From the NCBI GenBank assembly GCA_049322915.1, contig JBMOPW010000026.1:64001-128000 (forward strand): DNA of 64,000 nt, given 5' to 3'. The notes under the pieces are model-generated. The model made no database searches and was not told the origin of the DNA. It worked only from the letters and a program-made list of their open reading frames with translations. The stretch is from Candidatus Zhuqueibacterota bacterium. Its GTDB lineage: Bacteria > Zhuqueibacterota > Zhuqueibacteria > Thermofontimicrobiales > Thermofontimicrobiaceae. A program made the translations under genes and the position numbers. Below are positions 1 to 64,000 of this stretch, piece by piece; within the stretch, counting starts at the first letter, position 1; the number at the start of each line of letters is the position of its first letter.

Positions 1-140
1 TGGAAACGATATCATCCCCAACGTATCAAAGCCTTTTAAGGCTTTTTAGAGTCGACCCGGGATTGAAAATGAAATTGACATCTTCTTGTAACTTCGTGAC
101 CTAGGGACTTTGAGGCAAGAATACAAGCCTGAATAGCTAC
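1..140 (+). repeat. Right part of dispersed REP-bearing element (family A), cut by the window edge
   Basis: Aligns by eye to 18675-18811 (acgatatcat..ccaacgtatcaaa..gagtcgacccggga.tgaaaatgaaattgacatc..gcctgaatagc.ac). Confidence 0.85.
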
Positions 141-144
141 ATAT

Positions 145-183
145 TTTAACAGCAATGTAATATAAAATTAATTTAGTTGTAAT
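145..183 (+). promoter_or_regulatory. Pho-box-like direct-repeat array
   Basis: TTTAAC(145), TGTAAT(156), ATTAAT(167), TGTAAT(178) at 11-bp period, upstream of the GT-B gene. No -10 at exactly 10 bp here. Confidence 0.55.
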
Positions 184-402
184 CTATTTTTTATTTTTTA
201 TAGGCTACAGTGGTGAATTGGATGGTAACCGTTCACAGGTTCATTGTTCAAGGTTAATGCTAACGTCCAATTGATGACGGACTCTTTGAGCAGAAAAATG
301 TTTCGAGCAACTTTATCCAAAACCCCAACAGGGAACGCTGAACCCGGAACCTGTGAGCGACTAAATTGGATGAATACCATGAAATTATTGATGTGTAGTT
401 CA

Positions 403-1392
403 ATGAAAAAGAAAAAGATACTTTTCATCTGTGGCAGTTTGAATCAAACTACCATCATGTATAAAATCTATCAGCATTTAAGACATTATGATTGCCACTT
501 CACCCCGTTTTACAGCGATGGGTATTTGAATATTTTAGCCCGAAACGGATTCCTTGACTTCACCATTTTGGGCGGACAGGCCCGAATCAATACGTTGAAA
601 TTTCTCCACGAGAACCGATTGCCTCTCGATGATGGGGGCATGGGCCAAAATTATGATTTAGTGGTCACCGGCTCCGACCTGTTCATTCCAAAAAATATCA
701 TCGGAAAGAAAATTGTCCTCGTTCAGGAAGGCATGACCGACCCTGAAAACTTCAAATATTATCTGGTGAAGAATCTCCATCTGCCGCGCTATCTGGCCAA
801 CACATCTATGACCGGATTGTCCGATCAATACCAGACTTTCTGTGTAGCGTCTGAGGGATTTAAGGAACTGTTCATTCAGAAGGGCGTCAGGCCGGACAAA
901 ATCGCCGTCACCGGCATCCCGAATTTTGATAATGTCAAAGAGCATCTTCAGAATGGTTTTCAGCACAGGAATTACACGCTGGCGGTGACGTCGCATCTGC
1001 GCGAGACCTTCAAATATGAGAACCGAATAAAATTTATCGAAAATGTCGTTGACATAGCCCGGGGCAAACAGGTCATTTTCAAATTACATCCCGGGGAAAA
1101 TGTGGAACGAGCGTCCCGGGAGATCAACAAATATGCGCCGGGCAGTCTGATTTTCACGCAGGGAAACACTAATGAGATGGTCGCCAACTGCGACGTATTT
1201 GTGACGCGCTATTCCTCGGTGCTGCTGGTCGCTCTGGCGCTCAATAAACAGATCTATGCGGATGTGGATTTTGACCTGCTGAAAAAATTAACGCCCATTC
1301 AGAACGGGGGAAAGTCGGCGCGGAAAATTGCCGATATATGTGAGTATCATCTTTACCCTACAACGTCATTTAGCAAGTTTATGGCAATATAA
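403..1392 (+). CDS. GT-B fold protein, candidate CMP-nonulosonate (sialyl/KDN) transferase
   Basis: Motifs QEG, GIPNFD, KLHP and YSS resemble the E/D-E/D-G, HP and SS motifs of bacterial sialyltransferases. Start placed at MKKKKILF; the ORF is open from 244. Confidence 0.6.
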   Translation: MKKKKILFICGSLNQTTIMYKIYQHLRHYDCHFTPFYSDGYLNILARNGFLDFTILGGQARINTLKFLHENRLPLDDGGMGQNYDLVVTGSDLFIPKNIIGKKIVLVQEGMTDPENFKYYLVKNLHLPRYLANTSMTGLSDQYQTFCVASEGFKELFIQKGVRPDKIAVTGIPNFDNVKEHLQNGFQHRNYTLAVTSHLRETFKYENRIKFIENVVDIARGKQVIFKLHPGENVERASREINKYAPGSLIFTQGNTNEMVANCDVFVTRYSSVLLVALALNKQIYADVDFDLLKKLTPIQNGGKSARKIADICEYHLYPTTSFSKFMAI

Positions 1393-1502
1393 TGTATGTA
1401 TTATTATTAGCAAATCCCATATATTGGGTTAATAATGCTATGTGACGTAGTAGGGTTAATTCATTGATTCGAATGAATCATTATAGACAAGAGAGCGAGT
1501 GA

Positions 1503-2525
1503 GTGAAAAGTGAACAGGATATGTCTTTTCTGATTGTGGGACTCGGTTCCATCGGGAAAAGGCATCTGCGAAATTTGCATAGTTTGGGCGTGAAAGATAT
1601 TACTGTTGTCAGCAAGGAGATTTTTCTACAGCCTGGGGAAGAATTGCCCGAGTTTCAGACAGCGCCAAATTTATCCAAAGCGCTGGAGAGAAGGTATACC
1701 GCTGCCATCATTGCATCTCCGACAGTGAATCACCTGGAGGGAGCCTTGCAGACGGCCATGGCCGGATGCCATTTGTTCATTGAAAAACCGATATCGCATT
1801 CCATGGATGGAATTCGGACATTGACGCAAATCGTGAACCAGCGCAACCTCATTGTTCAGGTCGGCTTTCAATTTCGATTTCATCCAGCTATGTTGCAAAT
1901 AAAAAAGTGGATCGATGAAGGCGTCCTCGGGAAAATCGTTTCCGCGCATTCGCATTGGGGCGAATACCTGCCCGGCTGGCATCCCTGGGAGGACTATCGG
2001 GCCGGTTACAGTGCGCGCAGCGACATGGGCGGGGGCGTCGTGCTGACGCTGTGCCATCCTTTCGACTACCTGCGTTGGCTGTTTGGCGAGGTGAAATTCA
2101 TTTATGCCGTCGTGTCGCATTCTTCCGAACTGGAAATTGACACCGAAGATACGGCCATGTCCACGCTGAAATTCGAGTCCGGCGTTGTCGGGACCGTGTA
2201 TCTGGATTACATCGAGCGACCACCCCGGCATGATCTGGTCATCATCGGCCAAAAGGGGAAAATTACCTGGTACAATGAAACGTCGTCGGCCACCCTGTTT
2301 TCCGAGGATAAACAAGAGCCGGAGATATTTCTCCCGGCCGAGGGATTTACCCGAAACAGCATGTTCGTCGATCAGTTGGCGCATTTCATTTCGAGCATAA
2401 AAAATAACCGTACGCCGGACTGCACGCTGAGGGATGGTGTTCGCGTTCTGGAAATTGCTCTGGCCGTGAAGCAATCTTCGGACCGTTGTACCGAAGTCAA
2501 TATCACGAATAATTCCTTTATTTAG
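1503..2525 (+). CDS. Gfo/Idh/MocA family oxidoreductase
   Basis: GLGSIGKRH, EKP, GGGVVLTLCHPFDY motifs. Confidence 0.9.
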   Translation: MKSEQDMSFLIVGLGSIGKRHLRNLHSLGVKDITVVSKEIFLQPGEELPEFQTAPNLSKALERRYTAAIIASPTVNHLEGALQTAMAGCHLFIEKPISHSMDGIRTLTQIVNQRNLIVQVGFQFRFHPAMLQIKKWIDEGVLGKIVSAHSHWGEYLPGWHPWEDYRAGYSARSDMGGGVVLTLCHPFDYLRWLFGEVKFIYAVVSHSSELEIDTEDTAMSTLKFESGVVGTVYLDYIERPPRHDLVIIGQKGKITWYNETSSATLFSEDKQEPEIFLPAEGFTRNSMFVDQLAHFISSIKNNRTPDCTLRDGVRVLEIALAVKQSSDRCTEVNITNNSFI

Positions 2526-2614
2526 ATATGAATTAAACGGAAATTCCATGTGGGTATTTATACCAAATGTGGCAGTTTCCTCAAATCATGAATTAAATCA
2601 AAGGAGGTCGTTCT

Positions 2615-3031
2615 ATGAAGTATGGGACTCACGATATAGGCAAAATTCTGGGACTCCTGATGCTGTCCACCAGCCTGGTAACGATGCTTGAGAGCATTCT
2701 GGGAATTCTATTCGGAGTGAACCGAATTCTGGATTTGGGCTTTATTCTGACCGGCATTGTGGGAGTAGGACTTTATAACCACAAGAATTGGGCGCGGTTA
2801 TTCCTGCTTGGACTCTCGTATCTTGGAATAGCCGTCTCGGTGGTGATTGGAATTATCTATCCCATAAAGCCAGACATCGCAACTATTGAGACTAATTTTC
2901 GAGGACAGCTCATTGCCAATCCAGCCATGTGGAAGGTCTACATCGTTCTTGCGTTAGCGATTGTCTGCTTCGGATTGATTGCCTACTTCCTGCGGACAGA
3001 AAAAGCAAGGAGCGAGTTCAGCGTCGCTTAA
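2615..3031 (+). CDS. Hypothetical membrane protein (about 4 TM)
   Basis: AAGGAGG RBS; hydrophobic segments. Confidence 0.75.
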   Translation: MKYGTHDIGKILGLLMLSTSLVTMLESILGILFGVNRILDLGFILTGIVGVGLYNHKNWARLFLLGLSYLGIAVSVVIGIIYPIKPDIATIETNFRGQLIANPAMWKVYIVLALAIVCFGLIAYFLRTEKARSEFSVA

Positions 3032-3239
3032 TACTGTGCGGTGCAGGCCGGGCAGCATTTTTTGAATATGGCGGAGTTTTGATGGGTGTTCCGGACCGTT
3101 TAATTGATTCGAAGCAGAGGGATTGTCGATTATGAAAGACAACCTCAGCGCCGGCGTTTTTGAGTCTGACGTGCGGGTGTCATTCAAGAATCGGATAATC
3201 CAGGGACCATGAATATTAAATTTATGAAGTGAGGTATTA

Positions 3240-4028
3240 TTGATGGAAAATAAAAAAAATATTATTGCGATCATTCCGGCCCGGGGCGGCTCCAAATCGA
3301 TCCCGCGAAAGAATATCAAGTACCTGGGCGGATGTCCGCTCATTTCGTACAGCATCGCTGCCGGTTTGAGTTCAGATTACATTGACCGGGTCATTGTTTC
3401 GACCGATGATGAAGAGATCGCAGAGATTGCGCTGTACTGGGGCGCGGAAGTGCCGTTCATTCGCCCGGCTGAACTGGCAGAGGATCATGTTCTGGATCTG
3501 CCGGTGTTCGACCATGCCATCCACTGGCTTGAAACCAACGAGAAGTATCGCCCCGATATTGTCGTTCAATTGCGGCCAACAACGCCATTCCGCCCGATCA
3601 ATTGCGTGGATGAAGCCATTGAGCTATTGATGCAAAGCAATGCCGACTCCGTGCGGGGAGTCACGCCGTCCGGCCAGAATCCCTACAAGATGTGGCATGT
3701 CAAAGATAACCGAATGGTGCCGATCATGGCGACAGAATTCAAAGAGCCCTACAATATGCCGCGACAGAAACTTCCGGCGACCTTCTGGCAGACGGGCCAT
3801 GTTGAGGCAATTCGGTATGAAACGATTATGCACAAGCACAGTCTGACCGGCGATTCGATTGCGCCGCTCATCATTGCCCCGGAGTATTCCATCGATCTGG
3901 ATAATGAGTTCCAGTGGGAGTTCGCCGAGTATGTGCTGGAGCATATGGAACTGCAAATTGTTCATCCCAATGAACTGTTTCTTGATCAGCGAAAACTGGG
4001 GTCGTCCATTGCCTCTCCTGTGTGGTGA
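3240..4028 (+). CDS. neuA: Acylneuraminate (nonulosonate) cytidylyltransferase
   Basis: IIPARGGSKSIPRKN, VSTDD, LRPTTPFR, SIDLD motifs. Confidence 0.9.
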   Translation: MMENKKNIIAIIPARGGSKSIPRKNIKYLGGCPLISYSIAAGLSSDYIDRVIVSTDDEEIAEIALYWGAEVPFIRPAELAEDHVLDLPVFDHAIHWLETNEKYRPDIVVQLRPTTPFRPINCVDEAIELLMQSNADSVRGVTPSGQNPYKMWHVKDNRMVPIMATEFKEPYNMPRQKLPATFWQTGHVEAIRYETIMHKHSLTGDSIAPLIIAPEYSIDLDNEFQWEFAEYVLEHMELQIVHPNELFLDQRKLGSSIASPVW

Positions 4029-4148
4029 AATGGAGATAGGTGGAGATTGCGCTGCAACTTTCGTTTAAGTCACTTTCATCGTGAAGTCCGGCTATTGCCT
4101 GAGTGAGGCGTCGAGACTCACTATGAAATGGCGATGCCTGAGCCTGTG

Positions 4149-5270
4149 TCACGCGGCTTCTTTGGCGATGTACTGCGCGCGTGACCGGCGCAACGACACC
4201 TTCCTCATTGCGCCTTTCGAACGAAATTTCACAATAAATCGGGTGATCAGATAGAGGATGCCGCCAACTGCGAGATAGGAATAGAACGTGATGAAGCGCC
4301 ATCCGGCGGTGACCATGCCAATGGTTCGAGGCGGCAGGAAGGCCAGGAAAATCAGGTAGAACGACGCTTCCGCTCCCCCTGTGGCGCCCGGCGTTGGGAT
4401 GAAAATAGCGATTGTGTTGACCATCCATTGCAGCACAAAAAACAGGATGGGTTGGACCGGCATCCCCAGGCTGGCCACCAGCGCCGAGATCACCGAATAT
4501 CTGCAGATCCACTGAATCCCTGTCAAAATTGTCGTGATGAAAAATGTGAACTTCCCCCGCCGGATGATCACGCTGTACGCCGCTTTTAAATCATGCCCAA
4601 ATTTGAACACGCCCCGACGCACTCTTGAAAAGAATGATAGCTCGCCTTCCGGAGTATGCCGGCTGAACCACGCTGGCTTGATTTTTTTCATGATGAAATA
4701 CAACAGGAAGAGCACAATCACGAGGCTGACCACGATGATGCCCACCCAGACCATCGCCCCCTGAAGTTTATGATACGCTTTGGAAAATGTGGGGAATTTC
4801 CAGGCCGCCGTCCAGATGATGGCAAGGGGCAGCGCAACGCCTAAAAACGCGATGTCCTCGATTGTGCCAATGGATGTGATTGTGAACGCCGCGCCGGAGG
4901 ATACCCGTTTTTGCATGAGCAATCCAATTTTCAAGGGAGCGCCGCCGATGGCTGAGGGACTTATCGCTGCGCTCAATTCGCTGTAAAAAATGATTTTCAG
5001 GCTCTGGAAGAACGATAATTTCCGTTTGAAAAAGTGCGCCCATAGCTTCAATCGAAACACATTGGTGAACCAGGGAATAATGATCAACAGGATAGCGAGC
5101 AGAAAATAGTGGAATGAAAAATTGATCACGGAAACCAGAGCTGTTTTATCCTTTGTGAAAATGGTAAGTCCAAGATTGATGAAGATACCAAGGGGAATGA
5201 TGAAAATGAATTTCTTCACAAGTTTGGAGAGATCGAAATTTGATGGTTGTGAATTGATTGACTTCTTCAA
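4149..5270 (-). CDS. Lysylphosphatidylglycerol-synthase TM / flippase-like membrane protein
   Basis: Multi-TM; SPSAIGG, PTPGATGGAE, WRFITFY motifs; TTG start with GGAG RBS. Confidence 0.85.
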   Translation of the reverse strand: MKKSINSQPSNFDLSKLVKKFIFIIPLGIFINLGLTIFTKDKTALVSVINFSFHYFLLAILLIIIPWFTNVFRLKLWAHFFKRKLSFFQSLKIIFYSELSAAISPSAIGGAPLKIGLLMQKRVSSGAAFTITSIGTIEDIAFLGVALPLAIIWTAAWKFPTFSKAYHKLQGAMVWVGIIVVSLVIVLFLLYFIMKKIKPAWFSRHTPEGELSFFSRVRRGVFKFGHDLKAAYSVIIRRGKFTFFITTILTGIQWICRYSVISALVASLGMPVQPILFFVLQWMVNTIAIFIPTPGATGGAEASFYLIFLAFLPPRTIGMVTAGWRFITFYSYLAVGGILYLITRFIVKFRSKGAMRKVSLRRSRAQYIAKEAA

Positions 5271-5488
5271 TTATAGTTGTCTCCGAAAATGATGATTCCG
5301 CTGTAATGAACCAGGATGGGTAGCTGGCTCTGATCCGCAGCGAATGTCTGAGTCCGATCTGCGTTGGGGACGCCCGCGGCGCCCGCGATGAATGAACGAG
5401 GCGCTGCGCCAGCGATTATTTTTGCCTGACTGCCAGTTCCCATGTGGCAGCAGGTGTTCGCCCTGTCTGCAATTGGTAAAACATCTTC

Positions 5489-5532
5489 AAAATAGATAAT
5501 TCATTTTACAGAACTGTTACATTGCGATTACA
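5489..5532 (-). promoter_or_regulatory. Pho-box-like array plus -10
   Basis: Minus strand TGTAAT-N5-TGTAAC-N5-TGTAAA (5532-5505), then 10 bp, then TATTTT (5494-5489). Confidence 0.7.
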
Positions 5533-5605
5533 GATTATTGAAGTCTCAGCGCCGGCTGAAAATCGTTCTGAAATTCACACCGTTGTTATGAAAAGTACGC
5601 TGAAA

Positions 5606-5649
5606 TATAACCCGGGTGTAACAAAACCGTAACGTGCTTCCATTAAATT
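5606..5649 (+). promoter_or_regulatory. Pho-box-like array plus -10
   Basis: TATAAC-N5-TGTAAC-N5-CGTAAC (5606-5633), then 10 bp, then TAAATT (5644-5649). Confidence 0.7.
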
Positions 5650-5693
5650 TCTGACTAATATTTTAATTTTAACATTTTTTAGAAGCGAAGTGC

Positions 5694-6506
5694 ATGAAGA
5701 CAACTGATTTATTTATCATTCAAGGCCGAGTGGCCATCGTCACGGGAGCGCTGGGACTCATTGGGAAGCATCACTGTTCTGCATTAGCCGAAGCCGGCGC
5801 CCAAGTGGTGGCGTGCGATGTGGATGAACAGAGGTGCCAGCGTTATGCTGAGTTACTGCCAACCGATTCCATCGGCGTTGGCGTGAATGTGACCGACCCT
5901 GAGTCGATCGCCCGAATGAAAGAGATCGTGCTGAATCGCTTCGGTCACGTGGATGTGCTGGTGAATAACGCGGCGATCAATGATATGTTCGAGACGCCGG
6001 CGCTCGCAGCCGAGAAATCGAAATTTGAAAATTATCCTCTGGACATGTGGCAAAAGATGCTGAATGTGAACGTGACCGGCATTTTCCTTTGTGCGCAGCA
6101 GATTGGCGCGGAGATGGCGAAACAGGGACATGGCAGTATCATCAATATAGCATCCACCTATGGCATCGTGGCGCCGGATCAGTCCATTTATAAAGACCGG
6201 CAGGGAAAACAACTGTTTTTCAAATCGCCGGCCTACCCGACGACAAAGGGGGCGGTGATTGCCTTCACCAAATTTTTGGCCGCCTATTGGGGAACCGCTG
6301 GTGTGCGGGTGAATACGCTGTCGCCCGGCGGGGTGGAAAACGGACAGGATGATTTTTTTGTGACGAATTATTCAACCAGGACGCCGCTGGGCAGAATGGC
6401 AAAACCGACAGATTACAAAGGCGCGCTGCTGTTCCTTGCCAGCGATGCCTCAAGTTATATGACAGGCGCAAATTTGGTAGTAGATGGAGGATGGACGGCA
6501 TGGTAG
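5694..6506 (+). CDS. SDR family oxidoreductase
   Basis: TGALGLIG, NNAA, YPTTK, VDGG motifs. Confidence 0.9.
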   Translation: MKTTDLFIIQGRVAIVTGALGLIGKHHCSALAEAGAQVVACDVDEQRCQRYAELLPTDSIGVGVNVTDPESIARMKEIVLNRFGHVDVLVNNAAINDMFETPALAAEKSKFENYPLDMWQKMLNVNVTGIFLCAQQIGAEMAKQGHGSIINIASTYGIVAPDQSIYKDRQGKQLFFKSPAYPTTKGAVIAFTKFLAAYWGTAGVRVNTLSPGGVENGQDDFFVTNYSTRTPLGRMAKPTDYKGALLFLASDASSYMTGANLVVDGGWTAW

Positions 6507-7054
6507 CACCGGGAGACAATCGAAGAAAAGCGCGGGGAATAAAATTAGTCATCACTGATTGCGACGGCGTTTTGACGGATAACGGCGTGTATTATTCCGA
6601 ACGCGGCGAGGAAATGAAGCGCTTTTCCATCCGCGACGGGATGGGCGTGGAACGGCTGCGCACCGTGGTCAATGTGGAAGTCGCCATCATTTCCGGTGAA
6701 AAGTCGGGATCGCTGATTAAACGGGCGGAGAAACTCAACATCACCGAACTGCATCTTGGTGTGCGGGACAAAGTGAAAGTGGTTGATGACCTCGTCCAGA
6801 GAATGAATATCGCATTGGAAAATGTAGCATACATCGGCGACGACACCAACGATGTGGAAGTGATGCAGCACGTTGGGTTGTCGGCCTGCCCCACCGATGC
6901 AACGTCATTTGCCAAAGCCGTGGCGGACTATATCTGCCGCAGCAAAGGCGGCGATGGTGCGTTCCGCGATTTTGCCGAATACATCATTGCAGCAAAGAAA
7001 TCTTTTAATAAAGCCCTAATTGGAAATGAAGATGGTGAACTGACCGTTTCATAG
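6500..7054 (+). CDS. KdsC-family HAD phosphatase (candidate KDN-9-phosphate phosphatase)
   Basis: DCDGVLTD, FSIRDGMG, GDDTND, GGDGAFRDF; directly upstream of neuB. Confidence 0.85.
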   Translation: MVAPGDNRRKARGIKLVITDCDGVLTDNGVYYSERGEEMKRFSIRDGMGVERLRTVVNVEVAIISGEKSGSLIKRAEKLNITELHLGVRDKVKVVDDLVQRMNIALENVAYIGDDTNDVEVMQHVGLSACPTDATSFAKAVADYICRSKGGDGAFRDFAEYIIAAKKSFNKALIGNEDGELTVS

Positions 7055-7086
7055 TTTAAAACCTTGAAAGGGAGGTTATCGGAACA

Positions 7087-7998
7087 ATGAGAAAACAGAT
7101 TAAGGTTGGTAAGCATACTATTGGTGAAGGTGAACCAACATTTGTGATTGCTGAAATAGGCATAAATCACAATGGCTCTCTTGAAATTGCAAAAAAAATG
7201 ATTGAAGGAGCTAAGTTCGCTGGATGCGATGCAGTCAAATTTCAGAAACGGACGCCTGAGTTGTGCGTGCCGTACGATCAATGGAATATCGAGCGGGACA
7301 CCCCGTGGGGCCGCATGACCTATATCGATTATCGCCATCGCATCGAATTTGACGCTGAACAGTTTGCTGAAATAGACCGGTTCTGTAAAGAGAAGGACAT
7401 CATCTGGTTCGCATCGTGCTGGGATGAGGAATCCGTCGATGTGATTGAACAATTCGACCCACTGCTCTATAAAGCGTCATCTGCGTCGTTGACGGATCAC
7501 GGGCTTTTGAAAAAAATGAAAAGCACCGGCAAACCACTCATCGTTTCCACGGGCATGTCGCAGATGGAAGAAATTCAGGAAGCCGTGACAATGCTGGGGA
7601 ATGAAAATTTAGCCATCGCGCACTCCACATCGGCCTATCCCTGCAAACCGGAGGAACTGAATTTGAAAATGATCAGGACGCTCATGGATATTTACCCGGT
7701 CCCGGTTGGCTATTCCGGCCACGAAGTCGGGCTGGCGCCGACATGGACGGCGGTGACGCTGGGCGCAACGTTTGTGGAACGGCACATTACGCTGGACAGA
7801 GCCATGTGGGGAACGGACCAGGCCGCATCCGTGGAAATTATCGGTATGTCACGTCTGGTGCACAATATCCGCGTCATTGAATTGGCTCTCGGCGATGGCA
7901 TCAAACGCGTTTATCCCAGCGAAGTTCAGGTGCGACAGAAGCTCCGTCGCAATCAAAATAATCATGACCAGGTGGATGTGGTTTCAATGGTCAATTGA
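7087..7998 (+). CDS. neuB: NeuB-family nonulosonate synthase, short form without C-terminal AFP-like domain
   Basis: IAEIGINHNG, AVKFQKR, GYSGHE, ERHITLDR. Confidence 0.9.
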   Translation: MRKQIKVGKHTIGEGEPTFVIAEIGINHNGSLEIAKKMIEGAKFAGCDAVKFQKRTPELCVPYDQWNIERDTPWGRMTYIDYRHRIEFDAEQFAEIDRFCKEKDIIWFASCWDEESVDVIEQFDPLLYKASSASLTDHGLLKKMKSTGKPLIVSTGMSQMEEIQEAVTMLGNENLAIAHSTSAYPCKPEELNLKMIRTLMDIYPVPVGYSGHEVGLAPTWTAVTLGATFVERHITLDRAMWGTDQAASVEIIGMSRLVHNIRVIELALGDGIKRVYPSEVQVRQKLRRNQNNHDQVDVVSMVN

Positions 7999-8136
7999 AC
8001 GAGCCGGGTATGGGCGTGGACGATTGATTGCTTGCAGTCCAGACAAGGGTTCGCGTATCGTTGTTCTCATTAAAAGTTGATGCACATATTAAAACGCCGA
8101 GTTTGAAACCGAACAATGCAAAGGATGCTATAGTCA

Positions 8137-9069
8137 ATGAAAATTGCTCACCTGTCCGATCTGCATATTTGCCAGAAATCGCGACCCGGGAATATTAAAA
8201 ATACTGAACTTCTCCTTCAATACGCTCTGGCCCAGGGAACAGATCATTTTGCCATCACCGGGGATCTGATTCACCTGGCCAATGATGATGATTTTTACGA
8301 ACTACGAACCCTGTTTAACAAATACGATTTGATGGATCCGGCCAGACTGACCCTTGTCATCGGAAATCACGATATTTATGGCGGCGTTCATCTGGCGGAA
8401 GATGTGGTTAAATTCCCGCAGACTTGTCTCAATGTCGATTACAACAAGAAGGTTGAAAGTTTTAATAAATACTTTTTTGAAGCGTTTGAAAATTGCTATG
8501 TCTATTCAACAGAAATGGGATATCCCTTTGTCAAGACGATTGATAATGTCGCGCTGATCGGCATTAATTCTACCACGCATTATTCCATTTTGAAAAATCC
8601 ATTCGCTTCAAAAGGGTTTGTGAATAAATATCAGATCGCCGGCATCAGGCATATCATGGGTCGGTTGCATCAGCAGAACAAAGTGAAAATTGTGATGATG
8701 CATCATCATTTCAAACGGCAAAATCTGAATGATTCATTGTTTCGGAATTCCATGTTGAAGAACGTCGAAGACCTGGCGAATAATCTCTGGCGCAAGAACA
8801 GATTGCTGAAAGTTCTGCGGCGCTACAAGGTGGACTTGATTCTCCATGGCCATGAACACTATTCCGGCGAGTACGTGCACCGCAAGTTGCACATGTTGAA
8901 CGCAGGCGGAAGCATTGACAAAAACGAACCGGGCGAATTGAAGATCAATTTCATCGATGTTGATGGCAATACCTACCGTACCGAAATACGGACACTTCGC
9001 ATTCACGAGATGATGACTTTAAAAAATGTGGCCAGGGAACATTCGGAGCAAGGTGTACTCGTCAGTTGA
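8137..9069 (+). CDS. Metallophosphoesterase (CpdA/Icc-like)
   Basis: SDLH, TGD, GNHD, HHH, HGHEH motifs. Confidence 0.88.
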   Translation: MKIAHLSDLHICQKSRPGNIKNTELLLQYALAQGTDHFAITGDLIHLANDDDFYELRTLFNKYDLMDPARLTLVIGNHDIYGGVHLAEDVVKFPQTCLNVDYNKKVESFNKYFFEAFENCYVYSTEMGYPFVKTIDNVALIGINSTTHYSILKNPFASKGFVNKYQIAGIRHIMGRLHQQNKVKIVMMHHHFKRQNLNDSLFRNSMLKNVEDLANNLWRKNRLLKVLRRYKVDLILHGHEHYSGEYVHRKLHMLNAGGSIDKNEPGELKINFIDVDGNTYRTEIRTLRIHEMMTLKNVAREHSEQGVLVS

Positions 9070-9216
9070 AATAAATTTACAGGCCCCCCCCTTTAAATGA
9101 GCCACTTGAAGAGGCAGAAGCTGCCATGCAATATCCTGATTGTTTGTGATGATGGCAGATGCTTCAACAGCGGCAGTGATGAACCGATCATTTTGATTCC
9201 ACTATTTTCTCTTTAG

Positions 9217-9377
9217 CCTGCATTATTCATAGTATTTTTAAAGGAGGCTGGCTAAATTGAATGGTGCTCTTTTTAGAATAACCGTACAAAAACTGAGTTT
9301 CAAAATAGCTTAGCTTTTAGCTAATTGAAAATCTGAATGTTGACTCAAATTCTGAGCAAGTTCATGAATAATTCAGG
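9217..9377 (+). mobile_element. 161-bp MITE (IS1380-like ends), copy 1
   Basis: TIRs CCTGCATTATTCAT / ATGAATAATTCAGG, flanked by TTAG direct repeats; near-identical inverted copy at 36851-37011. Confidence 0.85.
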
Positions 9378-9416
9378 TTAGAGCATTTACAGTTCAATGC
9401 GTCTCTTTCTCAATTC

Positions 9417-9457
9417 AAAAAACCATTCCCGTGTTGACGCGGGGATGGTTTTTTTTT
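9417..9457 (+). terminator. Intrinsic terminator
   Basis: aaaaaaccattcccgtg..cgcggggatggtttttttt hairpin with U tract. Confidence 0.8.
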
Positions 9458-9528
9458 GTCAGAGTGAAACATCTGTCGGATTGGACCAGGACCGTCGCCC
9501 GAACCCTTTCAAAAGGAACGCTTCAAAA

Positions 9529-9583
9529 CTTAAAGCGAATGTCATATCGATGAAATAGGGCTGTTACATTACCTGAGTATAAT
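9529..9583 (+). promoter_or_regulatory. Pho-box-like array plus perfect -10
   Basis: CTTAAA(9529), TGTCAT(9540), TGAAAT(9551), TGTTAC(9562), then 10 bp, then TATAAT (9578-9583). Confidence 0.72.
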
Positions 9584-9635
9584 GATGTCAAAACCATGCA
9601 GTCCATGTTTCGCATTATAAATGGGAGAAGCAAAA

Positions 9636-9845
9636 ATGAAGAAAAGCGAAAAGATTTTGAGCATGAAACAGAACTCAACCAATGATGGTTCATTGTGGTA
9701 TTTATACGCAGCGCTCGAACCTGCGAAATGGTTGAAATGCTATACCGACCTCATTGAACTGAATGAGCGACGGAAACAGGTTGACGGTAAAAAAAATTCC
9801 ACCAACCCACAACACTTCAGAGAGCCGCTTTTCGAATTAAAGTAA
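9636..9845 (+). CDS. Small hypothetical protein (69 aa; alternative start 9621)
   Basis: GGAG RBS before ATG 9636; has its own promoter array upstream. Confidence 0.6.
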   Translation: MKKSEKILSMKQNSTNDGSLWYLYAALEPAKWLKCYTDLIELNERRKQVDGKKNSTNPQHFREPLFELK

Positions 9846-10177
9846 TCTTCTGGATGCATCTATCAAAGGATACTTTTCCAACAATTTGTAAAAACAGAGG
9901 CGCAATCAACTTGTGATGTGGCATTAACATTTTTGTGGACAACTTGTGGATAAGTTGGTAAAAGATAAGTTTTTCTTTTGTCATGGCTTTGTAATACAAA
10001 TGCAATTATTTAATCTTTTAAAAAATAGTCAATTATAAAACAGGGGGTTCCTGAGAACCTGTGGCGATCAAACAGCAGCGATAATCCTGGGTGTGAATTA
10101 GTGGGTTTATCCCATGAAAAAATCGAGTCATAGGACGGTCAGGTGCATTGTGGAACATGCAGGGAATCGATATTCGG

Positions 10178-11401
10178 TCACTGCACAAGGCTGAAGACGA
10201 AGCGGGAATTGAGTCGGTTGTAGTGGATTTTTATTTTGCCAAATTGAATTTCCACGTAACGACGATCCACAAACCGGAGTTCCCCGGCGAACTCATCGAT
10301 GAGTTGCAGCGCCTGGGGAGTGCCATTGTACGATTCGCCCAGTTCACTGATCATCTCCATCAATTTGGATTTGTAGCGCTCGCCGCGGGCCAGAAATTTC
10401 AGAACAGCTTCAGGAGATAGCCGGTCGATCTCAATCGATTCGCCGAACCCGCTCAGATTGAGCGCCATCCCGTTGATTTTTTGTTCAATATCATTCAACT
10501 TGGGGAATGCCAGGATTGGCTTGCCGAGGTAAATGGCCTCGCCAATCACCTGATTGCCGGCCGTGCAAATCAATCCGCGGGATGTAGCCAGCGACGAAAT
10601 GAATTTTTCCGGATGAATATGGATGAGCTTAATATGTCGGCATCGTGTTGGCTTTGTCTTCAGAGACGACCAGTCTGAAAAAACTTCGAAACGGATATGG
10701 CTCAATTGCTGAATGACCGGCAAAAGCTTCTGCAGATAAAACGGCTCTTTCAAATACACGGTAATGTGATTCCGCTCCTCGGGAGTGGTGTTTTGAACAG
10801 CGTCGGAAAGAAATGGCCCGACAAAAACCGCGCGACTGTCGCGAAGCTTCGGGAAATGAAAGAACGAGCTGGTCACAATTCGATCCGGTTTCGCTGACAG
10901 GATTCTGATAAACAGCTTGAACAAACTGAGTTTCACCCGGTTGCGGATGGATGTCATTGGGGGAATTTCCGATTCGAGCAACATGTGCTGATGATCGATC
11001 AGGATGACCGGAATTTTCTGGACATTGGCAATTTTCAATAAATAGGGCTCGAAGTCGCTGATGATGAAATCCGGATTTTGAAAGAGAACCTCCTGGTAAA
11101 TTTGCCGGTATTTTTTCCCAAGCCCGAAGATGAGTCCCCAGAAGAGCGAAAAGTTTTTGACGGAAATTTTCCACAGATTGATCCCGCCTTTTTTCCCGGT
11201 ATACAATCGGAATGTGGGGATTTGGATGGACGGAATGCTGTTATAGTTCAACAGCGGAAGGGCATCACCGCCGCCAAATACAAGCACTTCATGTCCGGCA
11301 TTTTTTAATTGTTTGATTATTTGAATGCTGCGGGAGGTATGGCCCCGGCCTTCGCCCTGAATTCCGTAGACAATTTTCTTTGGCGTGTCAGTAGTTAGCA
11401 T
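10178..11401 (-). CDS. Glycosyltransferase, MJ1255/VC2487 (GT-B) family
   Basis: GEGRGHTSR, SDFEP, IDHQH, TAGNQVIGEA, EQKING. Confidence 0.88.
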   Translation of the reverse strand: MLTTDTPKKIVYGIQGEGRGHTSRSIQIIKQLKNAGHEVLVFGGGDALPLLNYNSIPSIQIPTFRLYTGKKGGINLWKISVKNFSLFWGLIFGLGKKYRQIYQEVLFQNPDFIISDFEPYLLKIANVQKIPVILIDHQHMLLESEIPPMTSIRNRVKLSLFKLFIRILSAKPDRIVTSSFFHFPKLRDSRAVFVGPFLSDAVQNTTPEERNHITVYLKEPFYLQKLLPVIQQLSHIRFEVFSDWSSLKTKPTRCRHIKLIHIHPEKFISSLATSRGLICTAGNQVIGEAIYLGKPILAFPKLNDIEQKINGMALNLSGFGESIEIDRLSPEAVLKFLARGERYKSKLMEMISELGESYNGTPQALQLIDEFAGELRFVDRRYVEIQFGKIKIHYNRLNSRFVFSLVQ

Positions 11402-11552
11402 ATCAGAACCTGTTTTCCAGTGGTGTAAAGTATGTCAGTATCGAATACGTGTATTGGCCTCGCCGACTGGCACCGAATCATGGCCACGGATGCCGCCGCA
11501 TACAGTCGCCGGCGCCCTGACGCCTGGTTGGCCGGCGTCAGCATTACATGAG

Positions 11553-11744
11553 TTAGAGCAGGTGAAACCAGAAAAAATTATCAGCCGCCAGGCTGCTGCT
11601 GCCAATGTCAGGGCGCAGGTCATTGCCGGGCTCGTTGCCTTCGGCTGACCTCTCCAGCTTGCGTTTTGCCGATAACAGCAACCGGCGCTGAAACTGATTT
11701 ATTTTCAGGGATTGTTTCGATAAATCCGATGATGGTCTGTTCAT
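11553..11744 (-). CDS. Small hypothetical protein (63 aa)
   Basis: AAGAGG RBS before MNRPSS; lies between the promoter array and the GT gene. Confidence 0.5.
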   Translation of the reverse strand: MNRPSSDLSKQSLKINQFQRRLLLSAKRKLERSAEGNEPGNDLRPDIGSSSLAADNFFWFHLL

Positions 11745-11807
11745 GGATTTTCCTCTTTTTCTTTCACAGTCAAACACAAATTGGATCGATGAATGAAGCG
11801 TTGATAC

Positions 11808-11862
11808 ATGGTAAAAAAACAAGGTTAACTCTATGTTGACTCCATTTTACAATCGTATGAAC
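11808..11862 (-). promoter_or_regulatory. Pho-box-like array plus -10
   Basis: Minus strand GTTCAT, TGTAAA, GTCAAC, GTTAAC at 11-bp period, then 10 bp, then TACCAT (11813-11808). Confidence 0.6.
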
Positions 11863-11871
11863 TAAAATTGA

Positions 11872-11926
11872 ATTCACGGAAACTTAAAGATTTTGTAACC
11901 TGGAATTCATGCATTTCTGGCATATT
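11872..11926 (+). promoter_or_regulatory. Pho-box-like array plus -10
   Basis: ATTCAC(11872), CTTAAA(11883), TGTAAC(11894), ATTCAT(11905), then 10 bp, then CATATT (11921). Confidence 0.6.
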
Positions 11927-11934
11927 GATGCTTC

Positions 11935-12771
11935 ATGAGGAATAAAAAAGATAGCATTAGGAAAAGGGTTGTGCAGACTTCATCGAATCAGATTAACAGA
12001 ATCCAGCGTTTGGTCATAAACGTCTTGCTGCTTTTTGGGGGGCGTCTCATAAAAGTCGAGAATGCGTCCCGATTCACATCGCCCGAAGACCCGGTCATCT
12101 ATGCCTTCAATCATAACAATGCGTTTGAGACGGTATTAATCCCGGCCTACCTGATACGTGCCCGCCGTTGGAAAAAGGTGAGTTTCATCATCGATTGGAT
12201 GTACGGAAAAATTCCGCTCGTGGGTTGGTTCTGCCGTCAGACCGAGCCGGTCTATGTGTATAACAAACGCGCTAGGTTTAAACTGTACGAGCGCTTTCGG
12301 CTTCAGCATCGCAGCGAGGATGTATTCGTGAAAATCATAGAAAAACTGAACCAACAGCGGAGCATTGGAATTTTCCCTGAAGGAAAAAGAAACAAGAATC
12401 CGTACATCTTGCGACGGGGATTCAACGGCGTGGGGTATATCGCCCTGATGGCCAAAGCGCCGGTGATCCCGGTGGGAATAGAATTTCAGTCGAGTCGCAA
12501 GAAGGGCAAAATGCCTGGCGTCGGTCGATTTATCTTGCGCGTTGGTGAACCGAGGATTTTCGCGCAGGCAATTCACCAGGTCGAGCAAATTGAACGGGAT
12601 GATTCAATCGATCCGCACGCGAAAAAGAAACTCATCCATTTTCATGCAAGTGAAGTGACCTATCACATCATGATGGACATCAGTAGACTGTCGCGAAAAG
12701 AATATCCATATCTCGCTCCATCATTGGCGGAAAATTTTGAAAAACATATCTTTTCAGAAATTATGAGGTGA
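11935..12771 (+). CDS. PlsC-family lysophospholipid acyltransferase
   Basis: NHNNAFE (HX4E variant), IFPEGKR, PVIPVGI. Confidence 0.85.
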   Translation: MRNKKDSIRKRVVQTSSNQINRIQRLVINVLLLFGGRLIKVENASRFTSPEDPVIYAFNHNNAFETVLIPAYLIRARRWKKVSFIIDWMYGKIPLVGWFCRQTEPVYVYNKRARFKLYERFRLQHRSEDVFVKIIEKLNQQRSIGIFPEGKRNKNPYILRRGFNGVGYIALMAKAPVIPVGIEFQSSRKKGKMPGVGRFILRVGEPRIFAQAIHQVEQIERDDSIDPHAKKKLIHFHASEVTYHIMMDISRLSRKEYPYLAPSLAENFEKHIFSEIMR

Positions 12772-12774
12772 GCC

Positions 12775-13434
12775 ATGGCAAAAATTACAGTTGTCAAGAT
12801 TCTCAATTCGGAGACCCGAAAGAAGGCGTTTGAGGTCATCGAACAGGTGTATCTGCAGGAGAAGAACTGGATTTATTCCGTTCAGAATGAAATCCCGGAA
12901 GACGTTGCCACCAACGAACGGTATTCCTGGTTTCTCGCGTCGGTCAATGGAAAGCCGGCCGGCGTGCTGCGTCTTTATTACGATCCGCCACTGGAATTTC
13001 CGGCGGACTTCAAGGTGACGTTGCACAGGGATGTGGATCTGAAGGCTTTTGCTGCGACGTGCCGATTCGTTGAAATTGGCCGGTTCATGATTCTCAGGGA
13101 ATATCGGAAAAAAATATTGGTCGCACTCCGACTCATGCGCATTGCAATTCGGGAAGTGGTGCAGCGCGACTACACTCATTTCATCACCGATGTTTTTGAA
13201 AATGAACCGAACTCGCCCCTGCAATTTCACACCAGGGTGCTGGGATTTGAAGTCATTGGCACCCATCTCCATGGCGAATTGAATTGCAGTCTGACAAGGA
13301 TTATTCTGACGCTGGATATTTTAAAAGCGTATCAGCGGCTGCGGGAGCGAAACAACAGAATTTACTGGAGTCTCACCCGGGGTATTCGTGGCGCGCTGAA
13401 CAAGAAACTGGCTGCTCAGGTGAAACCTGTATGA
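12775..13434 (+). CDS. GNAT-fold N-acyltransferase (N-acyl amino acid synthase / FeeM-like)
   Basis: VYLQEKNW, GVLRL, VEIGRFMILREYR, LGF; starts 3 bp after the acyltransferase. Confidence 0.7.
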   Translation: MAKITVVKILNSETRKKAFEVIEQVYLQEKNWIYSVQNEIPEDVATNERYSWFLASVNGKPAGVLRLYYDPPLEFPADFKVTLHRDVDLKAFAATCRFVEIGRFMILREYRKKILVALRLMRIAIREVVQRDYTHFITDVFENEPNSPLQFHTRVLGFEVIGTHLHGELNCSLTRIILTLDILKAYQRLRERNNRIYWSLTRGIRGALNKKLAAQVKPV

Positions 13435-13539
13435 TCGTTGATGCTATTTCAAAAGAAGATTTTATAAAAATTGGAACTCATTATGGTTACAATGGTATGA
13501 TGCCATATATTTTATCAATTCAACTTTAGGTGAAATTAA

Positions 13540-14925
13540 ATGAAAAATAAACTTCAGGAATTGTTGTATGCAATTGTTTTGGGAATGATGCTGAATTTCA
13601 CGGCGGCCGGTCTGGCGAATGGAGCCGGAATTCCCAAAAACATCATCATTATGATCGGCGATGGCTGCGGCTACAATCATGTAGTCGCCACGAATTACTA
13701 TCAAACTGGCGAAGCCGGGGCGCAGGTTTATGAGAAATTTCCTGTCACGCTTGGTATGAGCACCTATTCGGCCAGCGGCGATGGATATGATCCGACAAAG
13801 GCATGGACTGATTTTAGTTATGTGACGCATCGACCCACTGATTCGGCGGCTGCGGCAACGGCAATGTCCACCGGTGTGAAGACGAACAATGGAGCGATTG
13901 GCGTCGATGAAAAAAAACATCGGCTGGAACATTTGGTCGAGCATCTGGAGAAATTCGGAAAATCAAGCGGGGTCGTCACCACCGTGATGTTTTCGCACGC
14001 GACCCCGGCCGGTTTCATTGCGCATCAGGAACGCCGCGATCAATACTCTGACATCGCCCGCGAGATGATTCTGGATAGTCCGCTGGAAGTGATCATGGGC
14101 TGTGGCCATCCGCATTACGATGACAATGGCCGTCTGCTGGAACAGGCCAAATTCGACTACACCTACGTCGGCGGCGATGACGTCTGGCAGGCGCTGAAGC
14201 AGGGCAGAGTGGAGTCCGATTCAGATACCGATGGTGTGAAAGACACGTGGCATCTCATCGAGACGCGGCAGGAATTTCTTGCGCTCGGATCCGGGGACAC
14301 GCCAAAGCGCGTGATCGGAGTACCCCGGGTGAGGATGACCCTGCAGCACGAACGCGCCGGCAATAAAAAGACAGAGCCGTTTGTCGATCCCCTGGTTCAG
14401 GACGTTCCCACTTTACCGGAGATGACGGCGGCAGCGCTGAATATTCTGGACAATGACGCTGATGGATTTTTTCTGCTCATCGAAGGAGGCGCAATCGATT
14501 GGGCTGGCCATGAAAATAACTCCGGCCGCATGATCGAAGAGACCATCGATTTCAACAAAGCGGTCGATGCGGTCGTCGCCTGGATTAACGAATCCAGCTC
14601 GTGGGATCAAACCCTGCTCGTAGTCACCGCTGATCATGAAACCGGTTACCTCACCGGCCCGGGATCTGGCGAACAGGACAAAATGGGCGATAGCGCGGTG
14701 AAACCGATCTGGAATCCGATAGTGAACAACGGCCAGGGCAAGTTGCCGGGACTGGAATGGCATATCACCAAACATACGAACTCACTGGTGCCATTCTATT
14801 CGAAAGGAGCCGGGTGCGAATTATTTTTGAAGTATGCTGATGAAACTGATGCAGTCTGCGGCGCCTACCTGAATAACATTGAAATTGCTCAGGCCATTTT
14901 CGCTCTTTTTCCAACGGCTCAATAA
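13540..14925 (+). CDS. phoA: Alkaline phosphatase (PhoA family)
   Basis: Signal peptide; IGDG, TDSAAAATA, HATPA, EGGAIDWAGH, TADHETG. Confidence 0.92.
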   Translation: MKNKLQELLYAIVLGMMLNFTAAGLANGAGIPKNIIIMIGDGCGYNHVVATNYYQTGEAGAQVYEKFPVTLGMSTYSASGDGYDPTKAWTDFSYVTHRPTDSAAAATAMSTGVKTNNGAIGVDEKKHRLEHLVEHLEKFGKSSGVVTTVMFSHATPAGFIAHQERRDQYSDIAREMILDSPLEVIMGCGHPHYDDNGRLLEQAKFDYTYVGGDDVWQALKQGRVESDSDTDGVKDTWHLIETRQEFLALGSGDTPKRVIGVPRVRMTLQHERAGNKKTEPFVDPLVQDVPTLPEMTAAALNILDNDADGFFLLIEGGAIDWAGHENNSGRMIEETIDFNKAVDAVVAWINESSSWDQTLLVVTADHETGYLTGPGSGEQDKMGDSAVKPIWNPIVNNGQGKLPGLEWHITKHTNSLVPFYSKGAGCELFLKYADETDAVCGAYLNNIEIAQAIFALFPTAQ

Positions 14926-15041
14926 GATGAAATTTTAAATTCACTGGAACATTCGCTGTTTGACTTCGTAATTCGAGCATTATCAAAACGAACAACTGTG
15001 ATTCTGTTATGCGAGGTAGACAGAGGATGAAAGGAGATCCC

Positions 15042-17267
15042 ATGCGTTTTATTCGAGGCTTGATCTTTGTGTCATTTTTAATGATTCAGACGGCGGTTTC
15101 GGTCGCCGGAACGATTCATGGATTTGTTCGGGAAAAAGATTCCAAAGAACCAATCATCATGAGCAATGTATGGCTCAAGGACACGACCATTGGAACAACC
15201 ACCAATATGAAAGGCTATTATGTGCTTTCATCGTTGCAGCCGGGTTCCTACGAAATATGTATTCGCTATATCGGCTATAAACCGGTTTCGAGGACAATCA
15301 CTATTGCGACGGGCGATGACATCGAACTGGATGTGTATCTGGAACCGGAAGCCCTTGAAATTGAGGAAGTGGTGGTGTCTGCAGAACGGGATAAACGGGA
15401 ACTGGACGTCCAGACCAGTCAGGTGACGGTGAGTGTGCCGCAAATTCGGGCGATCCCGCAGGTGGCAGAACCGGACTTATTCCGATCTCTGCAATTGCTG
15501 CCCGGTGTGGCGACGCTGTCCGATTTCTCCGCCGGGCTGTACGTCCGCGGCGGCAGCGCGGATCAAAACCTCATTTTATTGGATCACATTGACGTGTACA
15601 ATCCCAACCATATGTTCGGCTTTTTCAGTTCATTCAATACCGATGCCATAAAATCGGTCGAGCTCATCAAAGGAGGGTTTCCGGCAGCGTACGGCGGTCG
15701 GTTGTCATCCGTGCTGGACGTGGTGAATAAAGAAGGGAACCGCCAGGAGTTTCAGGGGGTGGCGCGACTGAGTCTGCTCAGCGCCACAACAACGCTGGAA
15801 GGACCGTGGAAAAAAGGATCGTGGATGGTTTCCGGGCGGAGGACCTATCTGGATATCGCCTCGAAAATCGTCGATTTCGATCTGCCGTATTATTTTTACG
15901 ATGGCCATGCGAAAATCAATTTCGATATAGACAAGAATAATCAGGCCAGCCTCAGTTTCTATGCCGGCAATGACGTCCTGGATTTGTCGCGCGAAAGCAC
16001 AGACATCATGCTGGACTGGGGAAATAAGACCTTCTCCGCGCAATGGACTCATCTGTTTTCCAGCAAAATGTTTTCGCATTTTGTGTTCGCCGGCAGCCGC
16101 TTCGATAGCGACACCGAGGTGAAGTTTGATGAAATTTCCTTTGGCACGACCAATCAGGTGCGTGATCTGGCGTTGAAGGGGTCTGTGACCTATTCGCCTT
16201 CAAATCGCCACTACATGGATTTTGGATTTGAAACGAAATATTTGAATTTTGATTTGAATTATAGCATTGTGGATACAAAGTATCTGAACAATTTCACCGG
16301 CTATTATTCGAGTCTCTTTTTCCAGGATAATTACAAGCTATCGCCGTTCTTCATTTTGCAGACCGGCTTGCGGCTCGATAATTACTCCGATGGCGGCTAC
16401 ACCCGACTGGATCCGCGCGTGTCCCTGAAACGATTGATTTCGGACCAGTTCAATTTCACGGTGACCTTCGGCCGCTACCACCAATTTTTGAATCTGGTGC
16501 AGATGGAAGGCATGAGCTTCGCCGATATGTGGTTCCCGGTCGATGAAACATTCACCCCGGGCAAAGCTGACCATTATATCGTCAGCTTGAATTATGACAA
16601 CCGGCAATCATTCTCCTTCACGCTGGATGCTTATTATAAAGATTATACGAACATCGCTGAATACCGCTCGCCGGAAATGCGGGGCGCCGACGAGACGCTG
16701 GAGAATCAGACTGCGGCGCAGAATTTTTTGAAAGGACAGGGCAAGGCCTACGGATTTGATACCCTCATCCGAAATAACATCTGGGGATTCGAGGGCTGGA
16801 TCGGCTATTCTCTGTGTTTCACCAAAAAGCAGGTGGATGACTATAATTTCGGCCTGGAATATTATCCCACTTACGACCGACGCCACACTATTACAACCAT
16901 TCAGGATTACCGGTTGAGCCGAAAATGGCGCATGAACTTCGCGTTCAAATACGGGTCAGGTCAGCCATACACCGAAGCCACAGCGCGGTACGCCGTCATC
17001 GATCCGGCCGGCCGACTTCATTACGAAGCTCTCGATGGTGAAAAGAACAAGTATCGACTGCCGGCCTATCATCGCCTGGACGTGGGACTTTTTTATAACA
17101 CCACCTGGTTCAAGCTGCCGGTCGAAATTTTCATCCAGGCCGTGAATGTGTATAACCGTGACAATGTGTGGTATCGCATCTACAATGTGGCGGATAATCC
17201 GGCGACAGTCGAGGAGATTACCATGATCCCGTTCGTGCCGACCGCCGGCTTTTCGATTCACTTTTGA
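15042..17267 (+). CDS. TonB-dependent receptor with N-terminal carboxypeptidase-regulatory-like domain
   Basis: LPGV, VRGGSADQN, KGGFPAAYGGRLSSV, RLPAYHRLD; C-terminal Phe. Confidence 0.92.
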   Translation: MRFIRGLIFVSFLMIQTAVSVAGTIHGFVREKDSKEPIIMSNVWLKDTTIGTTTNMKGYYVLSSLQPGSYEICIRYIGYKPVSRTITIATGDDIELDVYLEPEALEIEEVVVSAERDKRELDVQTSQVTVSVPQIRAIPQVAEPDLFRSLQLLPGVATLSDFSAGLYVRGGSADQNLILLDHIDVYNPNHMFGFFSSFNTDAIKSVELIKGGFPAAYGGRLSSVLDVVNKEGNRQEFQGVARLSLLSATTTLEGPWKKGSWMVSGRRTYLDIASKIVDFDLPYYFYDGHAKINFDIDKNNQASLSFYAGNDVLDLSRESTDIMLDWGNKTFSAQWTHLFSSKMFSHFVFAGSRFDSDTEVKFDEISFGTTNQVRDLALKGSVTYSPSNRHYMDFGFETKYLNFDLNYSIVDTKYLNNFTGYYSSLFFQDNYKLSPFFILQTGLRLDNYSDGGYTRLDPRVSLKRLISDQFNFTVTFGRYHQFLNLVQMEGMSFADMWFPVDETFTPGKADHYIVSLNYDNRQSFSFTLDAYYKDYTNIAEYRSPEMRGADETLENQTAAQNFLKGQGKAYGFDTLIRNNIWGFEGWIGYSLCFTKKQVDDYNFGLEYYPTYDRRHTITTIQDYRLSRKWRMNFAFKYGSGQPYTEATARYAVIDPAGRLHYEALDGEKNKYRLPAYHRLDVGLFYNTTWFKLPVEIFIQAVNVYNRDNVWYRIYNVADNPATVEEITMIPFVPTAGFSIHF

Positions 17268-17396
17268 TTCGGGCGCGCCCGAACTCGGCGAGACAGACTC
17301 AACGACGCAATGCGCGTTCGTCCCTTGCGAAATCGTGATGTTGCGACAGGGCAGAGTAACACTGAAAATAGAAACGATCATTTTGAGGAATAGACT

Positions 17397-18287
17397 ATGA
17401 AATATCGAACCCTTTTTCTTCTGCTGATTGGTTATGTGTTGATTGGCAGTATGAGCTGCGAGAAGAACCCGGCAAAACCGGGCTATCAGAAAGAGGTGAG
17501 CGTATTCGGATTTCTATGGGGGAATACAGCGCTCACGCCTGAACATGCAATTTTGATTACCCACTCCCAGCCGATTGATGATTATTATGATGTGAACGAA
17601 GCAGCCATTTCAAATACGCTGGTGACCGTCACTGATGAAAACAGTGGGCGCACCTACTTCCTGAAAGAGGTCGCCGGAAAGCCGGGTTTCTATTACAACG
17701 ACAGCCTTTTCGTCACGCCAAAGACGACCTATCTCCTTCGGGTATTCCTGGACGACCGCGAAGTAACCGCCTACACAACGGTTCCGCCGGAGTTGAAAAT
17801 GACCACTGCGCTGAAAATTGACGAAGTGAATTACGTGTATCGGGATAATCTCGGATTTGAAAAGCCGGTGACGCTCGAAACGGAGAATGCCAATCAGATC
17901 ATTAAGGTGGAAATGTTCTGCAACGAAACCTATGACAAAGCCGAGTATATTTACCCATTCACAAATGATCATAAATTCCCGGAAGATCAGGATGAATATG
18001 ACCAGGGCGCTAACGCTGAGCCGAGGCATATTCAGACATTGGTGAATTACCGAGACCTTATCTCCAGTCAGTTCCCGGGACATGTGGTGTACTGGTACTC
18101 CTCAATGATTGTGTTCTATGGCTCCAACACCATGCAGATACTGGCTATTGACGATAATTACCACAATTATTTCCACATGGAACACCCTGAACTCAACGGT
18201 GGAATCAATGGCGGGATCGGTGTGTTTGGTTCGGTGTGCGGACAGAAATTCGATCTATTTGTGATGAAGGATTCAGGTGGATTATAA
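17397..18287 (+). CDS. DUF4249-like lipoprotein partnered with the TBDR
   Basis: Lipobox SMSC; C-terminal NGGIGVFGS. Confidence 0.75.
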   Translation: MKYRTLFLLLIGYVLIGSMSCEKNPAKPGYQKEVSVFGFLWGNTALTPEHAILITHSQPIDDYYDVNEAAISNTLVTVTDENSGRTYFLKEVAGKPGFYYNDSLFVTPKTTYLLRVFLDDREVTAYTTVPPELKMTTALKIDEVNYVYRDNLGFEKPVTLETENANQIIKVEMFCNETYDKAEYIYPFTNDHKFPEDQDEYDQGANAEPRHIQTLVNYRDLISSQFPGHVVYWYSSMIVFYGSNTMQILAIDDNYHNYFHMEHPELNGGINGGIGVFGSVCGQKFDLFVMKDSGGL

Positions 18288-18362
18288 GCTTTAATTACCT
18301 GGTGACTTTTTTCAATGCAAGGCTTTTTATGTAGAGTGCAAACTCTTACAGTTAGTATCCGG

Positions 18363-18811
18363 GTTACTATTCAGCCTCAGAGTCTCAAGGCTCAAAGAAA
18401 ATGAAATTGCCAAACTGATCGATTCTGAAAAGCTGAATTTGGTTTTAAAAATGAAATTGAATTTCACAGTATCAGAATGAGTCGGCGCTAAAAAGGGGCT
18501 AAAGCAGATGCAAGATGCAAGACGCAAGATGCGAGACGTAGAATGAGTCCCCTCTAAAAAGGGGCTAACGCCCAAAAATCAAAGATGAATTTCTGTTCCC
18601 CGACTTAAAAGTCGGGGCTATTCAAGGTGTCTGACTTTTAACTTTTTCAATGAATTGCCACGTCATTGATGACGTGGTAACGATATCATAACCAACGTAT
18701 CAAAGGCTTTTCAGAGTCGACCCGGGAATGAAAATGAAATTGACATCACCATCACCATGTTGCTTCGTGGCCTGGTGACTTTAAGGCAAGACTACACGCC
18801 TGAATAGCGAC
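18363..18811 (+). repeat. Family A REP-bearing element, longest copy
   Basis: Imperfect TIRs GTTACTATTCAGCC / GCCTGAATAGCGAC; internal palindromes CCCCGACTTAAAAGTCGGGG (18598-18617) and CCACGTCATTGATGACGTGG. Confidence 0.85.
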
Positions 18812-18888
18812 GAAAATTCTCTCTAACCTGGAACCGGGAACCTTTAAACCTGGAACCTGAGTAGTAACAATTTTGCATGTTACACACG

Positions 18889-19995
18889 CTACCGAAGGAA
18901 CGTCATTTTCAGGCTTTGGCCAATTTTTCCATTGACTCGCATGAGACACAGATACGTTCCTGAAGCCACACTATCCCCACTGTCGTTTCTCCCATTCCAG
19001 ACTACAGAATAAAAACCGGCGCTCATTTCGTCATTGACTAAAGTGCGGACTTTTTCGCCTAATGAATTGTAAACGATGACTTCCACTTTTTGAATGCCAA
19101 TTTCAGCATTGCTGATTTCGTAGTGAATGGTGGTCGCCGGATTGAATGGATTGGGATAACATTCGGTCAGGCGAGCTTCTTTCGGCGCCGTGATTGTTAC
19201 AGTTCTGGTCGCGGAAAAATAAAATGACCCATCCGTATCAATCTGTTTGAGCCTGTAGGAGAAGGTACCGCTAAAAATGTCATTGTCCAAATAAGAGTAA
19301 CGCTGTGGCTGACTTGTCGTTTGACGCCCGGGGACAAAACCGATTTTTAAAAATTCATCTGCCTTTTCACTGCGCTGAATTTCAAAGCCAAAGTTATTGG
19401 TTTCAGTTTCGGTTCGCCACTCAAGCAAAACATGGTCTTGCTTCACTGTTGCGTTAAATGCGGACAATTCCACCGGGACAACAAAATTTATGCTGCCGTT
19501 GCTAAAACTGATATTGGAGCCATAAATATCCTGGAAGGTATTTGTGGTTAAATATGTTCTCACGACACCCTGGTCAAATATGAGTGGGCTGTACTGGCCG
19601 GGATTCCCGGTGACAGTAAATTTCAGATTGACCACTTGTCTGGATTGGCCTGTAAATGTATGCGCCAGATCCCCAAAAACTTGGGTGAGTACATTTTCAT
19701 CGGTCCCCTGGCCGGTCGGTCCGTAAGGCAAATCGGGATTGCAGTCAAAACTGAATCCGCTTGCGTCTGGCCCTGATTCCGCAGACACAAAAGTCAATAC
19801 AGCCGAATTATATTCGACAACGAATTGAGCGGCAGCGATGGTTTCATTGGTGGAAACGATGATGGGCACGTCGATGATTGCGCCGGCTTCTGCGTTCATT
19901 GTGGGCAAATTCAAGGTGGCTTTTGTTTGTGAGAAAATAATCCCCGGCATCAGCCAGAGAATGAAAAAAGCAGGCAGGCAGGTCAGTTTTTTCAT
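18889..19995 (-). CDS. Secreted protein: cohesin-like domain plus FlgD/T9SS-A-type C-terminal domain
   Basis: Signal peptide; PVELSAF, WRTETETNNFGFEIQRS, YPNPFNP, WNGRN..VASGTY. Confidence 0.85.
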   Translation of the reverse strand: MKKLTCLPAFFILWLMPGIIFSQTKATLNLPTMNAEAGAIIDVPIIVSTNETIAAAQFVVEYNSAVLTFVSAESGPDASGFSFDCNPDLPYGPTGQGTDENVLTQVFGDLAHTFTGQSRQVVNLKFTVTGNPGQYSPLIFDQGVVRTYLTTNTFQDIYGSNISFSNGSINFVVPVELSAFNATVKQDHVLLEWRTETETNNFGFEIQRSEKADEFLKIGFVPGRQTTSQPQRYSYLDNDIFSGTFSYRLKQIDTDGSFYFSATRTVTITAPKEARLTECYPNPFNPATTIHYEISNAEIGIQKVEVIVYNSLGEKVRTLVNDEMSAGFYSVVWNGRNDSGDSVASGTYLCLMRVNGKIGQSLKMTFLR

Positions 19996-20108
19996 GTTCA
20001 ATTCCCTCCGCAAGTAAAGTGCAAAACGTATACACTATTCCCTTTTATAAGTTTTGAATATCCACGAAGCGCACGAAGAATTGCAACTGTTTTGTCGTTT
20101 GCAGGACT

Positions 20109-20187
20109 CAAAGACCACCAACCGATCGTTCGGGATTTTTATCCCGAGCGGGCGCCATTGCCGGCGCTGGATGAAAATCCAGCGCGA
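20109..20187 (+). repeat. Family C double-hairpin REP-like repeat
   Basis: CGTTCGGGATTTTTATCCCGAGCG and GCGCTGGATGAAAATCCAGCGC; homologs at 52685-52756 and 60512-60632. Confidence 0.75.
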
Positions 20188-20206
20188 ACAGGTCGTTCAA
20201 CTTCAA

Positions 20207-23200
20207 TCATTTGATCACCGCGAATTTCCCCCGTCTGGAACTGGCTTGATTGAACACGTAATACAAATAAACACCGGCTGAAATTTCATCTCCGTTTTCA
20301 TCTTTCAAATCCCAGGCCGCGCCGCCGTTGCCGTCGGTTTCTTCGATCGTGCGAATCACCTTGCCGGAAAGAGTCAAAATTTTAATGGTCGCCTCGTCGG
20401 TCAGATTGGCGAACGTCACACCCGCGCCGTCGGTAGAAACGCGGCAGGGATTGGGATAAGTGAACACCTGCGATAAATCATTCCTGACAAAGACGAGCGA
20501 CGCCTGACTGCCCTGCCCTGTTGCGATGGGAATCCCGGTTCGGCTGAAAACATGGCGCACCGTGATCACATAGGTGAAGCCCAGCGCGCCGATGGGGAAG
20601 TTGGACGCAATGTGCAGATGAACCTGGCTGCTATCGTCCCGGTTGAAATGAATCGCCTCGATGGGCAATTCCGGCGCCATACCGTAATTGGCGGGATTCA
20701 GCGCGGTCCCGATGTCCGCCGGCTCGCTGAAGGTGATGGCAATGACCTGAGTCTGGATGTATTCGGCACTGACCACATAAAACTCGGTCGGCGCGTCGGC
20801 AGCCTCAAAGTACGCGAAATTCCGGGTCGTGTCAATGGGCGTTCGGTCGTGGTCAAAGACGTCGTTCACGCGAACCATGTAGCGCCCGGGCGAAAGAGAA
20901 GGCTCAGGCAGGGTGAGGATAATTTCCTCCCCGGATCGGGATTGAATGGCTGAAAGCGGCTGATCCATTCCATCGGAAAAAGAATAGGCCGAAACATCAA
21001 GGATGGAGTTGTTCATTGTTTCGCTGAAACGCAGTCGGACCTGATTCGGAGGGAGAAAAGCAGCCGAGGCGCAGAATGGTCGCGCCCCGGGCCGGGCCGA
21101 AATCGCACTGGTAAATCCGCCCTCTGCCGGATTCCGGGCTGAATCGAAAGCGGTCAACCGATACCAGTAGAGGGAATCGGCTGTCACCGCATTGTCGATG
21201 AAATCCAATGCGACTGTGGCGGCAATCGGCTGAAAATTTTCCGCGGTTTGGCCGCGATAAATGCGATAGGTCTGCGCGCCGGAGACCGCCTGCCATTGCA
21301 ACTGAACGCGCGTCTCGTCCAATGGCCACACGAGAAAACCAGCCGGCGCCGGCGGTCCGCCCTGCGAAAACCCGGATCGATCCTGCAGGGCCACGGTCAC
21401 TTCGCCGCTGCTGATGAAAATTTCAGGGATGCCATCGCCATTGAAATCGCCGATGGCATTGGCATGGCTGCGAGCAGGTTGATAATATCCGACCGGTGCG
21501 AAGGAAGAGAGGCCGTCATGCTCAATGACATAAAAATCCGGGAAGATGTTGATCAGCAACTCTTCCCGGCCGTCATTATTCACATCGCCGGAAGAGAGGC
21601 CGCTGGCAAAGTCCGCCGGCGAAGCAAAACCGAAAAATGCCTGTTCCCACACGGTTCGATAATCGTTCGGTCCGGCGCAGTCGTAGATTCGAAAGAGCCA
21701 GAAGCGCCCGTCGTACTCGTGTTCGGCGTCCAACTCCTGGGAGGAATGGCAGCCGGCAGCGAACTCGACGACGCCATCCCCGTCGTAGTCGCCGCTGGCA
21801 ATGAAATCGATGGCATCCATCAGCGGTAGACGGTCGCTCCAGATGAATGCGTACTGGTTGTCCCCGGTGCATTCGTAGATGTAAATATCCCCATCATAAT
21901 CGCCCATCAGTATTTCTGATTGACCGTCGCCATCGAAGTCACCGATTTCAGCGTGCGGAATGCCTGTGCCATTGGTCCCCTCCGTCGGATTGGGGAACGA
22001 ATCGATGAACGCGTAGTGATTGTCGCCCGTTGTTTCGAGGATCGAGAATGTGTTGGCGATTCGCGCGATAATTTCGCCGCGCCCATCCTGATCCAGATCC
22101 GCGAACCGGCTGGCCCAAAAATCATTGGTATCGCTCCAGACGAAATTCGTCGGAAAAGCGTCTGATTCCGGCATTTCAAAAATGAACGATACAGGCCCGG
22201 CACCGGCGAGAATTTCCAGCAATCCGTCATTGTCCGAATCACCCACATCGCGGGGAATGGCCACGTGGGCGCTCGCGGCGACCGGCAGAAAGTGATCGCC
22301 GTCGACTTCAAAAAGAGTGAGCGGGCCGAAGGTCTGGTCAACCGTCAACTCGCTGGCGATGAGCTCCCGGCGACCATCGCCATCAAAATCGCCGGTGCAT
22401 GGAAGAAGATACAGCGGCGGCAGGGAATAATTCACGCGCGCGAAACGGCTGGTTTCAATCTCGCCCTGAGTCAAATGAATGACGAGCGAATCCGCCTGTC
22501 CAATGGTTGTCAGCCCGGCATTATTTGTGACTTCAATGCGCCATTCAAATGAGCCGGATTCGGTGAAAAAATAACGGTGCTGTTTCACGTGATAGCCCAG
22601 GGGAATTTCTCCGAACGGCTCGGTGGAATGAAGGGGGCGATAGAAAATGGTGGCGCGGGTGACGTCGTCGGTGGTGAATTCCAACAGGGCTCCGAATCCG
22701 TCGCCGTCGGCCATGATCTGAGGCGGCGAAATGGACGAAATCCGAGGCGGCGTGCTATCGATGAAAATGTGGGTGTAATCCTCGACCGCGCTGCCATCGG
22801 AATTGATCGCGCGGAGCCGAATAACGTAGTCGGAATCCGGCGCCGCAGAAATGGCCCAGAGAGCGAGCGTATCACCGATGACCTGCCGGCCCTCGACGCG
22901 CGCGATGAGCGACCAATTGTCCGGGTTGACCCCTGGCCCGTAACTCACTTCGTACTGCTGCAACAAAGCGCCAGAGGCGGACCCCACAATGGGAATGGTT
23001 GATTCGGCAAAGCCGTGGTCCAGTGCCGGAGAGGAGATTTCCGCCTGCGAAGTGTATTGAACCTGCAACGCCCTGAGCGCGTTGATTCTGCCGCTGGCAT
23101 AAAAGTCGTCCCAGCCAGTCTGGCCAATGTCATCGCTGGAGGAGACGATGATATTGCGCACATCGTCGCTCGTCAAAGCCGGCTGTCGGCTCAGGATGAG

Positions 23201-24415
23201 CGCTGCAACGCCGGAAACCACCGGCGCGGCAGCCGAAGTCCCGGAGATGGCCGCGTATTGATTGCCTTTTGATGTGGTGAGAATATCCACGCCCGGAGCG
23301 ACGACATCCACAGTGACGCCAAAGTTGGAGAACTGCGCCAGGCCGTCGGATTCATCCGTGGCGCCGACAGAGATGACCCCCGGCAGGCCGGAGGGATAAT
23401 GCACCTGATCCGACGCGCTGTTGCCGCACGAGGCAATCAGCACGCAACCGCTATTGGCGGCGAACTGAACCACATCGCGCAGCATCTGCGATGTGGCAAT
23501 GTCGCCAAAACTCATGTTGATGACGCGCGCGTCGTTATCCACGGCGTAGACAATGGCGGAGGCGACATCGTCTTCTTCCAGCAGACCCTGGCTGGTGCCT
23601 GCCCGAAGATTCATGATCCGGCAGCCAGGCGCAACGCCGGCAACGCCTGTCCCATTGTTCCCTGCGGCTGCGGCAATCCCGGCAACCGCAGTGCCGTGGC
23701 CGTGCTCGTCCGCCGGATCGTTATCCCTGTCCCGATAATCGCCGCCATCCGGGAAATGCAGCGCATCGGTGAAATCCCAGCCGTGGATGTCATCCACGAA
23801 GCCGTTGCTATCGTCGTCCGCCTGGTTGAAATCGGCTGGGTCGACGCGGCCATTCCCATTCACATCTTCGCCGGGATTCAGCCAGATCATCGTATTCAAA
23901 TCTTCGTGCGTGTACTCGATGCCGGTGTCGATGATCCCGACGATCACGGTTCGCTCTCCCCACGAAATGTCCCAGGCTTTGCTGAGACCAATGCGGTCGA
24001 TGAGCCATTGGTCCGAAATGAGCGGATCATTGGGGACAGCGTGGATTATTAACAGGTGGTTTTCCTGCGCGTACTCAATTTCTGGATTTTTTCGGAGGCG
24101 CGAAAGCGTTTGATCCATGCTGACCGACGCCGGCAGGTCGATCATGACCAGCCGATTCAGACCCTGGTTGATGAAGCTGGCGGATCGTGTGCGTTTTGAT
24201 TCCGGTCGGTCGAATAGCCTTTTGATGGCGGATGACTCGAAAGTCAGCTCAGGTGAATCCTGTTCTTCGGCCACAATCCGGCGCATCTCGGGCAGCGGCA
24301 GGGACTGTTTAAATTTCAAAATTATCTGCCGGGACTCCTGGCCGGACCTTGCTGGCGCGGGCAGCGTCAGGGCGATAAATCCGAGTACAATGATGCTGGT
24401 TCGAACGAGATGCAT
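20207..24415 (-). CDS. S8 subtilase with FG-GAP repeats, FN3/Ig-like domains and C-terminal sorting domain
   Basis: IIDTG, HGTAVAG, GTSAAAP catalytic triad; GDFDGDG repeats; YPNP..WDLK..SAGVY tail. Confidence 0.92.
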   Translation of the reverse strand: MHLVRTSIIVLGFIALTLPAPARSGQESRQIILKFKQSLPLPEMRRIVAEEQDSPELTFESSAIKRLFDRPESKRTRSASFINQGLNRLVMIDLPASVSMDQTLSRLRKNPEIEYAQENHLLIIHAVPNDPLISDQWLIDRIGLSKAWDISWGERTVIVGIIDTGIEYTHEDLNTMIWLNPGEDVNGNGRVDPADFNQADDDSNGFVDDIHGWDFTDALHFPDGGDYRDRDNDPADEHGHGTAVAGIAAAAGNNGTGVAGVAPGCRIMNLRAGTSQGLLEEDDVASAIVYAVDNDARVINMSFGDIATSQMLRDVVQFAANSGCVLIASCGNSASDQVHYPSGLPGVISVGATDESDGLAQFSNFGVTVDVVAPGVDILTTSKGNQYAAISGTSAAAPVVSGVAALILSRQPALTSDDVRNIIVSSSDDIGQTGWDDFYASGRINALRALQVQYTSQAEISSPALDHGFAESTIPIVGSASGALLQQYEVSYGPGVNPDNWSLIARVEGRQVIGDTLALWAISAAPDSDYVIRLRAINSDGSAVEDYTHIFIDSTPPRISSISPPQIMADGDGFGALLEFTTDDVTRATIFYRPLHSTEPFGEIPLGYHVKQHRYFFTESGSFEWRIEVTNNAGLTTIGQADSLVIHLTQGEIETSRFARVNYSLPPLYLLPCTGDFDGDGRRELIASELTVDQTFGPLTLFEVDGDHFLPVAASAHVAIPRDVGDSDNDGLLEILAGAGPVSFIFEMPESDAFPTNFVWSDTNDFWASRFADLDQDGRGEIIARIANTFSILETTGDNHYAFIDSFPNPTEGTNGTGIPHAEIGDFDGDGQSEILMGDYDGDIYIYECTGDNQYAFIWSDRLPLMDAIDFIASGDYDGDGVVEFAAGCHSSQELDAEHEYDGRFWLFRIYDCAGPNDYRTVWEQAFFGFASPADFASGLSSGDVNNDGREELLINIFPDFYVIEHDGLSSFAPVGYYQPARSHANAIGDFNGDGIPEIFISSGEVTVALQDRSGFSQGGPPAPAGFLVWPLDETRVQLQWQAVSGAQTYRIYRGQTAENFQPIAATVALDFIDNAVTADSLYWYRLTAFDSARNPAEGGFTSAISARPGARPFCASAAFLPPNQVRLRFSETMNNSILDVSAYSFSDGMDQPLSAIQSRSGEEIILTLPEPSLSPGRYMVRVNDVFDHDRTPIDTTRNFAYFEAADAPTEFYVVSAEYIQTQVIAITFSEPADIGTALNPANYGMAPELPIEAIHFNRDDSSQVHLHIASNFPIGALGFTYVITVRHVFSRTGIPIATGQGSQASLVFVRNDLSQVFTYPNPCRVSTDGAGVTFANLTDEATIKILTLSGKVIRTIEETDGNGGAAWDLKDENGDEISAGVYLYYVFNQASSRRGKFAVIK

Positions 24416-24511
24416 GAAGCGATTCCTTTTCTCTGCGTATGACTGGCGCGTCCGGACGAGTGAGCGTGGCTCGCATTGATCCTCGTTGTTGGAAGGGCGC
24501 GCTAAAAGCTT

Positions 24512-25414
24512 TCATGGCCTCGGCTTGCGAAGCCAGTGGTGCACGATAGTAAAAAGCGAACGCAATCCTGCCAGAAGATACAGCAGCCCGCCGGTGACAA
24601 GGGTCGCGGTGCGTTCACGGAAGGAATGATCGTATTTTTTGAAATAGGTGACGAACGAACGATGGCTCGACCAGATCATTCTCAACCGATTTCGGTGAAT
24701 GGATGTGCCTTTGTAATGAATGATGTGAACGTCCGGGATGAATTGGATTTTCCATTGCTGAGCTGCAAATCGGCGACACCAATCCACGTCGCTGAAAAAC
24801 ATGGGAAATGATTCGTCCAGTTTCCCGATTTGAGCGACGGCCTTTGCCTTTGCAAGAAGAAATGCCCCCTGGGGTTGGTCCACGTCGCGCCGGGACTGAT
24901 GGTTGAAATCTCCCATTTTCCAGTAATTGAATTCGCTGCTTTTGGGAAACAGGCAACTCAATCCTATCGCTGCATAAAACACATCGCGTCGACGGGGAAA
25001 TTGACGGCACGAAGGTTGAATGGTCCCATCCGGATTCCTGAACTGCGGCGAAACCATGCCGAGGGCAGCATCGTCATCGAGCGCCGAGATCAACTCCCGG
25101 AAAATGGGCATGGGGAATTCGGTGTCCGGGTTCAGCAGCAGGATGAATCGCCCGCGACTTCGATTCAAACCCTGGTTCACGCCGCGGGTGAATCCTTCAT
25201 TTCTGGAATTGGCCAGAATGAACCAATCAAGCGATTCTCCAGATGATTGCAGCAAAGTTCGGGCATTGGTGACGGTGTCGTCTGTCGAAGCATTATCGAC
25301 CAGAATTATTTCGACCCGAAGCGATGCCAGAATCTTTCTCAGCGTCGAGAGACAAAGTTGAATTTCTCGATCGTGGTTGAAAGTGACAATGATGATGGAT
25401 AGATCAACTGCCAT
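24512..25414 (-). CDS. GT2 glycosyltransferase (rhamnosyltransferase-like)
   Basis: VDNASTD, LLNPD, FFSDVDWC. Confidence 0.9.
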   Translation of the reverse strand: MAVDLSIIIVTFNHDREIQLCLSTLRKILASLRVEIILVDNASTDDTVTNARTLLQSSGESLDWFILANSRNEGFTRGVNQGLNRSRGRFILLLNPDTEFPMPIFRELISALDDDAALGMVSPQFRNPDGTIQPSCRQFPRRRDVFYAAIGLSCLFPKSSEFNYWKMGDFNHQSRRDVDQPQGAFLLAKAKAVAQIGKLDESFPMFFSDVDWCRRFAAQQWKIQFIPDVHIIHYKGTSIHRNRLRMIWSSHRSFVTYFKKYDHSFRERTATLVTGGLLYLLAGLRSLFTIVHHWLRKPRP

Positions 25415-25651
25415 AACAATCTCCGCACAACATCCTCAAAACCACGTGGTATTGCGATATAATTTACCAGAAAAAATTACAGAGTCAAGCGAATTTCTTC
25501 AGCGATTTTTCAATAGAAATTTTGTTGCAATTGAGAAACAAAATCACTACCTTCTCGGCCAATTCATTGTCGTTTGATGGTTAAACGAAATAACATCTAT
25601 TTCGTTCATGAACATGGATATGACATCAGAAGTTATTGAAAGGAAATCCTC

Positions 25652-26311
25652 ATGAGTAGAAATATGGAGGGGCTGATTCTCTCCTTCGCATTTGTCTTTG
25701 CGATGATATTTATTGCCACAGCAGCGCGAAAAATATTCAAGCTGAGCAATGAAGCCAGTCGGAAAATAATCCACGTCTCAGTGGGCAACTGGATCTTTTT
25801 CGCCTTGTATTATTTTCGCGATTGGTACATCGCCATCATCGGACCGCTCTTTTTCATCGCGCTGAACATCATCTCATACAATGCCAAAATTTTCAAGGCC
25901 ATGGAATTGGATGATAAAAATCCCGGCACAATTTATTACCCCATTTCGCTCACTGCCTGCACGCTGCTAACCTATTCCCACTCCCCGTTGCTCGTGCTGC
26001 CTTATCTGGGTATTGTGGCCATGACCTGGGGCGATGGTCTTGCTGCGGTGTTTGGCAAACGATGGCCAATCAAAACATTGTTCCGCAACAGGACCTGGGG
26101 TGGATCCATTGCATTCGTGGTTGTCACCTTCCTGGCCTCGATGATTTACCTTCACCTTACAGCGAACAGCATGAATGTGCCGGACATGATGCTCATTGCC
26201 GGCAGCACGGCTGTGCTGGGCATGATGATCGAACTGGTCTCGCCGAAGAATCTCGATAATTTAGCTGTCCCAATCATCATAGGGCTTCTTGGGTATTTTG
26301 TCGGAAGGTAG
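25652..26311 (+). CDS. CTP-dependent diacylglycerol/polyprenol (phytol/dolichol) kinase family
   Basis: RKIIH, GDGLAAVFG, DNLAVP; multi-TM. Confidence 0.8.
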   Translation: MSRNMEGLILSFAFVFAMIFIATAARKIFKLSNEASRKIIHVSVGNWIFFALYYFRDWYIAIIGPLFFIALNIISYNAKIFKAMELDDKNPGTIYYPISLTACTLLTYSHSPLLVLPYLGIVAMTWGDGLAAVFGKRWPIKTLFRNRTWGGSIAFVVVTFLASMIYLHLTANSMNVPDMMLIAGSTAVLGMMIELVSPKNLDNLAVPIIIGLLGYFVGR

Positions 26312-26426
26312 CCGAGTCCGTGAAATATATTTTTTTTATTGCTTCTTTACATGAATTATCTTATTTTGGAATGATTTTTAGCGACCCCTGATCCTGTGAT
26401 TTTTCGAAAGAATGAATTCATGTGAG

Positions 26427-26716
26427 GTCACTTTTCAGGCATGCACACTTGCTTCAAAGACGCCAGGTCACGAGGTGACACGACGCTGTCCTTTTTTCAT
26501 TATCAAAAATGACGTGGCAATTCAATGAAAAAGTTAACAGTTAGATAGCTTGAATAGCCCCGACTTTTAAGTCGGGGAACAGCAATTCACCTCTGATTAT
26601 AGGGCTTTAGTCCCTTTTTAAGGCAGACTCGTTTCTTGAAAATTAAATTCAATTTTCTGAATCGAATATATTAAATATTTCTTCGTGACTTCAAGACTTC
26701 GAGGCAGAATAATTAC
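26427..26716 (-). repeat. Family A element, internally deleted copy
   Basis: Both ends present (GTCACTTTTCAGGC ... GGCAGAATAATTAC); core palindrome 26558-26577. Confidence 0.8.
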
Positions 26717-26738
26717 CATCTAAACGTTGGGAAATCGG

Positions 26739-27548
26739 ATGCATTTCAATGCGCGACTGAATCAAATCTGCACGCAGCGCAACAGTCTTGTCTGTGTCGG
26801 ACTGGATGTCGAACTGGCGAAAATTCCGCGGTTTATTCTGGACAAAGATGCACCGCTGGTCTATTTCAGCAAGGCCATCATCGACTCAACGTTAGCATTC
26901 GCTGCGGCCTATAAAATCAATACTGCATTTTTCGAAAGCTACGGCGTGGCAGGCTGGCGGGCGCTGACCGAAATCGTGAATTACCTGCCCGGGGATGTCA
27001 TCAAAATCGCTGACGCCAAGCGCGGCGATATTGGCAACACATCCCGGATGTATGCGCAGGCGTTTTTCAGCACCCTGCCGTTCGACGCCATCACGGTCAA
27101 TCCCTATCTGGGTGGGGACAGCGTCGCGCCGTTCATCGAAAATGAGGAGAAAGGGGCGTTCATTCTGTGCCACACATCCAACAAAGGCGCCAATGATTTT
27201 CAAAAAATGAGAGATGGTGAATCCATGCTGTTCGAACGGGTTGCCAGTCAGGTGCAGCGCTGGAACACGAAGCAAAATTGCGGATTGGTCGTGGGCGCCA
27301 CTTACCCGGATGAGCTGAAGCACATCCGCACATTGACGCCAGAGTTGCCGTTTTTGGTGCCGGGACTTGGCGCCCAGGGCGGTGAACTGGATCTGGTGAT
27401 ACGGTACGCAACGGACAAAGATGGTTTGGGCGCTATATTCAATTCGAGCCGGGGAATTATTTACGCATCGGCGGGCGCGGATTTCGCTCAGGTGGCCGGA
27501 GAGAAGGCGCTGGAATTGCGCGATGAAATCAATTCGCGCCGGCATTGA
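26739..27548 (+). CDS. pyrF: Orotidine-5'-phosphate decarboxylase
   Basis: CVGLD, DAKRGDIGNT, VVGAT, PGLGAQGG, NSSRGI. Confidence 0.95.
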   Translation: MHFNARLNQICTQRNSLVCVGLDVELAKIPRFILDKDAPLVYFSKAIIDSTLAFAAAYKINTAFFESYGVAGWRALTEIVNYLPGDVIKIADAKRGDIGNTSRMYAQAFFSTLPFDAITVNPYLGGDSVAPFIENEEKGAFILCHTSNKGANDFQKMRDGESMLFERVASQVQRWNTKQNCGLVVGATYPDELKHIRTLTPELPFLVPGLGAQGGELDLVIRYATDKDGLGAIFNSSRGIIYASAGADFAQVAGEKALELRDEINSRRH

Positions 27549-27619
27549 TGTTCGAACGTGATTCTGGAAAATTTGAAATACATGCAATCGATAACACGAC
27601 AAACGAAACGGAGAGAAAA

Positions 27620-28195
27620 TTGAAAAAGGACGATGTTTTGAAAATCTTCAAAGAGACCGGGGCCTTTTTGGAAGGTCATTTTCTGCTCACGTCGGGACTG
27701 CACAGCCCTCACTACTTCCAATGTGCAAAAGTATTGCAATATCCGAAGCATGCTGAAAAGCTCTGCTGGGAGATTACCTATCACTACATGTCCGAGAAAG
27801 TTGATGTTGTGGTTGGTCCTGCGTTGGGCGGCATCATCGTGGCCCAGGAAGTGGGAAGGCTGATGAGCGCGCGGGCAATTTTTTCGGAACGCGAGAACAA
27901 CGTGATGACCCTCCGCCGCGGGTTTGAAATTTGTAAAGATGAGCGCGTGCTGGTTGTCGAAGATGTAGTCACCACCGGCGGGTCCATTCTGGAGGTGATC
28001 GATCTGGTGAAAAACGCCGAAGCGCAGTTGGTGGGAGTGGCATTTCTGGTCGATCGGAGCCAGAATCGCGTGCAGTTTTCCGTGCCAAAATATGCTGTCA
28101 TGGAAATGGATGTTGTGACGTACAAGCCGGAAGAATGTCCGCTCTGCAAGACCGGGATGGAATTGGTGAAGCCGGGCAGTCGGAAGTTGAAATAG
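27620..28195 (+). CDS. pyrE: Orotate phosphoribosyltransferase
   Basis: GHFLLTSGLHS, VVEDVVTTGGS, KPGSR; TTG start with GGAG RBS. Confidence 0.95.
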   Translation: MKKDDVLKIFKETGAFLEGHFLLTSGLHSPHYFQCAKVLQYPKHAEKLCWEITYHYMSEKVDVVVGPALGGIIVAQEVGRLMSARAIFSERENNVMTLRRGFEICKDERVLVVEDVVTTGGSILEVIDLVKNAEAQLVGVAFLVDRSQNRVQFSVPKYAVMEMDVVTYKPEECPLCKTGMELVKPGSRKLK

Positions 28196-28384
28196 GTTCG
28201 TTATCCGATTCATAAGCAAGATGAACCGATCTGCTTTTAAACCTGTTAGTCGAAAACAGCTTTCACAGGATTTTGTAGCAGCGTCATTCACTCAAGCGCA
28301 GATGCAAAGCCTTCGTTTTCGGTGCTCAGACTTGAGCGTGAATCTTAGTTTCAAATAGCTGAACAATAAAAGGATTTGAACAGT

Positions 28385-28744
28385 ATGGCAAAAGAATTTA
28401 TGAAAATCGGTCCTATTACCTGCACCATCATTGCCGATGCTAGCCTCAGCGAGGAGCGCAATAAGGAAATGGATTTTACTATGGCGACGGAAAAGCCCAT
28501 GTTAAAATCTCATGTCTCATGTTCCGATATGAATAATGGCGGAATGGTATGCCAGACCAATTCGCCGAATATAATGATTAAGACAAATGTGATTGGCGCA
28601 AGAATTCTGAAATTGTGCAAAGGGAAAATGGCCATCGAAAAAATCGCTGTTGAGCTTTCCGAGGAATATGATTTTGCCGATGAAGAGTTTGTCGAACAGG
28701 TAAAGACTTTTCTCAACATATTCAAAACATATAAATTAATTTGA
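28385..28744 (+). CDS. PqqD/RRE-family protein
   Basis: C-terminal N..GARILKLCKG....I...L...YD......V..FL......LI pattern. Confidence 0.7.
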   Translation: MAKEFMKIGPITCTIIADASLSEERNKEMDFTMATEKPMLKSHVSCSDMNNGGMVCQTNSPNIMIKTNVIGARILKLCKGKMAIEKIAVELSEEYDFADEEFVEQVKTFLNIFKTYKLI

Positions 28745-28756
28745 GAGATCGCAACG

Positions 28757-29635
28757 ATGAATCGATTGCAGGAAATGCTACAGAAGAAGAAAATTCTTGT
28801 CTCAGATGGCGCGTGGGGGACAATGCTTCAATCGCAGGGATTGATGCCGGGCGACTGTCCTGAGGAGTGGAATATTTCGCACCCGGACAATGTCCGCGCC
28901 ATCGCGGCCCAATACATCGGGGCCGGTTCCGATATTGTCCTCACCAATACTTTTGGCGGCTCGCGTTTCAAGTTATCCAGTTACAATTATCAGGATCAGG
29001 TGTATGAAATCAATCGCGCCGGCGCATCGATCTCGCGGCAGGCGGCTGGCGAGAATGTCATTGTCCTGTCGTCTGTGGGTCCTACGGGGAAATTCCTTGA
29101 GCCGTTGGGCGATGTGACCGAACAGGAGATGATCGATAATTTTTATGATCAGATGCGCGGCCTGGTCGATGGCGGCGTGGATGGTATTTTAATTGAAACG
29201 ATGGCGGATACCGCCGAAGCTGTCTGCGCAGTGAAAGCTGCCAAAGCTGTGTGCAAATTGCCGGTGTTGGTGACATTCACTTTTGAAAGAGGGAAGATGG
29301 GATATCGCACCATGATGGGCGTGACAATCCCCCGGGCGGTGGAAGCACTGACCGCGGCTGGCGTGGATATGATAGGGACTAACTGCGGCAATGGTATTGA
29401 GCAGGTTGTGGAAATCATCGCGGAAATGCGGCGGCATACGGACAAATACCTGGTGGCTCATCCCAATGCCGGCCTTCCCAAGCTGGTGCAGGGCACTACG
29501 ATTTTCGATCAGTCGCCCGATGAAATGGCAACGTATGTCCGGCGTTTGATCGATGCCGGCGCCAATATTATCGGTGGCTGTTGCGGGACCACACCGGCCC
29601 ACATCGCCGCTATCGCGAAAATAATTCATTCATAA
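28757..29635 (+). CDS. Homocysteine S-methyltransferase family (stand-alone MetH Hcy-binding domain)
   Basis: DGAWGTML, TNTFG, GTNC, PNAGLP, GGCCGTTP. Confidence 0.92.
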   Translation: MNRLQEMLQKKKILVSDGAWGTMLQSQGLMPGDCPEEWNISHPDNVRAIAAQYIGAGSDIVLTNTFGGSRFKLSSYNYQDQVYEINRAGASISRQAAGENVIVLSSVGPTGKFLEPLGDVTEQEMIDNFYDQMRGLVDGGVDGILIETMADTAEAVCAVKAAKAVCKLPVLVTFTFERGKMGYRTMMGVTIPRAVEALTAAGVDMIGTNCGNGIEQVVEIIAEMRRHTDKYLVAHPNAGLPKLVQGTTIFDQSPDEMATYVRRLIDAGANIIGGCCGTTPAHIAAIAKIIHS

Positions 29636-29682
29636 ACCCGGTGTGACAGACTTCGTGCAGGGAGTTTTCGGAGGAGGAAACT

Positions 29683-31536
29683 TTGAGCGACACAGAAAAT
29701 GAGATACTGCTTCAATTTTTACCAAAGAAAAAAAGGATAAAAGTCAGTCGGGGGACCAACGTATTAGAAGCAGCGAGGTGGGCTGGCATTAACATACCTG
29801 GTTTCTGCGGAAACAGAGGAAAATGCGGTAAGTGCAAAATTAAAGTTATGAATGTGGAAATTCCGTACACCCGGGAGGAGGAGATTGCTCTGTCCCCGGA
29901 AGAGCGAAGTCTGGGCGTACATTTAGCCTGCCAGTTGAATTTGCAATCGGACATGACTGTCGAGATCATCAGTGAGGAACGAATTGCAAAAGAGACGTTT
30001 CTCACGTATGAAATTGGCAATATGTTTGAAGTAGATAATCATCTCAAAAAGACCTACCTGGAAATGATCAATCCTGATATTGAAAATCAGGTTGATGATT
30101 ACTCCAATCTGGAAGAGAACATTCTACACACGTCAAAGCGGCTCCATATTCCGCTGCCAGTGCTTCAAAATTTATCGACGTTTTTAAGAAAGAACAAATT
30201 CAAAGTGACGCTGGTGTCGGAAGACAATCAGGTGTTGTGCATTGAAACCGGCGACACGACTGCCCGAAATTTCGGGGTGGCCTTTGATTTGGGCACAACC
30301 ACGATTGTAGGTTCCCTCATCGATTTAAACACCGGGAAGTTGCTCGGTGTTCAGGCGAAGACAAATCCCCAGGCTGTTCATGGCGCTGACGTCATTTCGA
30401 GAATCAATTTTGCGGTGTCGCAGCCGGGCGGACTGGTGAAATTGCAGAATATTGTGATCGCTGCGATCAATGAAATCATCGGGTCTTTGTGCGAAGCGGC
30501 CAATGTGAACGTGCGCGAGATTTATGAGATGAGCCTGGCCGGCAACGCGATCATGAATCACCTTTTTCTTGGCGTCAATCCCCACTATATCGCCGAAGCG
30601 CCGTACATCCCGGCCTATTGTCGGCATCAGCGATTTATGGCAGAGGAGTTGGGGATAACCATCATGCCCCGCGGTTTGGTGTACACTCTGCCCAATATCT
30701 CCGGGTACGTGGGCGGCGATATCACCGGATTTATTCTCGCCTGCGATTTGCACAAAACCGAAAAAATTACTCTGGGCATCGACATTGGCACGAATGGAGA
30801 GATTGTGTTAGGTTCCCGGCAGCGGCTGTTGGCCTGCTCAACCGCAGCGGGACCCGCGTTCGAAGGCGGGCATATTAGCTGCGGTATGCGGGCGATGGAG
30901 GGCGCCATCGACAAGTTCACGATCGGCGATGACCAGATTTTCTACCACGTCATTGGCGAGACAGATGCACGGGGCATTTGTGGCACAGGGCTGATCGACA
31001 TTGTGGCGGAACTGGTGACTGCAGGCGTCATCGATGAAACAGGTCGCATTGTCGCTGCTGAGAATTTTAAGGGACCCGAGTGGCTCAAAAGTCGGATTCA
31101 GACAGTGGAGAATTCAACTGCCTTTGTCATTTCTGCTGCCGAAGAGGCGACGACGAAAAAATCGGTGGTCTTAACCCAGCAGGATGTGCGTGAATTGCAA
31201 TTGGCAAACGGCGCAGTCGCCGCCGGTATCGCTATTTTAATGAAAGAACTGGGTATTGAGGAAAATGACATCGAAGAGATACTGATCGCCGGCGCATTCG
31301 GGAGCTATTTAAATAAATACAACGCGCAGAAGATTGGCCTCATTCCACGAATCCCATCGGAACGTGTTAAATTTGTCGGCAATGCAGCCAGTCTGGGGGC
31401 GAAGAAATATCTGCTGTCCAATCGCATCAAAGATGAAGCAGAAACCATCACGAAAACAGTGCAGTACATTGAGCTTTCATCCCGCGCTGATTTTCAGGAA
31501 TTGTTTGCAGATAAAATGTTATTCAGTCTGGCATAA
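29683..31536 (+). CDS. ASKHA-domain ATP-dependent corrinoid reductive activase (RACo-like) with N-terminal 2Fe-2S domain
   Basis: CGNRGKCGKC..LAC; DLGTTT, GADVISRI, DIGTNGE, AAGPAFEG, GICGTG, AGAFG. Confidence 0.92.
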   Translation: MSDTENEILLQFLPKKKRIKVSRGTNVLEAARWAGINIPGFCGNRGKCGKCKIKVMNVEIPYTREEEIALSPEERSLGVHLACQLNLQSDMTVEIISEERIAKETFLTYEIGNMFEVDNHLKKTYLEMINPDIENQVDDYSNLEENILHTSKRLHIPLPVLQNLSTFLRKNKFKVTLVSEDNQVLCIETGDTTARNFGVAFDLGTTTIVGSLIDLNTGKLLGVQAKTNPQAVHGADVISRINFAVSQPGGLVKLQNIVIAAINEIIGSLCEAANVNVREIYEMSLAGNAIMNHLFLGVNPHYIAEAPYIPAYCRHQRFMAEELGITIMPRGLVYTLPNISGYVGGDITGFILACDLHKTEKITLGIDIGTNGEIVLGSRQRLLACSTAAGPAFEGGHISCGMRAMEGAIDKFTIGDDQIFYHVIGETDARGICGTGLIDIVAELVTAGVIDETGRIVAAENFKGPEWLKSRIQTVENSTAFVISAAEEATTKKSVVLTQQDVRELQLANGAVAAGIAILMKELGIEENDIEEILIAGAFGSYLNKYNAQKIGLIPRIPSERVKFVGNAASLGAKKYLLSNRIKDEAETITKTVQYIELSSRADFQELFADKMLFSLA

Positions 31537-31624
31537 TTGGTGGAGATCGATGCTTCCGCGGCAATCCTGGTCTGACTGACATTTGCACCTCGCGCCTGGG
31601 CATCCGGGCGTCAGGTTGAAATAT

Positions 31625-31664
31625 AAAAGGGATACAAATGGCAATCATCTGTATCCCTTTTTTT
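31625..31664. terminator. Bidirectional intrinsic terminator
   Basis: aaaagggatacaaatg..catctgtatccctttttt. Confidence 0.8.
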
Positions 31665-31692
31665 ATTCCGATTCCGACTGTGAGTTCATGTG

Positions 31693-31861
31693 AAAAAAAG
31701 CATAGCTCCTGCACCGATGATGTAACAAACAATCCAAATTGAATGACCCGGGATGTTTTTTGAATTCTGATCTGGATTCACCCTGAGTTGCCGGGGCAGG
31801 GCACTCAGGGAACGATCCCTGAAAGTATTGCTTGACCAATAATTCGGCGCAGGAGCTATTT
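31693..31861 (-). ncRNA. Unassigned structured ncRNA candidate (possibly 6S-like)
   Basis: 16-bp closing stem 31702-31717/31844-31859 with nested stems; two mismatches read as G-U only on the minus strand; 3' U7 tract. Confidence 0.55.
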
Positions 31862-32299
31862 GGGGGTCCTCCCTCCCTGCTTTTGTTCTGGATGGCAGTA
31901 AAATTCTTTATCTGAAATAAAATCTTTCTGTCACAATGAGAGCTTCAAATCTGCTGCAAATGGTTATTCAAAATTTGTGCCACATTGTTATACAACTATT
32001 AATCCATTATAAAATTAATGAGATGCGCTTCGGAAGTTCAGCCAAAAACGAAGTGTGGACTATTTCATTTTGAAATGAATCTTAAAATGAGAATGATTTT
32101 TTTCTCAAATCAGGACGAACCCCACCGGGCCAGATTTTCCGATAGATGCAGCGACGAACGACCTACCATGCCATCCCGCCTGGAAGGAAAAGCCAGAAGA
32201 TAAATTTGAGAAAACGATCTGGGCCGCGCGTGATGAGAACTAATTTGGGCTCAGCATAATTTCGTCCTCCTGCAAGAGATTCACGACCGCTTATCGAAT

Positions 32300-32803
32300 C
32301 TATGATTTTGCAGGAAATAGTCTTTGTTTTAATCGTTGAAATGCAGAGGTGATGGGGACAATCAGAGGTGTGTTTGAACCGGAACGGTTCTTCTTCAGCC
32401 TCAAAATATTGTAGTGGCTTTTGATCTCGTAGCTTATTTCATCGATGAATTTGCGCATGATGAAAATGCCCAATCCGCCTTTTTTCCCGATATCGACGTA
32501 GTTATTGAGATTGGGATTCCCGACAGTATTTGGATCGAAGCTCCTTCCCTGGTCAATGAGCTCGACGATGAGCTGGTCGTCATTCACCAGAACTCTCATG
32601 GTGATAGAGCCAGTCTGGTCTGCGTTATACCCGTGTTTGATGATGTTGGTGCAGGCTTCGTCAATGGAAATCTTGAAGGCATTAATTTCGTTTTTAGCAA
32701 ATTTATACTTGGTACCGATCCGAGTAATAAATTTCCGCAACACAGGCAGATATTTGATTTGGGCGGGAACGATCACCTGCTCTTTAGAGATAGTTTGATT
32801 CAC
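32300..32803 (-). CDS. RsbW/SpoIIAB-like anti-sigma factor kinase
   Basis: DEACTNIIKHGY, DQGRSFDP, GGLGIFIM. Confidence 0.9.
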   Translation of the reverse strand: MNQTISKEQVIVPAQIKYLPVLRKFITRIGTKYKFAKNEINAFKISIDEACTNIIKHGYNADQTGSITMRVLVNDDQLIVELIDQGRSFDPNTVGNPNLNNYVDIGKKGGLGIFIMRKFIDEISYEIKSHYNILRLKKNRSGSNTPLIVPITSAFQRLKQRLFPAKS

Positions 32804-33047
32804 AACCGGCTTCCTTTTGATTTTTTAACAGACCCTGTTATGGACTCAGTTCATTCAGTTAACAGCCTCCAACCACGTGCCGTATCAGAAAAAAAGCAAG
32901 CCGCGCCTATGATCCGAATTATCTCGAATAGGGGGGAATCGATGATAGTTTTGTTCGCAATATGATGAATCATAATAACAAATTAATTTAAAAAAGTCAA
33001 GCAAATATTTTGGAGCCGTATGTTAAAAGTAGATAACATATGACAGG

Positions 33048-35891
33048 CTAACAGTCCTTCTTGCTCAGTTCTTTCCGAAGAAATTGACCGGTATAGGATT
33101 TGTCAATTGCTGTAATTTCCTCCGGCGTCCCGGTCGCCACAATGGTCCCGCCGTTATCGCCACCCTCCGGGCCAAGATCGATGATGTAGTCTGCGGTTTT
33201 GATGACATCCAGATTGTGTTCGATCACCATCACGGTGTTTCCTTTGTCGACGAGCCGATTGAGCACATTGAGCAGCATGTTGATGTCCTCAAAATGGAGA
33301 CCGGTTGTCGGTTCGTCCAGAATATAAAAAGTGCGCCCGGTTCCCACTTTAGAAAGTTCGGTGGCCAGCTTGACGCGCTGCGCTTCGCCGCCGGAGAGAG
33401 TTGTTGCCTGTTGACCCAGTCGGATGTAGCCGAGTCCCACATCGTCCAGGGTTTCCAGCTTGCGCCTGATGCGCGGTATCTTGTCGAAGAAATCGAGCGC
33501 CTGGGACACAGTCATGTCCAGGACATCGGCAATGGATTTGCCGCGATATTTTACCTCCAGCGTCTCGCGATTATAGCGCTTGCCTTTGCATTCCTCGCAC
33601 GTCACGTAAATATCCGGCAGAAAGTGCATCTCAATTTTGATGATGCCGTCTCCCTGACAGGTTTCGCAGCGGCCGCCCTTGACATTGAAACTGAAACGGC
33701 CGGGATGATAACCGCGAATTTTAGCCTCGGGCAGTTGCGTGAACAGATCGCGGATATGGGTGAACAGGCCGGTATAGGTCGCCGGGTTGGAGCGCGGGGT
33801 GCGTCCGATCGGCGATTGGTCGATATCAATCACCTTGTCGATATGCTCCAATCCCAGAAGCTTTTCATATTTCAGCGGCTGCTTTTTACCCTGGTAGAAT
33901 TCTTTCAGCAAAATGGGGTAAAGCGTCTCGTTGACCAGCGTGCTCTTCCCTGAACCGGAAACGCCGGTGATGCAGATGAACAATCCTAATGGAAATTTCA
34001 CGTTCACCGATTTCAGGTTGTTGCCGGAAGCGCCGCGAAGTTCGATGAAAGCGCCGTTGCCCGGCCGGCGCCTGGGTGGGATGGCGATAAATTTTTTGCA
34101 CGACAGGTATTGCCCGGTGATGGATGCCTCGTTCGCTGCTATTTCCGCCGGTGTACCGGTTGCCACAATTTGCCCGCCGTTTTCGCCGGCGCGGGGTCCC
34201 AGATCGACAATGAAGTCGGCGCTCTCGATAGTCTCCCGGTCATGTTCCACAACGATCACAGTGTTCCCCAGATTTCTCAATTCCAGCAAGGTGTTGATCA
34301 GTTTCTGATTATCCCGCTGGTGCAATCCAATGGAAGGCTCATCCAGAATATAGAGCACGCCCATCAGTTGCGAGCCGATTTGAGTCGCCAGCCGAATGCG
34401 TTGGGCTTCGCCGCCGGACAGGCTGCCGGACGAACGATGCAGGGTCAAATAATCCAATCCGACATTGATCAGAAATTTCAACCGCGCGAAAATTTCCTTC
34501 AGAATTTGCTGGGCAATGATCTGCTCGCGTTTGGTGAGCTTTATAACCGTGAAGAATTGCTGCAAATGATTTATCGATAATTGGGTGATGCCGTTGATAT
34601 TGTAATCGCCGATGCGAACGGCCAGCGATTCCTTTCGCAGCCGGGACCCACCGCAGGCCGGGCAAGGCTTCATGTTCATGAAACCCTCGATCCAGGTTCG
34701 AATGTATTGCGACGATGTTTGATGGTAGCGACGCTCCAGATTTTTGATGATGCCCTCATATTGCGTGGTGAATTCAGCGTGACGCTGGCCATTTTCTCTG
34801 AGATAGATCATTCGAACCGGCTCATTGCCGGAGCCGTAGAAGATAATATTTTTATGCTCATCACTCAAATTTTTGAAGGGCACATTCAAATCGAATCCAT
34901 ACTTATCGGCAACGGAAGCCAACTGCGAGAAGTACCAACCTTCGCGAGCTTCGCCCCAGGGGATGAGTGCGCCTTGATTGAGGGATAGATTTTTATCGGG
35001 GACGACGAGGTCCGGATCAATTTCCATGATCGTGCCAAGTCCATTGCACGTCTGGCACGCGCCGTACGGGCTGTTGAACGAGAACATGCGTGGCGTCAAT
35101 TCTTCGTAGGAGATGCCGCAATCGATGCAGGCAAAATGCTCGCTGAAAAACAACTCCTCGCCGTCGATTTGATGAATCAACACAATGCCCGACGCCAATT
35201 TCAATGCCGTCTCCACCGAGTCGGTCAATCGGGCGGTCATAGTGGGTTCAATGATCAGCCGATCCACGACAATTTCGATGTTATGTTTTTTTTGCTTGTC
35301 CAGCGAGATGTCTTCTTCAAGTTCTCGCATCTGGCCATCCACCCGGACGCGGACGAATCCATCGCGTTGGGCTTCCTCGAAAATTTCGCGGTACTCGCCT
35401 TTGCGTCCGCGCACCACCGGGGCCAACACCAGAATTTTTGTTTCTTGGGGCAATGCCATCACCTGATCCACAATTTGCTGCACCGACTGCCGCTGGATTG
35501 GTTTTCCGCAGTTATAGCAATACGGCTTGCCGATGCGCGCGAACAACAGGCGCAGGTAGTCGTAAATTTCAGTGACCGTTCCCACTGTGGAGCGGGGATT
35601 TTTGCTGGCAGATCGCTGTTCGATGGATATAGCCGGGGATAGCCCTTCAATGTACTCCACATCCGGCTTTTCCATAAGCCCTAAAAATTGCCGGGCATAG
35701 GCGGATAGCGATTCGACATAGCGGCGTTGGCCTTCGGCGTAAATTGTATCGAACGCCAGCGAAGATTTCCCCGAGCCGGACAGGCCGGTGATGACCACGA
35801 GCTTGTCTCTGGGAATTTCCAGATCGATGTTTTTTAAATTGTGCTCGCAGGCGCCTTTTATGAAAATTGATTTTCTGTCAGACATGGCCAT
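33048..35891 (-). CDS. uvrA: Excinuclease ABC subunit A
   Basis: Two ABC domains ([18 protein letters not shown]), zinc fingers, LSGGEAQR. Confidence 0.98.
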
Positions 35892-35973
35892 TGTTTCTTT
35901 AAATGATGAAATCGGTTCGAATTAACCTGTATGAACGTACTGTTCATTGGAATGTTCCTGCCTGAAACGGCAG

Positions 35974-36002
35974 AATATAAAAATTAATTGGTCGAATATC
36001 AA
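35974..36002 (-). promoter_or_regulatory. Sigma70-type promoter of uvrA
   Basis: TTGATA-N17-TATATT. Confidence 0.65.
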
Positions 36003-36302
36003 TGGAAAAATATATTAATGTGCGTGCGTCCTACGCGCGGACCTGGCGACTATGCCTGAATTCTGTCGCAGCGTCATTCCACAGAATGGGAGAATCAGCT
36101 CTGCTGGTGGGCAATCTGCGAGTCGCGTTTTGAACCAGTCGATTTTAATGCCAGTCAACTGGATGCCGGAAATAGGCATCAATGTGAATTGGTGACATTC
36201 ATCCTGAGCGTGAAGCGCATGGTTCATGTCGGCGCGATGAAAGCAGTTAAGTCGGAACTTTCCCTGTGCTAAATCGTCAAATAGTTGTCCTGAAAAAAAA
36301 AT

Positions 36303-36662
36303 GGGGACGAAACTGGTTTCGACGGTGGTCGAGGGAGTACAGATGGCATACCGAGGTCCTGGTTCCTCGCTAATCTGCCGGGAAAATAAATTTAAACGCA
36401 GACAATTATGCGTATGCATTGGCTGCCTAATTAAGCGGCCCGTGCTTTCCGGGTTCAGCCCATCAGGCCTGGAAAGTCACGTCGATTATGATGGGATAGT
36501 TCCCCTTCAACCTGCGGCAGGGGAGCGAAACTTAAGCGGGCTGGCTTTTTGGAAGCTTTGTTTGTCGTGCTTCGGAGAGCGAGATTGAACGATAGACTAA
36601 GTATGTAGAAGTTTGTAAGACCGGACCTTCGGACGCGGGTTCGACTCCCGCCGTCTCCACAA
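36303..36662 (+). ncRNA. ssrA: tmRNA
   Basis: 5' GGGGACG..GGTTTCGAC; 3' GGACGCGGGTTCGACTCCCGCCGTCTCCA; tag frame ADNYAYALAA* at 36398-36430. Confidence 0.97.
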
Positions 36663-36667
36663 ATGTT

Positions 36668-36713
36668 AAACCTCCCGGGTTCTGATTAACTTTCGGAATC
36701 GGGAGGTTTTTTA
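36668..36713 (+). terminator. Terminator after ssrA
   Basis: aaacctcccg..cgggaggtttttt. Confidence 0.75.
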
Positions 36714-36850
36714 TTTGGTTCGAATTTTTTAAACTTACAAATGTCAAAGGAGCAAGTATCAAATAAATTTCAAATTCAAATAATAAAATCACAAACCGTG
36801 ACCATGCCCTTAATTGATTTATTATCACGTTTCAGCCATTGGCTATCTAA

Positions 36851-37011
36851 CCTGAATTATTCATGAACTTGCTCAGAATTTGAGTCAACATTCAGATTTT
36901 CAATTAGCTAAAAGCTAAGTTATTTTGAAACTCAGTTTTTGTACGGTTATTCTAAAAAGAGCACCATTCAGGTTAGCCAGCCTCCTTTAAAAATACTATG
37001 AATAATGCAGG
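36851..37011 (-). mobile_element. 161-bp MITE, copy 2
   Basis: Inverted copy of 9217-9377, about 3 differences by eye; CTAA direct repeats at 36847-36850 and 37012-37015. Confidence 0.85.
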
Positions 37012-37130
37012 CTAAAAAATTTGTGGTATGAAATGTATATTTTTTACCAGATACGTGATCGCATAATTGAATCAAATAGGCCGATTTTCCTCTTGCTGAA
37101 CGCTGATAGCTGTTAGCGGAACGCTTGATA

Positions 37131-38339
37131 TTATTTTTCAAAAATCGAACTGGCCACAATGTTTGCAATCCGGCTTCGCAGCGAAAGCACGGCGCCGCCA
37201 TCGCTGGGGTGAACGCGATTGGTCAGGAAAATGACGGATGTCTCCGTCTCCGGATCGATCCAGATGGATGTGCCGGTGTAGCCGGAATGGCCGTACGAGG
37301 CTGGCCCGAAAAGGTCGCCGCCATTTGTGGAATAGGCCGAATTCAGGTCCCAGCCCAGGCCGCGGCCGGAGAATGCCACGTCCGGGTAAACCGATGTCAT
37401 TCGCTCCACCGTCAGCGGACTCAAAATGCGAATCCCCTCGAATGTGCCTTTGTTCAGCAACATCTGCGCGAAAATGGCCAGATCATCGGCAGTGGAAAAG
37501 AGGCCGGCATTGCCGGAAACACCACTCAGCAGTCGGGCCAGTGGATCGTGCACGATTCCAATCAACGGCTTTCCATCAATCACTTCTGTGGGCACACATT
37601 TTTCCCTGAACGAATCTGCCGGGTTGTAAAATGTGTTTTCCATTTTCAGCGGCCTGTAAATGTGCTTCACTGAAAATTCGGCAAGCGTTTGCCCGGTTAT
37701 TCGATCCAGAATTTCAGCCAGTGTAATGAATCCGAGACAACTGTAATGGAAAGCTGTACCCGGCGGATCGGTTTTTTTCAGCAGGGCGATGTGCTTGACC
37801 AAAGAATCCATGGGGCAGGGATTGCCATACTTTTCTTCGACTTCTTTGGCGGGCGTATACGGCGGGAGACCTGACGTGTGCGTCAGCAAATGCCAGATGC
37901 GGGCGTCTTCACCGGGTTTGCCGTTTTCATCCACGTAGGATGCGAATTCCGGGATATATTCCTTCACCGTGTCCCACAAACGAATGCGGCCCTGTTCTAC
38001 CAAAATCATGATGGACGTGGCTGTGGCAACCGGCTTGGTCACGGACGCCATATCAAAAATCATGTCGATTTCCATCGGGCGTTCTTCCGGCACCCACTGA
38101 CTCTTGCCGAAAGCTTCGCGCAGCACGATGTGGCCTTTTCGAGAGACGATTATGGCGGCGCCGGGAAAATCTTTTTGCTCGATGGCGGAATTGATCATCG
38201 CCTTCACAAGGCTGAGCTGCGTCGACGACATGCCTACGGATTCAGGTTTGGCGACTGGCAGCGATTGCGCCTGAACTCCGACGGAATAGACGAGAAGCAA
38301 TAGGCAACTAAAGCAGAGTAATAGGTTTTGAATTCTCAT
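37131..38339 (-). CDS. Serine hydrolase, beta-lactamase/AmiE-like family
   Basis: Signal peptide; ASVTK, LLTHTSG, YSC, GHSGYTG. Confidence 0.9.
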   Translation of the reverse strand: MRIQNLLLCFSCLLLLVYSVGVQAQSLPVAKPESVGMSSTQLSLVKAMINSAIEQKDFPGAAIIVSRKGHIVLREAFGKSQWVPEERPMEIDMIFDMASVTKPVATATSIMILVEQGRIRLWDTVKEYIPEFASYVDENGKPGEDARIWHLLTHTSGLPPYTPAKEVEEKYGNPCPMDSLVKHIALLKKTDPPGTAFHYSCLGFITLAEILDRITGQTLAEFSVKHIYRPLKMENTFYNPADSFREKCVPTEVIDGKPLIGIVHDPLARLLSGVSGNAGLFSTADDLAIFAQMLLNKGTFEGIRILSPLTVERMTSVYPDVAFSGRGLGWDLNSAYSTNGGDLFGPASYGHSGYTGTSIWIDPETETSVIFLTNRVHPSDGGAVLSLRSRIANIVASSIFEK

Positions 38340-38581
38340 GAGGACCTCTTTTGTTTTTGGGTGAAAGGATCGGCGCCTTTTCATGGGAAAAACGGGTCTT
38401 TCAAAAGCGAGCCAGCCTGGGACTATTATAAAAAATGGACGGTCAAAAGTCAATACCTATTTTTTTTGGACGAATGCGGGATGCAGGAGCGCAAAAAAAC
38501 GGCTTGCTTATTGTTGAAAATTTTAATAAGTTGTAAAACTTAACGCGCTTACCATGATTAACTTTGAACGATTAAAGACAT

Positions 38582-39682
38582 GTGACTGAATATTTTGTTG
38601 GCCTGACGAGCCTTGTCTATGCTGCGTTTCTTTTATGGCTTTGGCGCGGTGTGAATCGACTGGCTCCGTGCGCGCCGGATCAGGTTGCGCCTATCTCGAT
38701 CATTGTGACCATGCGCGACGAGCAGAAAAACGCTGCTGCATGCGTCCGCGCATTGCTGAATCAGGACTACCCGTCGGATAGGCTCGATATTGTCATTGTG
38801 GACGACGCTTCTCAGGATGCGACGCCGTCCATCCTGGCCGGGTTCAAACAGAGCCAACCCCGAATGAAAGTGATCCGGCAGGAAGCCGACATCCCCGGTG
38901 ACAGTCGCAAGAAGCAGGCGTTGCATCGGGCCATTGCCCACTGTCGCGGCGAGATTCTGCTGTTCACCGATGCGGATTGTCTGCCGCCGCCGACCTGGGC
39001 CAGATCGTTGGTCGCCTGTTTTGATGCCCGGACAGGGCTGGTTGCCGGCTATTCCCCGATCATCGATCCGACGCATTCGTGGGCTGGTTCCATCCTGACA
39101 ATCGATAGTCTGGCGGCGGCGGTCGTCGCTGCCGGGAGCATCAAAAATGGCAGCGCCGTGACCTGCACTGGCCGCAATTTAGCCTATCGCCGCGCTGCTT
39201 ACGACGAGGTCGATGGATTCGAGGCCATCAACAGGAGCGTCTCCGGGGACGATGATCTGTTTCTGCAACTCGTTCACCGCAAAACTGATTGGAAAATAAA
39301 TTTTGCCAGCGGCGCCGGCGCGATCGTTCCCAGCGTTCAGTCGAAATCGCTTTCCGGAATCTTCGTCCAAAAACGCCGCCATCTTTCTGCCGGAAAGTTT
39401 TACGCGACGAAGGTGCAACTTGGCTATTTCATCTACCACTTCGTCAATATCGGCTTGCACCTGATTTTGCCTCTCACGCTCTTGCCTGGGTGGAACAGCG
39501 CTTTACCTTTCGGCGCTCTGGCGGCAAAATACGCTGCTGATTATTTCATTCTTCGAACGGCGCGGAATCGGCTACAGGCTGATGTGTCGCTGAAGCAATT
39601 TGTACCGTGGGAACTGTTCTTTGTCCTGTACAATGCGCTCATCGGGCCGGTGTCGTGGATTGGTAAAATCAGGTGGAAGTGA
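38582..39682 (+). CDS. Membrane GT2 glycosyltransferase, paralog 1
   Basis: VDDAS, TDADC, SGDDDL, QKRRH. Confidence 0.9.
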   Translation: MTEYFVGLTSLVYAAFLLWLWRGVNRLAPCAPDQVAPISIIVTMRDEQKNAAACVRALLNQDYPSDRLDIVIVDDASQDATPSILAGFKQSQPRMKVIRQEADIPGDSRKKQALHRAIAHCRGEILLFTDADCLPPPTWARSLVACFDARTGLVAGYSPIIDPTHSWAGSILTIDSLAAAVVAAGSIKNGSAVTCTGRNLAYRRAAYDEVDGFEAINRSVSGDDDLFLQLVHRKTDWKINFASGAGAIVPSVQSKSLSGIFVQKRRHLSAGKFYATKVQLGYFIYHFVNIGLHLILPLTLLPGWNSALPFGALAAKYAADYFILRTARNRLQADVSLKQFVPWELFFVLYNALIGPVSWIGKIRWK

Positions 39683-39782
39683 AAATTGGATCGAGCGCTG
39701 GCTCTCTTTCGGGTGGCTGGCAGACCACTGTTGCCGAATGCCAAAATTGGGTCAAAAAAATCGGCGTGATTGAAAGAGCGAT

Positions 39783-40565
39783 ATGGGTCATCATCTTCGG
39801 GTTTGGGAAAATTACAGATCATTCGCGGACCGACGCGCGCAGCTTGTCGTTGATATTATTCTGCAGCAGACTGAATTACAGGGCCGGCGAGTCCTGGATT
39901 ACGGCTGCGGCGAAGGCGCCACCGCCCGATTGATGCATGCTCATGGCGCTCGCGTGACGGCTCACGATATTCGGGACGATGTGGCCGGCAACTTCGCCGG
40001 TACGGACATTGTTTTTGTGACTGGCGATGCCGTCGGCCGGTTCGGCGACAGTTCGTTCGACATCGTTATTTTGCAGGACGTGCTGGAGCATGTGCCTGAT
40101 CCGCGGTTGATTTTGCAGCAGATTTGCCGGGCGCTTGCGCCTGGCGGGATGATTTATATTTCCACGCCGAATCGGTTCTCCTGCATCAACGCGGTGAGCG
40201 ATCCCCACTGGAGTCTGCCGGTGGTCTCTCTCCTGCCGCGAGGGGGAGTCAGATTATTTGTCAAAACGCTGTGCCGGAGAGACCGTCGGCAGAGGTCAGA
40301 CTGGCCGGCGCTGCTTTCGCTCCGTCAATTGAACAGGATATTGTCCGCGAATGGAATCGAATTCACATTTGTCAACACTTTCGTGGCCAGAAAATTATTT
40401 CAAAATCCGGATATGGTGGTGTGCGATCCCCGGCATTTGAAGATCGTTCGCTGGATTCGTCGAACCGGTCTGGAAGAGCGATTGCTGGGACTTGTAAATG
40501 ACAATCCATGCCTGTTCAACACCTGGGTAAATTCTACGTGGTATGGGATTGGACGAAAACGATGA
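39783..40565 (+). CDS. Class I SAM-dependent methyltransferase
   Basis: VLDYGCGEG, VLEHVPDP, LAPGG, STPN. Confidence 0.9.
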   Translation: MGHHLRVWENYRSFADRRAQLVVDIILQQTELQGRRVLDYGCGEGATARLMHAHGARVTAHDIRDDVAGNFAGTDIVFVTGDAVGRFGDSSFDIVILQDVLEHVPDPRLILQQICRALAPGGMIYISTPNRFSCINAVSDPHWSLPVVSLLPRGGVRLFVKTLCRRDRRQRSDWPALLSLRQLNRILSANGIEFTFVNTFVARKLFQNPDMVVCDPRHLKIVRWIRRTGLEERLLGLVNDNPCLFNTWVNSTWYGIGRKR

Positions 40566-41578
40566 AAGAAATATTCTGGAGCCGGGTGATCCGATCGGTT
40601 TCCCTGAGTCGACTTGCGAACAGCGCCAGTGTCATTCTGTCGCTTGCGCTTTCCAGACTGCTGAGGAGGGCCATTGTCTGGGGCGAACCGTTCATTGTCA
40701 CGGTCGAGCCAACAATACGATGCAATCTGGCGTGTCCGCAGTGCCTCGCCGGGATGAAGCAGGTCGTTCGGGCGAAGGCCAATATGGATGTGCTGGCCTT
40801 TCGGCATTTTCTCGATGTGATGGGCGCGAACGTCTGGCACCTGTTGCTTTACAACCAGGGCGAGCCGTTTCTGAATTCGGACATTCTCACGTTCATTGGC
40901 CTGGCAAAGCAGCGACGTATCTATGTCACGATCAGCACCAACGGACATTTTTTGCGGGACAAGGACTTCGTCCGTGAACTGGTATCGGGCGGGTTGGATT
41001 CCATCATCGTCTCGCTGGATGGAGCCGACGAGCAGACCTATCAGGCCTATCGTCGGGGCGGGAATTTTTCCGCTGTCGTCGAAGGCATTGAATTGTTGGC
41101 CAAAATGCGGGATGAACTCCGGTCACCCACTCCCAAAATCGTGATCCAATGTCTGGTGATGAAGCACAATGAGCAACAAATGGGTGAGATGCGCGCCCTG
41201 GCAGATAGGCTGGGTGCGGATCGGCTGCTCTTCAAAACATTCCAGGTGGAGTTTCAGGAGAATGGTGAATCGTTTTTACCAGACAGCCCGAACTGGCGGC
41301 GATACGAATTTGTCGGCGACCAAATTCAGCCCAGAAACAAACTGACAGCCTGCACCCGTTTGTGGTACAGCACCGTTATCCTTTCGGATGGCCGCATTGT
41401 GCCCTGTTGTTTTGACAAGAATGGCGCCCATTCATTTGGAAATATCACAGCGATAAAAACAGTTGATCAATTTTGGAAATCAGATGAATACCATAGATTC
41501 AGGAACGCAGCGCTCCGCGGCGCCGAACAAATTCACATCTGCCGCAACTGCACCCAGAACCAGAAAGTTTATCTCTAA
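40562..41578 (+). CDS. Radical SAM protein with SPASM/twitch domain
   Basis: CNLACPQC, GEPF, C..W..DG..VPCC, CRNC. Confidence 0.9.
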   Translation: MKEIFWSRVIRSVSLSRLANSASVILSLALSRLLRRAIVWGEPFIVTVEPTIRCNLACPQCLAGMKQVVRAKANMDVLAFRHFLDVMGANVWHLLLYNQGEPFLNSDILTFIGLAKQRRIYVTISTNGHFLRDKDFVRELVSGGLDSIIVSLDGADEQTYQAYRRGGNFSAVVEGIELLAKMRDELRSPTPKIVIQCLVMKHNEQQMGEMRALADRLGADRLLFKTFQVEFQENGESFLPDSPNWRRYEFVGDQIQPRNKLTACTRLWYSTVILSDGRIVPCCFDKNGAHSFGNITAIKTVDQFWKSDEYHRFRNAALRGAEQIHICRNCTQNQKVYL

Positions 41579-42545
41579 GCGTGCCCTGCTCTTTCTGGTG
41601 AAAATTATTGTGTCCGTGCTCGTTTTGATCATGCTCATCAAACGGTTGCAAATGAAGGAAATACTGGCGGCGTTCCAGAGCGCCCGGCTTTTTTGCATCT
41701 ACATGGCCCTGGCTTTGTTGATTCCCAACATCTACGCTCAGTACCTGAAATGGCGCTACCTTGTCCGACTGGTCAAACCGGACGTCCCTGACCGCGAAGT
41801 GATTCAGTCGCTGTTAGCCGGCCTCACGTTCGGATTCATCACCCCGGGCCGCGTCGGGGAATTTGGCCGGGCGTTCTTCATCTCCAATTGCTCCTGGGTG
41901 AAACTGCTTGGCATCACTTTCATCGATAAATTATTCGCCATGGCAGTGGTCTTTTTCTGGGGCGCCATTGGTTTGCTGTACTTCATCAGCCGGCAGCTTT
42001 ATATTTACACCATGGTGCCGGTCATCCTTTTCACGCTCATCGCTCTGGTGGTGATTTACTATATCATCTTTCACCCGGAGATCATCAAAAGCTTTCTGTA
42101 CAGTCTGAACATCATTCTCCCATTTCGGGATAAAATTAAATTGCTGATGAGCAGTCTGGACAATTTCCATCGCCGCCAGGCTATCATTCTGGCGTTATTG
42201 AATTTCAGTTTTTATGCGATTTTTTTCATTCAATACTATATTCTGGTCTGCGCCTTCGAGCCGGCTCCCATTGTTCAATCGTCGCTGGCCATTTTTTCAA
42301 CCATGCTGGTAAAATCCATGCTGCCCATTTCGGTGGGTGATCTGGGTGTACGAGAAAGCGCGGCCGTCTTCTTTTTTAGCAAGATCGGCGTGCTTCACTC
42401 GACGGCGTTCAATGCGTCCATTTTGCTTTTTATGATCAACCTGCTTCTGCCCAGCCTGGCCGGACTTTTTCTCGTGTTGCGCTACGGCCTTGTTTTTAAA
42501 AAGAATAATCGGACGCAAAACAACACTGACGCGCCTGAACGCTAA
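41463..42545 (+). CDS. Lysylphosphatidylglycerol-synthase TM / flippase-like protein (start uncertain, probably later)
   Basis: TPGRVGEFGR, PISVGDLGVRE; multi-TM. Confidence 0.85.
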   Translation: MINFGNQMNTIDSGTQRSAAPNKFTSAATAPRTRKFISKRALLFLVKIIVSVLVLIMLIKRLQMKEILAAFQSARLFCIYMALALLIPNIYAQYLKWRYLVRLVKPDVPDREVIQSLLAGLTFGFITPGRVGEFGRAFFISNCSWVKLLGITFIDKLFAMAVVFFWGAIGLLYFISRQLYIYTMVPVILFTLIALVVIYYIIFHPEIIKSFLYSLNIILPFRDKIKLLMSSLDNFHRRQAIILALLNFSFYAIFFIQYYILVCAFEPAPIVQSSLAIFSTMLVKSMLPISVGDLGVRESAAVFFFSKIGVLHSTAFNASILLFMINLLLPSLAGLFLVLRYGLVFKKNNRTQNNTDAPER

Positions 42546-42613
42546 CCCTGTGGCAGCACCAGGCCGATGGAATCGCAGCTGTTCGCCCTTTATTCATACC
42601 AGAGATCTGTCCC

Positions 42614-43750
42614 ATGCAGGATTATTACATATTCAATTTTTTGCTTTTCCTGTTCACATTCCTGACTTTCCTGTACGTCTGGAAAATTTCTTATTTTTTG
42701 TGGGGACTATTTCGCCTCAGGGCCGGCAGAAACAAGAAAATGTACCACGTCACCGTCATTGTGCCTGCCCGCAATGAGGAAGAAAACATCAGCCGCTGCC
42801 TGCGTGCGCTTACGCGACAAAAATACCCCTCCGATAAATTGGAGATTGTCGTTGTGGATGATTTCTCCACCGACCGAACCGCTGATCTTGTTCGAACCTA
42901 CACGCAGCGATACGACTATATCTCTCTCATCAACCCGGGGCGGCTGGCGCCGGGGATGTCGCCCAAAAAGCGGGCGCTGCAAACCGGGATCGAATCATCC
43001 TCCGGCGAAATAATTATCACCACGGACGCCGACTGCTGGGCCTCGCCCCAATGGATTCGCCGCATCGTCTCCCAGTTCGAGGAACAGGTTGGTGTGGTGA
43101 CCGGGCTGGTGCTGTTCGATGCCGGGGATGAGAAAACGATATTTCACAAAATTCAGGCCATCGAATTTTTGGGGCTGACCATGGCCGGCATTGGCAGCAT
43201 TGGTGCCGGCGATCCCATCATCGCCAATGGAGCGAATTTCGCATTCCGGCGTCGCGCGTTTCAGCAGGTCAACGGCTATGAGGACGAGACGCACATCATC
43301 AGCGGCGATGACGACTTGCTTCTGCAGAAAATAGTGCGGCAGACTGACTGGAAAGTGAAATCGGTGATAGCGTCTGATTCCTTTGTCTATACCCGGCCGC
43401 TGTCCACGATTGTCTCCTTCCTCAACCAGCGAATTCGCTGGGCGTCGAAAGGGCTGGTGTACAAGAAGTTCTCTCTGGTCTTTTTTCTCGCCTCCGTCTA
43501 CCTGTTTTACCTGCTGCTTTTCATCTCAATCCCGCTCACATTGCCGTACGTTTCAAATTACCCCTATCCGGTCGCGGCGTTCACCATGAAATTGATCATC
43601 GATTTTCTATTGATTCTCAAAGGCACGGCAGTGGCTGGCAGACGGGATCTGCTTAAATATTTTTTAATAGCTGAAATTTTCCAGATACCCTATATCATTT
43701 ATGTGGGCTTTACCGGAATATTGGGCCAGTTCAACTGGAAAGGCCGATGA
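42614..43750 (+). CDS. Membrane GT2 glycosyltransferase, paralog 2
   Basis: PARNEE, TTDADC, SGDDDL, QRIRWAS. Confidence 0.92.
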   Translation: MQDYYIFNFLLFLFTFLTFLYVWKISYFLWGLFRLRAGRNKKMYHVTVIVPARNEEENISRCLRALTRQKYPSDKLEIVVVDDFSTDRTADLVRTYTQRYDYISLINPGRLAPGMSPKKRALQTGIESSSGEIIITTDADCWASPQWIRRIVSQFEEQVGVVTGLVLFDAGDEKTIFHKIQAIEFLGLTMAGIGSIGAGDPIIANGANFAFRRRAFQQVNGYEDETHIISGDDDLLLQKIVRQTDWKVKSVIASDSFVYTRPLSTIVSFLNQRIRWASKGLVYKKFSLVFFLASVYLFYLLLFISIPLTLPYVSNYPYPVAAFTMKLIIDFLLILKGTAVAGRRDLLKYFLIAEIFQIPYIIYVGFTGILGQFNWKGR

Positions 43751-44385
43751 AATTTTTTCGAATCCCGGGGATGGCTCAAGTCTTCTTGCCCCAAATTATC
43801 TGGCGACTCCGGCCTGTGCAATCTCCCTGTGTATGCCTCACATTTGATGATGGGCCCCATCCTCATTTCACAGAGACTATACTGCGCATTTTGCACGAGC
43901 GCAATGTCCCGGCGACATTTTTCATTGTGGGCAAATACGCGATGGAATATCCTTCTCTGGTGCGCGCTGTCCATGAACAGAGACATGGGATTGGGCTCCA
44001 CTCGTTCGACCATCAGCGGATGTGCCGGCAGTCCGCAGCCTATTTCAGACGGCAATTGCTGCAGAACAGGGATATCGTGGAGCAGATCCTTGGCTGCCCG
44101 GTGAAATTCTTCCGACCGCCGTACGGGATATTTCGGCCGGGACTCATCCGCGTCTGCCAGCGCATGAAGCTTCGCATGGTGCTCTGGTCGCTGTTCACCT
44201 ATGATTATGACCTGCGCGTGTCGGATCAGGCGCTTCTGCACGTGATAAAATCGAACGTGATCAGCCGGGATATCATCGTCTTTCACGACGGCCATTCCAA
44301 TAGCTGGCGAACGGCTGACATTTTGGATTCGGTGATCTCCTTGTTGAAGGATCAAAATTTTGAATTTTTACCCTTGAAAGAATAA
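43747..44385 (+). CDS. Polysaccharide deacetylase (CE4/NodB)
   Basis: TFDDGP, HSFDH, RPPYG, FHD. Confidence 0.92.
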   Translation: MKFFRIPGMAQVFLPQIIWRLRPVQSPCVCLTFDDGPHPHFTETILRILHERNVPATFFIVGKYAMEYPSLVRAVHEQRHGIGLHSFDHQRMCRQSAAYFRRQLLQNRDIVEQILGCPVKFFRPPYGIFRPGLIRVCQRMKLRMVLWSLFTYDYDLRVSDQALLHVIKSNVISRDIIVFHDGHSNSWRTADILDSVISLLKDQNFEFLPLKE

Positions 44386-44395
44386 AAAAAAATCT

Positions 44396-44445
44396 TTGAC
44401 ATTTTGGAGTATTTTATTATATTAAAATATGTTGTGATGTCACAA
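44396..44445 (+). promoter_or_regulatory. Sigma70-type promoter with downstream palindromic operator
   Basis: TTGACA-N16-TATATT; TTGTGA-TG-TCACAA at 44432-44445. Confidence 0.55.
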
Positions 44446-44513
44446 AAATGCGATACTACCAATTGTATAGTTTGTCGATCACCATCAGACTAAAATTTTG
44501 AAGCGATAAAAAT

Positions 44514-45779
44514 ATGAACTATCAAATCGATTATATCCGCTCCCAGTTTCCTGCGCTGAACCGAACCGTCAATGGTTTTCCGGCCATCTATTTCGACGGA
44601 CCGGGCGGAACCCAGGCGCCGCAACGGGTCATTGACAAAATGGTGGATTACCTCCAAAACCATAACGCCAATACTCACGGTGAGTTTGCCACGAGTCGGG
44701 AGACGGATGAAATATTGTTGAATGCAAAGAAGACGTTCGCCGATTTCTTCGGCTGCGCCTGGAACGAGGTTTCGTTCTGCCATAACTCTACGACGATCAA
44801 TTTCAAGCTGGCTCAGGCTATCGGAAGAAGTCTGGCGCCGGGCGATGAAATCATCATCACAGACATGGATCATGAAGCCAATCGCGGCCCCTGGGAAGCA
44901 TTGGCGGAGCGCGGAATGGTCATCAAAAATGTGAGGATGAATCCTGCCGCCTGCACACTCGACATACAGGATTTTCAGGACAAATTATCGGCCCGGACCA
45001 GAGTGGTGGCGTTCAATTATGCGTCCAATGCGCTGGGAACAATCAGCGACGCGAAAGAAATGATCCGGCTGGCGAAGCAGGTGAAGGCGCTGACAGTCGT
45101 GGACGCGGTTCATTTCGCCCTGCACGGTGTTATCGACGTCAGGGAGATTGGCGCCGATTTCCTGTTTTGTTCCGCTTATAAATTTTTCGGGCCCCATGTC
45201 GGCGTGCTGTTCGGCGCGTACGACGTGATGGATCGGCTGAATACACTTCGCGTCAGTACCCAGGAATCTGTCCCTCCCTGGAAATTTGAAACCGGCACGC
45301 TGAATCAGGAGGGCATTGCCGGCGCTGCCGAGGCCGTGGATTTCATCGCGGATATTGGCGCAACGCATCGGGAAAATTTCACGGACCGAATGCCTGATTG
45401 CTCCGAGCGAAGAAAGAATATCATCCGCGGCATGCGGACAGTGGAAGCGTACGAGCAGCCACTGGCTCAGTATTTTAAAGATGAATTGGCCCGGATCAAT
45501 GGCCTGAAAATTTACAGTCCGCCGAAAGACCATCCCTGCACATCGACGATTTCGTTTCGATTGAAAGATGTCCATCCCAATCGAGTGGCGGTATTGTTGG
45601 GCGAGCGGGGGATATTCGTGTGGGATGGGCATTTTTACGCAGCGCAGATTGTCAAATCACTGGGACTGGAAGAGAGCGGCGGGCTGGTGCGCATTGGCCT
45701 GGCGCCATACAGCACCCGGGAAGAAATCGATCGGGCGCTCGCTGAAATTGCCGCGATCGCTTCGGGTCAGCGGGCGTGA
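44514..45779 (+). CDS. Cysteine desulfurase-like PLP enzyme (VC1184-type subfamily)
   Basis: FDGPGGTQ, DHEAN, DAVH, SAYKFFGPH, ETGT; GHFYA in place of GHHCA. Confidence 0.9.
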   Translation: MNYQIDYIRSQFPALNRTVNGFPAIYFDGPGGTQAPQRVIDKMVDYLQNHNANTHGEFATSRETDEILLNAKKTFADFFGCAWNEVSFCHNSTTINFKLAQAIGRSLAPGDEIIITDMDHEANRGPWEALAERGMVIKNVRMNPAACTLDIQDFQDKLSARTRVVAFNYASNALGTISDAKEMIRLAKQVKALTVVDAVHFALHGVIDVREIGADFLFCSAYKFFGPHVGVLFGAYDVMDRLNTLRVSTQESVPPWKFETGTLNQEGIAGAAEAVDFIADIGATHRENFTDRMPDCSERRKNIIRGMRTVEAYEQPLAQYFKDELARINGLKIYSPPKDHPCTSTISFRLKDVHPNRVAVLLGERGIFVWDGHFYAAQIVKSLGLEESGGLVRIGLAPYSTREEIDRALAEIAAIASGQRA

Positions 45780-47506
45780 TGATGCAGAGAGAATGCGTCT
45801 GTCCCGGATTTCGGGCGCGCTGTTTTTATCCCAAACCGACTGAATCGAAATTGAAAATGGTCAAAACTGAAACTGGTTCTATGAATATGACTTTGGTGAG
45901 ATTTGCGCAACGCGCTCTGTTTCGACTGAAATCTATGACCGGGCGATTTTTACTGGTCGGGATCATTGTTTGTTCTCTGTCAGGCGCTGCGGTTGGCCAA
46001 TCCGTGAACGTCCCGCTGCAGCATCGGGTTTACGGTTACCTCGACCGAATGGAAGCGCGCGGCTGTTTCCGAAGCCTGGAACTTCGGGCTCGGCCCATCT
46101 CCCGCGCTGATGTGGCAGAACTGCTGGGCCGGATTGAGCAGGCGAGTTTTGAAAATCGAGTCCGTCTGTCCCACGCTGAACTGGATCTGCTGGAGCAACT
46201 CAAAGGTGAATTTTGCGACGAAATGGCAAAGCACCCTGTGCAGGTGAATGACGATTATCGGGAACGGCATCTGCTGGTTTGGAATGAGGATAAGAACACC
46301 ATCAACGTGGATATTGATTTTGCTCAGCGTTTCGACATCACCCGGTTTCTGTGCGAGGATTCCACGGCGCGTACGTCATTGACGACGCTGGGCGGTATCC
46401 TTCGCGGCAATCTGAACGAGAGCCTGGGTTTCTATCTGCATTTTACCAACGCATTGTTGCGGGGAGTTGACATTGAGCGGGAGAACTTCAATCCGGAATA
46501 TGGGCTGCCAATCACGATTGCCGGGGACAATGTCTATCAGGACAACGCGGCAGCGTATTTCGTCTGGAAATTGCCGTGGTTCCAACTGCAATTCGGGCGC
46601 GACCAGGCGCAATGGGGGCCGGGCTACCAGGGCAGTTTGATGCTGTCCGCGCAGAATCCGCTGTTCGACATGCTGAAAATTCGCGCCAATTATCATCGAT
46701 TCCACTTCACCAGTATTCACGGAAAATTGAACAGCAGCGCGGCGCAAAAATATCTGGCAGCGCATCGTATCGAATTCCGCGTCCTGCCCTGGTTGTTTCT
46801 GGCCGGCTCGGAGTCCGTCGTCTACGGCGACCGGGGCATTGAATGGCAGTACGTCAATCCGATCATGCCCTATCACATTGCAGAACATCACCTCGGCGAT
46901 AAAGACAATAACACCATGTCCTTCGATTTTACCATGTTCCCCTGGCCGGGGCATAAAGTTTACGGGGAATTGTTTCTGGATGATTTCACCACATCGGAAA
47001 ATCCGTTCACCTATTTCGGAAATAAATTTGCGTTTCTGACCGGCTATCACTGGGCCAATCCGCTGAGCGTACCCAATCTCGATCTCAAAGCCGAATACGC
47101 GCGGGTGGAACCGTTCGTGTACACGCATCACGTGCCGGTCAATGTGTATCAGCATTACGATCGAATCATCGGACACTGGCTGGGACCCAATTCGGACCAA
47201 CTGTATTTCGAGGCCGGGTATCTGTTCAATCGGGACATGAATCTGAGCCTGATTGCTGAACGGATTCGAGACGGGAAAGGCGATGTGAGCACCTTTCATA
47301 CAGTGGCAATGGGCAATGAGAAAAAATTTCTCTCCGGCATTGTCGAGGAATCCTGGCGGTTCGGCTTTTCATTTACCGATCAAATCCTTCGGGATTTTTT
47401 CCTGAATTTGCAATATCACAGCATTCAGTTTTATAATACGGAACATGTATCGGGCCGAAATTCGTGCGATAGTCAGATCATCTTTCAACTCACCGTGAAT
47501 TGGTAG
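45776..47506 (+). CDS. Capsule assembly Wzi-family outer-membrane protein (start uncertain)
   Basis: GRD...WGPG..GSL.LS, HRIEF, YGELFLDD, GHWLGPNSD; terminal Trp. Confidence 0.8.
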   Translation: MMMQRECVCPGFRARCFYPKPTESKLKMVKTETGSMNMTLVRFAQRALFRLKSMTGRFLLVGIIVCSLSGAAVGQSVNVPLQHRVYGYLDRMEARGCFRSLELRARPISRADVAELLGRIEQASFENRVRLSHAELDLLEQLKGEFCDEMAKHPVQVNDDYRERHLLVWNEDKNTINVDIDFAQRFDITRFLCEDSTARTSLTTLGGILRGNLNESLGFYLHFTNALLRGVDIERENFNPEYGLPITIAGDNVYQDNAAAYFVWKLPWFQLQFGRDQAQWGPGYQGSLMLSAQNPLFDMLKIRANYHRFHFTSIHGKLNSSAAQKYLAAHRIEFRVLPWLFLAGSESVVYGDRGIEWQYVNPIMPYHIAEHHLGDKDNNTMSFDFTMFPWPGHKVYGELFLDDFTTSENPFTYFGNKFAFLTGYHWANPLSVPNLDLKAEYARVEPFVYTHHVPVNVYQHYDRIIGHWLGPNSDQLYFEAGYLFNRDMNLSLIAERIRDGKGDVSTFHTVAMGNEKKFLSGIVEESWRFGFSFTDQILRDFFLNLQYHSIQFYNTEHVSGRNSCDSQIIFQLTVNW

Positions 47507-48654
47507 GAAGCGTGTTAATTTTTTATGCAGTCACCGCAGCGCTGATTGCCGGATATGGAGCGCTTCTGTTTCGGCTCATCGCAGGACTGGGTAAATTGAA
47601 ACCCGGCAGAAACGCGCACCAATACACTGTCTCAGTGATTGTCGCTGCGCGCAATGAAGAGCAAAACATAAGACCCTGTCTGGATGCACTGGTTCAGCAG
47701 ACATACCCGGTGAGCAAGTATGAAATAATTATAATCGATGACCGCTCGTCGGACAGCACCGCGACGGTCGTTGAGAGTTACTGCCAGCGGTTTCATCACA
47801 TAAAATTGGCGCGAGTTAAAAGCGTCCCGGCTGGCATTGCGCCCAAGAAGAACGCGTTGCAGCAGGGAATTGCGGTCTCGCAGGGAGAGATCATTTTAAC
47901 CACGGACGCCGATTGCGTCCCGGCGCCAGGCTGGATTTCGGCGATGGTATCGTATTTTGAGCCGAGCGTGGGATTGGTTGCTGGCTTTTCGCCGCTGGAA
48001 CAGGCGAAATCACAGTCAGTATTCACAAGGCTCATGACGCTGGATTCGCTCTCACTGGCCGCAGTCGCCGCCGGCAGCTTTGGTATGGGGCGTCCGTTGA
48101 CATGCAGCGGAAGGAACCTGGGCTATCGTCGGGAAACATTTCATGCAGTCGGCGGGTTTAAGGAATTCCAACATTTCGTTTCCGGTGACGATGATTTATT
48201 GCTGCACCGCATCCGGCAGCATTCGGTCTGGGACATGAGATACGCTGCAACCCCGGAAGCGATTGTGCGATCCCTGGCGCCGACGAACCTCAGGCAGTTC
48301 GCCAATCAGCGCATTCGGCATGCTTCCAAGGGTCGCTTTTATGCGGCTTCAATGGTGCTGGGTCTGATCGGGGTATACCTATTAAATTTTAATTTATTGT
48401 GTTTGTTGCTGTTGTCATTGACTTTTAACAAATATTTGTTATATTGGGTAGCGCTGATGATTTTGAAGAGTCTGCCCGAATTCCTGTTGATCACCCGTTT
48501 CGCTCGTTTCGTAAATTGTACAAAGATACTGCGCGCATTTCCCTGGGCCATGCTGGCGCATGTGCCGTATGTAGTGATCTTCGGATTGCTGGGACAGTTG
48601 GGTAAATTCCAGTGGAAGGATGAAACATTCACACCGCGCGCAAATCGCACGTAG
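47500..48654 (+). CDS. Membrane GT2 glycosyltransferase, paralog 3
   Basis: AARNEE, TTDADC, SGDDDL, QRIRHAS. Confidence 0.92.
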   Translation: MVGSVLIFYAVTAALIAGYGALLFRLIAGLGKLKPGRNAHQYTVSVIVAARNEEQNIRPCLDALVQQTYPVSKYEIIIIDDRSSDSTATVVESYCQRFHHIKLARVKSVPAGIAPKKNALQQGIAVSQGEIILTTDADCVPAPGWISAMVSYFEPSVGLVAGFSPLEQAKSQSVFTRLMTLDSLSLAAVAAGSFGMGRPLTCSGRNLGYRRETFHAVGGFKEFQHFVSGDDDLLLHRIRQHSVWDMRYAATPEAIVRSLAPTNLRQFANQRIRHASKGRFYAASMVLGLIGVYLLNFNLLCLLLLSLTFNKYLLYWVALMILKSLPEFLLITRFARFVNCTKILRAFPWAMLAHVPYVVIFGLLGQLGKFQWKDETFTPRANRT

Positions 48655-48657
48655 CGA

Positions 48658-49836
48658 TTGAAGGAGTTATGGTTGCTGGACATCATTTTTGGCGTTGTCA
48701 CGACACTCTATTTTTTCATCCTTATTTCGTTTTTCATTGGACTGTTTTTCCCGAATAAAAAACAGACTCGGCAATCGTATTTTGTATCCGTAGTCGTGGC
48801 TGCCCGGAATGAAGAGAAAAATATCGGGGTTCTTTTATCGGATCTGGTTAACCAGACCTATCCCGGCGATCGATACGAAATCATCATCGCCAATGATGGC
48901 TCCGAAGACGGCACTGCTGACATCATCGAGACATTCGCTCGGAAATATCCCAACGTGAAGCAGGTGCTGGCGTTGCCAGACGCTGCGAATGGATTGATGG
49001 CCAAGAAAAACGCCCTGAACCAGGGCATTCGCAACAGCATGGGCGAATTGATTGTTACGACTGATGCGGATTGCCGCGTGCAACCCACCTGGATTGAAAC
49101 GATGGTTTCGTATTTCAAAGATGATGTTGGCATGGTGGTGGGATTTTCGCAATTGGGAAATCGAGAGTATGACTACTCATTTTTTGAGGGACTGCAAGCG
49201 CTCGATTTTCTGTCGCTTCTGGCCGCAGCCCAGGGTTCGCTCAATCTGAATTGGCCGCTGGCAGCTTCGGGCCAAAATCTGGCCTATCGCAAAGAGGCAT
49301 TCGAACAGGTCGGCGGATTCATGACGATCAAACAGCGCATCTCCGGGGACGATGTCCTGCTGCTTCAACTCATCAAAAAGAAGACGAACTGGAAAATACG
49401 ATTTGCGTCATCGTCCCGAAGCTTCAACTGGACGCCGCCGGAGCGGACGCTCAAATCGTTTTTGAATCAGAGAAAGCGCTGGGCGTCCAATGGCTCGTAC
49501 CAGTTTCATTTGAATAAATTCTTTTTTCTGTTCATCGTCACCGTATTTGTAATGAATGCGCTGGTGCTTGTTGGAACGCCGGCCTATGCAACCATGTATC
49601 ATTCCATCGCGCTCCCGCTGGGATGTTTTGCCGTTAAAGTCGCTGCAGAAATGGTGGTGATCGCCAAAGGGAGCCGGGTCTACCAACGAACTGACTTATT
49701 GAAGTATTTTCCAATCTGGGTTTTCGTTCAGATTCCATACGTGATTTTCACCGGGCTACTGGGCAGTCTGGGGCATTTCATCTGGAAAGACAGGAAGCAT
49801 ATTCAGGAACTTACGATTTTCAGGACCGACCATTGA
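48658..49836 (+). CDS. Membrane GT2 glycosyltransferase, paralog 4
   Basis: AARNEE, TTDADC, SGDDVL, QRKRWAS. Confidence 0.92.
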   Translation: MKELWLLDIIFGVVTTLYFFILISFFIGLFFPNKKQTRQSYFVSVVVAARNEEKNIGVLLSDLVNQTYPGDRYEIIIANDGSEDGTADIIETFARKYPNVKQVLALPDAANGLMAKKNALNQGIRNSMGELIVTTDADCRVQPTWIETMVSYFKDDVGMVVGFSQLGNREYDYSFFEGLQALDFLSLLAAAQGSLNLNWPLAASGQNLAYRKEAFEQVGGFMTIKQRISGDDVLLLQLIKKKTNWKIRFASSSRSFNWTPPERTLKSFLNQRKRWASNGSYQFHLNKFFFLFIVTVFVMNALVLVGTPAYATMYHSIALPLGCFAVKVAAEMVVIAKGSRVYQRTDLLKYFPIWVFVQIPYVIFTGLLGSLGHFIWKDRKHIQELTIFRTDH

Positions 49837-50885
49837 ACTGGCTACAGCCGACTTACAATCTGCTCCGGCGCGGCATTCAGAAATTGCCCCTCAATTCGAG
49901 CACGGAAATCCGTCTGACGCGATTGTGCAGCCAGCGCTGCCGCCAGTGCAGTGTGTATGAACGAAAGACAGTCCCGGCCAGTATGGACATCGGGCGGTTC
50001 AGGCTTATAGCGCAGCAGTTGCGGGAATATGGCGCGTACATTGGCTTCATCTCCGGCGGCGAAGCCACGTTAGTCCCGGACCTGGATTTAATTCTGACCG
50101 AGGCGAAGAAGACGTTTTCGCTCGCCACCACGCTGGTGACCGGGCTTTACAACAGTCCGGAGATTATTCACAGGGTTGCCTCCGGCGCGCTGGCACAGGA
50201 TATCAATATCCAGACATCGCTGGACGGGCTGGGTGAATTGGGCGATTCGCTGCGCGGCGTGCAAAATTTTTCGGACACAATTTTAGGGCACATGAAATGG
50301 ATCGCCGAGAACAGGCACGGATCCAAATCCTTGCTGTACGCGAATATCGTGCTCAATAATCTGAATCTGGATCAGGTACCGGAATTGATTCAGCGGGCCA
50401 ATGATCTCGGCTGGAAGACCACCATTGGGTTGTATCACACGCTGACCGAAACAACCCGCTCCGACGATGAATTGCGCATTCAGCCGGGAGAACGGTTGGA
50501 TCGGGTATTGAAATTTTTGGATGGCAATCCCAAAATCCTGAACCTGAATTCGTTCATTCAGGGAATAGGCCCGTTCATCGCCGGCCAGCAGAAAAAAATC
50601 TGCGCGTTTGTCGATTCGCCGGTGCTGACAACCCGCATCACCATCATGGAAAATGGCGACGTGCATTTATGTTATGGTCGGCCGATTGGCAATCTTTTCA
50701 CGCAGACTTTGCAGGAAATTTTTCACGGGGAAGAATATACGAAACGGTTGAATGAGTACCGCAATTGCCCCGGTTGCTGGACAACCTGTTACACACAGCG
50801 TTATCTGTTGGTGCACCCCCGATCGGTGAAGGAGTTGTATCATAATTTTGCGAAGGTTAAAGGGACCAAAAGAAAAAGAGATTAA
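49833..50885 (+). CDS. Radical SAM protein with twitch-like C-terminus
   Basis: CSQRCRQC, SGGE, SLDG, CPGCWTTC. Confidence 0.88.
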   Translation: MNWLQPTYNLLRRGIQKLPLNSSTEIRLTRLCSQRCRQCSVYERKTVPASMDIGRFRLIAQQLREYGAYIGFISGGEATLVPDLDLILTEAKKTFSLATTLVTGLYNSPEIIHRVASGALAQDINIQTSLDGLGELGDSLRGVQNFSDTILGHMKWIAENRHGSKSLLYANIVLNNLNLDQVPELIQRANDLGWKTTIGLYHTLTETTRSDDELRIQPGERLDRVLKFLDGNPKILNLNSFIQGIGPFIAGQQKKICAFVDSPVLTTRITIMENGDVHLCYGRPIGNLFTQTLQEIFHGEEYTKRLNEYRNCPGCWTTCYTQRYLLVHPRSVKELYHNFAKVKGTKRKRD

Positions 50886-50887
50886 GA

Positions 50888-51583
50888 ATGAAACCAGAAA
50901 AGGATCTTTTTGAAAGGCGGCAGAATCCGAGGTATTATCCTGACCGGAAAAATCAGCCGAAAGTAAGTTTCATTTTTAATAATGGAGAAAAGATATCCAT
51001 CGAAGTGGTGAACATCAGCAAAGGGGGGCTGTTAGGTTACACGTCGAGCATCGAGCAGTTTCTGGAAATTGATCATCAGCGAATTGATGTGATCGAGATA
51101 ATATTCCCGGAACGGCAGCCATTTCGCTGCTCCGGGAAATTGCTGCGGCTGCAGCCGACGCGGGAGGAAAACAAATGTTTCTGCGCCGTGGAATTCAGTC
51201 TCGTTGGCACAGACCTGAACCAAAACCAGGTGGATGTGGCGCAGCGAATCGAGGAGTCCCAGCAGCCGGAAAAGAAAATCATTATTCCGGATCAGCAACT
51301 GCTCAAACGCGTGGAGCGCGCGACGAACTACATGCGAGTTGAGGATGCCGACCGCGAATCGGAAATTCGTAAATCCGTGTATGACTCCTTCGACGATATT
51401 ACGTCCAAATTATCGCTGGAGGAGAAGTGGTGGTTTTTCGAAATCATCGATGAGATGAAACGGCGAGAGCCGGATTGTCCCGAAGGCCTGAAACGGGCCT
51501 ATATCAAATTATGCCGGATTGGCATCGAACAATCGCTGGGCAAGCATCATAAACTGGAAATCGCCGGCGTCGATCACATGTAA
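50888..51583 (+). CDS. PilZ-domain protein
   Basis: ERRQNPR and NISKGG c-di-GMP-binding motifs. Confidence 0.8.
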   Translation: MKPEKDLFERRQNPRYYPDRKNQPKVSFIFNNGEKISIEVVNISKGGLLGYTSSIEQFLEIDHQRIDVIEIIFPERQPFRCSGKLLRLQPTREENKCFCAVEFSLVGTDLNQNQVDVAQRIEESQQPEKKIIIPDQQLLKRVERATNYMRVEDADRESEIRKSVYDSFDDITSKLSLEEKWWFFEIIDEMKRREPDCPEGLKRAYIKLCRIGIEQSLGKHHKLEIAGVDHM

Positions 51584-51612
51584 AATCGCTGGCAAGGCTG
51601 GGTGAACATATA

Positions 51613-51651
51613 AAAAGCTCCGCAGGAGAAAGATCTGCGGAGCTTTTTTTT
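51613..51651. terminator. Bidirectional terminator
   Basis: aaaagctccgcag..ctgcggagctttttttt. Confidence 0.85.
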
Positions 51652-51681
51652 CATGCAACAATTAATATGAGCAGGCAATTC

Positions 51682-52077
51682 TTAAAAAACTTCTTTTATC
51701 ACAATATCGTAGCTGACGAAGTTGGTGGAAAGCTCGGCAAACTCAGCGGTGAATTGAATTAAAAATTTCCCGTCAAAGGTTGGCTTCAGGCTAATCACTT
51801 CCAGGTGACTCTGGCAACTCTCGATAGTGATCTGTTGCGTGGCGGCGAGTTGGTCGCGGTAGGTCAGTCGGGTGCCGGTTTCCGAAAAATTGACAAATCC
51901 GATTTCAATGACATACTGCCGATTGCCCCGATAATCGAAAAAGTGGGTATAGTTCCCCTTCGCTGTGGTTAATGCGCCAGCTTCGTAATATAGGACTTTC
52001 TCCGCGGACGATACCTGAAGCGAGTCGCCCATGATGAGCAGCAGGGAAAATAACATGATTCGGCGAATGATACGCAT
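51682..52077 (-). CDS. Hypothetical exported protein
   Basis: GGAG RBS; signal-peptide-like N-terminus. Confidence 0.65.
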   Translation of the reverse strand: MRIIRRIMLFSLLLIMGDSLQVSSAEKVLYYEAGALTTAKGNYTHFFDYRGNRQYVIEIGFVNFSETGTRLTYRDQLAATQQITIESCQSHLEVISLKPTFDGKFLIQFTAEFAELSTNFVSYDIVIKEVF

Positions 52078-52396
52078 GGCTGTCTCCAGTTTATAAAATT
52101 GCTGTATGCTTTATTACTTTATCGTCACACCCATCGGAAAACGTTAATGAAATTTTCTTTTTTAATTATATGCCAAAATTGAGCGAACAGCTATCAGCCC
52201 TTTCAAAAACCATAAATGGAAACATCTGCATGGTTTCACCCATTCGGTGATAGAATAATTCCACCTGAACCTGTTGTTTCTCTCGTCGCTGAATGCTGAA
52301 AGCTAAAAGCTAATCTCTTCTTTTAAGATATAGATAAAACCGGTATGTTCTGCGGAAGGAAAATTTATTTGTTGAACAAAAAAGCTTAACATCTGA

Positions 52397-52673
52397 TTTG
52401 ATACGTTGGTTATGACATCGTTTCCATGTCATAAATGACGCGGCAATTCATTGAAAAAGTTAAAAGTCAGACACCTTGAATAGCCCCGACTTTTAAGTCG
52501 GGGGACAGAAATTCACCTTTGATTTTTGGGCTTTAGCCCCTTTTTGGAAGGGACCCATTCTTAAAAAGTGAAATTCAATTTCATTTTTAAAACCACATTC
52601 AGCCTTTCAGAATCGATCATTTTGGCAATTTATTTTTCTTTGCGCATTTGAGGCTCTGAGGCTGAATAGTGAC
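52397..52673 (-). repeat. Family A element, one end missing
   Basis: Reverse complement of about 18363-18704; core palindrome 52484-52503; ends GGCTGAATAGTGAC. Confidence 0.85.
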
Positions 52674-52684
52674 GTTTTTTTATT

Positions 52685-52756
52685 GCTGCTCAGCCACATG
52701 ATCGCGCTGGATATTTATCCATCGCCGGGTTCGGGATGAATATCTGGAACGATCGG
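52685..52756 (-). repeat. Family C double-hairpin repeat
   Basis: cgcgctggatatttatccatcgc..gttcgggatgaatatctggaacgatcgg. Confidence 0.7.
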
Positions 52757-53014
52757 GAATCCGTGAAGATCAGCGCGGAACGTCCGTGAAATCAGGATTC
52801 AATTTCTTTGTTGGTTCTGGCTTGTCCAGGGCAGGTCATCACAAATTACAGGCTGTTTTCGCGGGGGATGAGGGTGAAAATGTATCCTGAATGGAGAGAC
52901 GGGATCGGTTAAAATTGTGCAGGAATCGGGAAGTCTCCCGGTCGGCCAAAGAGTCTGGCTGTTGATGCGCCGGGGCTGGTGAACACTGGTGGATGCCGGA
53001 GGGAGACAGCCGTC

Positions 53015-53905
53015 TCACAAACCCCGTTCCCATTCCTGCCGCAGATGGGCGGCCTCGGGATGGTCTTGTGCAGTGCGGATTTCAGACAACAGCCTGGACT
53101 TATCTTTGGAAAGCGTGCCTTGCAATATCAGAAAGTTAGAGGCGTGATTGCTGCGGAAAATAGTGCTGTTCAGTTCGGTGTTTTTAATGAGCAGTTCCAT
53201 TTCCGCGAGAAGGTCTGTCAGATTCATTGGTAGATACTCGCCGGCGAATCGCTGCCGGTATTGCTGCTCGCCGAAAGGGAAACTCAGCACCAGGGTGGAG
53301 GCGTACTCCGGCTGGACAATGTTGAGAATTTTAGCCGAGTTGAGGGCATGCTGTTCGGAATATTTTTTCCCGCCCAGACCATTGAGAATCATCACCGATA
53401 GCTTGATGCCAGCCTGTTTCGCGGACAGCAGGCCGGCGGCAGTGGATTGGAACGTCTCCCCTTTATGGATCAATTCCAGCAGTTCATCATCGCCGGTCTC
53501 GATGCCGACGTAGAGCAGCCGCAGGCCGGCATCCCGTAACGCTGCCAATTCATCCGGGGATTTTCTCGCAATGTCGCCGGGCAGGGCATAGGCGCTGATC
53601 CGATTCGCCCGGGGAAATGATTCGCGAATGGTCTGAAGAATGGTCAACAAGCGCCGGGTGGACAAGACCAGGGCATTGCCATCCGCCAAAAAAATTCTCC
53701 GAACATCGGGGAACACCAGCGCCGCATCGCGGATTTCCTGAATGACCGTCTTTTCCTTCCGGACGGTGAATCGTTTGCTCGTGTACATTTCACAGAACGC
53801 GCATTTATTCCATGAACAGCCGAGGGTGACCTGAAAAATCAGGGAGTTGGCCTCGGCAGGCGGTCGGAACAGCGGCTCGTTGTAGGCGATTGGAAAGAAG
53901 TCCAT
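53015..53905 (-). CDS. Radical SAM protein (FRPPAEA-type, function unknown)
   Basis: GCSWNKCAFC, FLADG, GIETG, FRSNHASN. Confidence 0.9.
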   Translation of the reverse strand: MDFFPIAYNEPLFRPPAEANSLIFQVTLGCSWNKCAFCEMYTSKRFTVRKEKTVIQEIRDAALVFPDVRRIFLADGNALVLSTRRLLTILQTIRESFPRANRISAYALPGDIARKSPDELAALRDAGLRLLYVGIETGDDELLELIHKGETFQSTAAGLLSAKQAGIKLSVMILNGLGGKKYSEQHALNSAKILNIVQPEYASTLVLSFPFGEQQYRQRFAGEYLPMNLTDLLAEMELLIKNTELNSTIFRSNHASNFLILQGTLSKDKSRLLSEIRTAQDHPEAAHLRQEWERGL

Positions 53906-54759
53906 CAGGCGCTCCTGAATTCGGGTGACGTCAATTTCCGGATGAACGAGTCAATCATTTTGCGCGCGATGCTGGGCGGGTCCGGTATGGTTGGCAGATT
54001 GTCGACGGAGTACCAATCCGCCTCAGCGATTTCATTCTCATCGATGCGAATCTCACCCGCCGAGTATTCCGCAGTGAATGCCACCATGAGCGAGTTGGGA
54101 AAGGGCCAGGGCTGACTGCTGAAGTAGGCGATGTTTTTCACTTCAATGCCCACCTCTTCGTGGATTTCTCGCTGCACGCACGCCTCCAGCGTTTCACCCG
54201 GTTCGACAAAGCCGGCAATCACACTGAAAACCGGCCGTTTGAATCGCACCGCTCTGGCCAGGAGAATGTGATCTCCCTTGCTCACGGCGACAATGATTGC
54301 CGGCACCACCGGCGGGTAGCTCACCAGCCCGCAGACCGGACATATTTTGGCGTACTCGTCGAGTTTAAATTCAAAGGGAGCGGCGCATCGTCCGCAGAAC
54401 TGCGTGACTTCGTCCCATTTCAGAATATGAAATGCCCGGCCGGCGATCCAGAAAAGTTTTTCCGGCAATACGCCGAACAACGGCCGCAATTCCCGAAACT
54501 CCATCTGCGCCGGCACATCACTGATAGCGTCGATTTCGGCGGAGAAGCATGGGGCCCCTTCCAGCATACCGAGATAAACCGAACGGATGATATTAAAACC
54601 GGCTGCCGCTGCGTCAGTCATCTTCGGGATGGTGACACGTCTCTCATCATTTCGGACGAGCATTTCGTAGTGATGAAAAATGAACCACCAACCCGGCGAA
54701 TCAGGCCTCGGAACCGGGCTTTTCGCCGGAGCGAAGTTGTTTTGTGTTTGTTCAATCAT
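53905..54759 (-). CDS. nudC: NAD(H) diphosphatase
   Basis: Zn ribbon, Nudix box GFVEPGETLE...REIHEEVG, SQPWPFPNSLM. Confidence 0.93.
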   Translation of the reverse strand: MIEQTQNNFAPAKSPVPRPDSPGWWFIFHHYEMLVRNDERRVTIPKMTDAAAAGFNIIRSVYLGMLEGAPCFSAEIDAISDVPAQMEFRELRPLFGVLPEKLFWIAGRAFHILKWDEVTQFCGRCAAPFEFKLDEYAKICPVCGLVSYPPVVPAIIVAVSKGDHILLARAVRFKRPVFSVIAGFVEPGETLEACVQREIHEEVGIEVKNIAYFSSQPWPFPNSLMVAFTAEYSAGEIRIDENEIAEADWYSVDNLPTIPDPPSIARKMIDSFIRKLTSPEFRSA

Positions 54760-55079
54760 GTGATACGATCCGCGTTGAATCGGTGCAAGGAAAATTATGG
54801 GTACCATCAGGGGGTTGCCGCTGCCGGGCGCCTCAGTGATCGCTCTCCCGACCCGAATCCCTGTTGTCCCGGCAATGGCATCATTATACTGGAAATTAAT
54901 ATCAATTTCAAGAGAAAAGTTATGCGCCAGCTAACCGGTCGAGATGTCCCGGTTGAAAAATTATTTTTTTATCAACCTGGCGCAAGAAAATTTCAGCCAG
55001 GGTGTTTAAAGAATAGACTTCCAAAATCGAATTAAAATCATTTTGAGACGAATGAAAAAACCAAACCCAGGAGGAGTTC

Positions 55080-56015
55080 ATGACATTGTTCAAAAAATCC
55101 AACGTTGTCTGGTTCATGGTGATGTTACTGGCCGTGGCCTTCAGTGTCGCGATGATGGTCGCGGCGCCGCAAAAAGGGGGGCAGTTGACCTACAAGACCC
55201 ACGAAGGTGAAATTCTGGTTTATGAGACAGTCTCGGAGACCAGCCGAACCATGGAGCGCGAGGGAGAGACCTCGGAATTCAAGACGACCCGAACCTATAA
55301 TTTCCAACTTCAGGGTGAAAAAAGCGATGCTGATTTGAGCTTTGTGCTCACGATCAATAAAGTCGATATGTCCAGCAGCGGCGGGCGCGGCGGCGGTTTC
55401 CGCGGCGGCGTGCCGGAGGATATTCAGGGCAAACGCGTGAGAATCAAACTGGCGCCGGACGGTAAGTTGGGTGAAATGACGGCGATCGATGAGATAAAAA
55501 TGCCGGAACCACGGAGCGGTCGGCAAGGCGACCGTCCGTCGGACCGACGCGGCGATCCCCTGCGATTATTCCGGATAAAAATGTTAACCCTGCCTGACAA
55601 GTCGTTTGAAGTCGGCAAGTCGTGGACCGAAAAGACCAAAGGCGCGCCGGAGGACGATCAGGGCGGATTCCGATTTGGCGGCATCGAGCAAACCGAAGAG
55701 CGCGAGACAAAATATACGGTTTTAGGTCAGGAAATGAGAAATGGTCTTCAATGCCTTCATGTCTCCATGACGACGAAATTCAACCGCGAGGGCGAAGGTG
55801 AAATGAGAGGCAGTGAGGTGAGTGTGGAAGGCGAAGGCGAAACCACGACGGAATTCTGGTTTGCCCCGCAGGAAGGTGTGCTCGTTGAATTGACGGAGAG
55901 CTCATTTTACGAAGGAACGACGGCCTTTTCCGGCGACAGAAACATGACCATGCCCAGTTCCAGCGAATCGAAATACACGTTGAAGCTGGTGAAATATTCA
56001 CCTGCTGCGAAATAA
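55080..56015 (+). CDS. Hypothetical exported beta-rich protein
   Basis: AGGAG RBS; signal peptide. Confidence 0.8.
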   Translation: MTLFKKSNVVWFMVMLLAVAFSVAMMVAAPQKGGQLTYKTHEGEILVYETVSETSRTMEREGETSEFKTTRTYNFQLQGEKSDADLSFVLTINKVDMSSSGGRGGGFRGGVPEDIQGKRVRIKLAPDGKLGEMTAIDEIKMPEPRSGRQGDRPSDRRGDPLRLFRIKMLTLPDKSFEVGKSWTEKTKGAPEDDQGGFRFGGIEQTEERETKYTVLGQEMRNGLQCLHVSMTTKFNREGEGEMRGSEVSVEGEGETTTEFWFAPQEGVLVELTESSFYEGTTAFSGDRNMTMPSSSESKYTLKLVKYSPAAK

Positions 56016-56541
56016 TTGTCGCACTGAAATTCGCGCTGCCATTGTGTGAACTGTTCGTGCTTACGCACAATACCTCCCTTAATATTGTGTCTCGAATTTC
56101 ACGATGGCAGCGTTTGTTTATCTCACTGTTCGTCTGCCTTTCAAAATAATCTCGCGACCTCTTCGCTTGCCCCGTCAAAACTCCTTTGCCGGAAGTAATT
56201 TTGTGAAAATGCGCCTAAAAATCCGCCTGAAAATTTTTTATGTTGAAATATTTTTCATTGAAATTTAAAGAAAAAGTATTTACCTTTCGGCCTGATATTT
56301 TCTTCCGGGGAATTCCTCATGATCATGTGCTCATCGATTCCCATGACAAAGCGCATCGCTGCTGAGGCGGCAAAGGCGCTCGGAATGAACTGCAGGCGCG
56401 TTCCCTGTGAATCGGTTCGACGAGAAGCATGGATCGCAGCCATTTTTCCACCAGTGAAAATCAGCGAACCATCGGTATTACCTGTATTGTAGTGGGAGAA
56501 AATCAGATACGAGTGTCGATACATGATAACGGATAAGGAGA

Positions 56542-57465
56542 ATGATACCGATGGCAAGAAAAATTTATGCTGATTTGCACAATCACAGCACCATTTCCGA
56601 CGGCGAGTATACGCCGATACAGTTGGTGGAACAGGCGAAAGCGATCGGGTTGGGCGCAGTGGCGCTGACCGACCATGATTCCATCGATGGACTCAGTGAA
56701 TTTTTACAAGCTGGCCGGAATCTCGGGTTGAAAACAGTCCCCGGCGTGGAAGTGTCGCTAGCGTTCAAGCGGCCGTATTTTGTGGGGACTCTGCATCTGC
56801 TGTTATATCTGCCGGAGAAGCTTCTGAACAAGCCGGCGTTCACCGCCGCACTCAATTCAATCATGGCTGAGGGACGAGGTCTGCAATTGATAAAATCCCG
56901 GGTGGAATCGATCAATAAAATCTATGGCCCCGGCGGGACGCAGCCAAAGCTCAGCAAACCTCTCACCGTGGAGGAACTGGTGAATTACAGCCAGAACGTG
57001 ACGCGGCGCCATTTTGCCCTGGCCCTGAAAGAGAAGCATGGCATCGACGATAAGGGAGCGATTAACGAAATCATCGGGAATGACAGTCCCGCCTACATCC
57101 CGTCCGGCATCGATATGATTTTGCTGCGGCCGTTATTCGCCGAGTACAGGGTGTTCCGTGTATTGGCGCATCCGGCAGCAGGATCGTTCCCCGGCGAAAG
57201 TCATTACAAAGAGGTGCTGCCCCCGGTGGAAATCGTTGAAAAAATAATGCCGGAATTCCTGGACCTGGGTCTGGATGGGATTGAAGTGTATTATCCGGGG
57301 CATACGGACGAACACCGGCAGCTCATGGTGAACTGGGCGAAAAAACATGATCTGACTATTACCGGAGGCTCCGACTGCCACGATCGGGAACAACGGCCAC
57401 TTGGAGTCGACGGGTTGGATGTGAATGAATTCAATAATTTTATGGCCCGGATCGCTTCAATATAA
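56542..57465 (+). CDS. PHP-domain phosphoesterase (YciV/TrpH-like)
   Basis: DLHNHSTISDG, TDHD, AHP, GGSDCH. Confidence 0.9.
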   Translation: MIPMARKIYADLHNHSTISDGEYTPIQLVEQAKAIGLGAVALTDHDSIDGLSEFLQAGRNLGLKTVPGVEVSLAFKRPYFVGTLHLLLYLPEKLLNKPAFTAALNSIMAEGRGLQLIKSRVESINKIYGPGGTQPKLSKPLTVEELVNYSQNVTRRHFALALKEKHGIDDKGAINEIIGNDSPAYIPSGIDMILLRPLFAEYRVFRVLAHPAAGSFPGESHYKEVLPPVEIVEKIMPEFLDLGLDGIEVYYPGHTDEHRQLMVNWAKKHDLTITGGSDCHDREQRPLGVDGLDVNEFNNFMARIASI

Positions 57466-57619
57466 ATTGTGATTCTCACAATTCCAGTTTAACAAAATGG
57501 CAAGTCTGCCGACTAATAAGGTAATGCAAAAATGCTCTCGCCATTGAGCAATCGGAGCAGTGGATTCGGCCGGACTTCCGATGACGAACGCGAAGGTACC
57601 GAATAGAGGAGTCGTTTCC

Positions 57620-58171
57620 ATGGAACGATGCGTTGCCTTTCTGCGCGCAGTGAATGTTGGCGGGCATGCGACGGTCGGGATGGATGCGTTGAAGCAGGCA
57701 TTTTACAGGGCCGGGTGCAGTGATGTGCGAACCTTCCTGCAAAGCGGGAATGTCATTTTCGATCATCCTGCCACTGATCGGAACGCCGCTCTGCTGGACA
57801 TTCAGGTCGCGCTAGATGAGCTGCTGGGATTCAAGGTCGTGGTGATCTTTCGGTCATCCATCGAGATTGAAAATATCGTTCGCTCGACGCCGTTCTCAGC
57901 GCGGGAGGCCAGGGACGACGTCAAGTTTTACGTCACTTTTTTATCGCAAATACCGAATGCAGGTCTGGATCTGCCGCTGGTTTCAGCGAAAGATGCAATA
58001 GAAATAATTGACATACAGAACGCGGAAGTGTACGTCGTGAGCGCGTTGAAAAAAAATGGAATGTACGGATTCCCCAATGACTTTATCGAGAAGAGGTTCG
58101 GGATACCGGCAACAACCAGAAATTGGTCGACCGTCACTAAAATTGCGGCTCGGCTCGGGTCGCTGAATTGA
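57620..58171 (+). CDS. DUF1697 family protein
   Basis: LRAVNVGG, QSGNVIF, TTRNWSTV. Confidence 0.88.
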   Translation: MERCVAFLRAVNVGGHATVGMDALKQAFYRAGCSDVRTFLQSGNVIFDHPATDRNAALLDIQVALDELLGFKVVVIFRSSIEIENIVRSTPFSAREARDDVKFYVTFLSQIPNAGLDLPLVSAKDAIEIIDIQNAEVYVVSALKKNGMYGFPNDFIEKRFGIPATTRNWSTVTKIAARLGSLN

Positions 58172-58254
58172 GTGGGACGTAGCCTAACGAGTCCGGTGCG
58201 CACAATGCATCACGTCGACAATGCAGCAACTGTGCGACACAACCATGTGAAAGA

Positions 58255-59466
58255 ATGAATTGCCGAATGAACTGGATGAGACGAATTACCCATTGTACGA
58301 AGTTTGTTTTTTTTATCCTGTTTTTCCATTTTGGTTTGAACCCCCTTGCCACCAAAGCGCAACCAAAGTATCAGATCGGCCACATCGATGAGGTGATCGA
58401 TAAATTTCAATTATTTGTCGAAGAAACACTGTTGGAATGGAATGCTCCCGGCGCGGCCGTGGCCATTGTCAGCGGAGATTCGATCGTATTCATGCGGGGA
58501 TTTGGAGTGCGAGAGGTCGGGAAGCCGCAGCCGATCGACGTGAACACCGTATTCCGATTGGCCTCAGTATCCAAGGGATTTGCATCGGTGCTGACTGGCA
58601 TGCTTGTTCAACAAAATCTATTGAGATGGGACGACCCTGTCAAAAAATATCTGCCGTCATTTGCCCTGCATGACAGTCAGGCAACGCGGAATTTAACCAT
58701 CCGCCATGTCCTCAGCCACACATCCGGTTTGCCGCCGCATGCGTTCACCAATTTACTGGAAGAGGAAGTATCCTATTCGGAGATACTCGCGCAGCTTCAG
58801 GGAGTGCCTTCAGCGTTTCCGGTCGGGCAAATGTACGCGTATCAGAATGTGCTGTACAGCATCATCGGCGACGTCGTTTTCTCTGTGACAGGCCAGCCGT
58901 ACGAAGATCTCGTGGAGCAATATATTTTCGAGCCGCTGGGTATGCATCAGGCTTCGCTGGGCAAGGTTTCCTTTTTGATGTCAGCGAATCGGGCAGAACC
59001 TCACACCAATGCCGGCTTCGATTGGATTGTCAGCGATGTCGAAGATTGTTACTATAAAGTGCCGCCGTCCGCCGGAGTGAACGCCAGTATCTCGGATATG
59101 GCCAAATGGCTGCGCGCGATGATGGGCGGAAATCCTGACATTCTCTCCTCTGAGGTGATCTCCAAAGTGACGACTCCATTTGCCGCGACTCCCCGGGATT
59201 TGTACAAATACCGCTGGCGCGATCATCTGAGAAAGGCGCACTATGGATTGGGCTGGCGGATTTATATGTACAACGGGGTAAAAATTGTCTATCACGGCGG
59301 ATGGGTCAAAGGATTCCGCGCTGAAATTGCCTTCATGCCGGAGCAAAAAGTCGGTATCGTCGCCCTGATTAATTCTGAAAGCAAAATGGCAAATCTGTTC
59401 CTGCCAACTTTTTTTGATCTGTACATGAATGTGCCGATCAAAGAGGCAGCGCACCACACGCAATGA
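58255..59466 (+). CDS. Serine hydrolase, beta-lactamase family
   Basis: ASVSK, LSHTSG, YQN, HGG. Confidence 0.9.
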   Translation: MNCRMNWMRRITHCTKFVFFILFFHFGLNPLATKAQPKYQIGHIDEVIDKFQLFVEETLLEWNAPGAAVAIVSGDSIVFMRGFGVREVGKPQPIDVNTVFRLASVSKGFASVLTGMLVQQNLLRWDDPVKKYLPSFALHDSQATRNLTIRHVLSHTSGLPPHAFTNLLEEEVSYSEILAQLQGVPSAFPVGQMYAYQNVLYSIIGDVVFSVTGQPYEDLVEQYIFEPLGMHQASLGKVSFLMSANRAEPHTNAGFDWIVSDVEDCYYKVPPSAGVNASISDMAKWLRAMMGGNPDILSSEVISKVTTPFAATPRDLYKYRWRDHLRKAHYGLGWRIYMYNGVKIVYHGGWVKGFRAEIAFMPEQKVGIVALINSESKMANLFLPTFFDLYMNVPIKEAAHHTQ

Positions 59467-59526
59467 CGTCGCCTGACAGGTAGGATTTTCTGCCCAATGC
59501 TGCGGCGGAGGTTGAAGGAACGACGC

Positions 59527-60396
59527 TCACTCCGCCGGAATTTCATTTTCAATATTGACCATCAGCCGCCACGCTCCGTCATTGAATCTCTTCCAGACAT
59601 GCAAGTAGCTGAATTGCCTGTCCTTTCCACCCGGATCTGCAGTGGCGATGCCGTAGGCGCAGCCAAGATCCCCCGACTCCGCCGCTATCGCATCGATTGG
59701 GTGGAACGTCTTCCTCTCAGCCAACAAGTGCGCATTCGATGCGATGGCTTCCTTGCCGATCAGCGGAAAATGCCCTTCCATGAACAACCGTATCCTTGTA
59801 TCCCCGTATCTGTGAATGGCCGTCGCCCAATCGCTGCTCTCCGCCACCGATGAAAATTCATTTTCCAACTGCATCAAATCCGCTTTCCCGAAATGGACTT
59901 TCGAAGAAGTGCTGCTGGCGTTATCAGCCGGAACTTCGAATTGTTCCTCCTGGTCCGGTTTCGGATGAAATATTCCGGCGTCGATTTTCACTTTCCACTG
60001 GCCGTCTGATTGCCGCTGCCAGACTGAAACGAAATGGCCGAACCATTCCCGCGTCGAATCCCATGTCGTGCGTTTGAATATAGATGGACCTGTGGTATAA
60101 CCAAAATCGCCTGCGCCGGAGACCTCAACGAAGCCCGGCTTCCAGAATAACTGGGTGTTTGTGAAGCTGTAATTCTCATAGTTCGGTTTCCCCAATTCAG
60201 GTCGTGGCAGAAACACAATGGCGCTGTCCGACAGGTACGTGATAAACGCTTCCCGAATTCCTTTCTCCTCGGATAACCGTGCAAACGATACTTCCGCGTC
60301 CAGGAGCGAGCGCAGGGCATCGGCGCTCTTTTTTTCCGTCGAACATTGGGACAGTAAAATCAAAATCACTACAGTCAAGAATCGTATCACTTTCAT
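59527..60396 (-). CDS. Tandem NTF2-like/DUF4440 domain exported protein
   Basis: Two GD.GY/A...W.R..DG.W repeats; signal peptide. Confidence 0.8.
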   Translation of the reverse strand: MKVIRFLTVVILILLSQCSTEKKSADALRSLLDAEVSFARLSEEKGIREAFITYLSDSAIVFLPRPELGKPNYENYSFTNTQLFWKPGFVEVSGAGDFGYTTGPSIFKRTTWDSTREWFGHFVSVWQRQSDGQWKVKIDAGIFHPKPDQEEQFEVPADNASSTSSKVHFGKADLMQLENEFSSVAESSDWATAIHRYGDTRIRLFMEGHFPLIGKEAIASNAHLLAERKTFHPIDAIAAESGDLGCAYGIATADPGGKDRQFSYLHVWKRFNDGAWRLMVNIENEIPAE

Positions 60397-60511
60397 ATCT
60401 CACCTCTTCAAGTTAATTTCAGTATCAGTACCGGTAATCTTGAGGCGATTTTTCCGGGGCTGGTTCTGTTTTATGTGCAAATGACGTAACTGTTTGGTCA
60501 AGTTTTGTACC

Positions 60512-60632
60512 AAAAGACTATCAACCGATCGGCCGGGTTATTCATCCCGAACGATACGCCCATTCGGAGATATGTGTCCCAACCTTTGCCCTGGCTGGAT
60601 GAATATCCAACGCGATCATGTGGTTAAACAGT
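60512..60632 (+). repeat. Family C double-hairpin repeat
   Basis: aaagactatcaaccgatcg..gggttattcatcccgaacg ... gctggatgaatatccaacgcgatcatgtgg. Confidence 0.7.
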
Positions 60633-60680
60633 CACAAATGACACGATCATAAACGAATGAATTTTGAAACAGTTTCAGGA

Positions 60681-60707
60681 TTAATTTAACTGAACCTGTG
60701 CCGATAA
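60681..60707 (+). promoter_or_regulatory. Sigma28 (FliA)-like promoter
   Basis: TTAA-N15-GCCGATAA. Confidence 0.5.
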
Positions 60708-60749
60708 ATTAGAAAAGACGAATACCTGAAAAGCCATACAAGGAGTTGT

Positions 60750-61277
60750 TTGATGAAAGCAAAAGCGGAAGAGTTGGTGAATTCGTTACGAATATTTATC
60801 CAGGAATTGGAAGTACGACAACACTCCGGATCTGTTCAGAAAAAAAAGCAGTTGGAGATCATTCAACAGGCCATGCATATTTTTCAGCGGGATGCGATTT
60901 CGATTCCGGATGAGATGATTATGTTGGAAAGCCGGCTGAAGACTGAGCTGGAACAGGAGAGCAGCGTCGTCAGCGACGTGTATGACTATTTGAAACGTGA
61001 GATTCAGCAGCTATTTCATCTGGAAAAATTCTCGCCGGAGTTGGAAGGCTTTGCTGCCGAGGTACTGGTGGCTGAGAAAGAAACAGAGGAGGTAATACAG
61101 GAACATGGCAGTATCGTTGCGCCGGCGCCATGTCCGCAAGTGGTTCCGGAAGAAATACCGGAGCCGCAACCAAAGATTATCGTTCAGGAGCCACCCGCGC
61201 CGAAGGTCAAAAAAGTGATCATAAAAGATGATAGCCAGGTTACATTGCGCCCGTCGTTTCGGTATCGCCAGCGTTAA
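60750..61277 (+). CDS. Hypothetical protein (helical N-terminus, Pro/Glu-rich tail)
   Basis: AAGGAG RBS; 175-aa ORF. Confidence 0.75.
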   Translation: MMKAKAEELVNSLRIFIQELEVRQHSGSVQKKKQLEIIQQAMHIFQRDAISIPDEMIMLESRLKTELEQESSVVSDVYDYLKREIQQLFHLEKFSPELEGFAAEVLVAEKETEEVIQEHGSIVAPAPCPQVVPEEIPEPQPKIIVQEPPAPKVKKVIIKDDSQVTLRPSFRYRQR

Positions 61278-61532
61278 CCGATGCGACCTGAGCAGGGGGA
61301 GCGACGCTGCCATTTTTAATCGTCATCTCCATTCCGGTTGTGCCGCACGTGATTTTCACTCGCCAGGGATTGAACAAATTTCTATTGAAATTCGACCAAA
61401 TATTCGTTATATTTCCAGCGATGATATTTCATTGATAAACAGCAGAATAAAGTTTTTCGACAATACTCGCCGACGCAGTCAATGGATGGATGGCGTCGGT
61501 GCGCTACCCTTTTCATTTTTTATGGAGTCATT

Positions 61533-62798
61533 ATGTACCAACGTGTTCGATACGATTTAAAACAGGAACTGATTAAAATAAAAGAAGCCGGACTGTTCAA
61601 AGAAGAGCGGATCATTCTCTCGGATCAGAAACCGGGAATCAGCGTGTCCTATCCTGCTGGCTCGGAGCCCAAAGAGGTGCTCAACTTTTGCTCCAACAAC
61701 TATCTGGGCCTGGCCAATTATCCCAAGCTCATTGAGGCAGCGCATGCGGCGCTGGATAAATATGGTCTCGGCCTGGCTTCCGTGCGGTTCATTTGCGGCA
61801 CGCAGAATCTTCATACTGAACTGGAAAAGAAAATTTCTGATTTTTATGAGACCGACGATACGATACTCTACTCCTCATGTTTTGACGCCAATGGCGGATT
61901 GTTCGAGAGTTTGCTGGGCGCCGAAGATGCCATTATCACCGATGCGCTGAACCATGCCAGCATCATCGATGGCATTCGGCTGTGCAAGGCCAAGCGGTTC
62001 ATTTACGAGCATGGCAATATGGAATCGCTGGAGAAAGTCTTGCAGCGAGCGAGAACCGGCATGGACATCTGGGATGGGCCCGGTCTGGCGCGCGAACCGG
62101 TGCCGGCGCGGAATATCATTGTTGCCACGGATGGCGTCTTTTCCATGGACGGCGATATTGCCAAATTGCGGGAGATTGTGGAACTGGGAAAAGAGTACGA
62201 CGCCATCGTGATGGTGGACGATTCCCACGCCACCGGCTTTTTCGGGAAGACCGGCCGGGGCGCCATTGAACACTGCGGCGTCATCGGCGAGGTGGATATC
62301 ATCACGTCCACATTGGGCAAGGCAATGGGCGGCGCTTCCGGCGGATTCACCACCGGGAGGAAGGAGATCATTGAAATACTCAGACAAAAATCGCGACCCT
62401 ATTTATTCTCCAATACCCTGGCCCCGGTGATCGCGGCCACGGCGATTGCAGCATTCGATTTGCTCTCCCAGAGCGACGACCTGCGGGTGAAGCTGATGGA
62501 AAACACGGCCCATTTCAGGGCCAAAATGACCGCGCTGGGTTTTGATATCATCGAGGGGATTCATCCCATCGTGCCGGTCATGTTTCGCCATTTCGAGAAC
62601 GACGCGCATCTGGCGCAGACAATGGCCAGAGACCTGTATGCGGAGGGAATCTACGTCATCGGATTCTTCTTCCCTGTCGTGCCCAAAGGCCAATCGAGAA
62701 TTCGCGTGCAAATCTCCGCGGCGCATACAAAGGACCAGATCGACCAGGCAATTGCTGCATTCGAAAAAGTGGGCAGGAAACACAAGGTCATTTCATGA
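61533..62798 (+). CDS. kbl: Glycine C-acetyltransferase (2-amino-3-ketobutyrate CoA ligase)
   Basis: NNYLGL, SVRFICGTQ, SCFDANGG, DDSHATG, TLGKA, RPYLFSN, RIRVQ. Confidence 0.93.
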   Translation: MYQRVRYDLKQELIKIKEAGLFKEERIILSDQKPGISVSYPAGSEPKEVLNFCSNNYLGLANYPKLIEAAHAALDKYGLGLASVRFICGTQNLHTELEKKISDFYETDDTILYSSCFDANGGLFESLLGAEDAIITDALNHASIIDGIRLCKAKRFIYEHGNMESLEKVLQRARTGMDIWDGPGLAREPVPARNIIVATDGVFSMDGDIAKLREIVELGKEYDAIVMVDDSHATGFFGKTGRGAIEHCGVIGEVDIITSTLGKAMGGASGGFTTGRKEIIEILRQKSRPYLFSNTLAPVIAATAIAAFDLLSQSDDLRVKLMENTAHFRAKMTALGFDIIEGIHPIVPVMFRHFENDAHLAQTMARDLYAEGIYVIGFFFPVVPKGQSRIRVQISAAHTKDQIDQAIAAFEKVGRKHKVIS

Positions 62799-62859
62799 CA
62801 ACGCCGGGAAAATTTCCGCAGCCGTATTGAAAATGATCGCCGGTTTTGAAAGGATAACC

Positions 62860-63945
62860 ATGAGGAGGAGTCGCTACTCCGGAATTCTCATTTGCGTAGC
62901 GCTGTGCTGGATGATGGATAGCCTTTTTGCCCAGTCACTGTTTCGGAATGAAATTTATGGTGTCATCTCCGATTCAGAGACCGGACTGCCGCTGTTCAAT
63001 GTGAACGTATTTCTCGCCAGCACCACGCGCGGTGATGCGACCGATGCGGAGGGCTATTATCGGATTGAAAACATCCCGCCCGGCTCGTATCAACTCATTG
63101 TCTCCATGATTGGGTATGAACTGGTGAAATTGCCGGTGCAGTTCATCGCCAATCAATCGGTTCGGAAGGACGTGCAGCTCGTTCCCAAAATACTCAGCGG
63201 GGATGCGGTGCTCGTCGAAGCAGAAGGGCCGAAGAAGTGGAAAAAGCAACTGGAACGATTCACAGAATATTTTATTGGCGCCACGGAAAACGCCCGGTCG
63301 TGCACCATCGTCAATCCCCATGTCCTGCAGTTTGAAGAAAACCCGGAAGGCGATGAATTCCTGGCGCGAACCGATAGCGTCCTCGTCATCGATAACGAGG
63401 CGCTGGGCTATCGGGTGCGAATCAATCTGGAGCAATTCAGGCTTCATCAGGACAGCCTCTATTATACCATTTATCCCTTTTACACCGAATTGACAGCTCA
63501 GGATGAGAAGCAACAGCATCGCTGGTTGAAGCGGCGGCGAACCACTTATGAGGGTTCATTCCGACATTTTCTTTCGTCATTGGCGCGGGGGAAGGTCGAG
63601 CAGGAATACTTCGAATTGCAGCGCCAGAATGAAGGGACGGTGACCGCCGGTAAATTGGACATCGTACACAGCGACACCTCGGCGGCGTTCAAATACCTCA
63701 TGTACGACGGCTACCTGAAAGTCCTGTACAAAGGATTGTCTCGCAGCGGTCAGGGCGCATACGTCAGCGAAAGTCAAAGCTCATTTCCAACCTCGTACAT
63801 TAAATTGAATTTTGGCTATGCCTTGATCGATACCTTTGGCAACGAATGGACAAAAATGGGCATCACGCGCCTCGGCTATTGGACGCGCGAACGAATTGCC
63901 GATATGCTGCCGTTCGATTATTACCCGACATCTCCAACGAAGTGA
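62860..63945 (+). CDS. Exported protein with carboxypeptidase-regulatory-like domain
   Basis: Signal peptide; G.I.D.ETG.PL..VNV, SMIGY; C-terminal IADMLPFDY. Confidence 0.85.
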   Translation: MRRSRYSGILICVALCWMMDSLFAQSLFRNEIYGVISDSETGLPLFNVNVFLASTTRGDATDAEGYYRIENIPPGSYQLIVSMIGYELVKLPVQFIANQSVRKDVQLVPKILSGDAVLVEAEGPKKWKKQLERFTEYFIGATENARSCTIVNPHVLQFEENPEGDEFLARTDSVLVIDNEALGYRVRINLEQFRLHQDSLYYTIYPFYTELTAQDEKQQHRWLKRRRTTYEGSFRHFLSSLARGKVEQEYFELQRQNEGTVTAGKLDIVHSDTSAAFKYLMYDGYLKVLYKGLSRSGQGAYVSESQSSFPTSYIKLNFGYALIDTFGNEWTKMGITRLGYWTRERIADMLPFDYYPTSPTK

Positions 63946-64000
63946 ACGGTCGTTCGTTTCAGAGCCAACGCATTTCAATCAGACGCCCGGCCTGTATGAG

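Follow-up and report, generated by a model that had tools for sequence, protein, structure and literature searches.

A putative Pho-regulon island joining a sialic-acid-like sugar operon to phosphorus-free lipid genes in a Zhuqueibacterota genome

A 17-kb gene island in the genome of a Candidatus Zhuqueibacterota bacterium (positions 144-17267 of the window, the 64,000-nucleotide stretch of DNA analyzed here) brings together genes for phosphate scavenging, enzymes for phosphorus-free lipids, and an operon for a sialic-acid-like sugar. From its sequence the island looks like a Pho-regulon island, and the in silico evidence supports Pho control well. The sugar operon, which is widely conserved yet uncharacterized, probably equips the cell envelope with an acidic group that contains no phosphorus. 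The reading toward which we lean, with somewhat better than even confidence, is that a CMP-activated KDN-type sugar would pass via a GT-B protein to an envelope acceptor, with a lipid as the favored one, in parallel with the production of phosphorus-free lipids and the scavenging of phosphate.

Gene content of the island

Profile searches (Pfam and NCBIfam) found every gene class named in the original prediction where it had been placed. The first gene (403-1392, plus strand) encodes a 329-aa GT-B protein of an uncharacterized family, described below from an alignment and an AlphaFold2 model. It is followed on the same strand by a Gfo/Idh/MocA oxidoreductase (1503-2525; profile searches), a hypothetical membrane open reading frame (ORF) of 138 aa with no family at threshold (2615-3031), and a CTP_transf_3 cytidylyltransferase of the nonulosonate type (NeuA/PseF-like; 3240-4028; PF02348). 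The ORF may not be a real gene; it is missing from the related locus L016, where the Gfo and cytidylyltransferase genes lie ∼60 bp apart. A flippase-like, stand-alone MprF-type membrane protein (LPG_synthase_TM; 4149-5270, minus strand; PF03706) precedes four plus-strand genes: a gluconate-5-dehydrogenase/KduD-like SDR oxidoreductase (5694-6506; profile searches), a HAD phosphatase of the KdsC/KDN-9-P type (6491-7054; NF058599 and TIGR01670), a 303-aa NeuB-family synthase lacking the SAF domain (7087-7998; PF03102), and a metallophosphoesterase (8137-9069; PF00149). An ORF scan found no ORF of ≥80 aa in the next 1.1 kb, a low-GC stretch (9070-10177) without an Rfam match. Beyond it lie an MJ1255/VC2487-family GT-B glycosyltransferase (10178-11401, minus strand; PF13528) and, on the plus strand, a PlsC-type O-acyltransferase (11935-12771; PF01553), a FeeM/GNAT protein resembling N-acyl amino acid synthases (12775-13434; PF21926), the alkaline phosphatase PhoA (13540-14925; PF00245, 200.3 bits), and a TonB-dependent receptor (15009-17267; profile search). 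The receptor gene starts 84 bp past PhoA and probably forms one transcription unit with it; with the window PhoA as the query, a sole copy was retrieved from the genome.

NeuB scored 247.4 bits with PF03102 (cut-off, 22.1) and 243.5 bits with the N-acetylneuraminate synthase equivalog TIGR03569, below its cut-off of 399.65; the latter match stops at model position 279 of 329, and the C-terminal SAF domain is missing. The HAD phosphatase fell just under the cut-off of the KDN-9-phosphate phosphatase model NF058599 (169.1 versus 180 bits) and exceeded that of the wider KdsC/YrbI subfamily TIGR01670 (152.7 versus 106.95 bits), while the cytidylyltransferase passed PF02348 (73.5 versus 22.6 bits) and stayed below the PseF equivalog (157.3 versus 205.7 bits). 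No aminotransferase or acetyltransferase gene was found in the block. These genes fit the KDN-type sugar that had been predicted; it would be non-aminated, derive from a sugar phosphate, and be activated by CTP. From PEP and a hexose phosphate (probably mannose-6-P), NeuB would form a condensation product that the HAD enzyme dephosphorylates to a KDN-type acid sugar, of which one hydroxyl may be remodeled by the SDR and Gfo enzymes, and the cytidylyltransferase would form the CMP-sugar. In the CMP-KDN pathway of Bacteroides thetaiotaomicron, which we take NF058599 to represent, a NeuB-type synthase uses a sugar phosphate and is joined by a specialized HAD phosphatase and a cytidylyltransferase. 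The island shares these three enzyme types, its phosphatase scoring slightly low, and adds the SDR, Gfo, and GT-B proteins and putative Pho boxes.

Among the lipid-related genes, the flippase-like protein exceeded the cut-offs of PF03706 (98.8 versus 33.4 bits) and TIGR00374 (79.1 versus 43.2 bits). A stand-alone MprF-type flippase-like gene also occurs in gpgSDF of Pseudomonas aeruginosa, described as a lipid head-group glycosylation operon that places GlcNAc/GlcN on phosphatidylglycerol (PMC12713373); unlike the product of that gene, the island protein falls far below the cut-off of the model for the GlcN-PG flippase GpgF (80.8 versus 320 bits). The metallophosphoesterase (PF00149, 66.8 bits; cut-off, 21.5), which had no match among solved structures, is a putative PlcP-like phospholipase C or phosphodiesterase and would release phosphate from diesters or from the head groups of phospholipids. 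The MJ1255-family transferase scored 157.6 bits with PF13528 and 120.7 bits with TIGR00661, below the latter's cut-off of 195.9. PlsC (PF01553, 63.9 bits) may have an OlsA/GlsA-like role and the GNAT protein (PF21926, 37.2 bits; cut-off, 27) an OlsB/GlsB-like one; the GNAT protein matched no NCBIfam model at an E value of 0.001, the OlsB/GlsB models included. Phosphorus-free glyco- and aminolipids would come from the MJ1255 transferase and the PlsC/GNAT pair, and PhoA and the receptor would scavenge phosphate.

Pho-box-like arrays and the link to pst genes

The repeat arrays of 11-bp period that had been reported before most units are real. Located by motif and matrix scans, they are degenerate, with the unit KTAACA and with KTAAY at exact 11-bp spacing, and the main ones lie in three intergenic regions from which five transcription units start. 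The GT-B gene is preceded by an array of ∼5 KTAAY units (144-198, plus strand; 16.9 bits with a pst-only matrix and 26.7 bits with a combined matrix), of which the stretch 146-190 is a perfect four-unit array, unique in the 6.25-Mb genome. In the second region, one array faces the flippase-like gene (5501-5533, minus strand; 14.1 and 27.5 bits, respectively), at a position that also bears arrays in L016, L036, and L204, and another faces the SDR-HAD-NeuB-metallophosphoesterase unit (5605-5637, plus strand; 16.0 and 21.5 bits). The strongest array lies where the MJ1255 transferase and PlsC genes diverge (11820-11863, minus strand), and a weaker one lies in the low-GC stretch (9539-9571, plus strand; 17.9 bits with the combined matrix). 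Tandem Repeats Finder reported no 11-bp array in the block; it is blind to these arrays because only ∼5 to 6 of 11 positions are kept.

Like arrays occur on contig C7 of the same genome: one (C7:416580) precedes phoU-pstSCAB, one (C7:408805) lies where the M28-pstS2 operon and a PAP2 gene diverge, and one (C7:409820) precedes a TonB-dependent receptor adjoining the pst locus. The pst-only matrix, trained on six units from the pst/phoBR region, found 24 distinct sites of ≥16 bits genome-wide, three of them within the 15-kb block, which makes up 0.24% of the genome; its best genome-wide match outside the training sites was the array at 11820 (25.5 bits). Cross-training worked in both directions, the two matrices recovering each other's sites, and of the three best matches of a block-only matrix outside the block, two were C7:409820 and C7:408805 of the pst/phoBR region. 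Beyond the best ∼seven sites, genome-wide matches adjoin unrelated genes (an FGGY kinase, a DNA methylase, MntP, a secretin, and others). Also on C7, 3.5 kb from pstS2, are a response regulator whose best match is PhoB (264 bits; cut-off, 296) and a PhoR/PnpS-like kinase.

The arrays extend to related loci. In the 200 bp preceding the GT-B gene, the pst-only matrix scored ≥14 bits at 21 of 51 loci; the control rates were 0.76% for 200-bp windows overall and 12 of 440 for regions upstream of other genes. Of five carrier genomes of other lineages that were tested, all with such a GT-B array, three (those of L030, L035, and L094) also show arrays upstream of PstS-like genes (23.8, 31.9, and 27.0 bits). 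Six loci (L019, L024, L050, L059, L077, and L087) have an array before OlsF; L094 has the order PlsC-like gene, PhoA, array, operon, OlsF, metallophosphoesterase; and in G017 and G048 the NeuB-GT-B genes diverge from M28-PstS. In other genomes of the same class, the block-only matrix found an array at 2 of 18 pstS-upstream regions, so the identity of the motif as a Pho box rests on the source genome and the three others. This low count, together with the many lower-ranked sites beside phosphate-unrelated genes, would suit a different explanation, that the arrays bind another OmpR-family regulator, such as one for envelope stress, and that PhoA and PstS lie near a block without phosphate control by chance. 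We consider this very unlikely, given that the motif precedes phoU-pstSCAB and M28-pstS2 in this genome, that three other carrier genomes have it before PstS-like genes, and that PhoA, PstS, and M28 recur beside the operon in separate lineages.

The phosphate control proposed for the block holds up in silico, its arrays being of the same kind as those at pst promoters and being conserved ahead of homologous operons from other phyla. We infer that when phosphate is scarce, a PhoB-type regulator, for which the PhoB/PhoR-like pair beside pstS2 is the candidate, would bind the KTAACA arrays of the three intergenic regions and activate five units: the GT-B, Gfo, and cytidylyltransferase genes (unit 1); the flippase-like gene (unit 2); the SDR, HAD, NeuB, and metallophosphoesterase genes (unit 3); the MJ1255 glycosyltransferase gene (unit 4); and the PlsC, GNAT, PhoA, and TonB-dependent receptor genes (unit 5).

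Conservation of the sugar operon

The neu part of the block is a variant of a conserved operon that comprises the new GT-B family, a cytidylyltransferase, an SDR, a KDN-9-P-type phosphatase, and a NeuB without SAF domain and that occurs in Ignavibacteria, Nitrospirota, Bacteroidota, Chlorobi-like, and Sorangium records; NeuB orthologues are ∼70% identical across phyla. Among 80 related loci, the SDR is kept in 65 and the HAD phosphatase in 54. Recurrent neighbors include a metallophosphoesterase (14 loci, scored within 10 kb of NeuB), OlsF (11), PstS (8), M28 (7), and PhoA (2), the last three bearing out the phosphate context originally proposed. An OlsE-like FA_hydroxylase, a membrane hydroxylase, follows NeuB in 52 loci (starting 1 bp after it in L024), and an SMR-type protein is nearby in 10. 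In the window's own family the cluster includes a flippase-like gene; the loci with such a gene inside the cluster are those of the window, L016, L036, L204, and L205. Close Gfo homologues adjoin the operon in L016, L036, and L204. At L207, a metallophosphoesterase and a second GT-B paralogue form an operon.

Elsewhere the operon also varies in its sugar chemistry, with an SDR and a class-III aminotransferase in 63 of the 80 loci and an Fe-ADH with a DegT aminotransferase in L202. These variants resemble the Shewanella Kdo8N pathway (KdnB and KdnA), in which an ulosonic acid is oxidized at one position and then transaminated. The block differs from that pathway in having a NeuB-type synthase rather than a KdsA-type one and in being without an aminotransferase.

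The original prediction had coupled sugar synthesis to the lipid enzymes of the block and asked whether the neighborhood is conserved. The neu operon is conserved across phyla and Pho-type genes recur beside it, but the direct PlsC/GNAT and MJ1255 neighborhood is not: across the 80 loci, GNAT and the MJ1255 transferase were found in none, and PlsC gave one weak match. A lipid link recurs in other forms, namely, the OlsE-like hydroxylase, OlsF, the metallophosphoesterase, SMR, and flippase-like proteins.

The GT-B protein and its acceptor

Although the GT-B ORF is open from TTG 244, 32 homologues align only from ATG 403. Alignment A2 has invariant QEG (108-110), HP (229-230), and S271, and the AlphaFold2 model (pLDDT, 90.5) has a GT-B fold. 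Bacterial sialyltransferases (GT38/52/80) are characterized by a GT-B fold together with the motifs D/E-D/E-G and HP. The label "sialyltransferase-like" originally given to the protein is one reading only; the best structural matches of the protein are UDP-GlcNAc 2-epimerases and NeuC. No Pfam family reached its cut-off, UDP-GlcNAc 2-epimerase (PF02350) included. Sub-threshold Pfam matches among the 33 family members were to Epimerase_2 (31/33), TagF-type (25/33), capsule synthesis (3/33), and polysialyltransferase (2/33) families, and there was a weak match to a TagF-like capsule polymerase. Relatives number at least 6,369, mostly annotated "hypothetical protein."

From the model and motifs, the protein could be a CMP-nonulosonate transferase or else an epimerase-like enzyme. 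In the latter case, it would be NeuC-like and provide NeuB with its aldose by hydrolyzing or epimerizing a nucleotide sugar, with the true transferase elsewhere. The Epimerase_2 matches point this way, as does the HP motif, which aligns with its counterpart in the WecB-like epimerase of the same genome. The KDN-9-P/KdsC-type phosphatase in 54 of 80 loci implies, on the other hand, a phosphorylated substrate, for which NeuC is unneeded, and the profile match to a true epimerase is marginal (E value, 0.038 over 79 columns). Two paralogues share the locus L207, one of them paired with a metallophosphoesterase; a lone paralogue (C30) lies far from any neu gene; and if the GT-B protein were not a transferase, the self-contained operon would be left without one. 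We regard a NeuC-like role as unlikely and prefer the transferase reading, under which the GT-B protein would most likely pass the sugar to an envelope acceptor at the inner membrane face.

The favored acceptor is a membrane lipid or a lipid-linked molecule, which the flippase-like protein might move outward. A possible but distinctly less probable alternative keeps the same Pho control and has the CMP-sugar enter a glycan (LPS core or O-chain, capsule-like polymer, or surface glycoprotein) as a phosphorus-free acidic substitute, with the lipid genes merely coregulated. It would account for the TagF-type, capsule, and polysialyltransferase matches of the GT-B family, for two GT9 heptosyltransferase-like genes upstream of the operon in L024, and for the scarcity of PlsC, GNAT, and MJ1255 neighbors, and it has a precedent in Streptomyces teichulosonic acid, which contains KDN. 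Against a glycan, the conserved operon has no polysaccharide export or polymerase set and carries instead the di-iron membrane hydroxylase, SMR, or flippase-like protein; Sorangium records have the operon, and according to the title of one paper a Sorangium strain lacks LPS.

Comparison with known systems

Literature searches agree with the original prediction that no described pathway has this combination; the concept itself has precedents in Streptomyces teichulosonic acid, PlcP-Agt glycolipids, and Caulobacter GSL-2. Teichulosonic acid is described as a phosphate-free cell wall polymer whose genes are upregulated with the Pho regulon in Streptomyces lividans, a phosphorus-free acidic polymer replacing phosphate-rich teichoic acid under phosphate limitation (PMC8003754). 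It differs from the system proposed here in its monoderm host, its linkage to peptidoglycan, and its enzymes.

Caulobacter GSL-2, reported as a hexuronic acid on ceramide made during phosphate starvation by the PhoB-regulon glycosyltransferases Sgt1 and Sgt2 (PMC6445935), is like the proposed product an anionic phosphorus-free glycolipid. As described there, the hexuronic acid comes from a UDP-sugar through GT4 transferases, with no CMP-sugar pathway. PlcP-Agt clusters of marine and soil bacteria are described as fronted by Pho boxes and as replacing phospholipids under phosphate stress (PMC4796936). According to that source, their products are MGDG, GADG, and DGTS and they are without nonulosonate genes, unlike the block; like it, they set a phosphoesterase beside glycosyltransferases or other phosphorus-free lipid genes, and the metallophosphoesterase of the block is, by fold, a candidate PlcP.

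Repeat arrays of probable Pho type in the window and its genome

Swapping phosphate-rich envelope components for phosphorus-free acidic ones is a major microbial route through phosphate scarcity, and the known surrogates are uronic-acid glycolipids, sulfolipids, and aminolipids, together with the teichulosonic acid of Streptomyces. In the present case, a pathway for a sialic-acid-like sugar, along with an uncharacterised, transferase-like protein family (referred to as GT-B), appears to form part of the Pho regulon across several diderm phyla. The window spans 64001 to 128000 of contig C26, and Pfam and NCBIfam scans of the block at its start confirmed every gene class that had been assigned to that block. 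The GT-B gene most likely begins at the ATG at 403 rather than at the TTG at 244, because 32 homologues align only from there, and a TonB-dependent receptor gene (15009 to 17267), 84 bp 3′ of PhoA, probably shares the PhoA transcription unit.

The block had been described as split into units, most of which start with an array of 11-bp period, and this was borne out by reading the intergenic regions 144 to 198, 5501 to 5637, and 11820 to 11863, where KTAAY units (best form, KTAACA) recur at exact 11-bp spacing. These three regions serve five transcription units. Tandem Repeats Finder reported no 11-bp array in the block, as conservation extends to only about half of the positions in a unit, and detection required regular expressions and position matrices. 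Searching both strands of the 6.25-Mb genome for a two-unit pattern gave 127 occurrences, five of them in the block and six in the pst/phoBR region of contig C7 (28 kb); the perfect four-unit array at 146 to 190 occurs nowhere else in the genome.

The C7 region carries phoU-pstSCAB (PhoU scoring above its curated cut-off), an M28 peptidase-pstS2 operon divergent from a PAP2 gene, a PhoR/PnpS-like kinase, and a response regulator whose top NCBIfam match is PhoB (264.2 bits versus a cut-off of 296.2). The first gene of the pst operon (4761 to 5912 of L008, the locus taken from C7) encodes a fusion of PhoU with a low-molecular-weight phosphatase/arsenate-reductase-like domain.

Run over the whole genome with its training sites excluded, a matrix derived from six pst-region units alone gave its top match (25.5 bits) at window position 11820, in the region from which the MJ1255 transferase and PlsC genes diverge. 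At 16 bits or more, this matrix finds 24 distinct sites in the genome, four of them in the pst region and three in the 15-kb block. A second matrix, built from ten block units and scored over three adjacent units, placed C7:409820 and C7:408805 among its three top matches outside the block. Counting against the Pho reading, lower-ranked array sites mostly adjoin unrelated genes: among 20 genes beside the next-best sites, the few that look phosphate-related are a TonB receptor adjoining pst, a metallophosphoesterase, and ExbB.

Three-unit KTAAY arrays also lie before and inside an exopolysaccharide cluster on contig C39 of the same genome (29213 to 29245 and 38285 to 38328; L010), which includes Wza, Wzc, sugar transferase, pyruvyl transferase, and GT2 genes. 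This cluster may make another Pho-linked acidic polymer, or the arrays may be there by chance. Within the block itself, the interval 9070 to 10177 (1.1 kb; low GC content, 0.39) has no open reading frame of at least 80 aa; it contains an inverted repeat with nine consecutive Ts after it (about 9423 to 9458), a weaker 11-bp array (9539 to 9571), and a 74-aa frame (9621 to 9845). An Rfam search of window positions 1 to 20000 at an E value of 0.1 gave no match, this interval included, and sigma-70 promoter and terminator scans yielded nothing usable. Among the sequencing runs listed as containing this DNA, none was an RNA run.

Probable Pho link and operon conservation across genomes

By the pst-only matrix of the window's genome, the 200 bp preceding the GT-B start contain an array of at least 14 bits in 21 of 51 loci, mostly at a distance of 50 to 105 bp. 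By comparison, 0.76% of 4485 other 200-bp windows score, as do 12 of 440 regions upstream of other genes within these loci; the Fisher value for the latter contrast overstates the enrichment, since relatedness among the genomes makes them non-independent. With this matrix, no Sorangium-type locus scores upstream of GT-B. In five of the carrier genomes, PstS-like genes are preceded by arrays of 23.8 (L030), 31.9 (L035), and 27.0 bits (L094) and, in the remaining two, by weak sites only. An array also precedes the OlsF gene in six loci. The most telling neighborhood is L094, which reads in order PlsC-like acyltransferase, PhoA, array, full operon, OlsF, and metallophosphoesterase. The check did not succeed among further genomes from the window's class (one unpublished genome dropped): the block-only matrix applied to regions upstream of pstS with 1.5-kb flanks found arrays at 14 to 15 bits or more in 4 of 28 loci and at 16 bits or more in 2 of 28; in the 18 loci with flanks extended to 3 kb, only 2 had an array. 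Pho control, as originally predicted for the block, is well supported at the level of sequence in at least four genomes, in which the arrays are shared with pst promoters.

A NeuB protein scan using one genome per species returned 80 loci (∼66 to 88% identity) labelled Ignavibacteria, Kapaibacteria, Chloroherpetonaceae/Thermochlorobacter, Nitrospirota, Bacteroidota, Bdellovibrionota, and Sorangium. Neighbors were counted by tblastn of reference proteins against these loci (E value of 1e-5, at least 40% coverage), many of which are cut by contig ends. Most frequent were the SDR (65/80), a class-III aminotransferase (63/80), a KdsB-like cytidylyltransferase (55/80), the HAD phosphatase (54/80), GT-B (53/80), a fatty acid hydroxylase-family protein (FA_hydroxylase, 52/80), and a split transketolase (C part, 42/80; N part, 37/80), followed by metallophosphoesterase (14/80), OlsF (11/80), an SMR protein (10/80), PstS (8/80), and M28 peptidase (7/80). 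The window-type cytidylyltransferase was found in three of the 80 and Gfo, the flippase-like protein, and PhoA in two each. Conservation of the neighborhood across phyla had been put forward as a check; it holds for the core of the neu operon but not for PlsC (a single weak match), GNAT, or the MJ1255 transferase (neither found in any of the 80 loci).

The common gene order is GT-B, cytidylyltransferase, (transketolase), aminotransferase, SDR, HAD, NeuB, and hydroxylase. The rarer variant in the window lacks the aminotransferase, transketolase, and hydroxylase and carries in their stead Gfo, a cytidylyltransferase resembling PseF, and, in divergent orientation, a flippase-like gene; it recurs, with arrays at the same two places, in L016, L036, and L204 (genome G022). 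Another variant, in L202 (G017:C5) and L203 (G048:C7), comprises NeuB, GT-B, DegT aminotransferase, Fe-ADH, cytidylyltransferase, HAD, and LysE and is divergent from an M28 peptidase-PstS operon. In genome G024, a metallophosphoesterase and a second GT-B are divergent from the usual operon, and in G010, GT-B adjoins a flippase-like gene. Eight of 61 sampled genomes of the window's class have GT-B. Our literature searches found no paper on the GT-B/cytidylyltransferase/NeuB operon or on a nonulosonate lipid.

The window's genome has a second neu-like pair on contig C14 (725150 to 727008), consisting of a cytidylyltransferase 45% identical to that of the window and a NeuB match in a 503-aa open frame. 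A 496-aa homologue of that frame, at L205, is a cupin fusion, seen for the L205 protein only.

Predicted sugar and transferase

The simplest reading of the sugar pathway is that it would make a KDN-type sugar from hexose phosphate, because NeuB is without a SAF domain, the model nearest the HAD enzyme is KDN-9-P phosphatase (169.1 bits versus a cut-off of 180), and the block contains no amino-sugar genes. NeuB also falls below the Neu5Ac-synthase cut-off. The SDR is nearest to gluconate-5 and KduD-type dehydrogenases, and in other variants an aminotransferase accompanies an SDR or Fe-ADH. By analogy with the Kdo8N pathway, in which oxidation is followed by amination, this pairing suggests the same two steps in aminotransferase-bearing variants; the logic of the L202/L203 operon resembles that pathway. 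In the window variant, Gfo stands where others have the aminotransferase. The pathway thus described probably yields a CMP-activated KDN-type sugar for placement on the envelope.

The GT-B protein is confidently modelled with a GT-B fold (pLDDT, 90.5), and all of its Pfam matches are below cut-off. Its profile aligned to the genome's own epimerase in the HP region alone (E value, 0.038) and had a single weak match among solved structures, to a TagF-like polymerase (E value, 0.00088); the metallophosphoesterase had none there by sequence. In the ESM Atlas, the nearest clusters are named "hypothetical protein," with one "putative UDP-N-acetyl glucosamine 2-epimerase," and public data contain no fewer than 6369 sequence clusters of the family, nearly all of them without a name. 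We favor a predicted role as a transferase using the CMP-sugar because the operon is otherwise self-contained yet encodes no other transferase, because the presence of the phosphatase makes NeuC seem unnecessary, and because paralogues are found both as pairs and away from neu genes. One paralogue, 49% identical and distant from any neu gene, lies on contig C30 of the window's genome (12893 to 13840), flanked by an unannotated 824-aa open reading frame and a URO-D-like gene; a similar lone copy occurs in G035.

Acceptor of the sugar

The original prediction of a phosphorus-free nonulosonate lipid is upheld in part: Pho control is well supported by sequence, the CMP-KDN-type sugar and its envelope placement are probable, and a lipid acceptor is our favored but tentative reading. 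In L024, a membrane di-iron hydroxylase gene starts 1 bp after NeuB (top match OlsE, 118.8 bits, far below the cut-off of 475), and in the Ignavibacterium group a true OlsF (719 bits versus 620) and a metallophosphoesterase adjoin the hydroxylase. SMR or flippase-like proteins in other operon variants also argue for a lipid, and gpgSDF provides a precedent. A glycan acceptor would instead fit the TagF- and polysialyltransferase-like sub-threshold matches of GT-B, with Streptomyces teichulosonic acid as its precedent. Homologues of the OlsE-like hydroxylase and OlsF were not found in the window's genome (E value of 1e-8, 50% coverage).

If the acceptor is a lipid, sphingolipids are among the candidates. 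An alpha-oxoamine synthase gene in the window (61482 to 62798) was considered in this regard and proved to encode glycine C-acetyltransferase, not Spt. The organism may nevertheless make sphingolipids, given an Spt-like gene on C14 (171851 to 173014; top NCBIfam match, the Spt CFB model, 573.5 bits versus a cut-off of 640). The head group of a Chlorobium aminoglycosphingolipid is reportedly neuraminic acid. This lipid, which was reported in 1991 and long went unexplained, is cited in PMC11762602. We entertain a link to it because four of five Chlorobi-labelled genomes with HAD-NeuB-hydroxylase have a full GT-B elsewhere.

Tentatively, and with the odds rather against so broad a proposal, the Pho-box-fronted GT-B/cytidylyltransferase/NeuB operon could make a new class of phosphorus-free membrane lipids headed by a nonulosonic acid, which would be of KDN type here and aminated in the majority of other carriers; diacylglycerol, a hydroxylated ornithine-type aminolipid, or ceramide could serve as the acceptor. 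Under phosphate starvation, these lipids would take the place of phosphatidylglycerol and cardiolipin in Ignavibacteria, Nitrospirota, Bacteroidota, Chlorobi-like bacteria, and Sorangium, and the aminated form might be the 1991 Chlorobium lipid. Were this so, thousands of "hypothetical" GT-B proteins would gain a function, and bacterial nonulosonic acids would gain a role outside host mimicry, in diderms that include groups common in sediments, groundwater, and wastewater. Direct tests would be possible, since the names on some carrier records are those of cultured species or strains, namely, Ignavibacterium album (a MAG), Rosettibacter firmus, and a number of Sorangium strains.

A second envelope cluster lies in the window at 38582 to 51583. 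It contains four GT2 genes with weaker matches to GT21 (the ceramide glucosyltransferase family), a methyltransferase, a class-V aminotransferase, a Wzi-like protein, a radical SAM/SPASM protein, and, at 41463 to 42545, a second LPG_synthase_TM flippase-like gene.
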